DNA of 64,000 nt from Candidatus Obscuribacteraceae bacterium (GTDB lineage: Bacteria > Cyanobacteriota > Vampirovibrionia > Obscuribacterales > Obscuribacteraceae), in contig JBGAHS010000004.1 of the NCBI GenBank assembly GCA_044226015.1, positions 608,001-672,000 of the forward strand. Reading direction: 5' to 3'. Below, one piece after another: positions 1 through 64,000 of this stretch. The position numbers and the translations under genes are program-made. Positions within the stretch are counted from its first letter, which is position 1, and the number at the start of each line of letters is the position of its first letter. Below the pieces are notes generated by a model. It searched no databases. It had not been told where the DNA came from and worked only from the letters and a program-made list of their open reading frames with translations.

Positions 1-1105
1 TGGCTATGTCGAGCTTGAGTGCTGATTCGTCTTCTTCTTTTATTGAAGCGCCTAGTTTTTCTTTTACGCTCACTATATTGTCGTAGTCTTCTCTGAGCTC
101 GACCGTCTCAAGGGGGTTGAGTGTTCCGTTGTCGAGTGCCTTTGAAAGCTTGCTATCAATTTCCTTCAGGCGGGTCGTCAAATCCATGCCGGGCTCAAGT
201 AACTGCTCTACCTGATTGGCAAGGTCTTCCATAGCAAGACCTAAGCTGACTTGAGGTGATTTTGGATAATAAACACTGCCGATTATCTGATCTACAGCTT
301 GTGTCTTTTCGGATTTCTTGAATTTTTCAGACATGCTGCGCAGTTCAGCAAGTTTTTTCTTTAGCTCTTCTGCTTTTGTAGCAGAAATTTTTCCCGATTT
401 GACACCTTCGTCCATGCGTTTTTCTATAGCATCAATACCATTGAGGTCTGGGGCTGCGATAGCTCGGGCACTGATGTCACGATGCAAGCGGGCTCCCAAA
501 TTGTCATAGTCTATGCAGAGTGCCAGCTTGTCCAAATAAGTCAGTTTCTTCTGGCTTCTTAGCAAGAGCAATTCCATTGAAAAAACCTTGTTGAATCTCG
601 CCTTGAGATCTGCGACTTCTTGTGGAGTGAGCCGACCATGTTTTGCCGCGTCATCAATTCTCTTGCGCAAGTCTTCTCTGGTGAACTGGAGGTCTGCTGA
701 CGCCAAGTCTCTGTCGTGCTCTGCTGCGGAGATTGCGTCGCCAAGATTGTCAAGCATGACGTTCAATTTCGTCAGTTGCCATTGTGTGAACTTCGCATGA
801 TGCTGTCTGAAAAGAGCTTCGGTTTCTGCAATCTGGTCGTAGGCTGATTTCAAGTCCTCGGCATCTTTCGGATTTAATCTGCCGTCTGACAAGTCTTCAA
901 TAATGCGATGCTCTGTCGCCATCATTCGTGCATCGAAGTCTGCATAAGGTCCACTCGCCTTATTGTTCTCGTTGCTCTTGGCTGCTTCTGTAGTTTTTGT
1001 GGTGTTCGGAGCAGCCTCATCTGCAGCCATCACAGGCATCAACGCTGGCAATGCCAGGGTTGCCAGTAATCCGAAACTCAGTGCCTGCTTAAGCGATGCC
1101 TTCAT
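1..1105 (-). CDS. Secreted alpha-helical hypothetical protein, 3' end runs off the window
   Basis: Hand translation from ATG at 1105 (GGAGG upstream): MKASLKQALSFGLLATLALPALMPVMAADEAAPN (signal-peptide-like), then repeated helical segments such as RIIEDLSDGRLNPKDAEDLK, RIDDAAKHGRLTPQEVADLK and KLSKALDNGTLNPLETVELR. Open to the window edge, so absent from the ORF track. Confidence 0.75.
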   Translation of the reverse strand, partial: MKASLKQALSFGLLATLALPALMPVMAADEAAPNTTKTTEAAKSNENNKASGPYADFDARMMATEHRIIEDLSDGRLNPKDAEDLKSAYDQIAETEALFRQHHAKFTQWQLTKLNVMLDNLGDAISAAEHDRDLASADLQFTREDLRKRIDDAAKHGRLTPQEVADLKARFNKVFSMELLLLRSQKKLTYLDKLALCIDYDNLGARLHRDISARAIAAPDLNGIDAIEKRMDEGVKSGKISATKAEELKKKLAELRSMSEKFKKSEKTQAVDQIIGSVYYPKSPQVSLGLAMEDLANQVEQLLEPGMDLTTRLKEIDSKLSKALDNGTLNPLETVELREDYDNIVSVKEKLGASIKEEDESALKLDIA

Positions 1106-1169
1106 CGAGAGCCTTCCTCCAAGTACATATGCCAAGCAATTATAGACTTTTGTCATGGCTCTTTCTTGA

Positions 1170-2597
<1,428 letters not shown>

Positions 2598-2693
2598 ATC
2601 TTCCTGCCGAGCTTCGTAGTTTCACCATCAGTACCGACCCGAGCTATTTTCATTAGCAGCATCTTATATTATTCTCGCGTTTGTAGGAAAACT

Positions 2694-4061
2694 ATGGACG
2701 GAACTGCAATGGCTGATGGTATCGACTTTAAAGAAGCGGCTGGTGATGCCCTGAAGATGCTAAAAGACAAGCTTGGCGGCACTCAACAAGAACAACCGCA
2801 ATGGTCTATTTGGGGTCCGCAGCAGCAGCAGGCGCCGAGACAAGGTTCCGATTACCAGCCAATTCAGGGGCGCCGCATGGGAGATGCTCAGCCTATTCAA
2901 TCTCAGCCCGCTCCGGTGGCACCAGATGCGGTGCCAGCTATGCGCCCCGAACAAATGCCTGGAACAGAGCGCGCTGATGATCGTACAAAAAATCTTGTGT
3001 TTCAAGATATCAATCATGCGCAGAGTCAGACGTTTCGTCAGCAAGCAACGAGACTGTACACGTCGGCGATCGATAGAGCAAATCAGAGCAAAGACCCGAC
3101 GCTGCAAGCCATGGCTAAAGTGGAATATGGGCTTGCTAACATGAGTTGGGGTTTTACTCAGGATGGCTTTAAATGGATATTGGAGGCCGGTTCTAATAAC
3201 CCAAGCATTTACGATACCAAGTCAAATCAGTCTTTCTTGAAACGGCTGGCTCAGGCGGGAATGCCTTCTGGCGCCGTTGAGATGCTAATGCAGAAGGGAC
3301 AAGACCCCTTCTGGTACTTGAAAGATTCTGACGCTGCAAAGAAATTGGATGCAGCCATGACAGGTCCTATCTTTGTTGCCCCAGCTGATGGAGCTCAGAG
3401 TGCGCCTGGGCAGAACACTGACTATCTGGCACCACCAAAAGACCGACCTGATCAAATCAATCCTCAGCTTGACCCACCGCCGAGACCGGGTTCAAACACG
3501 TGGATGAGCCAGCAAGTAAAAGTTGCATTGGAAACAGCTTCGCAAGAAAAAAACTGGCAAAATGCTTTTGGTGTCTATAAACAAGCTGTAGATATGGCAG
3601 ATAGAAGCAGAGATGTATCTCTTCAAGCCTATACCAGGGTTGAAACTGGATTAGCGTTGATGAAATGGGGCAACGTAGAAATGGGTTACAAGTGGATTCT
3701 CGACGCAGGTGTGAAGAATCCATCCATCTATGACAGTCGCAGCAATCAAGGTTTTGTCGAGCGCTTGAACAGTGCCGGCATTCCCAAGCCAGCGGTTGAA
3801 ATGCTTCTGAGTAATGGACAAAGAGATCCAAAATGGGGGGTAAAAGACCCTGATGCTGCTAAACGGCTTGAATCCGTGACACGTAACCCACAGCAGCAAA
3901 GCAGACCAACAGTGCTTCCTCCTGGCGATGACAGACGCCCACCTGAGTACCGTCCATCTTTTCCAACTGGACTGCCTTTTCCAGGTTCAGATAGCAAGCC
4001 TTCAGTTTTGTCGCAACCGCAAGATGATGGTCACAAAAAGAAGAGCCCTTTCAGCAGATAA
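2694..4061 (+). CDS. Hypothetical protein with two copies of a ~110-aa helical domain and Pro/Gln-rich linkers
   Basis: 455-aa ORF with an internal duplication: VEYGLANMSWG..FKWILEAGSNNPSIYD vs VETGLALMKWG..YKWILDAGVKNPSIYD. Confidence 0.75.
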   Translation: MDGTAMADGIDFKEAAGDALKMLKDKLGGTQQEQPQWSIWGPQQQQAPRQGSDYQPIQGRRMGDAQPIQSQPAPVAPDAVPAMRPEQMPGTERADDRTKNLVFQDINHAQSQTFRQQATRLYTSAIDRANQSKDPTLQAMAKVEYGLANMSWGFTQDGFKWILEAGSNNPSIYDTKSNQSFLKRLAQAGMPSGAVEMLMQKGQDPFWYLKDSDAAKKLDAAMTGPIFVAPADGAQSAPGQNTDYLAPPKDRPDQINPQLDPPPRPGSNTWMSQQVKVALETASQEKNWQNAFGVYKQAVDMADRSRDVSLQAYTRVETGLALMKWGNVEMGYKWILDAGVKNPSIYDSRSNQGFVERLNSAGIPKPAVEMLLSNGQRDPKWGVKDPDAAKRLESVTRNPQQQSRPTVLPPGDDRRPPEYRPSFPTGLPFPGSDSKPSVLSQPQDDGHKKKSPFSR

Positions 4062-4113
4062 TTGAGCATAATGTGTTCTGCTGGAAAGAAACTTCAAAGG
4101 ACTTGCAGTCTCT

Positions 4114-4428
4114 TTATAGCAGAGTGCTGATCAGGTCAAAATACTGTTCAAGGTCATTTCTCGATATGCCATCGAGTTCAGCATCATCGCATGCCTCTGC
4201 GATTTGTTCGTGATTATCCAGAAGGAAGACCAGGAATTTTTGTTCAGTTTGGTCCAGATCAGCGGCTATTGCTACTTCGAGTTCTTTGCGTGAAATAAAA
4301 CCATTTTTGTCTTTATCAAGTTTGTCAAACGAGTTGTAGGCGAAATTTTTTATTGCTTGCAATTGATCACTTACATTGCTGCCGTCACCAACGATGTCTG
4401 AGAACCATGCGTTGCTATCGTTTGCCAT
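4114..4428 (-). CDS. Small EF-hand calcium-binding protein
   Basis: FDKLDKDKNGFISRKEL is a canonical EF-hand loop; a second degenerate loop is DGISRNDL. Start taken at MANDS (GGGGG upstream). Confidence 0.75.
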   Translation of the reverse strand: MANDSNAWFSDIVGDGSNVSDQLQAIKNFAYNSFDKLDKDKNGFISRKELEVAIAADLDQTEQKFLVFLLDNHEQIAEACDDAELDGISRNDLEQYFDLISTLL

Positions 4429-4585
4429 AATGCCCCCATATTTCACACGACTATCTCATGCCCCATTGCAGCACTAGTTCAACAATCAGACCGATAAAAT
4501 AGATTGTTTGCCCAAGAAAGCGAATAATCTGCGAATAATCTGATCTGAATGGCGAATAAAGTCTAAAGACCCGGGCATAAAGGCC

Positions 4586-6037
4586 TTGGAGGGTGGGGTG
4601 AAAGAAACGGCTGCAGATTTCAAATCTCTTTTGGAATGGCAAGAACAGCGGTGGGGTAACGACCACCCGAAGATTGTTGCCAGCCTTGAAGCGCTCGCTG
4701 ACCTTCTGCAAATGCAGGGGAAATATGTCGAGGCTGAACCGCTCTATTGGCAGATTTTAGAAAAGAAGCACAAGCTGTATGGTGCCAACGACCTTCGCGT
4801 GGCGGATACTATTTATGACCTCGCTTGCCTCCATGAATTGCAAGAAAATTGGGCTGAGTGCGAGCGACTTTACAAATGGACTTGCGACATTAGGTGCAAG
4901 CTTTTGCCTGCTGGAAATACCACGCTGGATGATTCCGTCAACAAAGTGAAAGAGATTGCATCTAAGCAGGGCCACGAGATTGACGAATCGCAGCTTCAGC
5001 CTGCAGGAGAAAAGGCTGTCGCTGCTGGTGTTCCAATCGTAAATGCTAGAGCATTTGATTGGAGTTCTTACATGGACAAAGTTCGTGCGCTTGTTCTTGA
5101 ACGTGATTTCGCTCAAGCTGAGAGTATTCTGCGTTGTCTGGTAGATGTGGCGGAAGCCTATCAGGCTGATACGCTGGCTCATGCTGAAACATTGCATATG
5201 CTTGCTAAGGTTCAGTTTCACAAGAAACATGTCCAAGAAAGCTTGAAGTCTTACGAAAAGACCCTGGCGCTTTACGAAAAGGTGTGTGGAACCGTTAGCC
5301 GGGAAACTGCTGGGTGCCTTGAAGATATGGCCGATTTGCATTGCAAGCTGGCGGAAAAATCAGAGGCGGATTTTCTCTTTAAATGGGCTTTGCAAATTCT
5401 TGAGTCGCAAGGAGCCGATGCAGAGCAGCAAGCGGTTCGAGTGAGAGCCAAGCTGGAGTCGATCGATGAGCTTTGCTCGGGTAAGACCGAGAATATTAGT
5501 GTGAAAAAGAGTGGCGAAATCAATCTTGGAAATGGTGATCAAAAGATTGATATCACAAGCGATGAAATGCCGAAGTCCGAAGACCAGGTGGCCGCATTTT
5601 TGTGGAATCAATATTTGAGCACTGGGAAAAAGGCACTGGAAAAAGGTGATATGACTGGTGCGGAAATGATGTTTTCGCGTGCGCTTGAGAAAGCCAATGA
5701 ATTTGGTGTGCAGGACCCGCGTCTATGGCAGACGCTCTGTGATACTGCCTCGGTATATGCAGCGCAAGGGAAAAAAGTTCGAGCTGAAGCTCTCTACCGC
5801 TCGGCGCAGCAGCTATGTGAAAAAACACTGGGACCGCATCATCCAGACAATGCAAAATTCTGGGACATACTCGGTGGGTTCTATGAGAGTTTGAAAGATA
5901 ATGTTCAGGCAGCTATTTGTTACGACAGGCTGGTGAATATTCAGGTTAAGGCAAATAGACCGCTGGTTGAATATGCAGCCTATTTGAAAAAACTCGAAAA
6001 ACTGCATGAGAGGCCGCCTGCAAGTTTCTTCGAGTAA
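4586..6037 (+). CDS. Tetratricopeptide repeat protein
   Basis: Kinesin-light-chain-type TPRs: HPKIVASLEALADLLQMQGKYVEAEPLY, AEALYRSAQQLCEKTLGPHHPD. Confidence 0.85.
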   Translation: MEGGVKETAADFKSLLEWQEQRWGNDHPKIVASLEALADLLQMQGKYVEAEPLYWQILEKKHKLYGANDLRVADTIYDLACLHELQENWAECERLYKWTCDIRCKLLPAGNTTLDDSVNKVKEIASKQGHEIDESQLQPAGEKAVAAGVPIVNARAFDWSSYMDKVRALVLERDFAQAESILRCLVDVAEAYQADTLAHAETLHMLAKVQFHKKHVQESLKSYEKTLALYEKVCGTVSRETAGCLEDMADLHCKLAEKSEADFLFKWALQILESQGADAEQQAVRVRAKLESIDELCSGKTENISVKKSGEINLGNGDQKIDITSDEMPKSEDQVAAFLWNQYLSTGKKALEKGDMTGAEMMFSRALEKANEFGVQDPRLWQTLCDTASVYAAQGKKVRAEALYRSAQQLCEKTLGPHHPDNAKFWDILGGFYESLKDNVQAAICYDRLVNIQVKANRPLVEYAAYLKKLEKLHERPPASFFE

Positions 6038-6157
6038 TTGCAACTCAGTTAGAGCAATCGCAAGTAAGCTTGCAGTCAAATAATACAGTCTTGAGTCGAC
6101 CGGAGCATCGCAAAGATTGCAAGTCAGATATAGCTTGTCTTGGAATTGACTTGACAT

Positions 6158-7597
6158 TTAAGTTTCTTCGTAACCCTTTTTCGTCTTCTCTGCGATGATG
6201 TCATCGTAGTATTTTGTTGCCGCAGCGTCGTTCGAAAATGATTTGGATTTTTCCTGTCCATTAGTGCCTTTTCGTCCGAATTTTACAATCACATCAGTTC
6301 CTGATTTTTTGACATGCCAGAATTTATCTGAGCTTCCTTCGCTAAATTCGAAGCATCTCCATTCACTTTCATCCGAACCAATTGTGTTATTAGTGCTTGC
6401 TGATTCCGCTGGCTTTTTTTCAAGCTTTGGTTTAGATTCAACCGTTGATTTTGCTTCGGGGTTTTGTTTTGTTCCTGAGTTCACCATTGTGCTGACTTTG
6501 TTGCTCTCGCTTGCCACTGCTGGCGGTGCTGATTCTAGCCTGGCTTTCGGGCTAAGATCAAGATCAGTGCGTTTTCTCACGTAAGAAGGAAAACGCGGCA
6601 CTCCTCGGTCAGATAGCTCTTGGTAGCGGAATGTGATCACGGTTCCCACTGCTGGTGGTGCTTCTCGTTCGGCGTCTGAGAAACCGGTTCCGACAGAAAA
6701 TCTTGTGCCATCTGCTAATTCCACAACTAAGGCACCCAGTCGTCCTTTGTGTTTTCCCGTTCCTGGTTGATGTTCCAAAACTGTTGCTTCGGCGTCATGG
6801 AATGATTTAACTTTCAGCAGCGTGGAAGAACGGCCGACTTCGTATTTCGAAGCAGGCTTTCGAAGCATCAGTCCTTCTCCGCCTATTGACTCTACGCGTG
6901 CGAGTTCTTCCCTGAGATGATCCTCATCGTTGCAACGCACGTGCACATGGGCGTGAACGTAGTGCGACCCAATCTCGTCGAGTAGTTGCTGAATAAAAGC
7001 CACCCGTGCTTCAAACACCTCATCTATTAGAGGCGCATCGAAAACAACGAAACGAATGTCTCTCCACTCTTCACTCTTATCTTGCCGTCTCACAACTCCT
7101 ACGGCACGCTGAAATAGCTTTCGCCCCATCCAAAGCTCTCCGTCGAGGTGGACATCTTTCGGTAGGTCTTCTACAAACCAATCCGGAGCAAGATACACAT
7201 TTCCCTGGCGGGAAATGAATTTATTTCCGTCCCAATAAGCTCTTACTCCATCTAGCTTTTCACTCATCCACCAGCCATGAAGGTCAATGTCGCCTTCCCA
7301 GGAGTGAGCCAGAAGAAGTCCAGGAACGGAAGAGTCGCCACCTTCTTCTGAGCTAGAAGCAGATTTCGTTTTTGTGCGAGGCGATTTTTCTGGTAATTCA
7401 GTACCGATTCTATTTTTCTCGAAATCTTCGCCTAAGTATTGCCGAAGGTGTTTGCAAGTTCGTTTTTCAATGGCAATTGATTGATTTCTCCAAGCAGGGC
7501 AACTGCATGAATAAACTCCGCCAGAATTCTTGAGGATATACGGGTCTTTTGCGGACCCCTTCACCTCGGCTGTTTCGCCGTCATTCAGAGTATTCAT
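6158..7597 (-). CDS. ATP-dependent DNA ligase with N-terminal SWIM zinc finger and C-terminal WGR domain
   Basis: CSCPAW...CKH (SWIM); SEKLDGVRAYW (ligase motif I), LDGELW, FVVFD, GEGLMLR, LLKVK; OB domain GTGFSD..PRFP; C-terminal KFWHVKKSGTDVIVKFGRKGTNGQ (WGR-like). Confidence 0.9.
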   Translation of the reverse strand: MNTLNDGETAEVKGSAKDPYILKNSGGVYSCSCPAWRNQSIAIEKRTCKHLRQYLGEDFEKNRIGTELPEKSPRTKTKSASSSEEGGDSSVPGLLLAHSWEGDIDLHGWWMSEKLDGVRAYWDGNKFISRQGNVYLAPDWFVEDLPKDVHLDGELWMGRKLFQRAVGVVRRQDKSEEWRDIRFVVFDAPLIDEVFEARVAFIQQLLDEIGSHYVHAHVHVRCNDEDHLREELARVESIGGEGLMLRKPASKYEVGRSSTLLKVKSFHDAEATVLEHQPGTGKHKGRLGALVVELADGTRFSVGTGFSDAEREAPPAVGTVITFRYQELSDRGVPRFPSYVRKRTDLDLSPKARLESAPPAVASESNKVSTMVNSGTKQNPEAKSTVESKPKLEKKPAESASTNNTIGSDESEWRCFEFSEGSSDKFWHVKKSGTDVIVKFGRKGTNGQEKSKSFSNDAAATKYYDDIIAEKTKKGYEET

Positions 7598-7689
7598 GGC
7601 GCTTCTCTCCAGCGGGACATTCTAACTGTGCCCCGACTGAAGATGACGAAAACGCTGCGGAGCTAAGTATCCTGAATAGCTGTTACAAA

Positions 7690-10173
7690 CTATTTTTTGC
7701 CAGGGTAGTCAGTTTGTCCGGCCGGTCCAATGTAAGCGAATCCTTTCATGTTCATTAATCGAGGTCCTGCCAGGTTTGGGTTCTCTCTGATGGCGTTCAG
7801 CAGTTTTGTTCCGTCAATTGAGCCAAGCCCTGTTGTTGCGTCCCAGCCCGGGGTAGCTTTGTATCCGCTGTTGTCACCGACAGAGATATCGTTAAAGATA
7901 CCGGAATTTGCTCTCTCATAGAGCCAAGGGTTCAATGGTTTACCGAATGGTTTATCCAGCGCACCGTTCACCCGTAACATCAGTGCGGAATACAAAGGAG
8001 ACACGGCGCTGGTGCCACCAGTTAGTGTCTCAGAGCCGGCAACTCTTATTCTATATCCCGTTACTGGGTCTGCATTGCCGGCTACGTCGGGAACTCCACG
8101 TCCAGCTTCGCCAGTTTGCGCATGTCTTGGAACTCCCACCTTAGCCTGGAAGTCTTGCGGAGGGAATACCTGGCTTATGCCACCACCGCCTGCATCGTTG
8201 GCTCTGTTATTGTTCCATACAACTTCGGCTGAGCGCTTTCCACTTCCGTCAACAGTTAATCTTGTGCCACCAGCACCGGTGACCATTGGATCTGAAGCCG
8301 GATAGTCAACAAGAAATCGGTTTCCCGATGCATTGTCGCGAGCACCATCATCACCTGATGCTGCAAAAACAGAGATACCCTTTAGCATTGCTTTCTTAAA
8401 TGCCTGGCTCATGCCGTCGATTGCTTGTTTCGTCCAGCCCTCTTCGTTCATGCCCCAGCTAATGCTGATTGCCGAGTTTTGTGTTTCACCTGCTTCCGGA
8501 AAGGTCGCTCGCAAGATTGCGTCGGTGAATCCTTTTTCGCTGTTCGGAGCAAAAATCATGTGCTGTTGAGCTTCAGGCGCGACTGTTCCAATAACCTGCG
8601 AATCGAGCATTACCTCGCCATCCGCTGCTTGCCCTGGGCTATTTTTTGCTCCGCCCACTTCGATGACTTTTACTTTTGGTTCGGGAAGACCGTGTTGTTG
8701 ATAATATTTTGCGTTGTCTACAGCATCAAATCCGCCACCAAGCTGGATGATGCCGACCGCTTGTCCTTTTCCCATTGATTCTTTCGGGAAGTTGTATGCA
8801 TCTGCAACTTCATTTGGCATAAAGCCACGCCTGGCATTAGGCTCGGTTTGTCCACCCGATGGAGGAGTTTCGGGAGGAGGTGCTTCCGGAGGAAGCGGTG
8901 CGTTCTCGGGTGGATTTGGCCCAGCAAATTTCTTCGGTGCTTCACCGGCTTTGGCTGCTTCGGCAGCTGCCGCTGGAGAGTGTGCATCAGCATATTTTAT
9001 GTAGGACCTTGCAGCAGGTCTGTCGTCCATTCCAAGAATGCTGACCAGGTGCGGATTAAGCTCTCTTGGAACATTCAGGCTGCCTTCTCTTCCTGTGAAG
9101 GCTTGACCTGAGTGCGATTCATATGCGGCCAGTCTTGTTTGAAACGCGTCAGATAACTGACCTGCCGTTCCTTTTATAACAACTCGACCAGAAGTCAAAT
9201 TTGCTTCACCAACACTGAGCCCATGTTCGCTGGCGAATTTAGTTATTGCTGCTAACGACTCCTTCGAAGCTCCGAACTGGTCAAGCATCTGAGCATCGGT
9301 AAGTGGTTGTTGCCGTCCTTGCGCGATGCGCTCGAGTGTGCGATTCATCCTCAGGTCAGTGCCTTTGGATTTGAGAATTACAGACAACTCCATTGGCTTC
9401 GTTGGGTCAACGTCACCTTTTAGAAATCCTTGCGGCGCTGCCCTTTCGGAAGCAGCAAACTGCATGCGCGGTTCAATGTTTCCAGCCACCTGAGGGGTCG
9501 CAATGGTGTCGGCACCTGGTGCTCTCTTCGTAAAACCAACTGCGTCCGTGAGCGATCTTGCACCGCTGCCCAATTTATCGTAAAAGTTCGCTTTTGCATC
9601 GGCAAATCCATCCATTCGTTGGGAGCTGAGCACACGTCCTGTGTAGTGAGCTCCAATCTTGTACCCGGTAGCTGCAATCGCAGTGTCTACGAGAAACTGT
9701 CCGCCGGCATAACCAATCTGGGTTGATGCTGAATTCAGCTCACCCATTGTGGTTGCGGAACCTGCCTTTTTGTATCCGTCAAAAATTGGCTCGGCTGCTT
9801 GGTATGTGAAGTAGACACCAATTGCTGCACCAGCGAGTTTACCTGCTAAGCCTCCCTCAGGAAGCAATGTCTTCAAGGCAACTGCTGTAGCTGCGCCCAT
9901 GCCGAGTGTTTCCGCTAACTGCAGCGGATTTTGCAAATTGTGTTGTGCTGCCAAAAACATACCTTCTGGCACTTTTGAAAGTCCGTTCAGAGTGACAGAG
10001 GTGTATTTGTTTATTTGATTTTCTGGTGCTTTGTTGAAGCTGAGCAGGTCTCCGCCGTTACTCGCAGCTCCCATCATTTGTTCTTTGGCTAGCCTGTTTA
10101 TGAGCGCCTCGTGTCCATCGTGCTGCTCGTGGGTGTCCTGTCTTCGAGCGGAATCGTTTGGTATCTCTGCCAT
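7690..10173 (-). CDS. S53 (sedolisin/kumamolisin) serine peptidase with pro-domain and long N-terminal extension
   Basis: GEVMLDSQ (catalytic Glu and Asp), ISISWG, AASGDDG (oxyanion Asp), RGVPDVAGNAD, GGTSAVSPL (catalytic Ser), GWDATTGLGS. Start taken at MAEIP (GGGAG upstream). Confidence 0.92.
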   Translation of the reverse strand: MAEIPNDSARRQDTHEQHDGHEALINRLAKEQMMGAASNGGDLLSFNKAPENQINKYTSVTLNGLSKVPEGMFLAAQHNLQNPLQLAETLGMGAATAVALKTLLPEGGLAGKLAGAAIGVYFTYQAAEPIFDGYKKAGSATTMGELNSASTQIGYAGGQFLVDTAIAATGYKIGAHYTGRVLSSQRMDGFADAKANFYDKLGSGARSLTDAVGFTKRAPGADTIATPQVAGNIEPRMQFAASERAAPQGFLKGDVDPTKPMELSVILKSKGTDLRMNRTLERIAQGRQQPLTDAQMLDQFGASKESLAAITKFASEHGLSVGEANLTSGRVVIKGTAGQLSDAFQTRLAAYESHSGQAFTGREGSLNVPRELNPHLVSILGMDDRPAARSYIKYADAHSPAAAAEAAKAGEAPKKFAGPNPPENAPLPPEAPPPETPPSGGQTEPNARRGFMPNEVADAYNFPKESMGKGQAVGIIQLGGGFDAVDNAKYYQQHGLPEPKVKVIEVGGAKNSPGQAADGEVMLDSQVIGTVAPEAQQHMIFAPNSEKGFTDAILRATFPEAGETQNSAISISWGMNEEGWTKQAIDGMSQAFKKAMLKGISVFAASGDDGARDNASGNRFLVDYPASDPMVTGAGGTRLTVDGSGKRSAEVVWNNNRANDAGGGGISQVFPPQDFQAKVGVPRHAQTGEAGRGVPDVAGNADPVTGYRIRVAGSETLTGGTSAVSPLYSALMLRVNGALDKPFGKPLNPWLYERANSGIFNDISVGDNSGYKATPGWDATTGLGSIDGTKLLNAIRENPNLAGPRLMNMKGFAYIGPAGQTDYPGKK

Positions 10174-10535
10174 CAAGTGCTCCCTGTTTTCCAAGCCGCA
10201 AGCAAGCCACCGCACGAAAATGCGGAGCTCAAACCAAAATCTGGACAAATTTTTCAACCCTGAGTCCGACTTTAAATTAGGAACCCAATGCTGTCCATGC
10301 GGGTATTCCCAAGCAATTAGAGAAAAACACTTTTCTGATCAGCAATTAATCAAAAACCCGCTGATGCAACAATTTCGGGCGCCAGAACTATGAGAATAAA
10401 TGAGTTTTTCTTTAGCAAAATGTGGGGCTGAAGTTCTTTTAAAATCTGCAATTGCTCAATCAGGTGGAAAATTGTGCACTGTATATGGTGGCGGCTCTTA
10501 TTGTTGAATCCGATGTATGAGGGCTCCTGCTGTTG

Positions 10536-10721
10536 GTTAGGGTGCTGTTTGCGCGTGGATGACGGGTTGTTGTTGTTGTTGTTGTTGCGTGTGTGGAATT
10601 GCTTAGCCTGGCGGATCCATATATTAGTTAGGGTGCTGATTGTGCGCGGATGGCGGATTGTTGTTGTTGTTGCGTGTGTGGAATTGCTTAGCCTGAAGGA
10701 TCCTTTTGTTGGTTAGGGTGC
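10536..10721. repeat. ~85-91 bp degenerate tandem duplication containing (TTG)n tracts
   Basis: GTTAGGGTGC recurs at 10536, 10627 and 10712; TTGTTGTTGTTGCGTGTGTGGAATTGCTTAGCCTG occurs twice. Confidence 0.85.
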
Positions 10722-10821
10722 GCGGATGACGGCCACTGATGCTAAAAATTTGTTTTCGGGCCGGTCTAATTTTTGGATGTCAATCGTCAACAAGAAGTCG
10801 CTGGTAGGAAGGTATCCCGAA

Positions 10822-11559
10822 ATGTACGAACTAAAACACCACGGAAATGAACGTTCAACGGAATCGGCTGATAAGCCTCAAAATGCTGCTCTCGAATCGA
10901 TGCAAGGAAAAGAGAGCCTGGTTCACAGACAGCGTCAAGAAAGCGAGCAGCTTCGCAATGGTGGACATAGCAACATTACTAATGAGTTTGGAAAACCGCA
11001 GTTGATTGGCGCTGCTGACAGTCCGGCGCAAGGTAATTGTTCTGGCTCTGGGGAATCAATTGAGAAACAGAAACATAGAGCCGACGTGAACAAGCATGAG
11101 GCGATGGGAGAAAATGCAAATCGACCTGCCGAGCCTGTGACTGATGAGAAGAATAAGGCAGCTGCTGATCTTCAGAAGCAGCAAGCAATGGAGAATTCGG
11201 CTGGAAATTCAGCTGTCCATGGCAATTCCAGACCAGAGGGCACTGGTTCGATTGCTATGGACCAGGATGAACAAAAGCCGCACAATGGGGTAATTCAGGT
11301 TTTGCGAAATCCAAATGCAGAGCCTCTCAGAACGAATGACCATATGACGCCACTTGGAGCGCCCACGAGACCGCAATGGTCTTGGGATAGTGGAGACCCC
11401 GATGCTGTGCCTCCCGATTATGTTCAGCCGGGTGGAAACAGAGCTGTGCCAGAGCCACTTTGGCCGGAGTCAGATACTCTTCGTGAATCAACGGATGCCT
11501 GGAGAGCCCAGCATCCTGAACCGACAAACACTCATCACAGACGCAATCGATTCCTATAA
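10822..11559 (+). CDS. Hydrophilic, probably disordered hypothetical protein
   Basis: Open frame with AGGAAGG upstream of ATG 10822; no recognisable domain. Confidence 0.6.
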   Translation: MYELKHHGNERSTESADKPQNAALESMQGKESLVHRQRQESEQLRNGGHSNITNEFGKPQLIGAADSPAQGNCSGSGESIEKQKHRADVNKHEAMGENANRPAEPVTDEKNKAAADLQKQQAMENSAGNSAVHGNSRPEGTGSIAMDQDEQKPHNGVIQVLRNPNAEPLRTNDHMTPLGAPTRPQWSWDSGDPDAVPPDYVQPGGNRAVPEPLWPESDTLRESTDAWRAQHPEPTNTHHRRNRFL

Positions 11560-11620
11560 TCGCGCAATAAATAGAATTGCACAATAAAAACCGTGTCGAA
11601 ACAAATTCGTTTTCTATGAA

Positions 11621-12868
11621 CTAGGATACGGCTGCGCTTTGTTCTTTTGCGGCATTACTTTTGTTTTCGTCTGAAGCTGAGCCATCAATTGCTTTTGATG
11701 TGTGAACCACGTAGCTTCTGCCTTTCCAGCTGACCTTGTTGCCGCTATGAACAAGAAAAGCGGAATGCAAATAGAGCATTGAAACGGCTATGCTTCCGAT
11801 TGGAAGTAAGAAGAAATGCCGCCAGTCCACACCGATGTAGTGTTCTGAGCAGCGTCTATACCATGCTACGAGTAAGGCAAACTGACAGGCAGTAAAGGAA
11901 GCTAGAGTCAGTAATGTCTGAACTGATTCGCCTGCGCAAAGCTTTTCTAGCAGAATGGCGGTGGAGACGAAAGGCGCAAGAATAGCTATGTTTAGCAAGA
12001 CGAGAACAGTAAGCAAGTAACTTACGTTGCAATCAATAAGAGCGTAGAGATTTTTTGTCCAGCCGTGCCACAACGAAACAAGATCAGTGTACATTCGAAC
12101 TTTATACAGTAATCTTCCGTCTGCTGAAGTGATGTGGTAACCGTGTTTCTTAGTTACTCTTGCCAGGCTGATGTCATCGAGAATCTGGTCGTGAACGCTT
12201 TCGTGTCCACCTACATGTTCGTAGACATCGCGGCGGACAAGTATGTATTGTCCGTAAGCGTATGCTCGTTCGTTTGTGTGTTCGTTTATTGTGTTGAGTG
12301 GATCTCCGCACAAAAACGAACCAAGCAGAACTGGCATCACAGCTTGTTCCCAGAAGCTGTAAAGTTCTTGAACCGGCATGAAGGATATCAACTCAGCTTT
12401 ATTATCGACTGCGTAGGACATTGAATAGCGCAGTGAATTCGGCGTATGGCAGGTGTCTGCGTCAGTGAAAAGGAACCAATTCGATTGCGGAGATGCGTGC
12501 TTAACTGCTTGTACCAGGGCGCTGCACTTTCCTAGCCATCCAGGAGGTGCTTCCTTCCCTTGAATGCATTTCACACGTGGATGTTTTTCCGAAATTGATT
12601 CAATGATTTCGCCTGTTGCATCCGTCGAACGATCATTAACTGCGATTACCTCATAGTTGGGGTAATCTTGCAACGCTAATGATTCCAGGCAGCGTCGAAT
12701 TTTACCTTCTTCGTTTCGGGCTGGAACTATCACAGTAACAAAAGGCAGATCATTGGCTGGCAGAGAACGAGCTGGCAGTCTTCTGAAGTAATGGAAAAAA
12801 AGGAAGGTGAGGCCGGCGAGTACTGCCGACAAAAATGTCTCTAAAATAAAGAAGGAAATTAGCGACAT
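11621..12868 (-). CDS. Membrane-associated GT2 glycosyltransferase (CrtQ/HpnB-like subgroup)
   Basis: VTVIVPARNEE, VNDRSTDAT, PPGWLGK, FLFTDADT, GQYILVRRDVYEHVGGH, ILDDISLAR, C-terminal TM helices and WKGRSY. Confidence 0.88.
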   Translation of the reverse strand: MSLISFFILETFLSAVLAGLTFLFFHYFRRLPARSLPANDLPFVTVIVPARNEEGKIRRCLESLALQDYPNYEVIAVNDRSTDATGEIIESISEKHPRVKCIQGKEAPPGWLGKCSALVQAVKHASPQSNWFLFTDADTCHTPNSLRYSMSYAVDNKAELISFMPVQELYSFWEQAVMPVLLGSFLCGDPLNTINEHTNERAYAYGQYILVRRDVYEHVGGHESVHDQILDDISLARVTKKHGYHITSADGRLLYKVRMYTDLVSLWHGWTKNLYALIDCNVSYLLTVLVLLNIAILAPFVSTAILLEKLCAGESVQTLLTLASFTACQFALLVAWYRRCSEHYIGVDWRHFFLLPIGSIAVSMLYLHSAFLVHSGNKVSWKGRSYVVHTSKAIDGSASDENKSNAAKEQSAAVS

Positions 12869-13046
12869 GCCTTCATTTCTCTATAGCTTTCCAGCTTATA
12901 TCGTCGCATACATCAGCGGATTGCGCCCGAGAATGTCCTTATGGATCCAAAGGATGGAGGCTATTGCAGGGTTTTGCGGAAGCTTAAACGTGTATCAGCA
13001 AGTATTGTCCAGACGGCAAAATATTAAAAGCATGGCTGAGATATGT

Positions 13047-13544
13047 TTATTGTATGCTTCCCGCTTGAAAAGATTTGCTGGATAGTAAAACGATCGCTTG
13101 TGCGGCGACGGCTTCGTTTCTTCCAATTTCACCGAGTTTTTCATTAGTCTTTGCTTTTACGCTGACTTGGTTAAGCTCAAGGTGAAGCGCTTCGGCAAGT
13201 CTTTTGCGCATTGAATCATAATGAGGAGATAATTTCGGTCTTTCGCAAATTATGTTTGAATCAATGTTTTCGATTCTGTATCCCTTTTCTGAGACTGCAT
13301 CGAAGACCTTCTTTAGCAATTCAATACTGTCAGCGTTTTTGAATGCAGCGTCAGCAGGTGGAAACCAAATTCCGATATCTCCCATGCAGGCGGCACCCAG
13401 GAGGGCGTCAGCGATTGCATGGGAGAGTGCATCACCATCTGAGTGACCTTCAGGTCCCCATTCAGATTCTATCGTGATACCGCCCATGATGAATGGGCGT
13501 CCTTTCACCAGGCGATGCAGGTCGTAACCGATGCCAATTCTCAC
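13047..13544 (-). CDS. ispF: 2-C-methyl-D-erythritol 2,4-cyclodiphosphate synthase
   Basis: MRIGIGYDLHRL, GHSDGDALSHAIADALLGA, GDIG, VSVKAKTNEKLG. Confidence 0.97.
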   Translation of the reverse strand: MRIGIGYDLHRLVKGRPFIMGGITIESEWGPEGHSDGDALSHAIADALLGAACMGDIGIWFPPADAAFKNADSIELLKKVFDAVSEKGYRIENIDSNIICERPKLSPHYDSMRKRLAEALHLELNQVSVKAKTNEKLGEIGRNEAVAAQAIVLLSSKSFQAGSIQ

Positions 13545-15364
13545 TATTTGAGAACCAGCAAGAGTTGGTCAGATACTACTGTTTCACCGAGTTTAACTTT
13601 GAGGCTTTCAACCTTCCCTGGTCGATCTGAGAGGATTTCAGATTCCATCTTCATCGCTTCGAGAATCATCAACTTTTGCCCTTGATCGACTGCGTCTCCT
13701 TCATTTACCAGGAGTTGTTTCACAAGTCCGTGCATTGATGAGCGCACTTCACCTTCGACGCATTTAGCAGCGCCCAGGGTTGCTACTTCGCCGGTTCTCT
13801 TGCGTTCAGGTGCCTTAGCCTTTGGCGCTGCAGCTGACGCTTTAGCGGACACAACTTGTTGCACGGCTGTACCTTCTGGCACCAATTCTGATACCGCGAC
13901 TTTGAAGTGACGTTGATTTACCTCAACCTCAAAATTGCGAGGGTTAGTTCGTTCAATTTTGACTTCGCCACTACCATTGGTGTCAGCTTTTGCAGCTGTT
14001 GTTGCGGGAGCTGGAGCTTTCAACCTTGCTTTGAGTTCCTTTTCAACATAAGTCGTATAAACTTCGCCGGCTCGAAATGCATCATCAGCCAGTAGCTGAA
14101 GGTGGAATGGAATGGTTGTGGACAAGCCTTGTATTTTGAACTGTTCAAGAGCAATTCTTGTTCTTGTAATTGCTTCTTCTCTTGTGCGACCCCAGACAAC
14201 CAGTTTCGCTAAAAGTGAATCATAGAAGGGCAATACCTGATAGCCCTTGTAACAAGCGCTGTCTACGCGAACCCAGGGGCCAGTTGGCTCGACATATTCG
14301 GCCACCGTACCTGGTGACGGCATAAAGTTCTTGAATGGATCTTCTGCATTGATTCTGCATTCAATGGCGTGCCCTCTGAAGCTTACGTCAGCCTGAGTAA
14401 AGCTAAGCTTCTCGCCTGCCGCTATTAGAATTTGTTCCTTTACAATATCAACACCTGTTACGGCTTCGGTAATTGGGTGTTCTACTTGCACACGAGTGTT
14501 CATTTCAAGGAAATAATAATCACCGCCTGCGACGAGTCCTTCCACTGTTCCAGCAGATGAATAGCCGATGCTCTTTGCTGCCAGTACTGCGGCGTCAAAT
14601 GCTTTCTGTCGAATTTTGGGATCGAGTTTTGCTGCTGGAGATTCCTCCAACAATTTTTGATGTCTTCTTTGTGAGCTGCAATCACGTTCGCCGAGGTGCA
14701 CTACATTGCCGTGATTGTCTGCGAGAATCTGTACCTCAATATGACGTGGTCGCTCCAGGTATTTCTCAAGGTAGACTTCGCCGTTGCCGAAATAGCTGGC
14801 ACCTTCTCTTTGTGCTCCGGCAAGTGCTTGTTCCAATTCCTGTTCTTTATGCACTACGCGCAGTCCACGTCCGCCGCCGCCGGCGCTAGCTTTGAATGCT
14901 ACCGGATAACCATATTTGTTCGCCAGTGCTTTTGCTACTTCCACTTCTGTTACGGGATCTGTTGTGCCAGGAACTACCGGAACGCCAGCGGCTTCCATGA
15001 TTCGTCGCGACTCAACCTTGCTTCCCATTTTGTGAATGACTTCCGCACTGGGTCCGATGAATACCATGCCTGCATCTGCTATAGCTCGGGCGAAGTCAGC
15101 GTTTTCTGCAAGGAATCCGTAGCCAGGGTGTATGGCTTCTGCGCCGGCTCGTCTAGCTATCTCTACGATTTGTGGAATGTCCAGGTAAACCTTTCCCGGT
15201 TGACCTTCCAGCAGATACGCTTCATCTGCCAGGCTTACGTGTTTTGACAGGCGGTCTGGTTCCGAAAATATGGCGACTGATTTTATTCCTAGCTCATGGC
15301 AAGCTCGGATGACTCTAACGGCGATTTCGCCTCGGTTGCTGATTAGTACTTTCTTGAATGTCAT
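13544..15364 (-). CDS. Biotin carboxylase fused to biotin carboxyl carrier domain (acyl-CoA carboxylase alpha subunit)
   Basis: NRGEIAVRVIRAC, IHPGYGFLAEN, GGGGRG, ERDCSSQRRHQK, EMNTRVQVEH, YDSLLAKL; C-terminal EAMKME biotinylation motif. Confidence 0.95.
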   Translation of the reverse strand: MTFKKVLISNRGEIAVRVIRACHELGIKSVAIFSEPDRLSKHVSLADEAYLLEGQPGKVYLDIPQIVEIARRAGAEAIHPGYGFLAENADFARAIADAGMVFIGPSAEVIHKMGSKVESRRIMEAAGVPVVPGTTDPVTEVEVAKALANKYGYPVAFKASAGGGGRGLRVVHKEQELEQALAGAQREGASYFGNGEVYLEKYLERPRHIEVQILADNHGNVVHLGERDCSSQRRHQKLLEESPAAKLDPKIRQKAFDAAVLAAKSIGYSSAGTVEGLVAGGDYYFLEMNTRVQVEHPITEAVTGVDIVKEQILIAAGEKLSFTQADVSFRGHAIECRINAEDPFKNFMPSPGTVAEYVEPTGPWVRVDSACYKGYQVLPFYDSLLAKLVVWGRTREEAITRTRIALEQFKIQGLSTTIPFHLQLLADDAFRAGEVYTTYVEKELKARLKAPAPATTAAKADTNGSGEVKIERTNPRNFEVEVNQRHFKVAVSELVPEGTAVQQVVSAKASAAAPKAKAPERKRTGEVATLGAAKCVEGEVRSSMHGLVKQLLVNEGDAVDQGQKLMILEAMKMESEILSDRPGKVESLKVKLGETVVSDQLLLVLK

Positions 15365-15521
15365 ATTTGCGCTCTCTTTTCGTTCAACCTGTTTACAGCG
15401 TGAAACGACGCTACGTGCCAGGGTTGCTACCGGGCGTTATTAAAGCTAGCGCAAAAGGATCTAAAAGCTTCTGAAATTAGAAATCTCCTAATAAGTTTTC
15501 ATATTATGATGACCAGAATCT

Positions 15522-16418
15522 TTGTATGAGGACAGACAAGTGAGTTTCAAAAACGTATTTATTCCCGGTGCCGGTTTCATGGGCTCAGCTATCGCTTATC
15601 TCATTGCTTCCAAGACCGATGCCAAAGTGACTTTGTACGATGTGTTTCCAGAGTCTATAAAGAAATCACAGGCGACCGTAGAAAAGTACGTAAAAGGATC
15701 AGTGGACAAAGGGTTTATCAGCGCTGAGAAAGCCGCAGAGGTCAAGAAAAATATTAATTGGACCTCAGAGCTGGAAGGCGCATCTGGAGCGGATCTTGTG
15801 ATTGAAGCTATCGCCGAAGACGTTAAGCTCAAGCAGGATTTGTTTTGCAAGCTCGACGAAATTTGTCCCAAAAACACAGTGTTTGCATCCAATACATCAT
15901 CGTTGCCAATTACATCTCTGGCAGCGGCAACCAAGCGCAGCAGCCAGTTCATCGGTATGCATTTCTTCTCACCAGCTCATGTGATGAAGCTTCTTGAAAT
16001 CATTCCTGGATATGACACAAATGAAGGAACGATTGAGAAGGTCCGCGAGTTTGGTGGGCAACTTGGCAAGACCATCATTGCCTCCAAAGATATGCCTGGC
16101 TTCATTACAACCCGTCTTGGATTGGTTCTTTGTAACGAAGCTGCTTTCGCGCTAATGGAAGGTTTATCGACTGCCGAAGAGATTGATACTGGCATGACTC
16201 TTGGTTTCAACCATCCGATGGGACCGCTTGCGCTGGCAGATTTTATCGGTCTTGATATCTGCTTGCACATTATGGAAGTGCTGCACGAAGGTTTTGGCGA
16301 TCCCAAATATCGTCCATGCCCATTGCTTCGCCAACTTGTGAGTGCGGGACATCTTGGCAGAAAGTCAGGGCAGGGATTCTATAAGTACGAAACAGAGAAG
16401 GCTCTGGTTCACAAATAG
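15522..16418 (+). CDS. hbd: 3-hydroxyacyl-CoA (3-hydroxybutyryl-CoA) dehydrogenase
   Basis: GAGFMGSAIA Rossmann motif, VIEAIAE, ASNTSSL, GMHFFSP, HPMGPLALADFIGLD, GRKSGQGFY. The start may instead be the GTG at 15540. Confidence 0.92.
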   Translation: MYEDRQVSFKNVFIPGAGFMGSAIAYLIASKTDAKVTLYDVFPESIKKSQATVEKYVKGSVDKGFISAEKAAEVKKNINWTSELEGASGADLVIEAIAEDVKLKQDLFCKLDEICPKNTVFASNTSSLPITSLAAATKRSSQFIGMHFFSPAHVMKLLEIIPGYDTNEGTIEKVREFGGQLGKTIIASKDMPGFITTRLGLVLCNEAAFALMEGLSTAEEIDTGMTLGFNHPMGPLALADFIGLDICLHIMEVLHEGFGDPKYRPCPLLRQLVSAGHLGRKSGQGFYKYETEKALVHK

Positions 16419-16480
16419 TGCGCATGTCCTGACAAATCGGCATCTTATAGGATGCAGTTTGCATTTGTTGCGAGTATGAT

Positions 16481-16510
16481 TTGACACGAGCAATGTTGAA
16501 TCAGTACTCT
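16481..16510 (+). promoter_or_regulatory. Possible sigma70-type promoter upstream of hfq
   Basis: TTGACA (16481) - 18 bp - TACTCT (16505). Confidence 0.35.
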
Positions 16511-16598
16511 GTTATTGATCTGGTTGCAATGCGGCGGGTCGTTAAAAAATTGTAGGGAAGTCGAAAGACATTGAATTGCCCAAACTAACAGGCGGAAT

Positions 16599-16838
16599 AT
16601 GAATTCAGGAAACACAGGAAAAGGTCCAAGCGTAGCTGAGTTACAGCGAATTATTCGCGACAAGAGACCTGTCGAGATGATTCTGGTAACCGGGCAAAAA
16701 ATCCGCGGGGCTTTGAAATGGTTCGATGAACAAGCTTATTGCATTGTTCTCGATGATGGTGAATCCATAACTCTCTTGCGCAGCGCTGTAATTGGCTATC
16801 GCATCGTTCCTATGCCTGCTGCTAAGCCAGCTCAATAA
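16599..16838 (+). CDS. hfq: Cyanobacterial-type Hfq / Sm-like RNA chaperone
   Basis: PSVAELQRIIRDKRPVEMILVTGQKIRGALKWFD matches the Sm1 pattern of cyanobacterial Hfq; the enterobacterial YKHAI motif is absent (LRSAV). Confidence 0.75.
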   Translation: MNSGNTGKGPSVAELQRIIRDKRPVEMILVTGQKIRGALKWFDEQAYCIVLDDGESITLLRSAVIGYRIVPMPAAKPAQ

Positions 16839-16996
16839 CAAAGTTAAGTTACTGAAAAATTTGCTTGAAGCAGGGCTTCAAGAGGTTTTTGCACGGTCAT
16901 TTAACTGACAATCATGCTAAACTTAGCCAGGAGACCGGTACTTGCTGCGATCGCATATACGTTCTCTAGCTTTCAGATTTCCGAGAGGAGCTTGGT

Positions 16997-18028
16997 TTGT
17001 CGATGTTCAAGAAGATGTTCTCCCAGCAGATTGGTATAGATCTCGGAACTGCTAATACTCTTATATATCTAGGAGATAAGGGCATCGTGTTGCGAGAGCC
17101 CTCAGTAATCGCCATCGATGATGAGACGAAGACTCCGTTTCGTGTTGGTGAAGAAGCCAGAGCTATTATCGGAAGAGCGCCAGCTGGAGTGACAACATCG
17201 CGTCCGTTGAAAGATGGTGTTATCGCAGATTTCAAATGTGCGCGAATGATGCTTGAAGAATTTATTCGCCGAGTTACTGGTAGCAAGTCGTTTGTGAAGC
17301 CAGACATTTCGATTGCAGTTCCGTCTGGAGTTACTGGTGTTGAGCGCCGCGCCGTGCGTGAAGCTGCATTCAATGCTGGTGCGGGTCTGATTTACTTGCC
17401 GGAAGAGCCGATGGCAGCCGCCATCGGAGCGGGCTTGCCTGTTGCTGAGCCAACGGGTTTGATGATTGTCGATATTGGAGCTGGAACAACCGAAGTCGCT
17501 GTAATCAGCCTTTGCGGCATTGTCGTTAACGAATCTATTCGTGTTGCTGGTGATGAATTGAATGATGCTATCGTTCAATATCTCAAAAAGGTTCATAGTC
17601 TTGCAATTGGTGAACGCACCGCGGAAGAAATCAAATTCCGCTTAGGTTCGGCTTTCAAGACGCCGGACAACGATAAGTTTGAAGTTAAGGGGTTGAACCT
17701 GATTACAGGTTTGCCGCGAACTGCAATAATCAGCCGCGGAGAAGTTAGAGAAGCTTTGCAGGAACCTCTCAATATAATTGTTGAAGCGATTAAGCGAACA
17801 CTTGAGCGCACACCTCCGGAGTTGGCCGCTGACATTTACAATCGGGGCATTGTTCTTTCTGGTGGAACCGCGCTGTTGCGTGGTCTGGACGAATTGATTG
17901 CAAATGAGACCGAAGTTCCTGTTTTCCTTGCTGAAGATCCGTTATCTTGCGTAGCTGTTGGTTCAGGCAGAATGCTGATGGATCAAACATTCTCACGTGT
18001 CCTCGAACAATCTTTGTACCAGGGTTAA
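16997..18028 (+). CDS. mreB: Rod shape-determining protein MreB
   Basis: IGIDLGTANT, RPLKDGVIADF, EEPMAAAIGAGLP, VDIGAGTTEVAVIS, TPPELAADI. Confidence 0.97.
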   Translation: MSMFKKMFSQQIGIDLGTANTLIYLGDKGIVLREPSVIAIDDETKTPFRVGEEARAIIGRAPAGVTTSRPLKDGVIADFKCARMMLEEFIRRVTGSKSFVKPDISIAVPSGVTGVERRAVREAAFNAGAGLIYLPEEPMAAAIGAGLPVAEPTGLMIVDIGAGTTEVAVISLCGIVVNESIRVAGDELNDAIVQYLKKVHSLAIGERTAEEIKFRLGSAFKTPDNDKFEVKGLNLITGLPRTAIISRGEVREALQEPLNIIVEAIKRTLERTPPELAADIYNRGIVLSGGTALLRGLDELIANETEVPVFLAEDPLSCVAVGSGRMLMDQTFSRVLEQSLYQG

Positions 18029-18046
18029 GCCAGGGAGAGCACTGAC

Positions 18047-18865
18047 TTGCCAGCCCGCGAAGACAGTCGGCAAAGCCGTTTTACTGTAAGTTCAGCGACG
18101 ATAGCTGAAACAGCGATGCTTGCTTTGATTATTCTTGCGCTATCAGGTCCGATGAGCGGTTTTATTGCTTGGACGCAAACCACCCTTTCCTCGATGATGA
18201 GCAAGGGAGCAACTCAGTATGAGTCGACTAAGAACCTTGCTGAAAAGCTTCTGGCAGACCGCGAGAAAATCAAAACTATCGAGAAAAAAGTCGCGGATCT
18301 CGAGTTGGAGAACACCAAGCTTCGACAAGAAGCGAAGGATGTTAATAAACTGCGTTCGTTGCTTTCATTGAAGCAGAGCATCAGTCGACAGACTGTCGGA
18401 GCTGATGTAACCGGCCGTAGCCCAGACAATTGGTTTGAGCAAGTTACTATCGACAAGGGAAGCAAGAACTCTACCATTCTCAATGGTTCGGCTGTCATCA
18501 CAGCTCAGGGTGTCGTAGGGCAAGTAGTAAAAGTCGAAGACAATACCAGTGTAGTTCGTCTCGTTACAGACCCGCAGCAAAATCTTGGTGTTGTGATTCA
18601 GCGCATAAACATTCCTGGTGCACTGAAGGGGAATTACAAGAATCCACCTATCGTCAAATATGTGCCAGTTGGTACAGCTGTTGATGTGGGTGACAAAATT
18701 GTTTGCACCGGTGATGGTGGCGTCTTCCCTCAGGGACATCCTGTGGGCACTGTAGCTTTAGTCAGGCGCGACACTAACGGAACAACGCTTGATATTGAAG
18801 TTAAACTTGCCGACAACCTGTACGATTTGACGCACGTGCTGGTTGTGCCACCAGTTGGAATTTAG
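18047..18865 (+). CDS. mreC: Rod shape-determining protein MreC
   Basis: TM segment, coiled coil, IDKGS..GVVGQV..VRLVTD, GGVFPQGHPVG; follows mreB. Confidence 0.92.
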   Translation: MPAREDSRQSRFTVSSATIAETAMLALIILALSGPMSGFIAWTQTTLSSMMSKGATQYESTKNLAEKLLADREKIKTIEKKVADLELENTKLRQEAKDVNKLRSLLSLKQSISRQTVGADVTGRSPDNWFEQVTIDKGSKNSTILNGSAVITAQGVVGQVVKVEDNTSVVRLVTDPQQNLGVVIQRINIPGALKGNYKNPPIVKYVPVGTAVDVGDKIVCTGDGGVFPQGHPVGTVALVRRDTNGTTLDIEVKLADNLYDLTHVLVVPPVGI

Positions 18866-18883
18866 AAACGGAGGACGATAAAA

Positions 18884-19543
18884 ATGGCAATCGTCTCCAT
18901 GCGTTCTAAGCGAAGAGTCCTGGAAATCGCTGTTGCAGCATTCCTTTGTTTTCTGGCTTTCTTGATGCAGCTTTTGGCGCTGAACTATTTTGGTATTCAT
19001 GGCTCAATCTGCAACCTGCCTTTGACTTTGACGATTGTTTGGGGATTAGTCTTTGGCAGCAGTATGCGAAATTTGACTGCTGTTCAATTGCGAAAGAAAA
19101 GTTTTCGCGAGATTTTTTCGCACCAGCTTGCTTCAGGATCGCACAGTGCATTCCTGATCGGTTGGCTTTTTTCCTGGCTCTTTAATTCGATTATGCCTGT
19201 CTATCCAGTTTACTTTCCACTGACTGGTTGGATTTCAGGGTATTTTTGTTTGCGTGGTTTGGGTCAAGGTAATTTACTGGCGATTCCGATGACTTTCGTT
19301 CTGACGATTATTGCTGAAGCTCTGATGTCCTGGGAATTGTATCTGCTTTATCTTTTCTTTCATCAATCAGCAAAGCCAGATGAAATGATTCAGCAGTTCC
19401 ACATAGTGTTTGATCACCTCAATACATTTATTTTGCCTGAAGCACTTTTGAATTCAATTATTGCGCCGTTCATCTACATCCCGATGCGCTCATGGTACGA
19501 CGTTGTTGAAGGCGAACGCTCGTCTTTTTCTATCGATGACTGA
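18884..19543 (+). CDS. mreD: Rod shape-determining membrane protein MreD (divergent)
   Basis: Polytopic hydrophobic protein between mreC and the class B PBP gene; called mainly by position. Confidence 0.7.
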   Translation: MAIVSMRSKRRVLEIAVAAFLCFLAFLMQLLALNYFGIHGSICNLPLTLTIVWGLVFGSSMRNLTAVQLRKKSFREIFSHQLASGSHSAFLIGWLFSWLFNSIMPVYPVYFPLTGWISGYFCLRGLGQGNLLAIPMTFVLTIIAEALMSWELYLLYLFFHQSAKPDEMIQQFHIVFDHLNTFILPEALLNSIIAPFIYIPMRSWYDVVEGERSSFSIDD

Positions 19544-19551
19544 GGTTTGTT

Positions 19552-21384
19552 ATGGTTGAGTCTGGGCTAAAGCAATCTAATTTTCCTCCGATTGAGCATG
19601 CTAAGTTCAAGATGTTCGTTTTGTTTTTCTGTGTTGGACTGGCGACTGTTGCGCTCAGTGCTCGCCTGGTTTGGTTGCAGATCGTGCAGAATAACTTTTA
19701 CAAAAACAGAGCGTTGGAGAATTCAACGCGCGTGACATTTTTGCGTGCGCCTCGCGGTATTTTATACGATCGCCATGGAACTATAATCGCTGCGAACAAG
19801 GAGACCCTGTCGCTGGTTGCAATTCCTCTGCAACTTGAAAATATTGATGATTTGAGCCGTCGGCTTTCACGCATTCTCGGTAATGTCACCGAGGCTGAAA
19901 TGAAGGAGCGCTTGGAGGTCGCAGCGCAGTCTGATTCGGTACTACCCGTAGTGATAGAACGCGACCTTGACCTGCGAACTGTTAGCGCATTTTACGACCA
20001 ACAATTCTTTCTCAATGGCGTAGATATTCTTCCGGACATTAGCCGAAACTATCCGCAGGGTGAATTGTTCTGCCACATTCTCGGATATTGTGGCGAAATC
20101 ACCGAGTCGCAATTGAAATTGCATCCCGAGCGAAAAATGGGAGATGTTGTTGGTCAGGAGGGCTGTGAGAAGTACTACGACCCTCAGCTTAGAGGCATCG
20201 ATGGTGAGCAGCGTATTCGGGTGAATGCATCCGGACGAACATTTTCTAAAGATACCGCACATCCTGTGGTCACTAAAGAAGCGCAACCGGGGTTGCCGAT
20301 TGTACTGTCTGTTGACGCTGAGTTGCAGGCTGCAGCAGCGCAGGCTCTGGGTGACCGTCATGGTGCGGTCGTCGCTTGTGACCCTCAGACTGGCGAGCTT
20401 CTGGCTTGTGTTTCTAACCCGAAGTTTGACCCTAATTGCTTCACTAGAAGAATCACACCTGCTGTCTGGAAAAAATTGAATGCACCAGACCACCCGCTCT
20501 TTAATCGTGCACTTTCTGGGTTCCCACCTGGATCTATCTGGAAAGCCATCACAATGCTAGCGGCTTTGCAATACAAAGTGGTGAAGCCTGATACGAAGTT
20601 GCACGTTAACGGTGGTCTTGCGTTGGGGAACTTTTTCTTTCACGATTGGACATCTACATCTGGATTGTTCGACCTCGTAAAATGTCTTGCCTGGTCACGA
20701 GACTCTGCTTTTTATCAGATGGCACTGCATATGACACCAGAGCAAATTCGTGAGTGGGGGCTGAAATTTGGTGCTGGCCGCCCCACTGGGATCGAACTAC
20801 CGCACGAGAGCACGGGTCTAGTGCCAGACTCTAAGTGGAAGGAACGAGTTTACGGAGAAAAGTGGTACCCGGGTAACACTTTGCACATGTCGATTGGACA
20901 GACATTTTTGCAGGTGACACCTATGCAAGCTTGCCGAATGTACGCGGGGCTTGGAATGAAGGGGAAAGTGCCAGACCTGCATTTGGTGATAAAGATTGGG
21001 GATAGACAGATTCCACCACCGCGCCAGGAAATCTTAAAAATAAAGCCTGAGTATATGAATGTTGTGTCCAATGGCTTGAAAGCAGTTGTTGCATCAGGAA
21101 CTGGTGGTGCCACCAGGTTGGGAAATGTGGAAGTAGCCGGTAAAACTGGTTCGGCTGAAGCCCCACCAGCTGGCAGTAAGACGCACGCTTGGTTTTGTTG
21201 TTATGCACCCGCAGATAATCCGCGAATTGCAATGTGCGCATTTGTTGAGCATGGTGGTCACGGTGGTACCGCGGCTGCTCCTATCGCGAAGGTCGTCTTG
21301 GAAAAATTCTTTGGAAAAGCGGATCCGAATGCGCCGCCGGCTGGTGCCTCTGCGCCTGCTCCGAAGAGAAGACGCCGCAGATAA
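19552..21384 (+). CDS. mrdA: Penicillin-binding protein 2 (class B transpeptidase)
   Basis: APRGILYDR, PPGSIWK (SxxK), WSRD (SxN variant), AGKTGSAE (KTG), HAWF; in the mreBCD operon. Confidence 0.95.
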   Translation: MVESGLKQSNFPPIEHAKFKMFVLFFCVGLATVALSARLVWLQIVQNNFYKNRALENSTRVTFLRAPRGILYDRHGTIIAANKETLSLVAIPLQLENIDDLSRRLSRILGNVTEAEMKERLEVAAQSDSVLPVVIERDLDLRTVSAFYDQQFFLNGVDILPDISRNYPQGELFCHILGYCGEITESQLKLHPERKMGDVVGQEGCEKYYDPQLRGIDGEQRIRVNASGRTFSKDTAHPVVTKEAQPGLPIVLSVDAELQAAAAQALGDRHGAVVACDPQTGELLACVSNPKFDPNCFTRRITPAVWKKLNAPDHPLFNRALSGFPPGSIWKAITMLAALQYKVVKPDTKLHVNGGLALGNFFFHDWTSTSGLFDLVKCLAWSRDSAFYQMALHMTPEQIREWGLKFGAGRPTGIELPHESTGLVPDSKWKERVYGEKWYPGNTLHMSIGQTFLQVTPMQACRMYAGLGMKGKVPDLHLVIKIGDRQIPPPRQEILKIKPEYMNVVSNGLKAVVASGTGGATRLGNVEVAGKTGSAEAPPAGSKTHAWFCCYAPADNPRIAMCAFVEHGGHGGTAAAPIAKVVLEKFFGKADPNAPPAGASAPAPKRRRRR

Positions 21385-21387
21385 ACC

Positions 21388-21799
21388 GCTTGCGTAGATA
21401 AACACGAATCCGAACTGAAGCGGTACCGTTTGAGCAGTGGAACAGAAGCGGTACCGATTGCGTTGTGATTTGCCCTTGGCAGAAAAACCGTATGTGTAAG
21501 AAAACTGCTTGCGTAGATAAACACGAATCCGAACTGAAGCGGTACCGATTGAGCAGTGGAACTGAAGCGGTACCGCTTGCGTTGTGATTTGCCCTTGGCA
21601 GAAAAAACGTATGTGTAAGAAAACTGCTTGCGTAGATAAACACGAATCCGAACTGAAGCGGTACCGTTTGAGCAGTGGAACAGAAGCGGTACCGTTTGCG
21701 TTGTGATTTGCCCTTGGCAGAAAAAACGTATGAGTAGAAAAATCGCTTACGCACCTAAACATGAATCCGAACTGAAGCGGTACCGATTGCGTTGTGATT
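21388..21799. repeat. 119-bp tandem array (~3.4 units), two CGGTACCG-core motifs per unit
   Basis: GGTACC at 21422, 21541, 21660, 21779 and at 21450, 21569, 21688 (period 119, internal offset 28). Confidence 0.95.
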
Positions 21800-21818
21800 C
21801 GCTCTAGTCCGGAAAAAC

Positions 21819-22811
21819 CTAGTTTCGGAGGTCCGCTGTACTCGCTCGTAATCGATCGCGCCAATAATTCAGCAAATCCTCTATCATCTGTTCGAATGTG
21901 TATTCTGGCTTCCACCCGGTGCAAGCTCGAAATTTCGAACTATCGCCTTCCAGCAACGGTACATCGCTTGGACGTAATCTTTCGGGATCAAGTTCAATCT
22001 GAATTTTCTTTGTGGATAGGCTCAATAGATAATCAACCAGTTCTTGTACGCTTCGACTCTGCCCGCTGGCGAGTACGTATGCTTCGCCGGGGTTGCAATG
22101 GTGCACTGCAAGCCAGTAGGCGCGAACTATGTCGCGAACGTCTGTCCAATCACGTTTAGCTGTTAGATTGCCAACTTTCAAAACTGGTTCGCGCAAACCA
22201 AGTTCGATTTCAGCGATTTGTTTTGCAAAGTTGCTAGTGACGAAGACTTCGCCGCGTCGCGGACCTTCGTGATTGAAGGTTCTCGTCCTAATAATTTTCA
22301 TGCCATAGCTTGCCCAGTACTGATATCCCATCATGTCTTGGGTTACTTTGCTTACTCCATACGGGCTGAGTGGGCGAAGTTCATTGCTTTCATTGATAGG
22401 CAACTCATGTTCCTTTACCATTCCGTACTCTTCTGAACTGCAAGCGAGTTGAATAACGGGTTCAAGACCGCTGAATCTAATTGCCTCAAGAAGATTCAAC
22501 TGCATCATCATATTGTCGGTAAGCGTTGCAGCCGGACTGCGCCAGGATTCAGGGACGTATGATTGTGCAGCAAGGTGAAAAACCATGTCAGGTTTTATGC
22601 GTTCTATGGTTTGGATAACTGCTGATGCATCCATTAGGTTGCAATCGACAAGCTCGATCTTATCCGCCAAATGCTTAACGTTGGCTAATGAGCTTCTCCA
22701 TCGCTTCGTCCCGAAAATTCTACTCTCACTGCTTTCTTTCAAAATAAAGTCGGCTAAGTGCGAGCCCGCCATGCCGGTTATTCCAGTGATAATGATATTT
22801 TTGCTAGCCAT
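21819..22811 (-). CDS. GDP-mannose 4,6-dehydratase-like extended SDR (Gmd/Rmd family)
   Basis: ITGITGMAGSHL, HLAAQSYV, SSEEYG, SPYGVSK (YxxxK), FNHEGPRRGEVFVT, RDWTDVRD, RLRPSDV. Confidence 0.9.
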   Translation of the reverse strand: MASKNIIITGITGMAGSHLADFILKESSESRIFGTKRWRSSLANVKHLADKIELVDCNLMDASAVIQTIERIKPDMVFHLAAQSYVPESWRSPAATLTDNMMMQLNLLEAIRFSGLEPVIQLACSSEEYGMVKEHELPINESNELRPLSPYGVSKVTQDMMGYQYWASYGMKIIRTRTFNHEGPRRGEVFVTSNFAKQIAEIELGLREPVLKVGNLTAKRDWTDVRDIVRAYWLAVHHCNPGEAYVLASGQSRSVQELVDYLLSLSTKKIQIELDPERLRPSDVPLLEGDSSKFRACTGWKPEYTFEQMIEDLLNYWRDRLRASTADLRN

Positions 22812-23005
22812 GGATAGAGTTTCTGATCGGTAGGTCTTGGGGTATTCAAAAATTCTCTCTTAGCATAAAACCATAAAACAGCTTGACCTGACCCCATTGT
22901 TTTCTGCGTGAAAGCTAACTTTTCGCTTATACAGCTTCTCATCTTGTTATCTGACAAAAATTATTTGGAGGCAGATGCGATACTAAAAGTAATGAACAGA
23001 TAAGT

Positions 23006-25441
23006 GTGTGTATGTTATCGGCTTCCAAGAATGGTGTTAATGTCATAGGCTTTTTGTCTACGACCAATGGAATTGGTCAGGCGGCGCGTGGCTATGCAAG
23101 AGCCTTCCAAAAACTATCCTGGAATGTGCAGTGTGGCGATATTTCTCTGACACCAGACACTCAAGAGCCTCTCGATTTCGAAACTCTTGATCCAAAGTCA
23201 GCTTCTAATCTGAATCTTATTGTTGCTAATCCTTTTCCAGTACAAATCTACGACATTGACAAACGGCTTGGATTTGACCTGCTAAAGCGTTCCTACAACA
23301 TTGGTTCTTGGTGGTGGGAAATTGATTCACCACCGCCTATGTCTTGGCATAAAGGTGCAGCAATATTCGATGAAATTTGGGCAGGCACAGATTTCGTCAA
23401 AAGCATTTTTGAGAAAAATTTTGAATTGCCAGTAAAAACGGTGCCACCACTGGTAGAGCTTTTCCCGAAAGCAAATTGTACGCGAGACCATTTTTCATGG
23501 GGAGAGGACGAAACAATTTTTCTGTTCCTCTGTGATTTTTTCAGCATTGCAGAGCGAAAGAATCCACTTAATTTGATAAAGGCATTTCGTTCGGCGTTTA
23601 GTAAGGACGAAAAAGCTCGACTTGTAATCAAAGTCATAAATGAAGCCGCGGATCTCCAATACTGGCAGGCAATGAGAGACGCCTGTGGCGATGCCAGGAT
23701 CTCGCTTGTAAACAAGAAACTGAGTCGTACAGATGTTGATAGCATGATGAATCTGGCAGATTGCTATGTCTCTTTGCACCGTGCCGAAGGTTTTGGTCTC
23801 ACCCTTGCTGAGTCTATGCTTGGTGCCAAGCCAGTTATAGCTACTGGTTACTCGGGCAACATGGACTTCATGAGTGAGGACAATTCCTATCTTGTTCCGT
23901 ACGAACTGGTAGAGATAGATCGTGAACACCGTCCGTACTCAAAAGGAAGCATCTGGGCTGAGCCGGATCCATTAATTGCGGGGCAATTGATGCGAGAGGT
24001 TTTTGAAAACCCTGAACGCGCAAGAGCCAAAGGGGAAAAAGCTCGCGAAGTCATTCGACAAAAATACTCATCGCAAGCTATTGCCGCAAGAATCAATGAG
24101 CTGGTTTCAGAAACGGATTATTCAATGTCTACAGGACGGTTTGGTAGAGCTGTGATGAACTTCAGCAGCTTCGAGCCGATAGTTGAAGAACGTGAGATTG
24201 TGCCTGATGTTCCGTTTGATCAGTCCGAAGCGGGTCTCGTTTCTGTCTGCTTACCTGTGTTTAACGGGAAGGATTATTTAAGAGAATCCGTAGAAAGCGT
24301 GCTTGCTCAGACCTACGACAATTTTGAGTTGTTGATTTCTGATGACGGTTCCACTGATGGTTCCTTGGAGATAATAAAAGGGTTTGCCCAAAAAGATAAA
24401 AGAATAAAATTCTGGCAGAACAAAACTCGTCTTGGTTTGTTCGAGAATTACAATCGCTGTATGCAAGTCGCCCGGGGCGAGTTTATAAAACCCTTTGCGC
24501 AGGATGATGTTCTGGATTCGAAGTTTCTCGGAAGAGCCGTGACGGCATTGCGTGCCGATCGCAATATCTCTCTTTTTGCGTCGCGTCGAGGGTTTATAAA
24601 CGAGGTCAACAATAAGTTGCAATCGGAAGATCTTGATCGTGCATATCGCTCCAAAATAGATCACGATGTTCCTGTGTCTGGATTCATGGCTGTGAAGCAG
24701 TGTTTCTTTCCTGTGATGAACAAGATTGGAGAGCCTGCAACTGTTATGTTTAGACGAGAATTTATTGGTGCTGGTTTTGATTCTTCTTTTCACCATACAG
24801 GAGATCTCGATTACTGGTTTCGACTTTTGCGAAATGGAAATTTCTTCGGAACCAGTGATGTGCTCTGCTATTTCCGTATGCATGGTTCATCGACAAGTAT
24901 CGGCAATATCAAGTCGCTGCTTTTTGCCCTCGATTTGATACGGCTCGGACGCAAGCATGAAATTACGCTAAAAAGAATGAAGCGATCGGTTGATGAATAT
25001 ATGGCACAAGAGCTAGCCAACATCGCGGGTGCTGTGCAAAATCTGACCGAGGGGGACTTGTTTTTTGGTGCTCAGGAGATAAGCAATTCCGGAAAGCATA
25101 TTGATCCGATAGAGTTTCGTGAACTTGCATTTCTGGCGTTCAGGCGCCCGGGACCGCCACCTTCACTGTACAAAGTTCTTTCGAAAATCGAGCCGCTTGA
25201 GCAAGAAATTCGTACTCTTTTGTCCAGTCCTAGTTGGAAGATTACGAAGCCATTACGTGATTTCAAAAAACGTTTTTTGTCGTCGGGAGCGCCTGAAATC
25301 ATCGGTGTTGATGAGGCTGCAGAATACGAAGCGTTCGATGAGCATGATTATTTTCTCTACCTCGCATCGTTGCGTACTGCGATTCTAAGCAGTGGTTCGT
25401 GGTCGATCACTTATCCACTTCGAAAGCTAAAAATTCTTTAG
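23006..25441 (+). CDS. Fused GT4-like plus GT2 glycosyltransferase
   Basis: ERKNP..YVSLHRAEGFGLTLAESM..PVIATGYSGNMDF (GT4-like); VSVCLPVFNG..ISDDGSTDGS..FAQDD (GT2); C-terminal SPSWKITKPLR and SGSWSITYPLR. Confidence 0.9.
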   Translation: MCMLSASKNGVNVIGFLSTTNGIGQAARGYARAFQKLSWNVQCGDISLTPDTQEPLDFETLDPKSASNLNLIVANPFPVQIYDIDKRLGFDLLKRSYNIGSWWWEIDSPPPMSWHKGAAIFDEIWAGTDFVKSIFEKNFELPVKTVPPLVELFPKANCTRDHFSWGEDETIFLFLCDFFSIAERKNPLNLIKAFRSAFSKDEKARLVIKVINEAADLQYWQAMRDACGDARISLVNKKLSRTDVDSMMNLADCYVSLHRAEGFGLTLAESMLGAKPVIATGYSGNMDFMSEDNSYLVPYELVEIDREHRPYSKGSIWAEPDPLIAGQLMREVFENPERARAKGEKAREVIRQKYSSQAIAARINELVSETDYSMSTGRFGRAVMNFSSFEPIVEEREIVPDVPFDQSEAGLVSVCLPVFNGKDYLRESVESVLAQTYDNFELLISDDGSTDGSLEIIKGFAQKDKRIKFWQNKTRLGLFENYNRCMQVARGEFIKPFAQDDVLDSKFLGRAVTALRADRNISLFASRRGFINEVNNKLQSEDLDRAYRSKIDHDVPVSGFMAVKQCFFPVMNKIGEPATVMFRREFIGAGFDSSFHHTGDLDYWFRLLRNGNFFGTSDVLCYFRMHGSSTSIGNIKSLLFALDLIRLGRKHEITLKRMKRSVDEYMAQELANIAGAVQNLTEGDLFFGAQEISNSGKHIDPIEFRELAFLAFRRPGPPPSLYKVLSKIEPLEQEIRTLLSSPSWKITKPLRDFKKRFLSSGAPEIIGVDEAAEYEAFDEHDYFLYLASLRTAILSSGSWSITYPLRKLKIL

Positions 25442-25562
25442 TAGGCATTCCGACCGGCTCCGAGCTTAGATGCAGACGGACGTCCACTCCAGGAGCCAGA
25501 TTCCGGACCCGGACCCGGATCTGCATCAAGTCCAGGAGCCAGATTGCCATCCAGACCAAGAT

Positions 25563-26350
25563 CGGTAGCGTTTTAGTTTCCGGGAAAATCTGCGCGCCTT
25601 GTGGCGCAGAAAAACAGGAGAACTAAACCGGTACCGTTTGAGTTTCCGGGAAAATCTGCGCGCCTTGTGGCGTAGAAAAACAGGAGAACTAAACCGGTAC
25701 CGTTTGAGTTTCCGGGAAAATCTGCGCGCCTTTGGGTGCAGAAAAACAGGAGAACTAAACCGGTACCGTTTGAGTTTCCGGGAAAATCTGCGCGCCTTGT
25801 GGCGCAGAAAAACAAGAGAACTAAACCGGTACCGTTTGAGCTTCCGGGAAAATCTGCGCGCCTTGTGGTGCAGAAAAACAAGAGAACTAAACCGTTACCG
25901 TTTGAGTTTCCGGGAAATCTGCGCGCCTTGTGGCGCAGAAAAACAAGAGAACTAAACCGTTACCGTTTGAGTTTCCGGGAAAATCTGCGCGCCTTGTGGC
26001 GCAGAAAAACAGGAGAACTAAACCGGTACCGTTTGAGTTGCCGGGAAAATCTGCGCGCCTTCGGGTGCAGAAAAACAGGAGAACTAAACCGGTACCGTTT
26101 GAGTTTCCGGGAAAATCTGCGCGCCTTCGGGTGCAGAAAAACAGGAGAACTAAACCGGTACCGTTTGAGTTTCCGGGAAAATCTGCGCGCTATGTGGCGC
26201 AGAAAAACAAGAGAACTAAACCGGTACCGTTTGAGTTTCCGGGAAAATCTGCGCGCCTTGTGGCGCAGAAAAACAAGAGAACTAAACCGTTACCGTTTGA
26301 GTTTTCGGAAAAATCTGCGCGCCTTCTGGCGCAGAAATACATGAGAACTA
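25563..26350. repeat. 66-bp tandem array (~12 units) with the near-palindrome AACTAAACCGGTACCGTTTGAGTT
   Basis: Unit GTTTCCGGGAAAATCTGCGCGCCTTGTGGCGCAGAAAAACAGGAGAACTAAACCGGTACCGTTTGA; 11 core sites from 25630 to 26289, three of them GTTACC variants. Confidence 0.97.
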
Positions 26351-26484
26351 CAGTGGACCAGGATCCGGATCGGCATCCATCGGATAGCCCCCAAAGCATT
26401 GGTACATAAAACTTTCTCAAGATGCAAATAGGCTGGTCTAGCTATACTTATAGTTCAGTTTTAAGACCTGTTTAGTCGGAGTTA

Positions 26485-29400
26485 ATGCGCGTGAGCAATT
26501 ACCGTAAAGCTACTGTCGGCATCGGTTTAGCAGCCTACTCGATATTTTTGTCTGCTCAGCTCGGTTGTATACCAGCGGCAAGCGCACAAGATTCGAGCAG
26601 TAGCTTAACAGGTTCTAACTTTGGATCCGTCCTTCCTCAGGGAAGATTTGCTAATCCTTCTTCACCATTTTTTGCGCCTTCGCCGTTCACCGAAAAATTA
26701 GGAGTGTCTCCAGAGAGCTCATTCGAGGGACAAGAGACTACGAGCCCGGTTCTCACTCAATCTGCTGTGAATGCTGCAGCTTCAGCCTCGGATGGAGCGA
26801 TAACCAATGTGCAAAGAGCCTGGTACAAGTTCCTTGAGCCTAGCTTGAATCTCACTCGGGCGCTTGAGGATGCAGAGCATAAGCGCATTCTCTCTGTCGT
26901 TCCAATGCCTCTCAATATTCGCGGGGGAGATCGCCGAACTGAAATCCGCACTGCACTTTTACGCGCGGATTCCAGTCTGGAGTACTCCTGTTTCAAAACA
27001 ATTTATGGCAGTTTGTTTGGACGCTCCAATTCTCTGATAATGAATGTTTCGGGCAACATCGTAAGAGTGTTCAATATATCGGGTAAGGACAAGGACGTTC
27101 TGTTCAAGTTATCGAACGGGCAGATCATTGCCCTCGGTCCAGGAACTGAGTTGATAATCTCTAAATCGATGGACAGTTCCGATTTAAATGTTTGCGATGG
27201 TTTGGCTCGACGTGGCTTCACCAAAGTGATGAAGTGCGCTGATTTGCAAATGGGGTTTGCGCAGTTCTCATACGCAAGTGTTTGTGACACGCCAGAGATG
27301 AAGTTCTATTTGTCACATCAAAGTCCGAAAATTGTCGCTGATCTCAAAACTATGATTTCGAAAATAGAAGAGCTTCGCGGCACAGGTGGATTTAAGTTAG
27401 CGCTTCTTCCCGGTGAGCGCCACCAATTGCAAGCTGAAGTGAAGAAGAAAGAGACCGCCGTTCCAAAAACTAAGATTGAGATGGCTGCTGAGCTTAGGGC
27501 TAAGGAAGAGAAGGAAAAAGCTGCTGCTAAAGCAAAAGAAGAACTTGCCAGACTTCAGCAATCGAAAGATGAAGCGAAGCAGAAAGAGATTGCTAAAGTA
27601 AAGTCTGACGAAACCAAGCAAAAAGAGATCGCGAAAGCAAAAGCAGAAGAAGCGAAGCAAAAAGAGATCGCGAAAGCAAAGGCAGAAGAAGCGAAGCAAA
27701 AAGAGATCGCGAAAGCAAAAGCAGAAGAAGCGAAGCAAAAAGAGATCGCGAAAGCAAAGGCAGAAGAAGCGAAGCAAAAAGAGATCGCGAAAGCAAAGGC
27801 AGAAGAAGCGAAGCAAAAAGAGATCGCGAAAGCAAAGGCAGAAGAAGCGAAGCAGAAAGAGATCGCGAAAGCAAAGGCAGAAGAAGCGAAGCAAAAAGAG
27901 ATCGCGAAAGCAAAAGCAGAAGAAGCGAAGCAAAAAGAGATCGCGAAAGCAAAAGCAGAAGAAGCGAAGCAAAAAGAGATCGCGAAAGCAAAGGCAGAAG
28001 AAGCGAAGCAGAAAGAGATCGCGAAAGCAAAGGCAGAAGAAGCGAAGCAAAAAGAGATCGCCAGACTTAAAGCTGCTGAAGAGGAAGCTGCGCGCTTAAA
28101 AGCTGAGGAGGAAAAAGCAAGGAAAATTGCTGAGGCAAAAGAGGCTGTGCGTAAAGCCAAAGAATCTGCCAGAGCCAGGGCTGAAGAGTTGAAGCAGAAG
28201 GAAATTGCTCTGGCTAAGGAAGAGGCAAGACAGGCCGCTGAGGCAGAGAAGCAAAAAGAACTCGCTAAAGCAAAAGAAGCTGCTGAGAAAGAAAAGCTCA
28301 AGCTGGCTAAGGCTGAGCAAGCCGCTAGAGCCAAAGCTGCAGAGGCTCAATCTAGAGAACTTGCTCGTGCAAAAGAGCAAGAAGCCGCTGCTAAATTAGC
28401 TGCTGAGAAAGCTGAGCAGATTGCCAAAGCCAAGCAAGCTGCTGCTGAGTCTAAGGCTCAACAACAAACGAAAGTGGCGGAAGCGAAACGCCTGAAGGAA
28501 GAGGCTGCAGTAGCGAAATCCCATCAACTGGAAGAAGAACGCAAACTGGCAGAAGCCCAGAAGAAGACGCGTGAAGAGACTTTGAAAGTTGCGCGAGCCC
28601 AGCAGGCAGAGGAAGAAAGAAAAGCAGTTGAGAAAGCCAGAAAAGAGCAAGACGACAAGATAAGAATTGCTTTGGCGAAGAAGCAAGAGGCAAACCAGAA
28701 AGCTGAGTTGGTGGCTAGGAAGGCAAAGGAAGATGGCATCCATGTAGCGCAATCCAGAGACGCTGCTGAGAAAGCTGAGCGTTCAAAAGCTGCTAAGCTC
28801 GGCGAACCAGAAAAGGCGCAGTTTGGAGCAAGCCCAGCTCTACGCGAAGGTGTGCCTGTTGCTAACGCAGGTATTACAGATGCTTCCGCCGCGAAGCGCG
28901 AGTCAATGCGATTGAAGTTGCTAGATAGAGCAAAGCATATGGCAATTAATGCTAGAGGAAAAGAGCAGACTAAGGATATAGCTAATTCATTAAAGGATGA
29001 GGAATCGGAAGGTACCCAACCTGTACTGAGACCTGTTCCTCCGCAGAGTAAAGCAGCTGTTCAGCAGAGCTCGGCCGCTGCTAATGCTAGTGAGATTGCT
29101 AAGGCACTTGCAGAAAAATTGAAAGAGAAGCAAAAGCGTATCGCTACGATTGGCGGAAAGGTGAAAGAGAACCTAGCCGCCAAGGCCGCGAAAGTGGCTG
29201 AGGCGACAAAAGCTTCTGCCGCTGCTTTGACACCGAAGCCAGTACCAAGTACTCCAGAACCGCCAATGGTGGCAGATCAAGCAGCCAGAAAGTTGCTTCC
29301 GCGAAGATTGCCCGGACCTGATACACCGCCGGCAATTGCACGCCTGTTGCTAGATGCCGACAAAGAAGAGAAGACCGCAATCGCCCTGAGGAAAAAGGCT

Positions 29401-29568
29401 GACAAATGCATCGCTTATGCTGAGGGCGGCATGATGAATTATGATCAGCAGAAACTCATCATGGCGCAAGCAAGAGAGCATCTTAAACGTGCTGCGGAGG
29501 CGGAGGAGCGTTCCCAAAATCTTCGTCGCCAGGCCGAACTTGCGGACAATGGAAAGCCATCGATGTAA
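26485..29568 (+). CDS. Large exported protein with a TolA-like Ala/Lys/Glu-rich helical stalk
   Basis: N-terminal signal-like segment ending AASAQD, a ~300-aa globular region, then a very long AKE-rich coiled region. Confidence 0.8.
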   Translation: MRVSNYRKATVGIGLAAYSIFLSAQLGCIPAASAQDSSSSLTGSNFGSVLPQGRFANPSSPFFAPSPFTEKLGVSPESSFEGQETTSPVLTQSAVNAAASASDGAITNVQRAWYKFLEPSLNLTRALEDAEHKRILSVVPMPLNIRGGDRRTEIRTALLRADSSLEYSCFKTIYGSLFGRSNSLIMNVSGNIVRVFNISGKDKDVLFKLSNGQIIALGPGTELIISKSMDSSDLNVCDGLARRGFTKVMKCADLQMGFAQFSYASVCDTPEMKFYLSHQSPKIVADLKTMISKIEELRGTGGFKLALLPGERHQLQAEVKKKETAVPKTKIEMAAELRAKEEKEKAAAKAKEELARLQQSKDEAKQKEIAKVKSDETKQKEIAKAKAEEAKQKEIAKAKAEEAKQKEIAKAKAEEAKQKEIAKAKAEEAKQKEIAKAKAEEAKQKEIAKAKAEEAKQKEIAKAKAEEAKQKEIAKAKAEEAKQKEIAKAKAEEAKQKEIAKAKAEEAKQKEIAKAKAEEAKQKEIARLKAAEEEAARLKAEEEKARKIAEAKEAVRKAKESARARAEELKQKEIALAKEEARQAAEAEKQKELAKAKEAAEKEKLKLAKAEQAARAKAAEAQSRELARAKEQEAAAKLAAEKAEQIAKAKQAAAESKAQQQTKVAEAKRLKEEAAVAKSHQLEEERKLAEAQKKTREETLKVARAQQAEEERKAVEKARKEQDDKIRIALAKKQEANQKAELVARKAKEDGIHVAQSRDAAEKAERSKAAKLGEPEKAQFGASPALREGVPVANAGITDASAAKRESMRLKLLDRAKHMAINARGKEQTKDIANSLKDEESEGTQPVLRPVPPQSKAAVQQSSAAANASEIAKALAEKLKEKQKRIATIGGKVKENLAAKAAKVAEATKASAAALTPKPVPSTPEPPMVADQAARKLLPRRLPGPDTPPAIARLLLDADKEEKTAIALRKKADKCIAYAEGGMMNYDQQKLIMAQAREHLKRAAEAEERSQNLRRQAELADNGKPSM
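27616..28060 (+). repeat. 39-bp coding tandem repeat (~11 x KQKEIAKAKAEEA)
   Basis: GCGAAAGCAAARGCAGAAGAAGCGAAGCARAAAGAGATC is repeated with only synonymous changes. Confidence 0.97.
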
Positions 29569-29641
29569 CTTCCTGCTGCTGGCAAGATTTTGCGCAATGC
29601 ATTCTGCAGGCTGCTTCTAATTCGTGATGGTCTTATAGTGT

Positions 29642-29996
29642 GTGCTGTTTTGCTGCGTGGATGTTTCGAACAACGGTGTGTTCAGTAGATTGGACAGTGC
29701 GTTCAGTTCAAGATTATCTTGGAGTGCGTGCTGTTTTGCTGCTTGGATGTTTCGAATAGACGGTGTGTTCAGTAGATTGGACAGTGCGTTCAGTTCAAGA
29801 TTATCTTGTAGTGCGTGCTGTTTTGCTGCTTGGATGTTTCGAATAAACGGTGCGTTCAGTAGATTGAACGGTGCGTTGAGTTCGTGATTGTCTTGTCGTG
29901 TGTGTTGTTTTGTGCGTGGTTATGTTTCGAATAACCGTGCGTTCAGTTCGTGGTTGTCTTGTAGTGTGTGCTGTTTTTGATGATTGTATTTCGAAT
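29642..29996. repeat. ~87-bp degenerate intergenic tandem array (4-5 units)
   Basis: GTGYTGTTTT recurs at 29642, 29728, 29815, 29902 and 29968; each unit has TTTCGAA and two GTGYGTTCAGT subrepeats. Confidence 0.9.
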
Positions 29997-30327
29997 GGAG
30001 GTTGCTTTCACATTCATGATTATCTCGCATAAGCTGTTGTGTTCAATTCGTGATGGATTTTGTTTTGTTTGTCTGAAAAGACTTATTGCTACTGAGGCTT
30101 GGGCGTTGAGGTGAGGGGCGTAGCAGATTCGTTTCTGCAGAATCCAAATTACATTGCGGTGCATAAAGACTGCATTGATAGTTCCTTGCCACCTTATTTG
30201 GTATCAGCCGAAGGGATTACGATAATGCTTCCTTTGGGGGAGGTAAGCATCCCTCACTTGAGTTACACTCCAAGTGTCGAAAACCTTATAACAAAGAGCA
30301 GCCCTGGACCTGTTCACTGGGGGCGCC

Positions 30328-30840
30328 ATGTTTGGAATCAAAGAAGATGCAGAAGAACGGCGTAGGCGAGCATATTTTAAGGCGCACGAGAACGAAGAAC
30401 CGTTTCCGCTGGATGGAAGTGATTTTGCTCGGTTGATTCGGGAGCATCAGTATCTAGAAAAGCATCAGCATCATAACGAAGAGCCTTATGATGACTTTTT
30501 GGCACGGTTGCACGCAAAGGGTAGTGTGCTGTTTTCCCCTGTTCGAGGGCTTATACAGAAAGCTCTCTATCACTGGTTTACACCTAAAGAGGAGTATCAC
30601 TTTCCGGTTCCACCGGAGATACCAACCAAAGAGGAATTGGTTCAAAAACGAATAGATGCTCTAAATGATCATCTTGTAGAACTTTCTGATGCCGAAAATG
30701 ATTGGTTGGCTCATAAATCTTATGCTGCAGTAGAACCTGCTTTGATCGAAACCACAGAGGGTGAGGAAACAAGTTATCCTGCGTTTGGTCTTGAGTCCGT
30801 GATTGATCCTGCCGATACAAGTTCAGTACAGGATGAATAG
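30328..30840 (+). CDS. Hypothetical protein
   Basis: 170-aa ORF, GGGG upstream of ATG, non-repetitive composition; no recognisable domain. Confidence 0.65.
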   Translation: MFGIKEDAEERRRRAYFKAHENEEPFPLDGSDFARLIREHQYLEKHQHHNEEPYDDFLARLHAKGSVLFSPVRGLIQKALYHWFTPKEEYHFPVPPEIPTKEELVQKRIDALNDHLVELSDAENDWLAHKSYAAVEPALIETTEGEETSYPAFGLESVIDPADTSSVQDE

Positions 30841-30930
30841 AGGGACTTGAGTCTGATGCAGAGCAAGCCGATGTGACCGGGCAAATCAAGCCAGAAGCCG
30901 GGCATAGTTGTTGTCACGGCACTCGTGCAA

Positions 30931-31064
30931 CGTAGTGCAGATCTTTGTAGTGGAGATCTTCGTATTGCGCAGCTTCGTAGTGCAGATCTTGGTATAGCAG
31001 ATCTTGGTATAGCACAGCTTCGTAGTGCACAGCTTCGTAGTGCACAGCTTCGTATTGCACAGCC
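30931..31064. repeat. 15-bp minisatellite (9 copies, consensus CGTAGTGCASAKCTT)
   Basis: Exact 15-bp phase from 30931 to 31064. Confidence 0.9.
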
Positions 31065-31179
31065 AGGTGTTTGATGCAATAGAACTATGCTAGGGGCATT
31101 GTTGTGACCCAATTCGATTTCTGGATTTTGTTGGAAGGAGTAAAGGCTACCGGGAATGCTGACTCCGGGACGGAATCGG

Positions 31180-31483
31180 ACGCCAGCGCGAAAGGACGCT
31201 GGGACGGAACCGGACGCCGGCGCGAAAGGATACCAGCGCGAATAAATGCCAGTGCGAATGGATGCCGGCGCGAAAGGATGCCAGTGCGAATGGATGCCGG
31301 CGCGAATGGATGCCAGTGCGAATGGATGCCGGCGCGAATGGACGCCAGCGCGAAAGGATACCAGCGCGAATAAATGCCAGCGCCAGTGGATACCCGCGCT
31401 AATGAATGCCAGCGCGAAAGGATACCAGCGCGAATAAATGCCAGCGCCAGTGGATACCCGCGCTAATGAATGCCAGCGCGAAA
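31180..31483. repeat. ~16-bp degenerate minisatellite (GCCAGCGCGAAWGGAT) with higher-order duplication
   Basis: More than 15 variants of RCCRGYGCGAAWRRAT; the block GGATACCAGCGCGAATAAATGCCAGCGCCAGTGGATACCCGCGCTAATGAATGCCAGCGCGAAA is duplicated. Confidence 0.9.
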
Positions 31484-31493
31484 ATTTCAATAC

Positions 31494-31772
31494 CTAAGAA
31501 GCAAGTGGAGCCCAGTCGTTGAGACCAATTCTGATCAGATCTTCCACGTTAAGTCCACCCGAGTGGACTAGTGTGCCATCTACTATTAGGGACGGGATTT
31601 CGCTCAGCCCTCTCAGTTTTGCTAAGTCGTATTCGCGCATTTTTCGAACGTCATGCAAGACTATATTCCATCGGGAATAACAACAGTGCTCTTCGAGCAG
31701 AGCCACTGCGGATTTTGATATTGAAGTTGAGTTCGTGTAAATATCGATTGTTTTCTTGGCATTTAGTAGCAC
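31494..31772 (-). CDS. Small thioredoxin/glutaredoxin-fold-like protein lacking CxxC
   Basis: TIDIYTNS..(STSIS where CxxC is expected)..AKLRGLSEIPSLIVDG resembles the glutaredoxin cis-Pro strand; has an internal CC pair. Confidence 0.5.
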   Translation of the reverse strand: MLLNAKKTIDIYTNSTSISKSAVALLEEHCCYSRWNIVLHDVRKMREYDLAKLRGLSEIPSLIVDGTLVHSGGLNVEDLIRIGLNDWAPLAS

Positions 31773-32256
31773 GTGGGATTCCTTATAGAGCGTTGAGAGC
31801 TATGGATTTTTTGATCCATTCGGCTTTCCGTCGCGAAGCCTCGTCAACCATTCTACTATGGAGCCAGCGAGCAAGACAGCAATTGTTAGTCCGAGAACTG
31901 CGCTTAAGAGGTTCATATAGACCTTCTTTTTTATTCGTCCAATTTCAGTCTAACAAAGCGCCGAATATAAACATCCGTAGAAAGGTTGATCTCCGCAGCT
32001 AAACAAGATTGTTTTGAGAGCCTAAGTGGTGATCAGAGAAAATCAGAAGAATGAGAGATCGATTTGTAGTCGATATCAGAGTGCGTTTCGCGCTGGTCGA
32101 GTTTTTGCATTTTCTGCGCTACAAATCCGCAGTTTTCTGGAACTCCTCCAATATGTCGTCGAGAGAAATTGTTGGAAGAGGATGTTCGTCCAGACTGGGC
32201 TAATCGGTGGTTTATTGATGTGATGCTGCCGGAACGGTTGGTTTTCTTCCCCCGAA

Positions 32257-32462
32257 GATTTTCTCCGGAACTGAAGCGGTACCGGATAGGATTTTCTCCG
32301 GAACTGAAGCGGTACCGGATAAGATTTTCCCCGGAACTGAGGCGGTACCGGATAATATTTTCTCCGGAACTGAAGTGGTACCGGATAATATTTTCTCCGG
32401 AACTGAAGTGGTACCGGATAGGATTTTCCTCCGGAACTGAAGCGGTACCGGATAGGATTTTC
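32257..32462. repeat. 33-bp tandem array (6 units) with GGAACTGAAGCGGTACCGG
   Basis: GGTACC at 32278, 32311, 32344, 32377, 32410 and 32444. Confidence 0.97.
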
Positions 32463-32580
32463 CAAACTCCGGTTTTCGTTTAATTTAGATTTGTGTACGC
32501 CGACATTAGATCTCGAAAATTGGCAGAACCTTTCCGCCTGATTTGCGTATGAGTCTATTAGTGCTGCGAGGTCAATTATT

Positions 32581-34026
32581 ATGCTGCGATTTAAGCTGAT
32601 TATTCTGACTGGAATTTCTGTCACACTGCTTTCCGGCTTAGGGGCTGAAGCTCGGGGTGGGCATGGTGGAGGTGCTCGTTCCAGCGGGGCGCGTGCTGCT
32701 TCGGTTTCAAGAGCGACTAAGAATGCAGGTATGGCCGATGCTTATGGTTCTGGTTCAGCGTCCAACCAGAATCTTCCTGGGAGCCGGTTGGGTCGAGCCG
32801 CGGATTTAATGGGGGCTGGAGATTTTTCAAGAAAAAGAAATGAGCGCGACAGTGCGTTGACTAATCTTCGGACGCAGTTGAGTGAACGCGGTGGGAACGA
32901 AAAGTTCAACCGACTGCGAGAAATGTCAGAACATACTCCAGGTAAATTCTCCAAAAGAGCTGAGGAGCGACAAAACCGATTGAACAGGCTACAACACACG
33001 GATACTGCAGCAAATCGCACAGCAAGTTTACTCTTAAAGAATCGTGTGCCATCTAATGCTCCGACAATAGGGAATGCAAACGGTACCTGGCGGCTAAGCA
33101 AACTCGGTTCAAACCAGCGAAGAAATTGGTCGCAATGGGGCGACAAGAGTGGCACCACCAAAAATGGTGGCTCATATGATGTGAATCGTGACTACAGTTA
33201 CAGCAAAGAGAGTGGGCTGACCAAAACTGTTGAAACGACAGGAAGCACAGCAAATGGTGGCAGCTATGACAAGACAAAGTCAGTGACAGCTGGAAACGGG
33301 CAGGGCTACAGTAAGTCGACGGATCTTACAGGAAGTAAAGCAAATGGTGGCAGCTATGACAAGACAAAGTCAGTGACAGCTGGAAACGGGCAGGGCTACA
33401 GTAAGTCGACGGATCTCACAGGAAGCACAGCAAATGGTGGCAGCTATGACAAGACAAAGTCAGTGACAGCTGGAAACGGGCAGGGCTACAGTAAGTCGAC
33501 GGATCTCACAGGAAGCACAGCAAATGGTGGCAGCTATGACAAGACAAAGTCAGTGACAGCTGGAAACGGGCAGGGCTACAGTAAGTCGACGGATCTCACA
33601 GGAAGCACAGCAAATGGTGGCAGCTATGACAAGACAAAGTCAGTGACAGCTGGAAACGGGCAGGGCTACAGTAAGTCGACGGATCTCACAGGAAGCACAG
33701 CAAATGGTGGCAGCTATGACAAGACAAAGTCAGTGACAGCTGGAAATGGGCAGGGCTACAGTAAGTCGACGGATCTCACAGGAAGCCCAGCAAATGGTGG
33801 CAGCTATGACAAGACAAAGTCAGTGACAGCTGGAAATGGGCAGGGCTACAGTAAGTCGACGGATCTCACAGGAAGCCCAGCAAACGGCGGCAGCTATGAT
33901 AAGACAAAGTCAGTTACAGGCGGAAACGGGCAGGGTTACGTTAAGACAACGGGACGTTCCTATAACAAGGGGAGTAGCGAAAACAACCTTAACGACAAGC
34001 CTGACTCTGCGACTGGCGTGAAGTGA
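32581..34026 (+). CDS. Secreted Gly/Ser/Thr-rich protein with 30-aa tandem repeats
   Basis: Signal peptide [24 protein letters not shown]; about 8 copies of [30 protein letters not shown]. Confidence 0.8.
33241..33945 (+). repeat. 90-bp coding tandem repeat (~8 units)
   Basis: Units start at 33241, 33331, ... 33871 with near-identical DNA. Confidence 0.97.
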
Positions 34027-34147
34027 GCTGCGCGCTGTAATGTTGAATGCCCCGCTGCTGGTGCCTCAGCTTTGGTCCAACGCCCGAAAACAAACCGAAA
34101 CTTCCGAACCCGGTATCGATCCAGATTCGATCATCCAATCGGATCTC

Positions 34148-34372
34148 GAACCGGATCCAGAACCGGATCCAGAACCGGATCCAGAACCGGATCCAGAACC
34201 GGATCCAGAACCGGATCCAGAACCGGATCCCGAACCGGATCCAGAACCGGATCCAGAACCGGATCCCGAACCGGATCCAGAACCGGATCCAGAACCGGAT
34301 CCAGAACCGGATCCAGAACCGGATCCCGAACCGAATCCTGAACCGAATCCTGAACCGAACCCGGATCCCGAA
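34148..34372. repeat. 12-bp minisatellite (GAACCGGATCCA)n, ~18 copies
   Basis: Directly visible; degenerates at both ends. Confidence 0.95.
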
Positions 34373-34563
34373 ACCAGACTTCCGCACCCGGATTCCTAAC
34401 CCAGGGTTCCGCACCCGGGTGCTAAATTTCAGAATTAATCTCTCGGGAGTCTGTCTTCTGCCGGTCCAGGCTTTTTTGGAGTTTTTCCTACGTATTTTCC
34501 TCAATTGCCTCAGGCAGCACAAAGCACTAATCTGTATCCAATTACATCGCGTTCGGGGGAACG

Positions 34564-36561
34564 ATGAGCCATAGCGGACCACCCGCAGAGAATGAGAAAT
34601 CAAACACCGCCATAGTGCACAAGGTGTTCAAGTCGAGCGCGGCTTTTGTCGCTGCCATTGGTTCCAAAATAAAATCTCTGAGAGGAAATGAATCTCTGGG
34701 AAATGAGAACCTCAATGAGCAGCGTCGGGCATCAAAAGCTCTGGATTCGCTGAAGATTCAATTGAGAATTTTGTCCGACGAGAGGGATTTTGCCGCTGTT
34801 CGGCAGATTGCCGAGAGCACTGGCGATGCTGAAATTGCATCGATTGCAATTTCATATCTTTCTGAAATAGAACATGCCGAGACAATCAATCAGCTTGGGC
34901 ACATCGCTCGCAGTCATTCACGGGCATGCATTCCAGCTTTGATAAGTCTCTTCAACAAAGGCGAGCCGGAAATAGCCGAAGCTATTTTATTGCAGCGATT
35001 ACAAAATGGTGATTACTTCAAATTGCTCAACGATGGAATGGCACGCCCCATGCTGCTTATGGATGTTCTAGGGGCTGTAGATGATTATAGGAAATCGAGT
35101 CTATGTTTGCAGTATTTTCCAAGTGTATGGAAATGCCTCGATGCTCGACCGGAGGAACAGGAAGGTTTACTCGCGGAGATTTTAGGGGATCCCAACCCTG
35201 CTGGAATGCGTTATTCTCCAGAGTCAAACATGATTCGACAGGATGTGAAAATTCAAGCGATGCAACTCTTGCATGCCCTCGAACCTGTCAGTTATGAACG
35301 CAGTCTCTGGTATGCCACCAGAGATGAGGACGATGTTGTAGCGTACACCGCAACAATGGCTTTGATAGACCACTGGCAACATGAAGGTTCGGTTCCTGCC
35401 CATTTGGAACCCTTTCCAATGCTGAATTTGAATCTATTGTTCTATCTGAGCAAGTTGGCATCAACTTTCCAGTGGAAAGGTCCTGCCGGCGTAATGGAAC
35501 AGTTTAAGGAATTCGAGAAAGAGGCAGAGGAGTTTGCTGGGAAGGATCCGAGTGCGGATCTAGTTGCCTACCAGACAGAGCTTAAGCGTCTCGAGAATAA
35601 GCGTGCCGATATTAAGAAGATCACTGATCAAAGATTGAATGCTCTTCAACCAATTGTTGATGGAGTGACAAAGTCACTGGCTTTGCCACATGCAAAAATA
35701 CGCTCTACTGATGTGCCTGGAGTTGCCGCATCCTACATCATCGGAGCGGGGACTGTGGAGTTCAGCACTATTTGCTTGCTTGATGATAAGCCGCTTACAG
35801 AGGAGTTCATGTCATCAATGTTGCATGAACTCGGTCATATGGAGCAAGATGTGCTCATTATTCGCATGATTGCTGATGAGATCGGGCTGTTGTTTGGTCA
35901 GCACGGAAGCAAACTGAAGATTTTGTTTGAGAAATATTCAGATGCGATAGGTTACGCGCCTGACAGCATCTTTCTTTTAGAGGTGCTTCGCTTGCGGCGT
36001 GATGTGCCGCTTACTCCAGCTGAGTTGAGTCGGGCTCAGAGATTGATTGATTCGGCAAGGCAGAATGCAATGCAGTCGCAAAACGGAAAGCGCGTGCAAG
36101 AGCGGATGGACAGAATCGAAGAGTCTATATTCGCAATGGAAGGTGGTGAATATGATCTCGAATTACTTGCCTGTCTCCAGGATGAAAACAGTTTCCGCCC
36201 ATTGTTTGAAAGTGGCTTCGTGCCTGCTGTTCTGTTAGAGGAAATTCGCCTGTGTCGTTCGCTGATAGAGGATTATGTTGATCGCGTAGGCAATCTATCG
36301 GGCGTTAAAGCAAAAGACAAGTTTGCTTATGCGCAGCAGCTCTATCCGCAGATAGAGAACAATGAGGATCCTCTGAAATTGACCCTTCGTCGCTTCATCG
36401 TTGTTGTTGTGTCTATGCTAAGTGAGGAGTATCGGCATTTGGAACGCCGGCGGTCGGAGATAAGGCGAGCTGGCTATCATGAGGCGGAGGCTTACACCAT
36501 TTCTGACCGAGTCGAAGTTATAGTCAAAGCTCTGCGAAAAAACTGGTATGAGTTCGTGTAA
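34564..36561 (+). CDS. Hypothetical helical protein with a zincin-like HExxH motif
   Basis: HEAT-like N-terminal half; MSSMLHELGHMEQD preceded by AASY..GTVEF; distal YHEAEAY could supply a third zinc ligand. Confidence 0.75.
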   Translation: MSHSGPPAENEKSNTAIVHKVFKSSAAFVAAIGSKIKSLRGNESLGNENLNEQRRASKALDSLKIQLRILSDERDFAAVRQIAESTGDAEIASIAISYLSEIEHAETINQLGHIARSHSRACIPALISLFNKGEPEIAEAILLQRLQNGDYFKLLNDGMARPMLLMDVLGAVDDYRKSSLCLQYFPSVWKCLDARPEEQEGLLAEILGDPNPAGMRYSPESNMIRQDVKIQAMQLLHALEPVSYERSLWYATRDEDDVVAYTATMALIDHWQHEGSVPAHLEPFPMLNLNLLFYLSKLASTFQWKGPAGVMEQFKEFEKEAEEFAGKDPSADLVAYQTELKRLENKRADIKKITDQRLNALQPIVDGVTKSLALPHAKIRSTDVPGVAASYIIGAGTVEFSTICLLDDKPLTEEFMSSMLHELGHMEQDVLIIRMIADEIGLLFGQHGSKLKILFEKYSDAIGYAPDSIFLLEVLRLRRDVPLTPAELSRAQRLIDSARQNAMQSQNGKRVQERMDRIEESIFAMEGGEYDLELLACLQDENSFRPLFESGFVPAVLLEEIRLCRSLIEDYVDRVGNLSGVKAKDKFAYAQQLYPQIENNEDPLKLTLRRFIVVVVSMLSEEYRHLERRRSEIRRAGYHEAEAYTISDRVEVIVKALRKNWYEFV

Positions 36562-36606
36562 TTAAAGAACACTTCCCTGTGCCGTTTAGATTTTCGCGAA
36601 AACGCA

Positions 36607-36670
36607 GAGTTTCGGGGAAAATCTGCGCGGCAGAAAAACATGAGAACTTAGCCGGTACCGCTTCAGTTTT
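36607..36670. repeat. Solo degenerate copy of the 66-bp unit with the palindromic motif
   Basis: GAGTTTCGGGGAAAATCTGCGCG-GCAGAAAAACATGAGAACTTAGCCGGTACCGCTTCAGTT matches the 25563-26350 unit with a ~9-bp deletion. Confidence 0.9.
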
Positions 36671-36858
36671 AGGAAAGTGCTGCCCGGGTCTTTGAAGGAG
36701 CCGGGGGATTGTGTCAAACCTTGCTCGGTTCTTATTACAAATTCATTTTAATCTTGCTGCGGTTATTCCCACCCTGAGGGGGAGATACCGTGGGGACTGT
36801 AGCGTGGGGCCGTTGTAAATTGTTGGTGGTTTAAGGCACTGGGCAATCGGGTTTACAA

Positions 36859-38457
36859 ATGGATTATGCAAAAGGGCGGGAGAAACCCGCGAATCACAAG
36901 CCAGAGAATAGTTCGGACGCATCTAGTGATCGCCGGGCAGACTGGTGCAAAGAAGCGTATGGCGGACAGGCATTCCGTAGTCTGGAAAAGGAGCTAGGCA
37001 ATCCAGGCTATTTCTGCCACCAAAAGTCGCAACATAATGGCGAGCGATCTGTTCCAGCTCCCTATTATCCTCATCACGAGAACAACAAGCATCACAATGC
37101 GCCACATGCTGGAACCATACCTCCCGTTGTACGTGAGAACCAACGCTCTAACTCTCATCATCAAGGGCGCGAAAATTGTCTACCCTGTGAGGCTCCTGGC
37201 CGGGCGCAATATTCGGCACGTGAGCCGTATCAGTACTATCAAAATTCTCGCGATCAGTCCTACCGCGTAGCTCCGCCGTCGCAGCTTGATGCGTATGGAC
37301 CTCAGGGATATGATTCTCAATTCTCATCAAATGAATACGGACCGCAAAGTTATGATCAGCGCTATGTGCGACGTGATTACGGACCGCAAAACTATGCTCC
37401 ATCAAGCAATTCGTGCAATGACGTTTGCAACAATCCAGAGCGCTATAACTACCCGGGAATGGACTACGATCAGTCGCGTCAATATGAGGCGCAGCAGTTT
37501 GACGCGGTGCGTGAACAGGCTCGTCAGCAGCGTTATTCCAGACAACAATCGATGATCAACGGCGATATCTTCTTCAACTCCTCACGAACGGTAGCTTATC
37601 GAAACCAAGGCAATGGTTATCAGCAACAATGGTGGCAAGATACGCAGATGCCATTCGAGCCGGGACGCAGGAATATGCCGAGTGGAAATCCTGAGCTGGA
37701 TTCGTACCGTGAGCAATGGTGGAATCAGGCCAATAATCCGGACGGATCGCGTTATTATCCGGGACGAAATCCTGAACTCGATAATCAACGTCGGCAGTGG
37801 TGGGAGCAATCACAGTATCCGGGTGATTCCCGCTATCAGCCAGGTCGAAATCCGGAACTTAACAACTTTCGTGAACAGTGGTGGAGAAATGCTCAAACTC
37901 GTCCTGATGGGTATTACGGTCCTCAGGCGCCGCCATATCCCGGCTCGATTGATCAGGGGTATCCTCCCGATGGCTATGAAAACGTCCCTCCAGACCAATA
38001 TGATCCGCGCCGTGATCAATACGATCCGCGTGGCGACCGGTACGATAATAGGGATGCTGTTCAATTCCAGAATATGGGACGTGCAATCAAGTCAGTATTA
38101 GGGCACTCAGTCGAGGAATTCGATAGGACTGTACCCGCTCGTCTCGGTTGTGTCAGAGCCGTGAGCCTCGTACTAGAGAGAACTTATGGAATGCCAATTC
38201 GCGATCAGAATACTGATCGAATACAAGAGACTTTGCTTTCAAATGGATGGGTTTCAATTGATCCATCACGGGTTCAAGAAGGCGATGTTATCATTGGTGA
38301 TCGCGGCGAAGGAAAGCATGGACATGCCGCAATTTATGTAGGCAATGACCAAATATTCAATAACGATAGCAACACTGGTGTTATGCAATTCGATAGTGCA
38401 AATAAATTCCGTACTGGTGAATTCGTTAAGATAAAAGCCTATAGAAAAGTTCGCTAG
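36859..38457 (+). CDS. Low-complexity Q/Y/R/P-rich protein with C-terminal NlpC/P60-like (papain-fold) domain
   Basis: LGCVRAVSLVL (catalytic Cys), QEGDVIIG, HGHAAIYVGNDQIFNN (His); three copies of PGRNPELDxxRxQWW. Confidence 0.8.
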   Translation: MDYAKGREKPANHKPENSSDASSDRRADWCKEAYGGQAFRSLEKELGNPGYFCHQKSQHNGERSVPAPYYPHHENNKHHNAPHAGTIPPVVRENQRSNSHHQGRENCLPCEAPGRAQYSAREPYQYYQNSRDQSYRVAPPSQLDAYGPQGYDSQFSSNEYGPQSYDQRYVRRDYGPQNYAPSSNSCNDVCNNPERYNYPGMDYDQSRQYEAQQFDAVREQARQQRYSRQQSMINGDIFFNSSRTVAYRNQGNGYQQQWWQDTQMPFEPGRRNMPSGNPELDSYREQWWNQANNPDGSRYYPGRNPELDNQRRQWWEQSQYPGDSRYQPGRNPELNNFREQWWRNAQTRPDGYYGPQAPPYPGSIDQGYPPDGYENVPPDQYDPRRDQYDPRGDRYDNRDAVQFQNMGRAIKSVLGHSVEEFDRTVPARLGCVRAVSLVLERTYGMPIRDQNTDRIQETLLSNGWVSIDPSRVQEGDVIIGDRGEGKHGHAAIYVGNDQIFNNDSNTGVMQFDSANKFRTGEFVKIKAYRKVR

Positions 38458-38615
38458 CCTATTTTTATTCTGTGGCTAGAGGCGCGAGCAAACCTACAGC
38501 CGTTAGCAAGCTTCGTGAGATCTACCTCTTTTGTGGGTCTTGCGGATCGTTCGTCAGATTGTTAGTTCACGATGAAGTGGAATACTAGAGTTTCTGCTAA
38601 AATCCTCCGGTCGTT

Positions 38616-39707
38616 TTGAATCTACTTGTCATGAAACTGAGTCGCCGTAAATTTCTGGAATTTTCCTTTGCTACCGCATGTGGTGCATTGAGTTCGTCTT
38701 GTGCAGATGCGGAAAAAAAACTCTCGAGTAGTACTAAGCAATTAAACATTTACAGTTGGCCAGATTATATTCACAAAGATGCAATTCCCGAGTTTGAGAA
38801 ACGTTATGGCATCAAGGTTGTATATGATGTCGTTTCTTCGAATGAGGGGCTCATGGCAAAATTTCAGGCCGGAGCTTCGAACTATGACATCATTGTTCCT
38901 TCAAATTATGTCGTCAACAAATTGAAGGAGCAGAAACTTCTGCGACCCATTGAAAAAGATCGACTCCGCAATTTCGGAAACTTGATGCCTCGATTTGCTA
39001 ATACCGCTTTTGATCCGGGATGCCAGGTGTCTGTTCCATACACATTTGGTACAACTGGTATTGCGTATAACACCAAGGCACCATGTTATTCAGATGGCAA
39101 ATATCCGGATGATCTCGATGCCTTCTGGGATGCACGAATGAAAGGACGCATCACGCTTTTGGAAGATGTTCGAGAAACACTCGGCATGGCTTTGATTAGA
39201 AGGGGATTCTCCCTTAACTCTACAGATGAGAAAGAACTGCGAACCGCTTACGATGACCTCAAAGAGCAAAAGAAGCTGATCATGTGTTACACATCCGATC
39301 AGGTTATTGTTAGTTTGGCTAGCGGTGATAGTTGGCTATCTTTAGCTTACAGCGGTGATGCGCAGCAGGCAATACGACAAAATTCTGACTTGCGTTATGT
39401 GATACCTAAGACCGGTGCCTCGATGTGGATGGACACCCTATGTATTCCAAAAAATGCTCCGCATCCTGAGTATGCCCATCTCTGGATAGATTATATGCTG
39501 GAGCCAGAAGTCGCGGCCAAAATGTCAGAATTTACAGGTTATGCAACGCCTAATGCGGCAGCGAGCAAGTTGCTTCCGTCTGACGTGTTGGCGGACGAAG
39601 AAATTTATCCCCCAGAAAAAGTGTTGGAGCGTCTTCAAGACGTAAAAGATGTGGGATCTGCCATTTTTCTTTATGACCGTCTTTGGACAGAATTGAAGTG
39701 TGTATAG
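38616..39707 (+). CDS. potD: Spermidine/putrescine ABC transporter substrate-binding protein (PotD/PotF family)
   Basis: SRRKFL Tat-like signal with LSSSC; LNIYSWPDYI, YDIIVPSNY, PYTFGTTGIAYN, YSGDA, WMDTLCIPK, GYATPN. Start is likely the ATG at 38631. Confidence 0.9.
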   Translation: MNLLVMKLSRRKFLEFSFATACGALSSSCADAEKKLSSSTKQLNIYSWPDYIHKDAIPEFEKRYGIKVVYDVVSSNEGLMAKFQAGASNYDIIVPSNYVVNKLKEQKLLRPIEKDRLRNFGNLMPRFANTAFDPGCQVSVPYTFGTTGIAYNTKAPCYSDGKYPDDLDAFWDARMKGRITLLEDVRETLGMALIRRGFSLNSTDEKELRTAYDDLKEQKKLIMCYTSDQVIVSLASGDSWLSLAYSGDAQQAIRQNSDLRYVIPKTGASMWMDTLCIPKNAPHPEYAHLWIDYMLEPEVAAKMSEFTGYATPNAAASKLLPSDVLADEEIYPPEKVLERLQDVKDVGSAIFLYDRLWTELKCV

Positions 39708-39723
39708 AGCGAACGTTTCAGAA

Positions 39724-40276
39724 GAAGAACTAAAGCGGTACCGTTTCGGTGAAGAACTAAAGCGGTGCCGTTTGGGTGAAGAACCAAAGCGGTACCGTTT
39801 CGGTGAAGAACTAAAGAAGTGCCGTTTGGGTGAAGAACTAAAGCGGTACCGTTTCGGTGAAGAACTAAAGAGGTACCGTTTTGGCAGAAGAACTAAAGCG
39901 GTACCGTTTCGGTGAAGAACTAAAGAGGTACCGTTTTGGCAGAAGAACTAGAGCGGTACCGTTTCGGTGAAGAACTAAAGCGGTACCGTTTCGGTGAAGA
40001 ACTAAAGAGGTGCCGTTTCGGTGAAGAACTAAAGAGGTACCGTTTTGGCAGAAGAGCTAAAGCTGTACCGTTTTGGCAGAAGAACTAAAGCGGTACCGTT
40101 TCGGTGAAGAACTAAAGAGGTGCCGTTTCGGTGAAGAACTAAAGCGGTACCGTTTCGGTGAAGAACTAAAGCGGTACCGTTTGGGCGAAGAACTAAAGCG
40201 GTACCGTTTGGGCGAAGAACTAAAGAGGTAACGTTTCAGCTGAAGAACTAAAGCGGTACCGTTTGGGCGAAGAACT
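39724..40276. repeat. 27/28-bp tandem array (20 units) GAAGAACTAAAGCGGTACCGTTTCGGT
   Basis: 20 units counted by hand; variants AGGTACC, CGGTGCC and TTTTGGCA are interspersed. Confidence 0.97.
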
Positions 40277-40299
40277 TGTTGAGTCTTCCAAATATCTAA

Positions 40300-41268
40300 T
40301 TACTTTTTGGCATGGGGGCGGACCACAAGCACCGAGCACGGAGCGTGTGTTGCACTAGCCTTGCTTACGCTGCCCAGTACTAGATCCATAAATCCACCTC
40401 TTCCATGAGAGCCCATGATCAACAGATCTGCTGGCCAGTTTTTCGCCATTTCGATTATCTGATCTTTTGCGTAGCCCTCGAGAACTTCGCCGCTAACATC
40501 GGCGTCTGGAAACCTCTCTTTGATTTTTGCAGTTGCTTCCGCAACAACCTTTCTGGCAATTTCCTTTTCTGCATCGAGTGTCTTGTTGACCAGCTTCACA
40601 TATTCCTCAGAGCCAGTGCCCTCCCACGGACCCAGTCCGGAATAGGCTTGAAATAGCAATGGTTCAACCACGCTTACTATCTTAAAGAACGACTTTGGTG
40701 GAAATCTGCGGGAAAGGACGTTTGCCATTGTTGCCTCGGAGCAAGTTGAATCGTCCAGCGCAATCAGATATTTATCTTCCTCTACTGGCTGCTGCCTCTC
40801 AATCTCCGTGAGCATGGTAGAAAGGCTTGCTGCTCTGAGGATTTCCACAGAGCAATTAGCATGCGATAAAACGAAATCAGGAGTGCTACCAAACAACCCC
40901 ACTTCTTTCTGTCCATGCGCGCCGATAACAATTGTGTCGGCGTTGAACTTCTTCGCTTCTTCTACAATTTTCTGTTTTATCTTTCCTTCAACCACAGCTG
41001 AACTCACATGCTCAGCCCCAAATTTGCTTGTTAATCTGTCGGCGTATTTTGCCACCATGGTAGTTGTGCTGGCAAGGAGTTTCTGACGAGCTTCATCTGC
41101 GATTTTGCCTAAACCTAGAAAACCGATCGTGCTATTGATTTTGTCGTGCATCGGTTCCATAACGCTAATAACTTGGATGCTAGTTCCTTCTTCCCATGGG
41201 CGATAAAGCACCACCTCTAGTGCCGCATCGGCATTTGCGGATCCATCGGTCGCTAGAAGTATTCTCAT
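40300..41268 (-). CDS. Tandem-domain universal stress protein
   Basis: MRILLATDGS..ADTIVIGAHG..GSTPDFVLSHANCSVEI, and a second domain ADLLIMGSHGRGG..LGSVS..APCSVLVVR. Confidence 0.93.
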   Translation of the reverse strand: MRILLATDGSANADAALEVVLYRPWEEGTSIQVISVMEPMHDKINSTIGFLGLGKIADEARQKLLASTTTMVAKYADRLTSKFGAEHVSSAVVEGKIKQKIVEEAKKFNADTIVIGAHGQKEVGLFGSTPDFVLSHANCSVEILRAASLSTMLTEIERQQPVEEDKYLIALDDSTCSEATMANVLSRRFPPKSFFKIVSVVEPLLFQAYSGLGPWEGTGSEEYVKLVNKTLDAEKEIARKVVAEATAKIKERFPDADVSGEVLEGYAKDQIIEMAKNWPADLLIMGSHGRGGFMDLVLGSVSKASATHAPCSVLVVRPHAKK

Positions 41269-41322
41269 TTCGTCCTCCCTCGCAGGTCAATTTGTACCTA
41301 AAATAGATGCCTTGAAAAATAC

Positions 41323-42861
41323 TCAGTTTTTGATTTCTTCTGCGGGCTCTTCTAATTGTTTGAAGACAGGTCCAAGATTGCGCACGGATTGACCCGCTGG
41401 CACACAAATTCCGTAACTATCTTGTTTCACGGTCATAGATTCGATGCTTCCGTCATAGCCTAGCTGCTCCCATATGTCATTTGAGAGTTTTGGAGTAATT
41501 GGGGAAAGCAGTATCGCGGCACGTTTCAGCATGCACATGACTGTTGCAAGAACAGCCCCACCTTTATCTTTTTCACCAGCCTTAAAGGATTCCCACGGCT
41601 TGCAATCAGTAATGTATTTGTTTGCTTCGTTTACGATTCCTTCGAATAGAACTTTAATTGCTTTGGCAAATTCAAGATCATTCATGTATTCATGATATTT
41701 CTCGCTACATGCTTCTACCTTTGCCACTATTTCCTTATCGACCGGTAAATCAGGCACTTTCCCTTCAAAGTTTTTGACCAGCAAAGTTATAACGCGATTC
41801 AATAGATTGCCCAGCCCCTTAGCCAAATGGCTGTTAACGTGAGAAATCATATCAGTGCGAGAGAAGTCACCGTCCTGATCAAAGGTGTTTGCTTCGAACA
41901 AGAAATAGCGGATAGCATCTGCACCATAGGTATCAGTTAAATATACGGGATCAAGGACATTGCCCAGGCTCTTGCTCATCTTTTGACCTTCAACCGTAAT
42001 GAACCCGTGTCCAAAAACGAGTGTTGGTAATTCAACATCTATAGATAACAGCATCGCGGGCCAGTAAATCGCATGGAATTTGGTAATGTCTTTTCCAAGT
42101 AGGTGTAAATCAGCCGGCCACCACTTTTTCCAAGCTGTTTCATCAGTATTGAAACCTGCTCCTGTTATGTAGTTTGTCAGAGCATCGATCCACACGTAGA
42201 TTACTTGTTCTGACTCATCTGGTACTGGAATTCCCCAGCTAAGCGAACCGCGTGATCGCGTGCAGCTGAAGTCTCCAAGCTCTGGGTCGTCCAGCTGGTT
42301 CAAAACCTCCTGTCTGCGTCCATCCGGTTTCACATGACCACTTTTGAGCCATTCGCGCACAGCATCTTTGTACTTCGTCAGCCGGAAAAAGTAATTTTCC
42401 TCTGCCACCTCTTTTGGTGCTCGCAAATGATTCGGACATTTTCCGTCAGTGAGATCACGCTCTCTAACAAAGTCTTCGCAACCTTCGCAATAGAGTCCTG
42501 TGTAGCTACCTTTGTAAACATCGCCTTTGGCTTTCATGCGGCGAAAAACTTCTTGAACTACTTCTTTATGTCTGTCCTGTGTTGTGCGAATGAAAAAATC
42601 GTTTGATATAAGTAATCTCTTCCAGGCGTCTTCGAATTTTCCAGCAATCTCATCGACGAATTCCTGCGGCGACTTTCCTGCTGCGGCAGCTGCCTTTTCA
42701 ACTTTTATGCCGTGCTCGTCCGTCCCGGTCAGGAAAAATACATCATCGCCAAGCAGACGATGATATCGAGCGACTATATCGGCAGCAATTTTCTCGTAAG
42801 CATGCCCGATGTGAGGTGCGGCGTTAGCGTAGTCAATAGCAGTTGTTACGTAGTACTTCAT
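41323..42861 (-). CDS. metG: Methionine--tRNA ligase (short form)
   Basis: YVTTAIDYANAAPHIGHAY (HIGH), GTDEHG, YVWIDAL, GKDITKFH, KMSKSLGN. Confidence 0.97.
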   Translation of the reverse strand: MKYYVTTAIDYANAAPHIGHAYEKIAADIVARYHRLLGDDVFFLTGTDEHGIKVEKAAAAAGKSPQEFVDEIAGKFEDAWKRLLISNDFFIRTTQDRHKEVVQEVFRRMKAKGDVYKGSYTGLYCEGCEDFVRERDLTDGKCPNHLRAPKEVAEENYFFRLTKYKDAVREWLKSGHVKPDGRRQEVLNQLDDPELGDFSCTRSRGSLSWGIPVPDESEQVIYVWIDALTNYITGAGFNTDETAWKKWWPADLHLLGKDITKFHAIYWPAMLLSIDVELPTLVFGHGFITVEGQKMSKSLGNVLDPVYLTDTYGADAIRYFLFEANTFDQDGDFSRTDMISHVNSHLAKGLGNLLNRVITLLVKNFEGKVPDLPVDKEIVAKVEACSEKYHEYMNDLEFAKAIKVLFEGIVNEANKYITDCKPWESFKAGEKDKGGAVLATVMCMLKRAAILLSPITPKLSNDIWEQLGYDGSIESMTVKQDSYGICVPAGQSVRNLGPVFKQLEEPAEEIKN

Positions 42862-42999
42862 GAAGCATCCTTGCCAGGTGGAAAAACTCAGGCGACAGCA
42901 AAAATTTTACCCTGTTATTAGTGAGAATCCTGGCTTTTATACGGTATTTCAGTAGATAATAGTTCTTTGTAAATCTTTTCTTGCTGCGAGGGCGAATTC

Positions 43000-44286
43000 A
43001 TGGGCGCTGAAGGGGCTTCTCCTGATTGTTTGGATGATACTACTGAAGATTTACCTCTTAAGAACCGAACCATAATTCTTGGGGTGTCAGGAGGTATAGC
43101 TGCTTACAAGGCTTGTGACATTGCTTCAAAGCTGAGGAAGGCTGGCGCGGACGTTCATGCTGTGATGACACCAAATGCCACAGAGTTCGTGACGCCACTT
43201 TCCTTACAGACCATGACCCGAAATGATGTCCATGTAGAACAGTATTCCGAAAAGCAATGGAAACCAGAACATATAAAACTGGCTCAGAAGGCTGATCTAA
43301 TATTGATAGCTCCGGCCACCGCAAATACGATCGCGAAACTGGCTACAGGAATTTGCGATGAATTGCTCACGACAATGGTTCTGGCGAGTCAGAGTCAGGT
43401 TCTCTTGGCTCCTTCAATGAATCCAGTAATGCTTGATCACCCGGCTACTCAGTACAATCTCGGCATACTCCAGCATAGGTTCCGCTACGAGGTCATTCCG
43501 CCAGATGTCGGTGAACTGGCTTGTGGTGATTGGGGACCTGGTAAGATGGCTCCGGCTGAGGATATTGTTGCCATCGTCATTGCGAAGCTGCAATCTCGAT
43601 CAACACTTGCAGGCAAGCACCTACTTGTCACCGCCGGTGGCACCAGAGAACCTATCGATCCGGTTCGATTCATTGGTAATCGCTCGTCCGGAAAAATGGG
43701 TATCGCAGTGGCGGATGCCGCTTATGCTCGTGGCGCTGAGGTTACGCTCGTTTCCACTGTTGCCGTTGAGCGCAATTATCCAGTCGTAGTAGTGGAAACC
43801 GCTCAGGAAATGCAAGATGCAGTGGAAGCTGAATTCGATACGGCGCACGGTCTCGTGATGACAGCAGCTGTAGCAGATTACCGTCCCATCGTCGTTTCGC
43901 CACACAAAATCAAGAAGACTGAATCAGATGATCTTGTATTAGAGCTCACGAAGAATCCTGATATTCTTGATTTACTTGGACGTGTCAAAAGAAAAGATCA
44001 GGTGATTTGTGGCTTTGCGGCTGAGTCTGAAGGGCTTCTCAACAATGCGCAGCAGAAGCTTAAGCGAAAACATCTGGATATCATCGTTGGTAATGACATA
44101 ACGGTTCCTGATATAGGATTCGGTAGTGATTACAATGCGGTGGTCATACTTACAGCAGAGGGGCAGCGCGAAAACCTTCCCCGTATGCCAAAAAGAGCCA
44201 TTGCTGATCATCTGTTAGATATGGTTGCGCAGCGTTTGGAATCAGTTGACCTTCAGAAGAAGGCGACGGTTGGCAAAAGCAAGTAG
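43000..44286 (+). CDS. coaBC: Phosphopantothenoylcysteine decarboxylase/synthetase
   Basis: GVSGGIAAYKA, APATANTIAK, PSMN, GELACG, TAGGTREPIDPVRFIGNRSSGKMG, AAVADY, GFAAE. Confidence 0.97.
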   Translation: MGAEGASPDCLDDTTEDLPLKNRTIILGVSGGIAAYKACDIASKLRKAGADVHAVMTPNATEFVTPLSLQTMTRNDVHVEQYSEKQWKPEHIKLAQKADLILIAPATANTIAKLATGICDELLTTMVLASQSQVLLAPSMNPVMLDHPATQYNLGILQHRFRYEVIPPDVGELACGDWGPGKMAPAEDIVAIVIAKLQSRSTLAGKHLLVTAGGTREPIDPVRFIGNRSSGKMGIAVADAAYARGAEVTLVSTVAVERNYPVVVVETAQEMQDAVEAEFDTAHGLVMTAAVADYRPIVVSPHKIKKTESDDLVLELTKNPDILDLLGRVKRKDQVICGFAAESEGLLNNAQQKLKRKHLDIIVGNDITVPDIGFGSDYNAVVILTAEGQRENLPRMPKRAIADHLLDMVAQRLESVDLQKKATVGKSK

Positions 44287-44432
44287 GGAATCTTAGGCAA
44301 AATAATAAGTCGTGTGACCGCACAAATAGTGCTAAGTGGCGCGTGATCGAGGTGATGCTGAATCACTATCGGGTATGCTTTGTGTGTCGCAATGCAGATT
44401 CCTTGGTGGGCTAAATGATGCCTGTTGGGTAT

Positions 44433-44542
44433 GTGATGCGGAGTCTGCCTCTGATGGTGATGCGGAGTCTGGCTGGTGATGCGGAGTCTGACTGGTGATG
44501 CGGAGTCTGACTGGTGATGCGGCGCGTACCTGCTGGTGATGC
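44433..44542. repeat. 19-bp minisatellite (CTGGTGATGCGGAGTCTGA), 5-6 copies
   Basis: GTGATGC at 44433, 44457, 44476, 44495, 44514 and 44536. Confidence 0.9.
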
Positions 44543-44849
44543 AACATTTACTCACTGCCGCATAGGCAGAACCTGGCGCCTGGCATCAACAGAAAGACCG
44601 ACTTTTGTGCAGAATACATACCCTGGAACGAGATTTGCGGCTAAAGTAGAATCACTGATTGTGGGCTGACCGTGATGGTAAATCCTGCAAATCGAATGAG
44701 CTTGCCGACTCAAAATTGCAAACCTATTTTCGTCAAAGTACTGAGGTTTGGAAACGCAAATTATTAGGTCAAATTTACTGTCAGGTGTGCTTCTGGGAAC
44801 AGCCGAATCCGCCTGTGTTTGCGCAAAAAGGACGTTTCTAGTCGATTGG

Positions 44850-44858
44850 TGCTATACT
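44850..44858 (+). promoter_or_regulatory. Possible extended -10 element upstream of the YtxH cluster
   Basis: TGCTATACT about 60 bp before ATG 44921. Confidence 0.3.
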
Positions 44859-44920
44859 CCAACTGGAGCATATTTCCGTGAGTTTCATGGACATTCTTCA
44901 GGCGTTGCAAGGAGACCACA

Positions 44921-45280
44921 ATGAGCAAATACTACGACGATGATTCCGATTCTGGACTCGGACTTGGCGCGTGGCTGGTCGGACTCTTACTCGGTGCAGC
45001 TGGCGGGGTGACACTCGGACTTTTGACAGCACCGAAATCAGGCAGAGAACTACGGGGCGAATTGAAGGAAGGCGCAAGATCGCTTCCCGAAAGAGCCAGT
45101 GAATTGATGGATGATACTCTTGACCTCTACGCGTCAGGCGTCAACTATGCGCAGCTGGCGGTTGAAGAGCAAACAATGCGGGTTAAGCGTGCAGTCCAAG
45201 CAGGAAAACTTGCTGCTGCCAAAAAGAGAGAAGAACTCGATTACAGCAGTTCTTCAGTTCTTCCGTTCCAGCACAACTGA
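44921..45280 (+). CDS. YtxH-domain protein
   Basis: GLLLGAAGGVTLGLLTAPKSGRELR. Confidence 0.85.
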   Translation: MSKYYDDDSDSGLGLGAWLVGLLLGAAGGVTLGLLTAPKSGRELRGELKEGARSLPERASELMDDTLDLYASGVNYAQLAVEEQTMRVKRAVQAGKLAAAKKREELDYSSSSVLPFQHN

Positions 45281-45289
45281 GGACTACTG

Positions 45290-45709
45290 GTGGATTTAGT
45301 CACTGTTGTTAACGTAGCGGTGGTGGTAGCACTTCTGTTTCTTGCTGTGTCGCTTACGTTGTTGGTCACGGCCGTCATGCCCTTGCTCCGGCAGGGACAG
45401 GCGACACTAGCCTCTTTCAATAGACTTTCTGACACCTTAGATAAGGAAGTGACCCCAACATTAGAAGAATTGCGCAGTGTTATGTCGGGTGTAAACCAAA
45501 TTAAAGCGTTAACCGCACAAAGAGTGCATGATGTGGGAACGAAAGCAGAAGAGCTAACCGGTAACGTAAACACTATGGTTGGCTCAGCAAAGAAGGAAAC
45601 GAGCGTCGCTGGTGCAGGCTTGCTGGCGGGCATAAAAGCATATTTCTTTGAACACGATAAGAACAAGTCTGGGGAATCCAAAACAATACAGCTGAATGAA
45701 AAGAGGTAA
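45290..45709 (+). CDS. DUF948/YoxC-like membrane-anchored helical protein
   Basis: N-terminal TM then amphipathic helix (LSDTLDKEVTPTLEELR); lies between two YtxH genes. Confidence 0.65.
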   Translation: MDLVTVVNVAVVVALLFLAVSLTLLVTAVMPLLRQGQATLASFNRLSDTLDKEVTPTLEELRSVMSGVNQIKALTAQRVHDVGTKAEELTGNVNTMVGSAKKETSVAGAGLLAGIKAYFFEHDKNKSGESKTIQLNEKR

Positions 45710-45717
45710 GCAGAAAA

Positions 45718-46065
45718 ATGGCTAACTCAAGTACCAGATTCCTTGAAGGATTGCTGCTCGGCGGCGCTCTAGGGTTTATCGGCGGAATTTTATTTGCGCC
45801 CAAGTCTGGCAAAGAACTGCGAAAGGATCTCGCCGATGGATCAGACGAACTGTACCGGCAAGCAAGCACTTCGGTGTCTGATTTCAAGGATCGCAGTCAA
45901 CAAGCTGTGCAAGATTTTCAGACCCGCAGTGACGCTGTTTTGAAGCAAGCCACTCAACAACTTCAGGAAACAAGAGATCAGCTGACTCAGAAAGTTCAAG
46001 AATTGAGCAAGCAGGGTGGCGCTAAAGTTACTGTGCAAGAACCTGAGTCTGCTCAGCACATGTAA
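45718..46065 (+). CDS. YtxH-domain protein
   Basis: FLEGLLLGGALGFIGGILFAPKSGKELR. Confidence 0.88.
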   Translation: MANSSTRFLEGLLLGGALGFIGGILFAPKSGKELRKDLADGSDELYRQASTSVSDFKDRSQQAVQDFQTRSDAVLKQATQQLQETRDQLTQKVQELSKQGGAKVTVQEPESAQHM

Positions 46066-46125
46066 ACCCATGTGAATGAGAAAGTGTCTCATCTCTTGTA
46101 AACTTCTGGTTCTCGGAAAGTAAAA

Positions 46126-46848
46126 ATGCGGTTAAATCAGGCTATCGCGCTGACCGGATTCTGTTCAAGGCGAAAGGCTGATGAGTTAATTGCTGACGGT
46201 CGCGTTCGTGTCAACGGCAGAATTTGCACAGAATTCGGGTGTCAGGTGGATACTGAAAGCGACGAGTTACACGTTGATAACAAACGACTATCTTTTCCAA
46301 AAAAGCTCATCTATGTCGCTCTAAACAAGCCTCCGGGCGTGGTTACCACTATGTCAGATGAGTCCGGTCGTGAAACGGTAATGGACCTCTTGCCAGAGAA
46401 ATTGCGTACTTTGCGACCGGTTGGGCGACTAGACATGTATTCGGAAGGGTTGCTGCTTCTGACTAATGATGGCGATTTAACTCAAAGGTTGACGCATCCA
46501 TCAATGCATTTGCCTAAAAAATATGAAATTCGCGTTAGGAATATGTTGCTAGATAAGGATCTTCAGCGAATGGCAGAAGGAGTAATGCTCGAAGACGGCC
46601 CCACATTACCTGCAAAAGTTAAGCTACTAATGCGAAGTGATACATATAGTGAGTTTGAGATATCTATTTCAGAGGGGCGAAATCGCCAGTTGAGGCGCAT
46701 GTGTTCTCTACTTGGATATGCAGTTGTTCGCTTGCGTAGACTGGGTATAGGTAGGTTACAATTGGGTCTGTTACCCTCAGGCTCATGGCGATATTTGACC
46801 GATGATGAAGTCAGGCTACTTTTCCCAAAACAAAAACGAACGGACTGA
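46126..46848 (+). CDS. rluB: RsuA/RluB-family rRNA pseudouridine synthase
   Basis: S4 domain SRRKADELI..GRVRVNG; LNKPPG; PVGRLD; GLLLLTNDG; EGRNRQLRRM. Confidence 0.9.
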   Translation: MRLNQAIALTGFCSRRKADELIADGRVRVNGRICTEFGCQVDTESDELHVDNKRLSFPKKLIYVALNKPPGVVTTMSDESGRETVMDLLPEKLRTLRPVGRLDMYSEGLLLLTNDGDLTQRLTHPSMHLPKKYEIRVRNMLLDKDLQRMAEGVMLEDGPTLPAKVKLLMRSDTYSEFEISISEGRNRQLRRMCSLLGYAVVRLRRLGIGRLQLGLLPSGSWRYLTDDEVRLLFPKQKRTD

Positions 46849-46855
46849 CGATACG

Positions 46856-47869
46856 ATGTCGTTAGCAACAATAGGACAAAAACTTAGAGCAGCTCGAGAA
46901 GCGCAGGGATTGACCCTGGTGCAAGTCTATGAGCGCACTAAAATCCCGCTGAATCACCTGCAAGCTGTTGAGCAGGGTGACGTGGATGAGTTGCCGGAAC
47001 CAGTGTTTATTTTCGGTTTCATCAAGAGATACGCTGAGTGCATCGGGCTTGATGGACAGATTTTGGCTGACGATTACAAGCAGCACTTAGGCAGTGCATC
47101 TGGCAACGGCCGTCGCAAGAGCCATCCAGATGCAATGCCTTACTATGCAACAAGCGACTACATGGCGAAATCCAAGCCAAGAATCAGCACCCCAGTCTGG
47201 AAGCTTGGTTTGTTCAACGGGCTAATTATCATGGGCGTTGTGGGGACGATTACATGGTTAATCAATTCACAGCAAAGTATGGTAAATCAGGCTGACCCCA
47301 ATCTTATGAGTTTGCGGCAAGCAACCAATCGCATTACGCCTACTGCTCCACCGATGCCTACTCAACCTGCTCCGAACGGACAAGTTGTGGCTCCGGTACC
47401 GCAAGACACAACGCAGAGACTCACTCTTTCAGCTTCGCGCCACGTGTGGGTTGAAGTAAAAAGAATCAGCAATGGTGAGAGTATTTTCACCGGATATCTT
47501 GAGCAAGGCGACCGTCGCGATTTTGAAGATCCGTCAGGATTGATTGTCAGAGCTGGCGATGGGGGTAGCTTGTCAGTAGAGAATCAGGGTAAAATGGAGC
47601 CCTTCGGTTTGAACGGTAAGGTTGTTGAACGAAAATTCGTTTCTGCAATCGCTGCCGCTCCAGCTGCTTCAACGGGAGCCGGGACTACCACTGGTATGTC
47701 AGCCACGGGCACTGGTTCTGTCGTGAGAGCAGCCGCGCCGGTGGTCCGCCGCCCGCGTCGTGTAGTAACCGAAGCACCTCGTCCGCGCGTTGTTGAAAGC
47801 AGGCGTTATGACAGCGGTCCTCGGGAAGTTCCGAGCCGATATTCAGAAGGACGACTCGATTCAGACTAG
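46856..47869 (+). CDS. rodZ: RodZ-like HTH membrane protein with DUF4115-like domain
   Basis: IGQKLRAAREAQGLTL..TKI..LQAVEQG..GFIKRYA..GLD, a TM segment, VWVEV..GDGGSL; directly upstream of rimO. Confidence 0.82.
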   Translation: MSLATIGQKLRAAREAQGLTLVQVYERTKIPLNHLQAVEQGDVDELPEPVFIFGFIKRYAECIGLDGQILADDYKQHLGSASGNGRRKSHPDAMPYYATSDYMAKSKPRISTPVWKLGLFNGLIIMGVVGTITWLINSQQSMVNQADPNLMSLRQATNRITPTAPPMPTQPAPNGQVVAPVPQDTTQRLTLSASRHVWVEVKRISNGESIFTGYLEQGDRRDFEDPSGLIVRAGDGGSLSVENQGKMEPFGLNGKVVERKFVSAIAAAPAASTGAGTTTGMSATGTGSVVRAAAPVVRRPRRVVTEAPRPRVVESRRYDSGPREVPSRYSEGRLDSD

Positions 47870-47883
47870 TTCAAGCTAAAGGC

Positions 47884-49305
47884 TTGAGCGCACAAGCCGG
47901 AGGCACGATCATTATGTTGAAGAACCCCAAATTCGGGGTGGTATCGCTCGGTTGCCCTAAAAACCAGACCGACACCGAAGTTATGCTTGGACTACTGAAG
48001 GAAGCTGGCTTCGATCTCACCTTTGACAATGATGAAGCTGATATTTGCCTGATCAACACTTGTTCCTTCATTGAGGATGCCAGGCGCGAGTCGGTGCGCA
48101 ACATTGTCGATTTAGCAACAGATGGAAAGCAACTGATTATTGCAGGTTGCCTTGCGCAGCATTTCAAGGACGAGTTATTGAATGAGCTGCCTGAAGCAAG
48201 AGCTGTCGTAGGAACCGGTGACATACACAAAATCGTTGATGTTGCTAAAGCGATAGTGGAAGACTCAAGCTTGCGCATTGTTCAAATTTCAGCAACACCC
48301 AATGACCACGTGGACACGGTGATGCCTCGCATCTCCACAACTGTAGGCGCTTCTTCTTATCTCAAGATTGCAGAAGGCTGTGATCATTCCTGCACGTTCT
48401 GCATTATTCCAATGTTGCGAGGAAAGTTCAGATCTCGTTCAATTGACTCGCTAGTGCAAGAGGCAAAAATTCTTGTTGCTGCAGGAACCCGAGAAATTAT
48501 TTTGGTGAGCCAGGATTCCAGTTATTACGGCTTGGATACGTTAGGAAGAATGGCTCTTCCCGAGCTTCTCGAGGCTTTGCATGAAATTGAAGGATTGGAG
48601 TGGATTCGAATCATGTACTTCTATCCAACAGAAACAAATAGAAAATTACTTGAGACTATGGCTCGTCTTCCGAAAGTAGTGAAGTACGTCGACATTCCTT
48701 TGCAGCATAGTCACCCAGATGTGCTGAGAGCCATGGCTAGACCTTTGAACCCCGAGAAATGTGTAGAACTTATTCGGGAAGTGCTTCCTGAGGCAGCTAT
48801 TCGCTCAACCTTTATTGTGGGCTTCCCAGGTGAAACTGAGGAACAATTCGAACATCTACATAACTTCATTCAAACTCATCAGTTTGATCGGCTTGGTGTC
48901 TTTGCCTACTCGCGCCAAACTGAAGTACCTAGTGGAAATATGGAAAATCAGATTCCGCAGAAAGTGAAGAAAACTCGCCGCAACAAGATAATGGAAACGC
49001 AGCATAAGATCTCCACTGAGCGAAACGCTCGCTTGCTTGGAAAAGAAATCGATGTTTTGTTGGAAGGATACGATGAGGTCAAACAAGTCTATTTTGGTCG
49101 TAGCCAATGGGATGCTCCGCAAATAGACAACACTGTTTACGTTGATGCGAATAACTTAGACCACAATTCTCTCGGAGATATAGTTAGAGTAAAGGTTACG
49201 AAAACTAAGCCTTATGATCTTTTTGGCGAGGCTGTTATGGATGAATGCGAATCTGACATCTGCAGTTCTGTTTCCGTTTCCAGTCTCACAGAGGTAAAGG
49301 TTTAG
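47884..49305 (+). CDS. rimO: Ribosomal protein S12 methylthiotransferase
   Basis: SLGCPKN, INTCSFIEDA, AGCLAQ, YLKIAEGCDHSCTFCIIP (radical SAM), FIVGFPGET, DAPQID (TRAM). The start may be the ATG at 47914. Confidence 0.95.
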   Translation: MSAQAGGTIIMLKNPKFGVVSLGCPKNQTDTEVMLGLLKEAGFDLTFDNDEADICLINTCSFIEDARRESVRNIVDLATDGKQLIIAGCLAQHFKDELLNELPEARAVVGTGDIHKIVDVAKAIVEDSSLRIVQISATPNDHVDTVMPRISTTVGASSYLKIAEGCDHSCTFCIIPMLRGKFRSRSIDSLVQEAKILVAAGTREIILVSQDSSYYGLDTLGRMALPELLEALHEIEGLEWIRIMYFYPTETNRKLLETMARLPKVVKYVDIPLQHSHPDVLRAMARPLNPEKCVELIREVLPEAAIRSTFIVGFPGETEEQFEHLHNFIQTHQFDRLGVFAYSRQTEVPSGNMENQIPQKVKKTRRNKIMETQHKISTERNARLLGKEIDVLLEGYDEVKQVYFGRSQWDAPQIDNTVYVDANNLDHNSLGDIVRVKVTKTKPYDLFGEAVMDECESDICSSVSVSSLTEVKV

Positions 49306-49423
49306 GTGAAGCAAGCCTCGTTGAATACTCAAAGTACATAGTGCTTTCGCGCTATAGTGAGGAAGTTCCTTTGGTGCTGAGAACTCAAGTGGTGTCAAAT
49401 GCGCCACCACTCTGCCTAAATTT

Positions 49424-49473
49424 ACTCAAGCGGTACCGGTTGGGCCATAATGCTAAATCGGTAACGCTTGAGT
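49424..49473. repeat. Inverted doublet of the CGGTACCG motif (18-bp arms, 2 mismatches, 14-nt spacer)
   Basis: ACTCAAGCGGTACCGGTT (49424-49441) and AATCGGTAACGCTTGAGT (49456-49473). Confidence 0.85.
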
Positions 49474-49506
49474 TTTGCTTTTGAGCTAGTCGATGTAACA
49501 GAAATA

Positions 49507-49556
49507 GCACGAGTTTGAGTGCACGTTTCAATGGAAACGTGCACTCAAACTCGTGC
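49507..49556. repeat. Perfect inverted repeat, 23-bp arms with 4-nt loop
   Basis: GCACGAGTTTGAGTGCACGTTTC-AATG-GAAACGTGCACTCAAACTCGTGC. Confidence 0.97.
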
Positions 49557-49698
49557 CTTGGTTATACAAAGTCCGATTTCTAATTGAAAATGGCTTTGTA
49601 CCATCATTTTGCAATTAATTCCGACGCCAGATTCATGCTCAAAATCTGGTTATGGTCTCAGCAATTGGGGAAATAGCAATTGGCGTAAAGAGCGACAT

Positions 49699-50856
49699 TT
49701 AACTAGCTAATGGTACGCGCACGTGCAGAGGCGTAACGTATGCAAGTAGGTCTTGCCTTGTCACAGGTTCAACATCTATAAAGTGAAAGATTAGTTCGTT
49801 TTCTTTCCATACTTTCTTTTGCAGGCGGCACCAATAGAGTGCAAGGTAGAGTTGAAGATACTTCCGACTCACTCGATGTCGCACTGTTTTGGAGCTATTG
49901 ATGAATTGTCGTACAGACTGCTGCTGCTCCTCAGGCATTTCCTGTGAAGGCTTTGCATTTTGTTTTACCATTTTGAAAAGTTGTCCAGGTAATAATTTTA
50001 TGAGTCCTTTTAGTTCCAGCATTGAAAGCAATGAAAATAGTTCACCAATATCCAGCCCAGTTCCCTCTGCGATATCATCCACACTAATGAGCTCAGCAGT
50101 CATCATTACTTTGAGAACAGACCTTTCTTGAGCGGTTAGACCGATTAGTTGATTAATGGCATCCAAAAAATTCTCATCTTCTGACGCTTTTGACTGAGTA
50201 GATTCCTTGCTTGTGGCATCGCAATTCTGCTGCTCAGAATCTCGATTATCCGAATCTTGCTTTTCAGAATCTTGCTTTTCAGAATCTTGCTTTTCTGAAT
50301 CTTGCTTTGAGTCAGTTGAGTCGGGATTCTTCTTTTGATTCTGAACGTTTTCTTGCTGCTCCAAGATGTATTGCTCTTTCTTTGGATGCTCGTTTGCGGG
50401 TGTTTCTAGACTACGTCTTCCAAATATTTCTAGGAACTCTGAAGATGGTACAAGAGGTAAGTCCTCCAGTTTGCTTAATGAGAGATACGCTATCGTCTTT
50501 GAAACAAGTTGTGCAGTGCTAAGGGCAACGCCAATCAATTTTGCAAACTCGCTATCCGAGAATTCCACACCTAAATTTGTGAACCACAGTCCAGCAAACC
50601 AGGCTCGGATTCTTTTCTTTCTAAAAAAGATAGTGCCATTGAAAATTCGATTTTCCTTGCCACAGTTTGCGCATATTTTTACTCTGAATGCCTTTGATTC
50701 AATGTTGTCTTTGCTGCCGCAGTGATTACACGGCATCCCTTCGGACCACTTATGGTCTAGCACGAAGAGTGCGCATGTTTCGTCATCTGGAAAAAGCTCT
50801 TCGAAGTGTGGATATAGGCGTGCGAATTCGCTAGGTTCCTTGCTCATGGAAACCAC
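49699..50856 (-). CDS. IS1595-transposase-derived protein: Zn ribbon + HTH + DprA-like winged helix + IS1595-like C-terminus, no recognisable DDE core
   Basis: FPDDETC..KWSEGMPCNHC..CANC..GTIF..AWF..FAKLIGVALSTA resembles the IS1595 N-terminus; LTAQERSVL..SVDDIAEGTGL..LSMLELKGLIKLLPG resembles the DprA winged helix; HRVSRKYLQLYL resembles the IS1595 C-terminal motif. Confidence 0.7.
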   Translation of the reverse strand: MVSMSKEPSEFARLYPHFEELFPDDETCALFVLDHKWSEGMPCNHCGSKDNIESKAFRVKICANCGKENRIFNGTIFFRKKRIRAWFAGLWFTNLGVEFSDSEFAKLIGVALSTAQLVSKTIAYLSLSKLEDLPLVPSSEFLEIFGRRSLETPANEHPKKEQYILEQQENVQNQKKNPDSTDSKQDSEKQDSEKQDSEKQDSDNRDSEQQNCDATSKESTQSKASEDENFLDAINQLIGLTAQERSVLKVMMTAELISVDDIAEGTGLDIGELFSLLSMLELKGLIKLLPGQLFKMVKQNAKPSQEMPEEQQQSVRQFINSSKTVRHRVSRKYLQLYLALYWCRLQKKVWKENELIFHFIDVEPVTRQDLLAYVTPLHVRVPLAS

Positions 50857-51127
50857 CTCAAAGTGATAGTGCTTACAAATCTAATAACGTAATTTGTACT
50901 CAAAAAGTTCAAAATTGATCGAAAAAAGTTTTTGGTGTTTTTCTTACAGCACTTGGTTCTGAATAATTATGTGATTGAAATGTTGGAAAAACTCTTTCGA
51001 TGAAGGAAAAATATTTGTACTTTTGTTCGATCCCGAGCAGGTCATTTAGCGATTGGTACTTAAAGGTTTTTCTGACCAGAGTTTTAGGGAATAATTGAAT
51101 CATTGCAGAGTTAACATTGTGTGAAAA

Positions 51128-53056
51128 ATGATAGGTGAGCTAATAGCAGGAAAATTTAGGATTGTCGAGGACCTGGGTTCTGGGGGAATGGGTCGCGTAT
51201 ATAAAGCAGAACAGATTGATCTGAATCGAACCGTTGCAATCAAAATTCTGCATCCCGAAATAACTGATACCAATGCGATTCTGAAAGAAGCCAAAGTTCT
51301 TGCAGGACTAAGAGACAAGTACATTGTTGAGGTTTTCTCGGTAGGCGAATTATCTGATGGATCACTATATCTGGTTATGGAGTATGTTGAAGGAAAAACT
51401 CTAAGTCGCATTGTTTTTGAATCAGGGCATCTCCCTGAAAGTAGGGTGGTAAATATAGGTTTGCAAATTTGCCAGGCTATTCGAACCTTGCACTCGCAGA
51501 AAATAATTCATCGTGATCTCAAATCAGCAAACGTAATCTTAAGGCAGGCAGCAGATGAAGAGCTAGTCAAAGTTCTGGATTTCGGTCTTTCAAAAAAATT
51601 CAAATCTGAACATCAACATAAGACTTCGACAGAAACAAAAACTGGGATGTTAATTGGTACTGTTGATTACATGTCGCCGGAGGTTTGCTCTGGACAGAAA
51701 GCAACTGAAGCTTCTGACATATATGCTCTGGGCTGCATCTTGTTTGAGTGTTTGACTGGTAGACTCCCTTTTGTTTGTGACAATTGGGTTGGTTTAATAT
51801 ACAAGCACCAGCACGAGCAAGCCCCGAAGCCCTCGACGCTACAAGCTGGGATAAGTTCAATTATTGATACCACTGTTTTGAAATGCCTGGCAAAAAATCC
51901 GTCAGATCGATTTAGCGTTTCTGAATTGCAGGAACATCTTCAAAGAATTCAATGCGGAGCTGCAACTGAGGTTTTGGTGTCAGGCTCAAAAGGACAACGT
52001 GTATGGATTAAAACTGTAGCTAGTATAGTGGTTTTTGGATTGATATTTTGCGTTGTTGCCAATATTGCACATCTTCGTGAATCTAGAAATCAGAATTTAT
52101 CAAAAGATTTAGTGATGCTAGATTCTCCAAGTAGAGGATTAAAGGCTCGGCGAAAATCTCTTGATACAGCTTCAGCTGGAACATGTTTTGAAACACTGAA
52201 ATCGCTGAGTTCGGAAGACCCTCAGCCTGTAGAGGAGATGATTTCTATATGTTCTCGGCTTGAAAAAATTGCAGTTAAACATGAAGATCTTTTTGTTGCA
52301 TACCAGATGCATGGAAAACTACTCAACAATCGTGATGAAGTTGTTGCGTGCTTTGAAAATGCACTTCACCATGCCTTGTTAAGTGCAGATGGGCAATACA
52401 CTATTGAATCTATGTTTCCTCTATACGGATTGTTTTCCTACTACCACCAAAACAAAAAAGATGCGCAGCAGGAAGAACTCGGCGAGAAATTGGTTCGTCT
52501 TGCGGACAAACAGAAAGTGCTTGCCTTGCCATCTTTGAACTGCAATTTTAATATCAGCTTGCTTGCTTTTGGAAATGATATTGGAGCATTGACAGAGGAA
52601 TCTCTTTCCGATTATTACTACAGGAAGGGCAATCTGAAAAAGTGTATTTTGTACGGTGAGCGAGCCATCGCGGATTTCATTGATGTTCCAGTCGACGCTT
52701 ACATCCTGGTTAGCAAAGCTTATTCGGCAACGTCTAGAAAAGCGCTTGCCATTAAAACTATGGAAAGCCTAGAGAAGCGGCTGGCAGAGGTGGAAATTGA
52801 TGTGACAATGTCGATTAAAGGTAAAAAGAAAAGTTATACCGGGCTTTTGAATGCTTCAGGTGGAAGTAAGCTTGTTCGGGATTATTTTGCACTGGCGGAG
52901 TATCAGAACTCTGCAGGAAAGAAATCAGAAGCCATAAAGACATACAAGAAGATCCTTGAAGTAGCACCTCAATTTTGGTCGTCGCGATATTATGCAAATG
53001 AGGATATTGTGAAAATCCTGAACAATAGCTGGTTGCATCTTGCGGAATTGATTTGA
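51128..53056 (+). CDS. Hanks-type Ser/Thr protein kinase with TM segment and TPR-like C-terminal region
   Basis: LGSGGMGRVY, VAIK, HRDLKSAN, DFG, GTVDYMSPE, SDIYALG; TM VASIVVFGLIFCVVANI. Confidence 0.93.
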   Translation: MIGELIAGKFRIVEDLGSGGMGRVYKAEQIDLNRTVAIKILHPEITDTNAILKEAKVLAGLRDKYIVEVFSVGELSDGSLYLVMEYVEGKTLSRIVFESGHLPESRVVNIGLQICQAIRTLHSQKIIHRDLKSANVILRQAADEELVKVLDFGLSKKFKSEHQHKTSTETKTGMLIGTVDYMSPEVCSGQKATEASDIYALGCILFECLTGRLPFVCDNWVGLIYKHQHEQAPKPSTLQAGISSIIDTTVLKCLAKNPSDRFSVSELQEHLQRIQCGAATEVLVSGSKGQRVWIKTVASIVVFGLIFCVVANIAHLRESRNQNLSKDLVMLDSPSRGLKARRKSLDTASAGTCFETLKSLSSEDPQPVEEMISICSRLEKIAVKHEDLFVAYQMHGKLLNNRDEVVACFENALHHALLSADGQYTIESMFPLYGLFSYYHQNKKDAQQEELGEKLVRLADKQKVLALPSLNCNFNISLLAFGNDIGALTEESLSDYYYRKGNLKKCILYGERAIADFIDVPVDAYILVSKAYSATSRKALAIKTMESLEKRLAEVEIDVTMSIKGKKKSYTGLLNASGGSKLVRDYFALAEYQNSAGKKSEAIKTYKKILEVAPQFWSSRYYANEDIVKILNNSWLHLAELI

Positions 53057-53155
53057 ACTTGCGGAATTGATTTGAACTTACGGAATTGATTTGAACTTAC
53101 GGAATTGATTTGAACCTGCGGAATTGATCTGAGCGTGCGGAATTGATTTGAGCTT
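53039..53155. repeat. 19-bp minisatellite (CTTGCGGAATTGATTTGAA), 6 copies, first copy contains the kinase stop codon
   Basis: CGGAATTG at 53043, 53062, 53081, 53100, 53119 and 53138. Confidence 0.95.
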
Positions 53156-53326
53156 GCTTAGCAGAGTTGATGTACTCGCACAAGTGGTGGGATCTCTAGC
53201 AAATCACTTTTTGTGGAGGATTTTTTTTTTTTTGATTTTGTAACTTCACGCTGAGTTCACGTTGTTTTCACTCCTGATTCACATAAGTTTTCTAGATTGA
53301 TTGTATGAGGAAATGGGTGTGCAAAA

Positions 53327-53653
53327 GTGCAGTTCTATAGCGGAAATTCTGATGATTTCATTCTCACCGAACTACTTCAAAAAGCTATGAAGGAATTGTC
53401 GGAGAGAGATTTTCTTGGCGCAAGAGAGACCTTTGCGGAGATCTGTACTCGTTATCCAGATAATTGGAATGCAAGATATTTTTACTCCATGACTTTGTGT
53501 TCGATTGGAGACTTCACCGAAGCCTATGAGCAACTTTCATGGATCTCCCTGAATGCTTCCGAATCCATATGGTTAACCGTGGCGAAAAATGGCAAGTTGC
53601 TCATTGAACAAAAGGAACGTGACATCAGGAAGGCACTCACAGCGCTGATATAA
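53327..53653 (+). CDS. Small TPR-like protein
   Basis: DFLGARETFAEICTRYPDNWNARYFYSMTLCSIGDFTEAYEQL. Confidence 0.7.
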   Translation: MQFYSGNSDDFILTELLQKAMKELSERDFLGARETFAEICTRYPDNWNARYFYSMTLCSIGDFTEAYEQLSWISLNASESIWLTVAKNGKLLIEQKERDIRKALTALI

Positions 53654-53791
53654 GTTTGGGGGACACGCGCAAAGAATAGAGAACGGATGGCTCAAATCCG
53701 TTCTCTATTCTGCTTTCTGCTTATCCGGTACAAGGGATGAATCGTGCCCTCCGTGGGGTATACTTCTTTTGAGAGATGATAGCCTGTCGTA

Positions 53792-55555
53792 ATGAAGAGA
53801 AAGCTGCAGACATTTTTAATTTCGGCTCTTCTCAGCAGCCCCACAGCAATGGCTGAACGTGGCTTGGTAGTTTTTGCGGATACGAAGGACCTAGCTGGCG
53901 CAAAGGCAAAAGGTTCGATACTGGCGGATGCACTAGCTGCGGAAATAGCTGCGGAAATAGCTGCGGAGTCCGGGCTGAACTCAGATCGCACGACAGCACG
54001 ATTCGTCGTTTATGAGCCGCACTCGGAGGCAGGTGCTATCTTTCGCGGGACTGAAGCGAACTTTATCAATCAGGGTGCAGTTGAAGCGAGCGCGGGAGCG
54101 AGTCCCTTGAGCTCCAAAAAGGATGTAGTTAATCCAGATGTTACCATCTCTGGTCATCGGGTAAAGCCAGCTGTGATCTCTGCCAATCAAGAAAAGGATA
54201 CGGCAAATCCCGCGGCAAATCCCGCGGCAAATCCCGCGGCAAATCCCGCGGCAAATCCCGCGGCAAATCCCGCGGCAAATCCCGCGGCAAATCCCGCGGC
54301 AAATCCCGCGGCAAATCCCGCGGCAAATCCCGCGGCAAATCCCGCGGCAAATCCCGCAGCAAATCCCGCGGCAAATCCCGCGGCAAATCCAGCAGCAAAT
54401 CCTGCAGCAAATCCCATTACAAATTCCACCACCGATTCGAATACTGCTGGAGTCTCCGGTTCCAGTCCCGTGATTCCTGTGGAACCCAGCGCATCGCTCT
54501 CGGACTCTGTAGCAGACAGCCTCAGCTCGCTGGAAAATACATTATTTGGCAGAACTTTTAATTCTGACAAGGCTAGTGACAGGCTAGTCAGAGTTGAGCG
54601 GTTTGTGTTCGGTGAAGAGGCGAAGGGCGAGCCAGGCGTGCGATTGCAAAAGCTATTCGCTGCCTTGAGTAAAAAGAATCAAAATGGAGATGCATCAAAG
54701 GAAACTATTTCTGCCTCGCACTCCAAACCTCGTGGAGTTCTAGCCACCATAAATGATGGCATAGATAATTACAATCGCCACCGATTTCATAACGCCGAAG
54801 ATGATTTCAATGATGCTCTGGATATGGCACCAGGGATGCCGAGAATTTACGTCTATTTGGGCGTAACGCTTTTGCAAATAAATCAACGTCAGTCCGCCAT
54901 AGATGCCTTACGTACAGCTTATGAATTGGACCCTTTTGGAACCTATGGTCGCTACGCTAAACATTGTCTTATCGTTCTCATGGGCGATGAGGAAGTTCGA
55001 AAACGTGGTCCAAAAGACAATTTGAAAACGGTAAAGAACACTATAGATTCGTTGAACAAGCGGGCTGGTGATGAAGCGACCAGGCAGGGACGATTTGCAC
55101 AAATAATGGCTCAGGCAAAGCAAGCGTCGGCAAATGGTTTTGCCAGCAGTCTAAGTCAGAATTCTGATACATACAGCAGCGAAATAGCTTTGAGGCAAAG
55201 TTTTGTGAGAATGGATGCCATGGTTCAAATGGCGAGGGTGCGTCAGGAAGCGGCTCAACGAGCTGCTAATACGCGTGAGGCTGCTAACAATTTGAAGACG
55301 CAGATCTCGGCGAAGCTGATGCCTGGTGATGCGAAATTGCGCGCTTTTGGGACTACCTTGCACGCCAGATATTATGGAGACGAAACATATAACCTGGCTC
55401 CATGGTATATTCCTCGGGAGATGCCACTTCAGCTCAAGGCTCAGGCTGTTTTGCTACCTACTTTTTCTGCGAAGAGCAAATCAAAGAAACTAAGATCTGC
55501 CACTGTCAAACGAAATTCGAGCATAACAAAATCAAAAAAGTACAGGAGACGTTAG
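53792..55555 (+). CDS. Exported protein with NPAA repeat linker and TPR region
   Basis: Signal peptide [73 protein letters not shown]. Confidence 0.8.
54201..54415 (+). repeat. 12-bp coding repeat (GCAAATCCCGCG)n encoding ANPA, ~18 copies
   Basis: Directly visible. Confidence 0.95.
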
Positions 55556-55556
55556 T

Positions 55557-56345
55557 GTGAATAGAAATTTGCTAATAGCATCTGTTATTTTGATTAACCC
55601 TGTTTTGGCGTCTTTTTCCGCGCCTGAACGGACTGTAGACAACGATCCTGTGCGGATTCAGCAAGCCAAGGATCTTATTGATTCCAATCAAAAAATAGTT
55701 TCAAATGCGGATCATTATTTGGCGCAAGCAGAAAAGACAATTGCAGAAACGAAGAAACTCCAGGGAGAGGCGCGCCGGTATAGGAAGAATCTAAATATTC
55801 AAGCTCCGCTTCTTAGGGGGCAAGCTCTGAGTGATGCGAAAAAGCAATATAAAATAGATCTCTCTCAGTTCTCCGATCATGTTCGCAAGTATAATCTTCA
55901 TACATTGGATGTTCGAAAGAGTTATGGACAGTGCCAGGCCAGCAAGGCTGCCTACGAGAAAATGAAGAAGGATCTGTCTTTGCACTGTGATCAATTTCAT
56001 ATGAAGGATGTTGAACCGCCGCACATCTGCTTAGATATCGATAGTTCAGTAGTGGAAGCGTTAAGCGCTCAGAACAAGGTTCAGCAGCAAGCAATGCGGG
56101 TCGCACAGGCGCAAATGGATCTTGATAAAGAGGAAGCTCGACTACAGAAATCAATTAAGGAAACTGGAATAATAGATGCTGAGCTTATGACTAACTCCGC
56201 AATGGCATTGAAAGAGCAAGAACTTGCTTCTGAATTCGGAAGGCTTAAAGAAGAACACAGGCAATTAGATGTTGAGCGTAGAGCTTTGTCGCGAAGTGGT
56301 GTTAGATTCGGTGTTCCTTCGGTGAAGGCTAAGGTTCGCAAGTAG
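55557..56345 (+). CDS. Exported coiled-coil hypothetical protein
   Basis: Signal-like N-terminus, long coiled coil, central HCDQFH..PPHIC; starts 1 bp after the upstream stop. Confidence 0.75.
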   Translation: MNRNLLIASVILINPVLASFSAPERTVDNDPVRIQQAKDLIDSNQKIVSNADHYLAQAEKTIAETKKLQGEARRYRKNLNIQAPLLRGQALSDAKKQYKIDLSQFSDHVRKYNLHTLDVRKSYGQCQASKAAYEKMKKDLSLHCDQFHMKDVEPPHICLDIDSSVVEALSAQNKVQQQAMRVAQAQMDLDKEEARLQKSIKETGIIDAELMTNSAMALKEQELASEFGRLKEEHRQLDVERRALSRSGVRFGVPSVKAKVRK

Positions 56346-56516
56346 TCCGAAGACGCGATGCGAGATTGAGCCGATGGCGCGATGCGCGAGTGTGGTCCGA
56401 TGACGCGATGCGAGATTGAGCCGAAGGCGCGATGCGCGAGTAAGTCCGATGGCGCGATGCGCGAGTAAGTCCGATGGCGCGATGCGCGAGTAAGTCCGAT
56501 GGCGCGATGCGCGAGT
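56345..56516. repeat. 24-26-bp minisatellite (GTCCGATGGCGCGATGCGCGAGTAA), 7 copies
   Basis: CGCGATGCG at 56354, 56378, 56404, 56428, 56453, 56478 and 56503. Confidence 0.93.
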
Positions 56517-56807
56517 TGGCCGTTGTGTAGTGGACCGAGCAATTTGACATGTTCAAGCTATTGAACTAATGCTTTGGAAATTGTTGTGAAGGAGCGTTGC
56601 TGAGGATCTTTGATGATCGCTAAGCTACCAGAGCATTGAAGCCAAAAGACGGTATGCAGCTGTGACTATTATCACTGTTGGCATGACTTTGAGCATTCTG
56701 CGATCGCCTATTTTGAATGACCTCCGACGAATATCATTATAAGTGGAACTCTTCTAAGATAAAAACACAATTAGTAGCTCAAGCTTTCGACTCTCCCTTA
56801 TGCCCTT

Positions 56808-59800
56808 ATGCCTAGTGAGGGACCGGCTTGCCGTGAGCAATCGAGATTTTATGGAGTTCTTATCATGGATTCTAGTTCTACCGAAACACAAAATGGAAAT
56901 GGCAATGGATGCGGCAGCGGACCCGCTCCTCAGCCTTGTGCTTGTTGTTCTGCGCTTGCTCAACTCAGGATGCCGTGGTTAGATGTGGCTGTGCAACATG
57001 CTGCACCACACTATCCTCAAAATCCTAACCAACCATTTGCGCATCCTTATTCCAATGCATATCCGCCTCAAACTTCGCCTTACCACACCGCACAATCTTT
57101 TCAGCAACAGCCAGTATATGAAGAAGACGAGCCCAAAACCACTTTTTTCAAACTTCCTTTTCTAAGTGCAAAAACAAGCAAGAAAAGAAAGGACAAGCGT
57201 ACAAGACGCGTTTCTCGTAAAGAGTCTGGAGAAGTAGTAAACCTTGAGACACTCGGTGTGCAAGGCGGGGACTCTATACGTGAGGGGCACGAATCTCCTT
57301 GCGATCTCCCTTCTGAGGATGCTGACTCTCCGGATGATGCTTCTTGCAGTGAGGGACCTGATGATCCTGAAAGTGACTCCGAGAGTGCAAAGAAAAAGAC
57401 AAAAAAGCTACGCAAGTTTAACGTCAAGTTTGGGCTTCAAGGACTTGCTGTTGGGCTTCTTGGAATTATGTCGCCGGCTTTTCTCCTTGCTGCGACCATG
57501 TTGTCTACTCCAAAGCGGATTACACTTGTAACTCTTCATCATCCGGTCGAAACGATTCTGGAATTCTTGCTGGTTATTGCAATTCCGATTGTGAATTATC
57601 TCGTCTGGTCTGCAATTTGCAAGAACAGATTCAACCTTTCCCGATGGCTCATTATGGCTCTTGGCTCTTGCGTGGGCACCGGAGTACTGGTCGCTGGAAT
57701 CTGTTTTGCCGGGCTTTTTGGCTCACATGAGGACCTTGTTGACGCAATTGGGTCAGATTTCACAATGGGATTTGCATGGCTGGGTGCACTTTCGTTTCTG
57801 GCTGGATCCAGTTCTGCCTACCTTGTTCATCGCTTACGTCAGTATTGGGAGCTTCCCAGTGCACGTCTTAACGTGACGGTACAAGCCGCTACTGGATTGA
57901 TCCTTGCGATTCTGGCTTTTGCTGGGGCTGAATATCGCCCATGGTGTATTCGTATGGCACAATACAATGCGGTGTCGAAGGATGAAGTTACACGCAAAGA
58001 AGGTCTTAAGTGGCTTCGCCAGTTGAATCCGGAGAGAGAGATGCGCATGGAATGCTCGGATTCCAGAGCCGCCGGCTTAGCTGGCTTGTTTTTTCCAATA
58101 AAGTCTGTGCCGCAACAGCAGCTCTATTTCACTTTGACTGGAACGCCGTACAGCTTCCGTGACGAAAAAGCAACTGATCTGGCGTCGATGTCTGACGCTT
58201 ATCTGAGTCGGCACGTGGTGGGAGATCGCATTCCAAATCTAGAACTCGCTCGCTCCAGTTTGAACGGAGTAATGCACGCTAACACTCTGACTTCGACGCT
58301 AAACTGGACCTTTGTTGTACGAAACGGCACCTCGAGTGCGCAAGAAATGCGCGCTGAAATAGCTTTGCCGGTTGGGGCTGCTGTCACAGGCTTGAAGGTC
58401 TGGCGGCGAGGAGAGGCAGCTGATGCTTCAATAGTTTCTTCTGGAAAAAGTTTGAATACCGTTTCAAGCAATAGTGTGGATGGTTCGACTGAAGATGGCA
58501 ACTCCTCATCGAACTCCAGTGATGATAGCTCCGGTGAAGATGGCAACTCCTCATCGAACTCCAGTGATGATAGCTCCGGTGAAGATGGCAACTCGGGCGA
58601 ATCAAGTAGTAATTCTGTGCAGATTCAGCAAGGCACCCAGGCGCAGTATGTAACCGCCGGCAGTGACGTACCTGGAATGGTAACGGACCTTGGTCATGGT
58701 CGCGTCCTAGTTCATTGCTATCCTGTGCCTCATGACGAAGAACTCAAAGTGATGGTGACTATGGTTGTTCCGCTGAAGTCGGAAAACTCGGGTGAGGCTT
58801 CATTGATGACTCCTCAACTGTTAGCTTCGAACTTTGGTCTTGAAGGTGAACATAACCTGCGCTTGCGCTCAACAAGCAGGTTGATAAGCTCAGTAAATGG
58901 GCTGGAAATGAGTACGAATCCTAGCGGCGAGAGCATCATATCTGGTGTGCTCAGTAATCAGCAGATGGAGACTTCTCCTTTGCTAATAACTGCAAAGCGT
59001 GATCAGGCAAGTCGACCTTTTGCTGTCCTTGATAAAATTGCAACCTTTCATCATACACAAGAACTAAAACAAAAGGAGAAGATTCGCGTACAAAAAGCAA
59101 TTGCCGCTGAAAAGGCACGTGTTGCAGCAATTAATGCCAGAGATGCCGAAGAAGTAGGGCAGGTTGTGTTGATGATCGATGGCTCAAAAGGCGTCGATTT
59201 TAACAAAATCGTGAAAAAGCAAAAGCATGTTGAAAAAGCCAAAGTAATCAAGCCGAAGGCTATTCCTGTCGAGCCGCAATATGTGGTGGAAGACATAAAG
59301 AAGATGGGTGCACCAGCACCCAAGCATCTCGTAATTGTTCTGGATGGATCCAGTGGAATGAATGAGCATCGCCAAGAAATTGCTGATGCATTGACGACTC
59401 TCCCCAAGTCGATTCCGACATCTTTAATCGTTGCAAGCCAGGAGAGTGATAAGCACATTAATATCCAGGACCTCCAGAACGCAATGCCGAATCTTTCTTC
59501 TAAGGTTGGCTTTGTTGGAGGTCAAGACAATCTGCAAGCCGTAGTTCGCGCTGCGGAATTGGCAAGTGAAACTAAGGACTCTGCTGTTCTCTGGATTCAT
59601 GGACCTCAACCTACCCTGAATGGCGAGACTTATATAATCAATTCCTATAGTTCGCCTCCGGCGTTTTATGAACTACCTGTGGTGGCAGGAACTGATACAT
59701 TCGAATTTTTCCGGAATCATGCAGAAATCGGACCTTTTACGCAGGTTCCGCGCAATGGCAAGTCGGTTCAAAACGACCTAGAAACTTTCTTCACCAGATG

Positions 59801-60521
59801 GAATCCAAACAACAATAGCCTCGCTGCGACGCTCAGTGAAACGGCGAAGGTTCCTTCAGATGCAGTAGCGCCTAGCCGAGAAGAAGCAAGAGAAATGCTC
59901 ACTTTAAGAGCCGTTGAAGAATGCAATAAACTGATTTCCACGCGTTACTTCCGCAGAGCTACCCGTCTTGCACTGGAGTATGGATTTGTATCATCGGTGA
60001 GTTGTGCCATTCTGGATAACAACACGAGCAAAATCGAAGACGCTGACAACGTTAAGAAAGGCGATGAAAACGATGAGGCGGCCCCGAAATCCACGACTAT
60101 CAGCGCTGAAACGAAGAAAACCGCAGACTCATTCGATGTGGCGGGTCAGGTCGGATCGGTAGCGATGGCACCAATTCTGCAAGGCGCTACAAACGGAACT
60201 GTAGGACCACAGGGGTCAGACGCAACTGTCATCATGGGAGTCAATACGGCTGGTACTGTTCGTGTTAATAACCTTGCTAATCTTGAAGCATTGTTAAACA
60301 TAATCGCCAATCTTGGTGAACTCGGTGCCGTCATTGCAGGTATAGGTCTGATGGCTCATGGCTTCATGAACAAGGATGTTGTGAGAATTGGCGAGGACAT
60401 AGAACTTGGCTCAGCCGGAAGGTTGTGCTTGGGGGCATTCCTCATCGCTTGTGGCTTGGCATTGCCTGGAATGCTGAACTGGTTCGTTGCCTCTGCTCGC
60501 GACGCCAACCTGTTCTCATAA
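56808..60521 (+). CDS. Large integral membrane protein with VIT-like and vWA-like domains and a C-terminal hydrophobic hairpin
   Basis: About 5 N-terminal TM helices; LNWTFVVRNGTSSAQEMRAEIALPVGAAVTGLKVW (VIT-like); LVIVLDGSSGM (vWA MIDAS-like); GGQDN; two C-terminal hydrophobic segments. Start is uncertain (ATG 56865 possible). Confidence 0.75.
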   Translation: MPSEGPACREQSRFYGVLIMDSSSTETQNGNGNGCGSGPAPQPCACCSALAQLRMPWLDVAVQHAAPHYPQNPNQPFAHPYSNAYPPQTSPYHTAQSFQQQPVYEEDEPKTTFFKLPFLSAKTSKKRKDKRTRRVSRKESGEVVNLETLGVQGGDSIREGHESPCDLPSEDADSPDDASCSEGPDDPESDSESAKKKTKKLRKFNVKFGLQGLAVGLLGIMSPAFLLAATMLSTPKRITLVTLHHPVETILEFLLVIAIPIVNYLVWSAICKNRFNLSRWLIMALGSCVGTGVLVAGICFAGLFGSHEDLVDAIGSDFTMGFAWLGALSFLAGSSSAYLVHRLRQYWELPSARLNVTVQAATGLILAILAFAGAEYRPWCIRMAQYNAVSKDEVTRKEGLKWLRQLNPEREMRMECSDSRAAGLAGLFFPIKSVPQQQLYFTLTGTPYSFRDEKATDLASMSDAYLSRHVVGDRIPNLELARSSLNGVMHANTLTSTLNWTFVVRNGTSSAQEMRAEIALPVGAAVTGLKVWRRGEAADASIVSSGKSLNTVSSNSVDGSTEDGNSSSNSSDDSSGEDGNSSSNSSDDSSGEDGNSGESSSNSVQIQQGTQAQYVTAGSDVPGMVTDLGHGRVLVHCYPVPHDEELKVMVTMVVPLKSENSGEASLMTPQLLASNFGLEGEHNLRLRSTSRLISSVNGLEMSTNPSGESIISGVLSNQQMETSPLLITAKRDQASRPFAVLDKIATFHHTQELKQKEKIRVQKAIAAEKARVAAINARDAEEVGQVVLMIDGSKGVDFNKIVKKQKHVEKAKVIKPKAIPVEPQYVVEDIKKMGAPAPKHLVIVLDGSSGMNEHRQEIADALTTLPKSIPTSLIVASQESDKHINIQDLQNAMPNLSSKVGFVGGQDNLQAVVRAAELASETKDSAVLWIHGPQPTLNGETYIINSYSSPPAFYELPVVAGTDTFEFFRNHAEIGPFTQVPRNGKSVQNDLETFFTRWNPNNNSLAATLSETAKVPSDAVAPSREEAREMLTLRAVEECNKLISTRYFRRATRLALEYGFVSSVSCAILDNNTSKIEDADNVKKGDENDEAAPKSTTISAETKKTADSFDVAGQVGSVAMAPILQGATNGTVGPQGSDATVIMGVNTAGTVRVNNLANLEALLNIIANLGELGAVIAGIGLMAHGFMNKDVVRIGEDIELGSAGRLCLGAFLIACGLALPGMLNWFVASARDANLFS

Positions 60522-60592
60522 AGTTGATGATGAACCTTGCTTCTTCATTCATCGGCTGAATCGTAACTCTTCTGAGTTATTCATGCGGAAAG

Positions 60593-60619
60593 ACCCTGCT
60601 TCGGCAGGGTTTTTCTTTT
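60593..60619 (+). terminator. Rho-independent terminator
   Basis: ACCCTGC-TTCG-GCAGGGT (cUUCGg tetraloop) followed by TTTTCTTTT. Confidence 0.88.
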
Positions 60620-60633
60620 CTGTTGGTGAAACT

Positions 60634-60968
60634 GGATGCGGAACTGAAACGGTACCGCTTGGGATGAGGAACTGAAACTGTACCGCTTGGGATGAGGAAC
60701 TGAAACTGTATCGCTTGGGATGAGGAACTGAAACTGTACCGCTTGGGATGCGGGACTGAAACGGTACCGCTTGGGATGCGGAACTGAAACGGTACCGCTT
60801 GGGATGAGGAACTGAAACTGTACCGCTTGGGATGAGGAACTGAAACTGTACCGCTTGGGATGAGGAACTGAAACTGTATCGCTTGGGATGAGGAACTGAA
60901 ACGGTACCGCTTGGGATGCGGGACTGAAACGGTACCGCTTGGGATGAGGAACTGAAACGGTACCGCTT
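60634..60968. repeat. 28-bp tandem array (12 units) GGAACTGAAACGGTACCGCTTGGGATGA
   Basis: Core sites from 60651 to 60959 in 28-bp phase; variants CTGTACCG and CTGTATCG. Confidence 0.97.
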
Positions 60969-61143
60969 CCCTTCTTGTATTTTTCTGCCCTATCAGTAGC
61001 TGCACTTCATTTGCTACTGGTTTTGTTTTTTTGCAGCCTTTAATGACAACCGTGTTCTATTTACATCGCAAATTTGGATGTACTACCTATGCCATGATTC
61101 TGTATATCTTCTTATCTGCTTCGACAACCAATTGATATAAAAG

Positions 61144-62061
61144 GTGGCAGATATCTGGAAAAATTTGAGTTGTCACACTTTCCTCAATGACCAGTGGTCA
61201 GGGAGCTCGACCAACTTGAGTAAACCAGAAACTGCGGAATCCAAACTCCCTATTAGTCAGCGTGAGCTGATCATCTTTACCCTCTCTGACTCCAGCGGAG
61301 AAACAGCCGCGCATGTGGCTCAAGCGGCTCTTGTTCAATTTCCCCCTGGGTTTGCAAGTATCTACAGATTGCCTCAGGTCCGTAGTTGCCAGCAGATAAC
61401 GACGTTGGTGCGCGAAATAGCAACCGGGCGCTCACTAATTGCGTATACATTGGTGCTCCCTGAGTATCGAGAAACACTGGAGGAAGAGGCAAGAAAATAC
61501 AATGTTCCGACCTTGGATTTGTTGGGACCACTAATCGGAAAGATTTCTGATTTGACTCAGAGTAACCCGCTATCGCAGCCTGGACGCTTACATCAACTAG
61601 ATGAGACGTATTTCCGCCGAATGGAAGCTGTGAACTTTGCCGTCCGATTTGACGATGGCAAAAATCCTGATGGTATAGCTCAAGCTGACGTAATTCTGGT
61701 TGGGCTGTCTCGCACTAGCAAGACACCGAACTGTATGTATTTAGCACAGCACTATGGACTCAAGTCAGCAAATTGCCCGATCGTCATGGGGGTTGACCCA
61801 CCGAAATCACTTTTCAATGTTCCAGCAAGAAAAATAATTGGTTTGACTTGTGACCCGCACTTGCTCCAAGATTTGCGCTCGTCGCGTGCGATGGTCATTG
61901 GTATGGGTCCAGATACCATTTATGCTGATCTGGAAGAGATTAAGCTCGAAGTCCAATACGCGAAGCGAATCTTCAGAGAATTGAAGTGTCATGTAATAGA
62001 TGTTTCTTCTAAGGCAATTGAGGAAATTTCCAGCGAAATATTCTGCTTCATGAGGCAATAG
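61144..62061 (+). CDS. ppsR: Pyruvate phosphate dikinase regulatory kinase/pyrophosphorylase (DUF299)
   Basis: SDSSGETA..AALVQF, YFRRMEAVNFAVRFDDG, ADVILVGLSRTSKTP, IDVSSKAIEE; next to ppdK. Start is uncertain. Confidence 0.92.
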   Translation: MADIWKNLSCHTFLNDQWSGSSTNLSKPETAESKLPISQRELIIFTLSDSSGETAAHVAQAALVQFPPGFASIYRLPQVRSCQQITTLVREIATGRSLIAYTLVLPEYRETLEEEARKYNVPTLDLLGPLIGKISDLTQSNPLSQPGRLHQLDETYFRRMEAVNFAVRFDDGKNPDGIAQADVILVGLSRTSKTPNCMYLAQHYGLKSANCPIVMGVDPPKSLFNVPARKIIGLTCDPHLLQDLRSSRAMVIGMGPDTIYADLEEIKLEVQYAKRIFRELKCHVIDVSSKAIEEISSEIFCFMRQ

Positions 62062-62156
62062 AAACAATACCGAGAGCAGCAATTGCAGCTCTCAACGGAA
62101 TGGCGTCACCGATTCAAACGCTCGGTCAGCAACTTCAGCAACGGAGAGAAATTGAA

Positions 62157-64000
62157 ATGCTAACAACAGAAGCCAGTCAACACGACAAAAAGCTGGGTTC
62201 GAAAAAGGTTTTATTGTTCTCGGAAGGATTCGATTACTTCTCAGGCAATCGGAGCCTTATGCGTGAGCTACTTGGTGGCAAAGGCGCGGGACTGGCTGAA
62301 ATGACATCTGCCGGTGTCAATGTTCCTCCAGGTATGACTCTTACGACTTCCCTCTGTCGCGAGTACTACGAGAATAACAAAAAAGTTCCGGAAACACTTT
62401 TGCCCGAGGTGAAAGAGACACTCAAGAATATTGAGGAAAGACTCGATCGAAAGTTAGGTGACAAGCAAAAACCTTTGCTCCTGTCTGTCCGCTCCGGAGC
62501 GAAGTTCTCGATGCCGGGAATGATGGATACCATCCTCAATCTCGGGCTGAATGATATCACTGTCGAAGCTTTGGGCAAGCTTACAAACAATCCGCGTTTC
62601 GCTTGGGACAGCTATCGCCGCTTCATCCAGATGTACTGCAATGTCGTTCTCGATCTCAGCAAAGATCGTTTCGAAGACATCTTACATGATAAAAAAGAGC
62701 ATCTAAAACTTGCCAATGATACTGATCTCACAGCGGAGCATCTCAAAGAGCTCGTTGCTGAATACAAAGACTTCGTCAAGAAGGAACGCAAGGTTGATTT
62801 CCCTCAAGACACAGATCTGCAGCTTGCTGGAGCTATCGAGGCTGTTTTCCGTTCATGGAACAATAGCCGCGCTATCTACTATCGCAATCTCAACAAGATT
62901 GATCACAACATCGGAACTGCTGTAAACATTCAAGCCATGGTGTTTGGTAATTTCGATGATACATCCGCGACTGGTGTCTGTTTTACGCGCAACCCCAGCG
63001 ATGGAACAAGATTGCTCTATGGTGAGTATCTCGTAAACGCTCAAGGTGAGGACGTTGTTGCCGGTATCCGCACCCCTAAGAAGATCGAAGAAATGAAGAA
63101 AGAGATGGCAACTGTATATGCGCAGTTAGAAGAAACTGCGATGAGACTCGAGCAGCACTACAAAGACATGCAGGATATCGAGTTCACAATCCAACAGGGC
63201 GAATTGTTCTTGCTTCAGACCAGAACCGGGAAGCGCACAGCTGCAGCTGCCATTAAGGTAGCCGTTGATATGGCTAACGATGGGATTATTTCAAAACAGA
63301 CTGCGTTGACTCGCGTTGAACCAACTCAACTGAATCAGCTACTTTTACCTAGTTTCGATCAAGCTGACAAAGAGAAAGCGAAGAAAGACGGTCGTCTGCT
63401 GGCCACAGGACTGAATGCCTCTCCTGGCGCAGCCATCGGAGAGATTGTTTTTGACCCAAGCGAGGCCGAACGACTTTCGACACTGTCAAAGAAAGTAATT
63501 CTGGTGCGAGTTGAAACTTGTCCTGATGATATTCACGGAATTGTTCCTGCTCAAGGTGTCGTCACCAGTCGTGGTGGCATGACCAGTCACGCTGCCGTAG
63601 TCGCAAGAGGCATGGGGAAACCCTGTGTAGCTGGATGTGAATCTTTCAAGGTAGATCTCGAAAAAGAAATTGTGAGTGTCAAGGACTTAACTCTTAAGGC
63701 TGGCGATTTGATTTCAATTGATGGATCAACTGGTGAGATTTACAAGGGCGCCATCGCGACGCTAGAGCCGAATCTAAGTCAAGAGTGTTTGACTCTTTTG
63801 AAGTGGGCAGACGAAACCAGAACACTGAAGATTCGGACAAATGCAGACACGCCTGAAGATGCGAAACGTGCTCGCGATTTCGGCGCAGAGGGAATTGGAC
63901 TTTGTCGAACAGAGCACATGTTCATGAGCCAGGACAGACTTCCCGCTGTTCAAGAGATGATCATGGCTACAAGCCCACTAGAGCGAGAACAAGCTCTCGC
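62157..64000 (+). CDS. ppdK: Pyruvate, phosphate dikinase, 3' end runs off the window
   Basis: Hand translation from ATG 62157: LLGGKGAGLAEM, SVRSGAKFSMPGMMDTILNLG, QAMVFGN, NAQGEDVVAGIRTP, GGMTSHAAVVARGMG (phospho-His), GIGLCRTEHMF. Confidence 0.97.
   Translation, partial: MLTTEASQHDKKLGSKKVLLFSEGFDYFSGNRSLMRELLGGKGAGLAEMTSAGVNVPPGMTLTTSLCREYYENNKKVPETLLPEVKETLKNIEERLDRKLGDKQKPLLLSVRSGAKFSMPGMMDTILNLGLNDITVEALGKLTNNPRFAWDSYRRFIQMYCNVVLDLSKDRFEDILHDKKEHLKLANDTDLTAEHLKELVAEYKDFVKKERKVDFPQDTDLQLAGAIEAVFRSWNNSRAIYYRNLNKIDHNIGTAVNIQAMVFGNFDDTSATGVCFTRNPSDGTRLLYGEYLVNAQGEDVVAGIRTPKKIEEMKKEMATVYAQLEETAMRLEQHYKDMQDIEFTIQQGELFLLQTRTGKRTAAAAIKVAVDMANDGIISKQTALTRVEPTQLNQLLLPSFDQADKEKAKKDGRLLATGLNASPGAAIGEIVFDPSEAERLSTLSKKVILVRVETCPDDIHGIVPAQGVVTSRGGMTSHAAVVARGMGKPCVAGCESFKVDLEKEIVSVKDLTLKAGDLISIDGSTGEIYKGAIATLEPNLSQECLTLLKWADETRTLKIRTNADTPEDAKRARDFGAEGIGLCRTEHMFMSQDRLPAVQEMIMATSPLEREQAL

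Follow-up and report, generated by a model that had tools for sequence, protein, structure and literature searches.

Palindromic repeat clouds centred on an IS1595-derived gene in Obscuribacterales-type bacteria: a possible local tether for the transformation helicase ComM

The REP, REPIN and BIME repeats are extragenic palindromes that accompany a domesticated transposase gene (there RAYT) located next to the palindromes belonging to it; the flavour of repeat differs from paralog to paralog, and the repeats form doublets and tandem mosaics 3' of genes (PMC3116915, PMC5581495). The system described here shares all of these features. Unlike the RAYT systems, as far as the consulted portions of those accounts go, its gene derives from IS1595 rather than from an HUH Y1 enzyme and lacks the catalytic domain, its repeats keep to some 100 kb round each gene instead of occurring genome-wide, and it carries a predicted link to the transformation helicase ComM together with a promoter motif that comM also has (PMC3116915, PMC5581495). 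A second likeness is to the neisserial NIME elements (dRS3/RS), where the dynamic intergenic arrays of a transformable host are built from a conserved dyad, roughly 20 bp long, with variable filler between its copies; there is no sequence likeness, the dyad defined there (ATTCCC-N8-GGGAAT) is not matched by the position weight matrix (PWM) of our motif, and the sections consulted describe neither a cognate cis gene nor regional dialects (PMC1797815). Like the AbaR islands and other comM-disrupting elements, the present system is proposed to avoid removal through lower ComM activity, but, according to the part of that report consulted, those elements break comM and act genome-wide, whereas here comM is intact and the proposed effect is local and protein-mediated (PMC11441513).

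The window analysed is a stretch of 64,000 nucleotides from a Candidatus Obscuribacteraceae bacterium (genome G000, 92% complete). It contains 39 exact CGGTACCG cores, 38 of them inside seven loci and one in a gene (47394), against 0-1 in twenty first-order Markov simulations. When a copy is defined by at most two core mismatches plus one good arm, the seven loci hold 59 copies (7, 12, 6, 1, 19, 2 and 12 in map order). This is the total reached in the first-pass annotation, although its counts per locus (7, 11, 6, 1, 20, 2 and 12) differ at the second and fifth. The loci are a strain-variable 119-bp array of 7 cores that begins at the mrdA stop codon (21383-21789); a plus-strand 66-bp array of 12 cores (25563-26350), with the canonical unit of dyad and GAAAATCT..GCAGAAAAAC filler; a minus-strand, strain-variable 33-bp array of 6 cores (32255-32462); a solo plus-strand dyad (36645-36668) with a shortened canonical filler ahead of it (36607-36672); a 27/28-bp array of 19-20 cores downstream of potD (39724-40276); a gene-adjacent inverted doublet (49423-49474, cores at 49431 and 49459); and a 28-bp array of 12 cores (60634-60968), no strand being assigned to the other four loci. 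The array periods claimed earlier (119, 66, 33, 27/28 and 28 bp) were recovered by TRF, as was, by arm comparison, the better conservation of the left half in the 119-, 33-, 27- and 28-bp arrays (5.7-5.8 of 6 positions, versus 3.2-4.6 on the right).

Across the genome, the core occurs 298 times where 68 are expected, ranking second among 34,180 octamers, and a PWM scan returns 151 matches in 53 loci and none in the reversed genome. All but two of these loci (51/53) are intergenic, which upholds the extragenic character first proposed, and they occupy 20 convergent, 28 tandem and 3 divergent gaps against a background of 367, 1335 and 862. With 203 of the 298 exact cores intergenic and only 9 of the 151 PWM matches in called genes, at a coding density of 85%, the motif is distinct, as had been stated, from HIP1, a different octamer spread through coding DNA. 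A test for strand bias had also been suggested; no replichore or gene-direction bias of unit polarity is evident. Divergent gaps are avoided (3/51). Extragenic palindromes 3' of genes that avoid divergent gaps, and that form inverted doublets and tandem mosaics, are REP traits, yet the PWM has no terminal tag beside the dyad of the GTAG/CGTC type given in the portion of the REP literature consulted. The REP/RAYT lead fails on the enzyme as well: G000 has no match to Y1_Tnp/RAYT (PF01797), no TnpB-type domain was found, and the associated gene is IS1595-derived. Of the recombinases put forward for a search, IS110 gave two hits, both on other contigs, and none of 19 tyrosine recombinase hits falls within the window's cloud.

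The window motif belongs to a family-wide 24-bp dyad of Obscuribacterales-type bacteria, AAYT-NNAN-CG-N-TA-N-CG-NTNN-ARTT. Its exact GTAC form is found in 0 of 40 relatives, with one stray match in a wider contig search, and had looked species-specific; relaxing the dyad centre revealed the motif in relatives. The ancestral centre is ATAT/TTAA, which led us to give up a link with the Holliday-junction decamer known from crystal structures. Rfam gives no match in the window, and a CRISPR reading was rejected because the fillers are repeated rather than unique.

End-to-end alignment of units from 18 loci yields one unit of 65-69 bp. The 66-bp array is this unit itself. Its first half makes up the 33-bp unit, the dyad with a few further bases makes up the 27/28-bp units, and pieces of it survive in the 119-bp unit, so the earlier notion of unrelated filler at each locus does not hold for most units. 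Copy-number variation had been put forward for testing. Contigs of run X1, which may be the source, and of run X2, from a second study, break off at the arrays, run X3 has one additional 28-bp subunit at 21768, and run X2 has a joint omitting 166 bp (32262-32429); run X5, the one run with a small share that was used, spans the window only piecewise. One orthologous locus carries 1, 2, 3, 4, 4 and 6 copies, with local filler, across six related genomes, and the mrdA orthologues of 7 congeners have no array behind the gene. We read the arrays as tandem amplifications, made locally, of a 24-bp palindrome; they cluster round a gene at 49699-50847, which the first-pass annotation had overlooked.

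This minus-strand gene encodes 382 amino acids and lies 225 bp from the inverted doublet, which folds into a single hairpin (z -5.4) and is likely the master site of the window's cloud. Between the gene's stop codon and the doublet is a perfect hairpin with a 23-bp stem (49507-49556, z -11.6), possibly a terminator; several of the remaining paralogs likewise have long hairpins after them. Judged by its sequence, the gene is an IS1595 transposase derivative (BLASTP against a canonical transposase, E 3e-11) that has kept the zinc ribbon and helix-turn-helix (HTH), lost the DDE domain and gained a DprA-type winged helix. The zinc ribbon and HTH (about residues 1-130) are followed by a conserved RRS..HP..E stretch in the place of the first DDE motif, a disordered linker, the winged helix (about 236-295), an SRKYLQLYL helix and a C-terminal cap. 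The N-terminal module and the SRKYLQLYL helix are as in IS1595 insertion sequences, whose domains are described in the sections consulted (PMC8101967); unlike in these, the linker and winged helix replace DDE, the site lies on one side only, and paralogs are mostly 25-45% identical to one another, not near-identical. Among 54 family members, DprA_WH is found in 52 and PF12760 in 10, the ribbon having four conserved cysteines, while DNA_processg_A, the ssDNA-binding domain, is absent from the 18 families matched; the host has a separate dprA with that domain. Both fold searches of the model and a sequence search of solved structures matched the winged helix only, and the remainder of the model was barely tested by the former.

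Might the protein copy its own sites? A RAYT-like self-mobilisation, in which a new active site nicks and copies the palindrome nearby and the winged helix only summons host repair, would account for the strict conservation of R145 and S146 (invariant) and of H154, E158 and S327-R328-K329 (near-invariant) in a family with a mean column identity of 22%. The gene-adjacent inverted doublets are REPIN-like, the gene-plus-site unit has moved within genomes (from a quick tree), and in genome G001 perfect palindromes with locus-specific arms of 26-32 bp suggest hairpin processing. We nevertheless consider this improbable: the DDE residues and RNase H core are gone, DDE_Tnp_IS1595 (PF12762) is matched by 1 of 54 members, weakly (E 0.0056), and no fixed or defined element ends are evident at array borders. 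Among 62 family genes the site is upstream of 40, downstream of 12 and on both sides of only 1, which does not fit terminal inverted repeats flanking the gene. Nor do the repeats found round 20 intact transposase loci of the order, a sample covering part of the IS1595 subgroups, support the idea that IS1595 terminal repeats gave rise to the site; they do not resemble the motif.

Gene and site are linked, with one dialect per paralog. All eight paralogs in G000, including the C1:1138k copy, have a site within 0.6 kb downstream, six of the eight each sit within a cloud of their own sequence dialect, and the remaining site clusters have paralogs at their centres. Of 100 site loci, 53 fall inside the 50-kb surroundings of a paralog, such zones making up 9.6% of the genome; the test is partly circular, site clusters being where the family was first sought. 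Among the 64 loci that a paralog has within 75 kb, 58 show the same centre letters as the site belonging to the nearest paralog, whereas shuffling gives a mean of 21 and a maximum of 35. A further 27 of the 100 loci either lie beyond 150 kb of any paralog or are on paralog-free contigs, and no decayed paralog was found there. In G001 each of the 10 genes is accompanied by what is essentially a single long palindrome, and clouds are missing, which speaks against the linkage being general. Paralogs expand within each genome, as judged from a quick tree. Independent genome-wide searches of G012 place all 3 genes in two clusters together with 14 of its 15 motif hits, and each of four gene loci examined in G041 has its own dialect. 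More broadly, sites occur within -400/+600 bp of 51 of 62 family genes and of 0 of 62 control stretches, and at least two motif hits are present in 59 of 87 gene-positive genomes versus 1 of 16 gene-negative ones, that single exception carrying the gene by profile. Gene-plus-cloud arrangements recur in four other genera, giving gene-centred dialect clouds in five altogether. These data support the earlier inference of a protein that recognises the motif and of sites that seed local amplification. Of the trans-acting factor once envisaged to bind or cut the motif, there is now a candidate, but it looks cis-located and has no recognisable cutting domain. Its zinc-ribbon/HTH part very probably binds the palindrome.

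If the palindrome were only the gene's operator or terminator, with clouds arising by slippage and local gene conversion and the protein inactive at the copies, one would expect what is seen in part: sites 3' of genes that avoid divergent gaps, many of A-tract/hairpin/T-tract form, and G000 units descended from one ancestral unit. Such passive REP- or terminator-like repeats are a rather poor prospect, given that in five genera the clouds have the gene at their centre and share its dialect, that some copies lie within open reading frames, and that the variable arm positions in G000 mostly fail to pair (15, 30 and 16 of 58, versus 20.9, 22.2 and 15.5 when shuffled), while the fixed positions are kept.

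The gene's promoter-like motif, TGAACTTTTT-N12-CGT (50883-50913, minus strand, 39 bp before the ATG), which we take to be of the ECF-sigma type, is common to all eight paralogs, comM and yraN. It precedes comM in 26 of 26 genomes, compared with 1 of 76 control stretches, and 59 of 62 family genes; dprA gave no hit. The system also suggests that a competence regulon exists in this lineage, for which most knowledge comes from metagenomes. Residues matching the tested Vibrio cholerae ComM interface are kept (E278 at 85%, L279 at 63%), and a complex model of the winged helix with host ComM scored 0.71, the best of three controls scoring 0.00; among reference pairs, 116 of 157 solved ones but just 2 of 215 mismatched ones attain the mark used, contact agreement was 97% and partner pLDDT at least 79. 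The winged helix is therefore predicted to bind host ComM, although the pass may simply reflect its DprA likeness. The present protein shares the winged helix of DprA in the DprA-ComM-YraN pathway, as set out in the portions consulted (10.1101/2024.10.21.619469, PMC13663708), and its helix is modelled on the same ComM surface; unlike DprA, it has no ssDNA-binding domain, and a likely sequence-specific dsDNA module would tether the helix to fixed sites.

Our preferred explanation, which we hold tentatively and at somewhat less than even chance, is a competence-induced, cis-acting ComM tether that shields its own domain from transformation. The protein, likely made during competence, would bind palindromes near its own gene and grip ComM, keeping incoming DNA from overwriting a neighbourhood of about 100 kb. 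The gene would thereby gain drive, because carriers could not be cured by non-carrier DNA. New site copies from rare short-patch duplication would persist only within the protein's reach, and slippage arrays, with or without sites, would escape transformation's deletion bias and accumulate in the same zone. In the part of one study consulted, ComM loss impedes transformation-mediated deletion of inserts (PMC11441513). That the protein works in cis, and which way the effect runs, is what we infer, and the shield alone does not explain site copying, even into coding sequence. A further step, for which our confidence is a little lower again, is that the system represents a new class of selfish element: a dead transposase with a ComM-recruiting domain of DprA and a competence promoter, whose private palindrome clouds locally switch off transformation in gene-centred zones of about 100 kb, so that the gene drives, satellite-like repeats accumulate and several dialect zones partition the chromosome. 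The gene-centred arrangement was not found described in the literature searched. Elements known to fight natural transformation act on the whole genome, as when they break comM; a local ComM modulator addressed by sequence would, if real, add a new form to intragenomic conflict. Recombination rate would then be set for each chromosomal domain, and the regional build-up of tandem repeats in bacteria would have an explanation. Such a system would also provide dozens of natural pairs of protein and palindrome dialect for specificity studies, and a tool for protecting or exposing chosen loci during transformation is conceivable.

Tandem repeats without sites follow the genes as well, falling with distance from 12.0 through 6.6 and 4.3 to 1.6 per 100 kb in intergenic DNA and from 7.2 through 4.5 and 3.2 to 2.2 in coding DNA. 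G012 (p 0.0008) and G065 (p 0.014) show the same excess, G041 and G013 do not, and windows near genes in G001 are poor in repeats. This gradient fits the tether and, equally well, a local recombination hot zone, in which the palindrome-bound protein would bring ComM and the YraN nuclease to the chromosome, much as DprA loads ComM at D-loops, so that raised recombination nearby yields short-patch site copies and tandem duplications. The same gene-site, promoter and ComM evidence applies to such a zone, and it supplies a helicase and a nuclease for copying, which the protein itself lacks. Less recombination leads to lower GC at fourfold sites, and the lower values near genes in three of five genomes (G065, G012 and G013) fit less recombination there, not more; G000 (0.429 near, 0.429 far) and G041 show no shift. 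In the portions consulted, NIME/dRS3 arrays are proposed to raise recombination of flanking genes (PMC1797815), but transformation favours deletion over acquisition (PMC13663708), and more of it should remove tandem copies. We regard the hot zone as unlikely, though a serious contender; even if the effect ran that way, no system met in the literature searched has a domesticated DDE transposase serving as helicase tether amid site clouds centred on its gene.

Bounded site domains invite other analogies. CENP-B is a domesticated, dead transposase that binds boxes in the tandem arrays of satellite DNA, MatP/matS and ParB/parS sites are bounded to one chromosomal domain, and cyanobacterial SDR and mycobacterial MIRU are small dispersed repeats with deletion derivatives. 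The present system resembles each in these general features; unlike them, with no homology shown, it has multiple mobile gene-centred domains per genome and no ParB. A paralog and its cloud could form a matS- or parS-like domain in place of the absent ParB, as CENP-B does on satellite boxes: none of the 54 family members has a ParB match, ParB_N is found in 0 of 5 genomes (10 of 14 control genomes being positive), and SMC is present in 5 of 5. We think a chromosome organiser very improbable, in view of the promoter shared with comM, a gene number that varies from 0 to 10 per genome, near-complete genomes (G022, G011 and G118) with no full-length gene, and genes and clouds at non-syntenic places, for which reason a cloud position conserved by gene neighbourhood was rejected. 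Where a site lies inside recG in another genus, it sits in an unalignable linker.

The window holds 39 exact CGGTACCG cores and, with degenerate cores included, 59 copies (7, 12, 6, 1, 19, 2 and 12 by locus), in agreement with the first-pass annotation, which had put about 59 copies at seven loci; simulations of the window (n=20) gave 0-1 cores each. The repeat periods reported there are borne out by TRF. The fillers, which it had taken to be unrelated, proved alignable at 18 loci as a single 65-69 bp unit, and the short units in the window are deletion derivatives of this unit. The excess is genome-wide and copy number varies. In the source genome (8.19 Mb in 13 contigs, with only three N runs), where the window spans C7:608001-672000, the CGGTACCG octamer is seen 298 times vs 68 expected, and a symmetric PWM returns 151 matches at 53 loci, compared with 0 in the reversed genome. 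Convergent gaps are over-represented and divergent gaps under-represented among the intergenic PWM loci. Strains differ in array length, and the contigs of two studies (X1 and X2) end at arrays.

An all-against-all search of 966 genes from ten site-rich regions recovered a single gene family, represented in six of the ten. The source genome has eight paralogs, all intact; decayed copies were not found in it. The window paralog (49699-50847, minus strand) lies 225 bp from the inverted doublet recorded in the first-pass annotation, and all eight paralogs have a downstream site within 0.6 kb, often as an inverted doublet. When 100 intergenic site loci were taken by an ad hoc score, with 27 genic matches of equal score excluded, 53 fell within 50 kb of a paralog, a zone comprising 9.6% of the genome. 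Density declines with growing distance from the paralogs (8.8, 4.7, 2.9, 1.3, 0.9 and 0.4 loci per 100 kb), in a test that is partly circular.

A less circular test is provided by site dialects, which share the dyad AAYT-NNAN-CG-N-TA-N-CG-NTNN-ARTT and are told apart by their centres. Centre GTAC occupies C7 555-794 kb, C1 156-865 kb and C6 51-73 kb; ATAT, C1 1092-1207 kb; ATAG, C4 18-125 kb; ATAC, C11 1300-1387 kb plus the start of C10; and TTAA, three loci. Within 75 kb of a paralog, 58 of 64 loci share the centre of the nearest one (shuffles: mean 21, maximum 35). The two TTAA paralogs are nearly cloudless, that is, few site copies surround them. The 27 of 100 loci that lie more than 150 kb off or on paralog-free contigs, mostly of the long GTAC unit, count against a strict cis model. 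Long-unit GTAC arrays flank comM (C1:781416-782960), at C1 673-770 kb and 865 kb; these arrays have no paralog within 190 kb.

The protein family occurs in 87/103 genomes of the taxonomic family and 0/3 of the sister family, and was not recovered from 400 other phylum genomes, for each of which at most four candidates were scored; 685 representatives match it with E below 1e-30. As to the host, most of the nearest Atlas clusters are Candidatus Melainabacteria, one homologue is named from a Candidatus Obscuribacterales bacterium and three others are labelled Oculatellaceae; the host probably belongs to Obscuribacterales. With one mismatch allowed, the dyad pattern has 155 matches in the source genome (control 2) and at most 46 in other genera. 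Its strict ATAT/TTAA form occurs in 37/103 family genomes and in no control, and a looser form in 1/400 other phylum genomes. A site lies within -400/+600 bp of 51 of the 62 distinct genes whose flanks were long enough, with 40 placements upstream and 12 downstream, and in 0/62 control stretches. At least two motif matches are present in 59/87 gene-positive vs 1/16 gene-negative genomes, among which kin are not independent; in a profile re-test of five of these 16, the motif-bearing exception was found to have the gene, and four had winged-helix or fragment matches only. Across four genomes, 51 site loci fall in 27 near windows, 17 of which were originally picked for their sites, vs 1 in 40 far windows. 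Ten near windows picked by gene position alone contain 17 loci, and the 20 far windows of the same two genomes contain none.

Among individual relatives, all three genes of G012 sit inside two clusters with 14/15 motif matches, and in the single-contig genomes G065 and G041 the genes adjoin sites of their own dialect. G001 represents a minimal unit, with ten genes, one palindrome before each and no cloud; nine of the ten palindromes are perfect over 12 bp, and the seven measured have locus-specific arms of 26-32 bp. Perfect palindromes of ~52-64 bp, their centre fixed and their arms specific to the locus, lie 20-50 bp before the promoter in eight G001 stretches (L192, L196, L200, L204, L207, L210, L214 and L216). 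A quick tree of 39 proteins groups all eight paralogs of the source genome in one clade (SH-aLRT 97), the three G012 proteins in another (90) and six of nine from G001 in a third (99); the unit thus multiplies within lineages. The source genome also has a split rpoC (637-aa frame). That a paralog and its cloud replace ParB as chromosome organiser is very improbable, although ParB_N is absent in 5/5 genomes tested. In these (G000, the source genome, with G012, G065, G013 and G041; 5-8 Mb), SMC is present and the ParB N-terminal domain was not found.

Residues 1-140 of the family protein resemble a canonical IS1595 transposase (E 3e-11), the protein also has the helix SRKYLQLYL in common with it, and four cysteines are near-invariant. 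The first DDE aspartate is substituted, the glutamate motif is lost, and the middle of the catalytic domain has given way to a disordered linker and a winged helix. Of 54 members compared with Pfam, 52 match DprA_WH, 10 match Zn_ribbon_IS1595 and 1 matches DDE_Tnp_IS1595. No canonical IS1595 was found in the source genome at E 1e-25. That the protein itself copies the palindrome seems improbable. The structural model is confident (pLDDT 86.7), and the winged helix, the sole part matched in fold searches, is closely alignable with the winged helix of the DprA that the host itself encodes. As described in 10.1101/2024.10.21.619469, the DprA winged helix recruits ComM in V. cholerae and H. pylori. 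Residues matching its ComM-recruiting positions are retained (E278 85%, L279 63%), and ComM is encoded in the source genome and in 93/104 family genomes. A modelled complex of winged helix and host ComM scored 0.71 vs 0.00 for the best control; the mark was reached by 116/157 solved and 2/215 mismatched pairs, counts that are only rough for the alignments used here. With 97% contact agreement between runs, partner pLDDT of at least 79 and E278 contacting ComM residue 502, the winged helix is predicted to bind ComM, although resemblance to DprA may underlie this result.

A promoter-like motif, TGAACTTTTT-N12-CGT, which we take to be of the ECF type, lies upstream of 59/62 family genes. A PWM built from the eight paralogs gives 25 matches at a score of at least 20, compared with 4 in the reversed genome; those beyond the training set include comM, a UPF0102 (YraN) gene, dnaB, dnaE, xseA and an ECF-type sigma. 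Scores of 16-19, a range with a substantial null, are reached by radC, recJ, sbcC and a ComF-like PRTase, and the scan of the source genome found no match before dprA. Example places of the motif before such host genes are C1:783069, C11:678566 and C1:118243. Seven of 20 downstream proteins scanned lack a Pfam match. The motif precedes comM in 26/26 genomes vs 1/76 control stretches, and YraN is described in PMC13663708 as the partner nuclease of ComM. From these promoter sequences we infer a putative competence regulon of the lineage.

Starting from the observed gene-site linkage, dialects, domain make-up and promoter motif held in common with comM, we consider the following mechanism plausible. 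The zinc-ribbon/HTH part, as a dimer, would bind the dyad, and the bound protein would act close to its own gene; transposases often act near theirs. This DprA mimic, tethered at sites, would hold ComM there, and the gene, its site copies and nearby slippage arrays would be protected. Transformation is better at removing inserts than at adding them (PMC13663708), and loss of ComM impedes such deletion (PMC11441513); since deletion is favoured and ComM loss impedes it, the tethered protein would be a local shield against transformation. This is our best explanation, tentatively held. It would account for the observed repeat gradients and lower GC at fourfold sites, GC-biased conversion being general background here. 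From far to near the family genes of the source genome, site-free tandem repeats rise from 1.6 to 12.0 (intergenic) and from 2.2 to 7.2 (coding) per 100 kb. G012 (p 0.0008) and G065 (p 0.014) replicate this rise; G041 and G013, with four near windows each, do not, and G001 is repeat-poor. Fourfold-site GC (near vs far) is lower in G065 (0.459/0.554), G012 (0.694/0.721) and G013 (0.592/0.631), with no drop in G041 or the source genome, and could instead be lowered by imported AT-rich DNA. The window has numerous motif-free tandem repeats, coding and intergenic, that belong to this gradient (27567-28061, 29631-29947, 30931-31483, 33238-34418, 44450-44522, 50234-50308, 53039-53157, 54201-54415, 56337-56516 and 58490-58594), and the linker of the family gene itself contains a motif-free 15-bp repeat.

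At a single orthologous locus, six genomes of one genus have 1, 2, 3, 4, 4 and 6 site copies, which argues that arrays grow from solo sites and local filler. A protein that raises recombination locally would explain site copying better than the shield does, yet we consider it rather unlikely overall. Copies arising without any action of the protein are more doubtful still, and this reading, direct copying by the protein and the ParB substitute are all less likely than either the shield or local recombination. In-frame site copies within coding sequence occur in L041:1190-3022, L040 and L042 (recG, another genus) and in L237-L239; a variable linker of RecG, for example, holds two copies with a spacing of 108 bp.

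CENP-B, matS, MIRU, SDR and the ECF consensus are general background for comparison. Closest in way of working is RAYT-REPIN (PMC3116915, PMC5581495); unlike that system, ours has no HUH enzyme and its domains are gene-centred, and it therefore falls outside the class. IS1595 (PMC8101967) is the ancestor of the family protein, whose gene is no longer an insertion sequence; DprA lent the recruiting domain, and the protein is not DprA. Full-text searches, with most subscription journals outside their coverage, found no literature on this protein family or repeat. The observation itself is real.

Other repeats were also encountered in the source genome. A second REP-like solo hairpin (GCCGCCAGGATGGCGGC) occurs at 22 dispersed places (such as C7:295289 and C8:425467), and a RAYT was not found. 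GGGATCCG, its most over-represented octamer, recurs in unrelated tandem arrays of differing periods, as at C6:44570, C5:243921 and C9:39440. In two stretches of C11 (81-101 kb and 1239-1288 kb; L331, L332), a conserved ~100 bp repeat recurs at intervals of 1.6-2.6 kb next to Rhs-core-like fragments, and a small variable gene follows each one. Both arrays contain or adjoin tyrosine recombinases; they are probably orphan Rhs cassette arrays. Finally, a tRNA array at C10:356333-358584 packs 18 genes within 2.3 kb.

Follow-up and report, generated by a model that had tools for sequence, protein, structure and literature searches.

The window analysed here is a stretch of 64,000 nucleotides on one contig (C7) of G000, the 8.19-Mb, 92%-complete genome of a Candidatus Obscuribacteraceae bacterium; G- and L-numbers and C1, C4, C7 and C11 are working labels throughout. 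It contains a minus-strand open reading frame related to IS1595 transposases, together with an upstream promoter-like motif, a downstream site doublet and hairpin, and several further arrays of palindromic sites (Table 1). The frame is intact and encodes 385 amino acids, the length stated in the preliminary description, when counted from GTG, or 382 from the likely start, an ATG preceded by a GAGG ribosome site. The perfect hairpin and motif doublet that the same description placed near the stop codon are both real. Proteins related to this one are referred to below as the DDE-less family.

The neighbouring genes are presumably metG, coaBC and rimO, judging by their sequences. The family gene and a divergent Ser/Thr kinase gene (49699-53056) are flanked by rimO and a small TPR-like gene, which directly follows rimO in G006 and is separated from it by one short ORF in G005.

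Table 1. Positions of the gene, its parts and the associated sites in the window
Feature	Position	Strand	Remarks
Site array, 7 cores	21418..21788	.	Part of gene-centred domain
Site array, 11 cores, 66-nt period	25626..26298	.	
Site array, 33-nt period	32274..32453	.	
Single site	36650..36663	.	Flanks in common with the 25.6-kb array
Site array, 17 cores, 27-28-nt period	39733..40264	.	
Palindromic site doublet (CGGTACCG / CGGTAACG cores)	49424..49473	.	Adjacent site of the window paralog
Perfect 23-bp hairpin	49507..49556	.	Terminator-like on both strands; fold z -10.9
DDE-less IS1595-derived protein gene	49699..50856	-	Likely start ATG 50847, 382 aa; one of eight G000 paralogs
IS1595 C-terminal helices (G/R-V-S-R-K-Y-L-Q..YL)	49744..49935	-	Profile alignment
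Winged helix captured from host-lineage dprA	49981..50142	-	Keeps L-x-x-L-E-L helix
15-nt tandem repeat (DSEKQ linker)	50223..50308	-	Paralog-private, length-variable
Family-specific motif F.(K/R)RS.xTPA..HP..E	50374..50424	-	Where the first IS1595 catalytic strand would begin
IS1595-type zinc ribbon and helix-turn-helix	50467..50856	-	Pfam, profile alignment, ESM Atlas
TTGAACTTTTT-N12-CGTT (TGAAC-N17-CGT), likely ECF-sigma promoter	50886..50912	-	Regulon comparison
Site array, 10 cores, 28-nt period	60647..60968	.	

Origin and architecture of the DDE-less family

Both ends of the protein resemble an IS1595 transposase. In profile-profile alignment, 78 family members matched 21 intact IS1595 transposases (20 from genomes of the same taxonomic family and one from another family of the same class) with a probability of approximately 100%, over residues 5-128 and about 305-368 in the 382-aa numbering, whereas the catalytic middle does not align. 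The top ESM Atlas matches of the N-terminal part are IS1595 zinc-ribbon clusters (0.93), and the Pfam profile Zn_ribbon_IS1595 matches residues 23-67 below its cut-off (E 1.3e-4). Three of the four zinc-ribbon cysteines are invariant and the fourth is kept in 77 of 78 members; together with the helix-turn-helix, the ribbon likely forms the part that binds the palindromic sites. The IS1595 origin and the loss of the DDE core, both proposed in the preliminary description, were upheld. DDE_Tnp_IS1595 (PF12762) matched neither the window protein nor any of 82 members, and an HMM of the lineage's own DDE core matched 0 of 228 family sequences vs. 21 of 21 transposases. No acidic triad columns occur in the family alignment. 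In the predicted model of a winged-helix-less member (pLDDT 89.9), helices predominate and the five-stranded sheet of RNase H is missing. As previously claimed, no inverted repeats were found to bracket the frame; the flanks of the paralogs have promoter and site motifs in common, with no element ends among the flanks viewed. At the place of the first catalytic strand of IS1595, the family has a motif of its own, whose R, S, T, P and E are kept in 147-149 of the 150 sequences examined.

Fold searches added little to this comparison. For the full-length model, the matches were all winged helices of a generic kind (best Z 7.7, rmsd 2.4, 67 residues aligned), and Foldseek gave none at E 0.001. 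The winged-helix-less core matched nothing at Z of at least 5 among 48,161 chains (best Z 4.0; the ISCth4 transposase scored Z 3.1 with rmsd 8.7); for a predicted structure, this outcome is no evidence of either a novel fold or a difference.

The winged helix near the C-terminus was correctly attributed to the DprA type. Pfam places DprA_WH at residues 239-292 of the window protein, above the cut-off (E 2.8e-10), and in 75 of 82 members, whereas the Rossmann domain DNA_processg_A is absent from the Pfam matches of the same 82. An HMM built from 30 DprA winged helices of the host lineage aligns with 77 of 78 members, the domain being nearly identical to that of host DprA, and its best sequence match among solved structures is DprA (3MAJ, E 8.5e-4). 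The previous count of three nucleic-acid-binding modules did not hold, because the DprA winged helix is reported to recruit ComM and not to bind DNA (10.1101/2024.10.21.619469). Likewise, the DSEKQ linker is not a module: the underlying 15-nt tandem repeat is private to the window gene and missing from homologues.

According to the same study, Vibrio cholerae DprA contacts ComM via L350, E353 and L354, tolerates E353Q, and the equivalent helix touches ComM in both Vibrio and Helicobacter (10.1101/2024.10.21.619469). These residues were mapped onto the L-x-x-L-E-L helix solely by their spacing. On this mapping, the E353 equivalent is E281, a position occupied by E in 69 and by Q in 8 of 77 members; the L354 equivalent is hydrophobic (L in 53 members); and the L350 equivalent is T in 51 members, as it is in 26 of 30 host DprA proteins. 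The presumptive contact residues are among the best conserved of the helix, which is likely, on this sequence comparison, a ComM hook.

To judge from these alignments, the protein is a relic of an IS1595 transposase that lost its DDE core and took a winged helix from host DprA. Its zinc ribbon, helix-turn-helix and C-terminal helices link it to IS1595 transposases (PF12760 and PF12762); unlike them, it has neither DDE core nor terminal inverted repeats, whereas its conserved new motif, the winged helix that it captured and its competence-type promoter set it further apart. Similarly, it shares with DprA a closely matching winged helix (PF17782), the interface helix and the regulon of comM. In contrast to DprA, however, the helix is fused to a transposase scaffold, predicted to be sequence-specific, rather than being part of a single-stranded DNA-binding RecA loader, and it belongs to a multi-copy family in which some members have lost it.

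Of 25 genomes from the same taxonomic family, 18 contain full-length members and another has a piece at a contig edge; the 16 genomes searched from other taxonomic families yielded none. Two named homologues belong to Candidatus Obscuribacterales. A profile search retrieved 688 clusters at E 1e-30 or better, the best 150 of which all have the winged helix. Copy number in related genomes ranges from 0 to about 20. G000 carries eight full-length paralogs, the other seven being 31-40% identical to the window protein; a search of the genome, which is 92% complete, found no IS1595 DDE domain. No earlier description of a DDE-less, DprA_WH-bearing family was found in a search of mostly open-access literature.

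In a tree built from N- and C-terminal columns, paralogs cluster largely by genome, those of G000 falling together in a single clade of eight (support 0.998). Three winged-helix-less members of G065 (L273, L277 and L280) are nested within the tree and thus lost the domain, whereas two others, L086 (G013:C7) and L276 (G069:C1), branch basally, on N-terminal columns only. L086, which has retained the promoter along with a degenerate site, may reflect the condition preceding winged-helix capture; L276 has neither. A conserved winged-helix-less subfamily of approximately 288 amino acids was also observed, as was a member, P0142, that is extended at its N-terminus by about 160 residues.

The family is under purifying selection, with dN/dS of 0.15-0.25 in 5 of 14 sequence pairs, dS being saturated in the remaining nine. 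This much agrees with the earlier view of a domesticated protein. A stable host gene is doubtful, however, because the gene is absent after rimO in 5 of 5 same-genus genomes (flank fetched up to 1.5 kb) and paralogs expanded lineage by lineage. The gene thus shifts position over evolutionary time even without a DDE core, although in another genus the gene flanks are conserved in one pair, its members coming from two species. A search for empty-site strains in four contig sets with thin cover gave no joint bypassing the gene, and a metagenome scan for empty-site alleles gave low-complexity matches only.

An upstream motif in common with competence genes

Approximately 50-60 nt upstream of the start, 73 of 79 members carry TGAAC-N17-CGT at 15 bits or more, on a scoring matrix for which 63 of these members served as training sequences; on a matrix trained solely on other genomes, all eight G000 paralogs score 22-36 bits. 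The form with the 17-nt spacer occurs 38 times in G000 vs. 15 times in the reversed genome, whereas spacers of 16 or 18 nt are no more frequent than in the control. The motif has the shape of an ECF-type promoter. No sigma-70 promoter was found within 49250-51200, and the motif was missing before the four intact IS1595 genes checked.

Twenty-eight G000 matches of at least 19 bits lie outside the family. Thirteen are ahead of genes for DNA uptake, recombination or replication: comEC, a comF-like gene, comM (YifB, at C1:781416-782960), yraN, radC, priA, dnaB, dnaE, nrdA, xseAB, an sbcC-like gene, recA (679 nt away) and recJ (301 nt away). Another match lies before an operon of an ECF sigma factor and a zinc-finger anti-sigma factor (L096, C1:118245-121010), which also includes a Spy/LTXXQ-like gene. 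The other 14 are ahead of Spy/CpxP-like genes, DUF1800, DUF6088, an integrase and unnamed genes, or are followed by no ORF. Conservation is strong at comM (22 of 22 loci in the host's taxonomic family and 3 of 3 in its sister family, but 0 of 5 in others) and at the sigma gene, where the motif precedes 21 of 21 orthologues and only one of the 18 sigma genes of G000.

Because the motif is common to comM, comEC, comF, yraN, radC, recA and a self-marked ECF sigma gene, it points to a competence-type regulon. Given its shape and the self-marking, it would be read by the L096 sigma factor, a candidate competence regulator of Obscuribacterales; since half of the matches are not at DNA genes, this factor may serve a broader stress response. 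Both the competence-type promoter and the multi-copy nature of the family go beyond the preliminary description. The motif precedes dprA at only 6 of 30 loci and is missing from dprA of G000 (L109, C4:394229-395374), although comM, comEC, comF, yraN and radC of that genome have it. A DUF6088/AbiEi-like gene (C11:1316598-1317056) and a tyrosine integrase gene (C4:26787-28097) of G000 also carry the motif and may be other mobile genes timed to competence. A search of mostly open-access literature found nothing on natural transformation in Obscuribacter.

Palindromic sites and their domains

The sites are palindromes (CG-N4-CG) of about 24-30 bp, typically AACTCAACCG-N4-CGGTTGAGTT, with a variable central 4 nt. 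One is adjacent to the gene in 61 of 73 members (52 upstream and 9 downstream) vs. 1 of 73 in the reversed control, so that the link between gene and repeat, previously drawn from proximity at one locus, is now considerably stronger. In G000, a site lies within 400 nt downstream of four of eight paralogs, compared with 3.2% of 1709 control genes. Most members in other genomes have it ahead of the promoter, at a distance of 35-150 nt and often centred in a perfect, zero-loop palindrome with paralog-specific arms of 11-32 bp. The long hairpin downstream of the window gene does not generalise. Such hairpins follow 6 of 8 G000 paralogs but 1 of 69 members elsewhere, where the palindrome is upstream, and were rejected as a family trait; the palindromic site itself is widespread at homologues. 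The three winged-helix-less members of G065 retain adjacent sites (two with tandem arrays) and the promoter was found in two of them; accordingly, the ComM hook is unnecessary for the link to the site.

The 14-nt site pattern is far above control in 14 other family-bearing genomes, weaker in three single-copy genomes (7 vs. 3 in G005, 7 vs. 1 in G018 and 9 vs. 9 in G016), and at or near control in six family-free genomes and in G002. No sites were found at the other regulon members, whether at the 28 motif promoters, the 22 comM loci or the 21 sigma loci. Set against 61 of 73 family members, these 71 empty promoters and loci indicate that the sites mark the DDE-less gene and rule them out as operators of the competence regulon. 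An origin as fused IS1595 ends was also rejected, there being no clear match to putative inverted repeats at 21 transposase loci. No residue code for the site variants is evident by eye.

Most sites are intergenic, between core genes and often just past stop codons, and they are enriched between convergent genes (23 of 51 vs. 610 of 3179). Many are terminator-like, which could provide a cause for the long arms that is independent of the protein. This location, the usual position 35-150 nt upstream of the gene's own promoter and the purifying selection would suit a DNA binder that serves the host or is neutral, for example an autorepressor or a matS/parS-like chromosome organiser of the competence phase, with sites doubling as terminators and the winged helix as a passenger. 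Such a role is improbable, however, given a copy number of 0 to about 20, positions that are not kept across the genus, the conservation of the ComM-contact residues and, in G000, an adjacent site downstream of the gene, a poor position for an operator.

Sites also accumulate in the wider surroundings of the genes. In four of six mapped genomes, each gene is surrounded by a domain of approximately ±50-100 kb, often with a gene-specific variant, in which site density drops with distance. For six of eight G000 paralogs, palindrome variants are the most locally enriched 12-mers. The window gene's variant has 10 of 13 clusters within 70 kb, and the other variants have 11/11, 9/11, 3/3, 3/5 and 6/17 within 70 kb of their own paralogs, the last being spread more widely (C1:155-865 kb around a gene at 478 kb). 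Each variant is near its own paralog and near no other. As the variants were chosen from local enrichment, the match of variant to paralog is partly circular, but this circularity spares the absence of variants at other paralogs and an unfiltered scan of 131 tiles, in which a CG.TA.CG word was among the top three 12-mers in 8 of 16 paralog tiles and in 2 of 115 paralog-free tiles, both beside a paralog tile.

Other genomes differ in how marked these domains are. All 32 sites of G069 lie at most 78 kb from one of three genes, and 23 of 23 non-adjacent clusters are within 85 kb. In G012, 20 of 20 exact sites lie at most 70 kb from one of three genes, with four degenerate matches on another contig, and 15 of 19 non-adjacent clusters are within 85 kb. 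The first 50 of 72 sites in G041 form two dense clusters of different variants around two genes and a scattered tail, with 22 of 44 non-adjacent clusters within 85 kb. In G021, too, a variant is clustered locally. By contrast, the ten genes of G001 each have an adjacent palindrome and the wider domain is absent (10 of 21 within 85 kb, P 0.21), the domain is weak in G091 (4 of 12, P 0.02), the broad pattern of G019 is at control level, and there is hardly any domain around the paralogs G0_2 and G0_4.

A founder site copied locally could give rise to domains with their own variants even if the paralogs did not differ in what they recognise. In a further reading, an unrecognised active site, formed by the RS.xTP..HP..E and SRKY motifs, would copy the palindrome, and sometimes the gene, into intergenic spots nearby, as a cis-acting counterpart of RAYT/REP timed to competence. 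The near-invariance of the new motif would agree with an enzyme, as would the multiplication of genes and sites in G000 without an intact IS1595 transposase to act in trans. Flank sharing is 0.42-0.44 within domains vs. about 0.30 between them in two of six domains; in the other four, it is near background. Moreover, the RNase H sheet and acidic triad are lacking, and 0 of 38 single sites outside G000 have a fixed-length target duplication scoring at least 10, making an enzyme quite unlikely. MITE-like insertion with target duplication was rejected: the direct repeats at G000 sites are partial tandem units of 21-43 nt, and those in other genomes are at control level.

RAYTs are active HUH enzymes, mostly single-copy and vertically inherited, with repeats spread genome-wide. 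RAYT (TnpA-REP)/REPIN systems resemble the DDE-less family in having a transposase-derived gene flanked by cognate intergenic palindromes and several gene-repeat groups per genome; unlike RAYT, the DDE-less protein is DDE-derived and coreless, is tied to competence, and has repeats that cluster locally in G000, G012 and G069. No Y1 (HUH) transposase family appears among the Pfam matches of 82 members. By the defining features of each group, the DDE-less family is outside IS1595, DprA and RAYT; in its predicted action, it comes closest to a manipulator of ComM that is directed to local sites.

Tandem site arrays occur in G000, G065 and G069, whereas sites in G012 and G021 are mostly single. The arrays, along with the upstream motif at dnaB, dnaE, priA and nrdA, recall iterons, at which ComM and a co-induced replisome might over-replicate the neighbourhood and enrich it in released DNA. 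Such amplification is very improbable given the single sites of G012 and G021 and the description of ComM as a branch-migration rather than a replicative helicase (10.1101/2024.10.21.619469). The arrays in G000 may be explained by a genome seemingly prone to tandem expansion. Unrelated tandem repeats in the window lie at 27450-28159, 31164-31531, 33148-34407, 53011-53170 and 54153-54464, and a 19-nt tandem repeat differs in length between samples. Elsewhere in G000, a motif of about 35 nt (core CACCCAATTTTCGTATGATG) that is not palindromic occurs 24 times, at C11:81-101 kb and C11:1239-1288 kb and mostly at spacings near 2 kb. It has no relation to the palindromic sites and probably represents the flank common to the genes of an expanded array.

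Possible action on transformation through ComM

Taken together, the sequence features suggest that the DDE-less protein probably influences transformation via ComM, whether by promoting or by hindering it. ComM is reported to be a helicase required for insertions and deletions by transformation, and mobile elements to benefit from blunting it (PMC11441513; PMC12378983). The reading preferred here, with a probability of roughly 0.45, is that a selfish, cis-preferring site binder made in competence engages ComM and shields its neighbourhood from overwriting. The ECF sigma factor encoded at C1:118313 would read the upstream motif during competence, and zinc ribbon and helix-turn-helix would bind the palindrome of approximately 24-30 bp as a dimer, mostly in cis, a preference reported for IS1 transposase (PMC12903888). 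Competing with DprA, the winged helix would then catch ComM, and branch migration would be stalled or diverted by the bound protein. Site-bound protein could block branch migration even without the winged helix, which fits the existence of helix-less members. A marked region would thus overwrite unmarked recipients and seldom be overwritten itself, a one-way flow that would maintain an otherwise useless gene. Every new copy of the site within the protein's reach would be favoured, giving a density that declines with distance.

The genomic pattern does not fix the direction of the effect, and promotion of the integration of marked DNA fits it nearly as well. In this alternative, the protein would catch the hairpin on incoming single-stranded DNA and load ComM (with YraN) in the manner of DprA, thereby aiding integration of site-marked DNA, the gene itself included, much like an uptake sequence at the recombination step. 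Folding of a single strand would explain why zero-loop palindromes vary by paralog and yet remain perfect (arms 11-32 bp), and the variable central 4 nt are as expected of a loop. A site beside nearly every gene could also anchor new copies, and the winged helix is reported to load ComM natively in DprA (10.1101/2024.10.21.619469). However, action in trans should scatter sites genome-wide, whereas 32 of 32 sites in G069 and 20 of 20 exact sites in G012 are near a gene. A recipient without the gene would, moreover, have no cognate protein, and the arms are explicable by terminator function. Promotion as such is consequently considered unlikely. DNA uptake sequences, for comparison, are driven genome-wide. 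Protection is preferred because a trans-acting factor should spread marks throughout the genome, whereas a shield limited to cis rewards only marks nearby.

The same contrast separates the sites from other repeats. DUS/USS and cyanobacterial HIP1 are short, genome-wide repeats read by a fixed host receptor. Like them, the sites of the DDE-less family may accumulate via transformation bias and, as is often the case for such repeats, double as terminators; unlike them, they are longer, belong to a mobile gene with many copies and, in several genomes, are local. With mobile-element inhibitors of transformation (AbaR islands disrupting comM, RocRp, Rok and ComI), the DDE-less family has a predicted purpose in common, namely to avoid, via ComM, its removal by natural transformation; the known inhibitors cut transformation cell-wide, whereas the DDE-less protein would act locally with comM intact (PMC11441513; PMC12378983).

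More tentatively than the protection itself, the system could amount to a gene drive borne by transformation, in which copies seed palindrome territories of 100-200 kb, a stolen DprA hook controls ComM and transfer is one-way. Such a territory would include core genes, transferred whole between cells.

Whatever the mechanism, gene-centred and variant-specific repeat territories in the core chromosome are surprising. Obscuribacterales are the non-photosynthetic sister group of cyanobacteria, and the analysis also yielded a candidate competence sigma factor, anti-sigma factor and promoter for this order. If the preferred reading is true, recombination would be locally controllable by a selfish gene through the recruitment of ComM.
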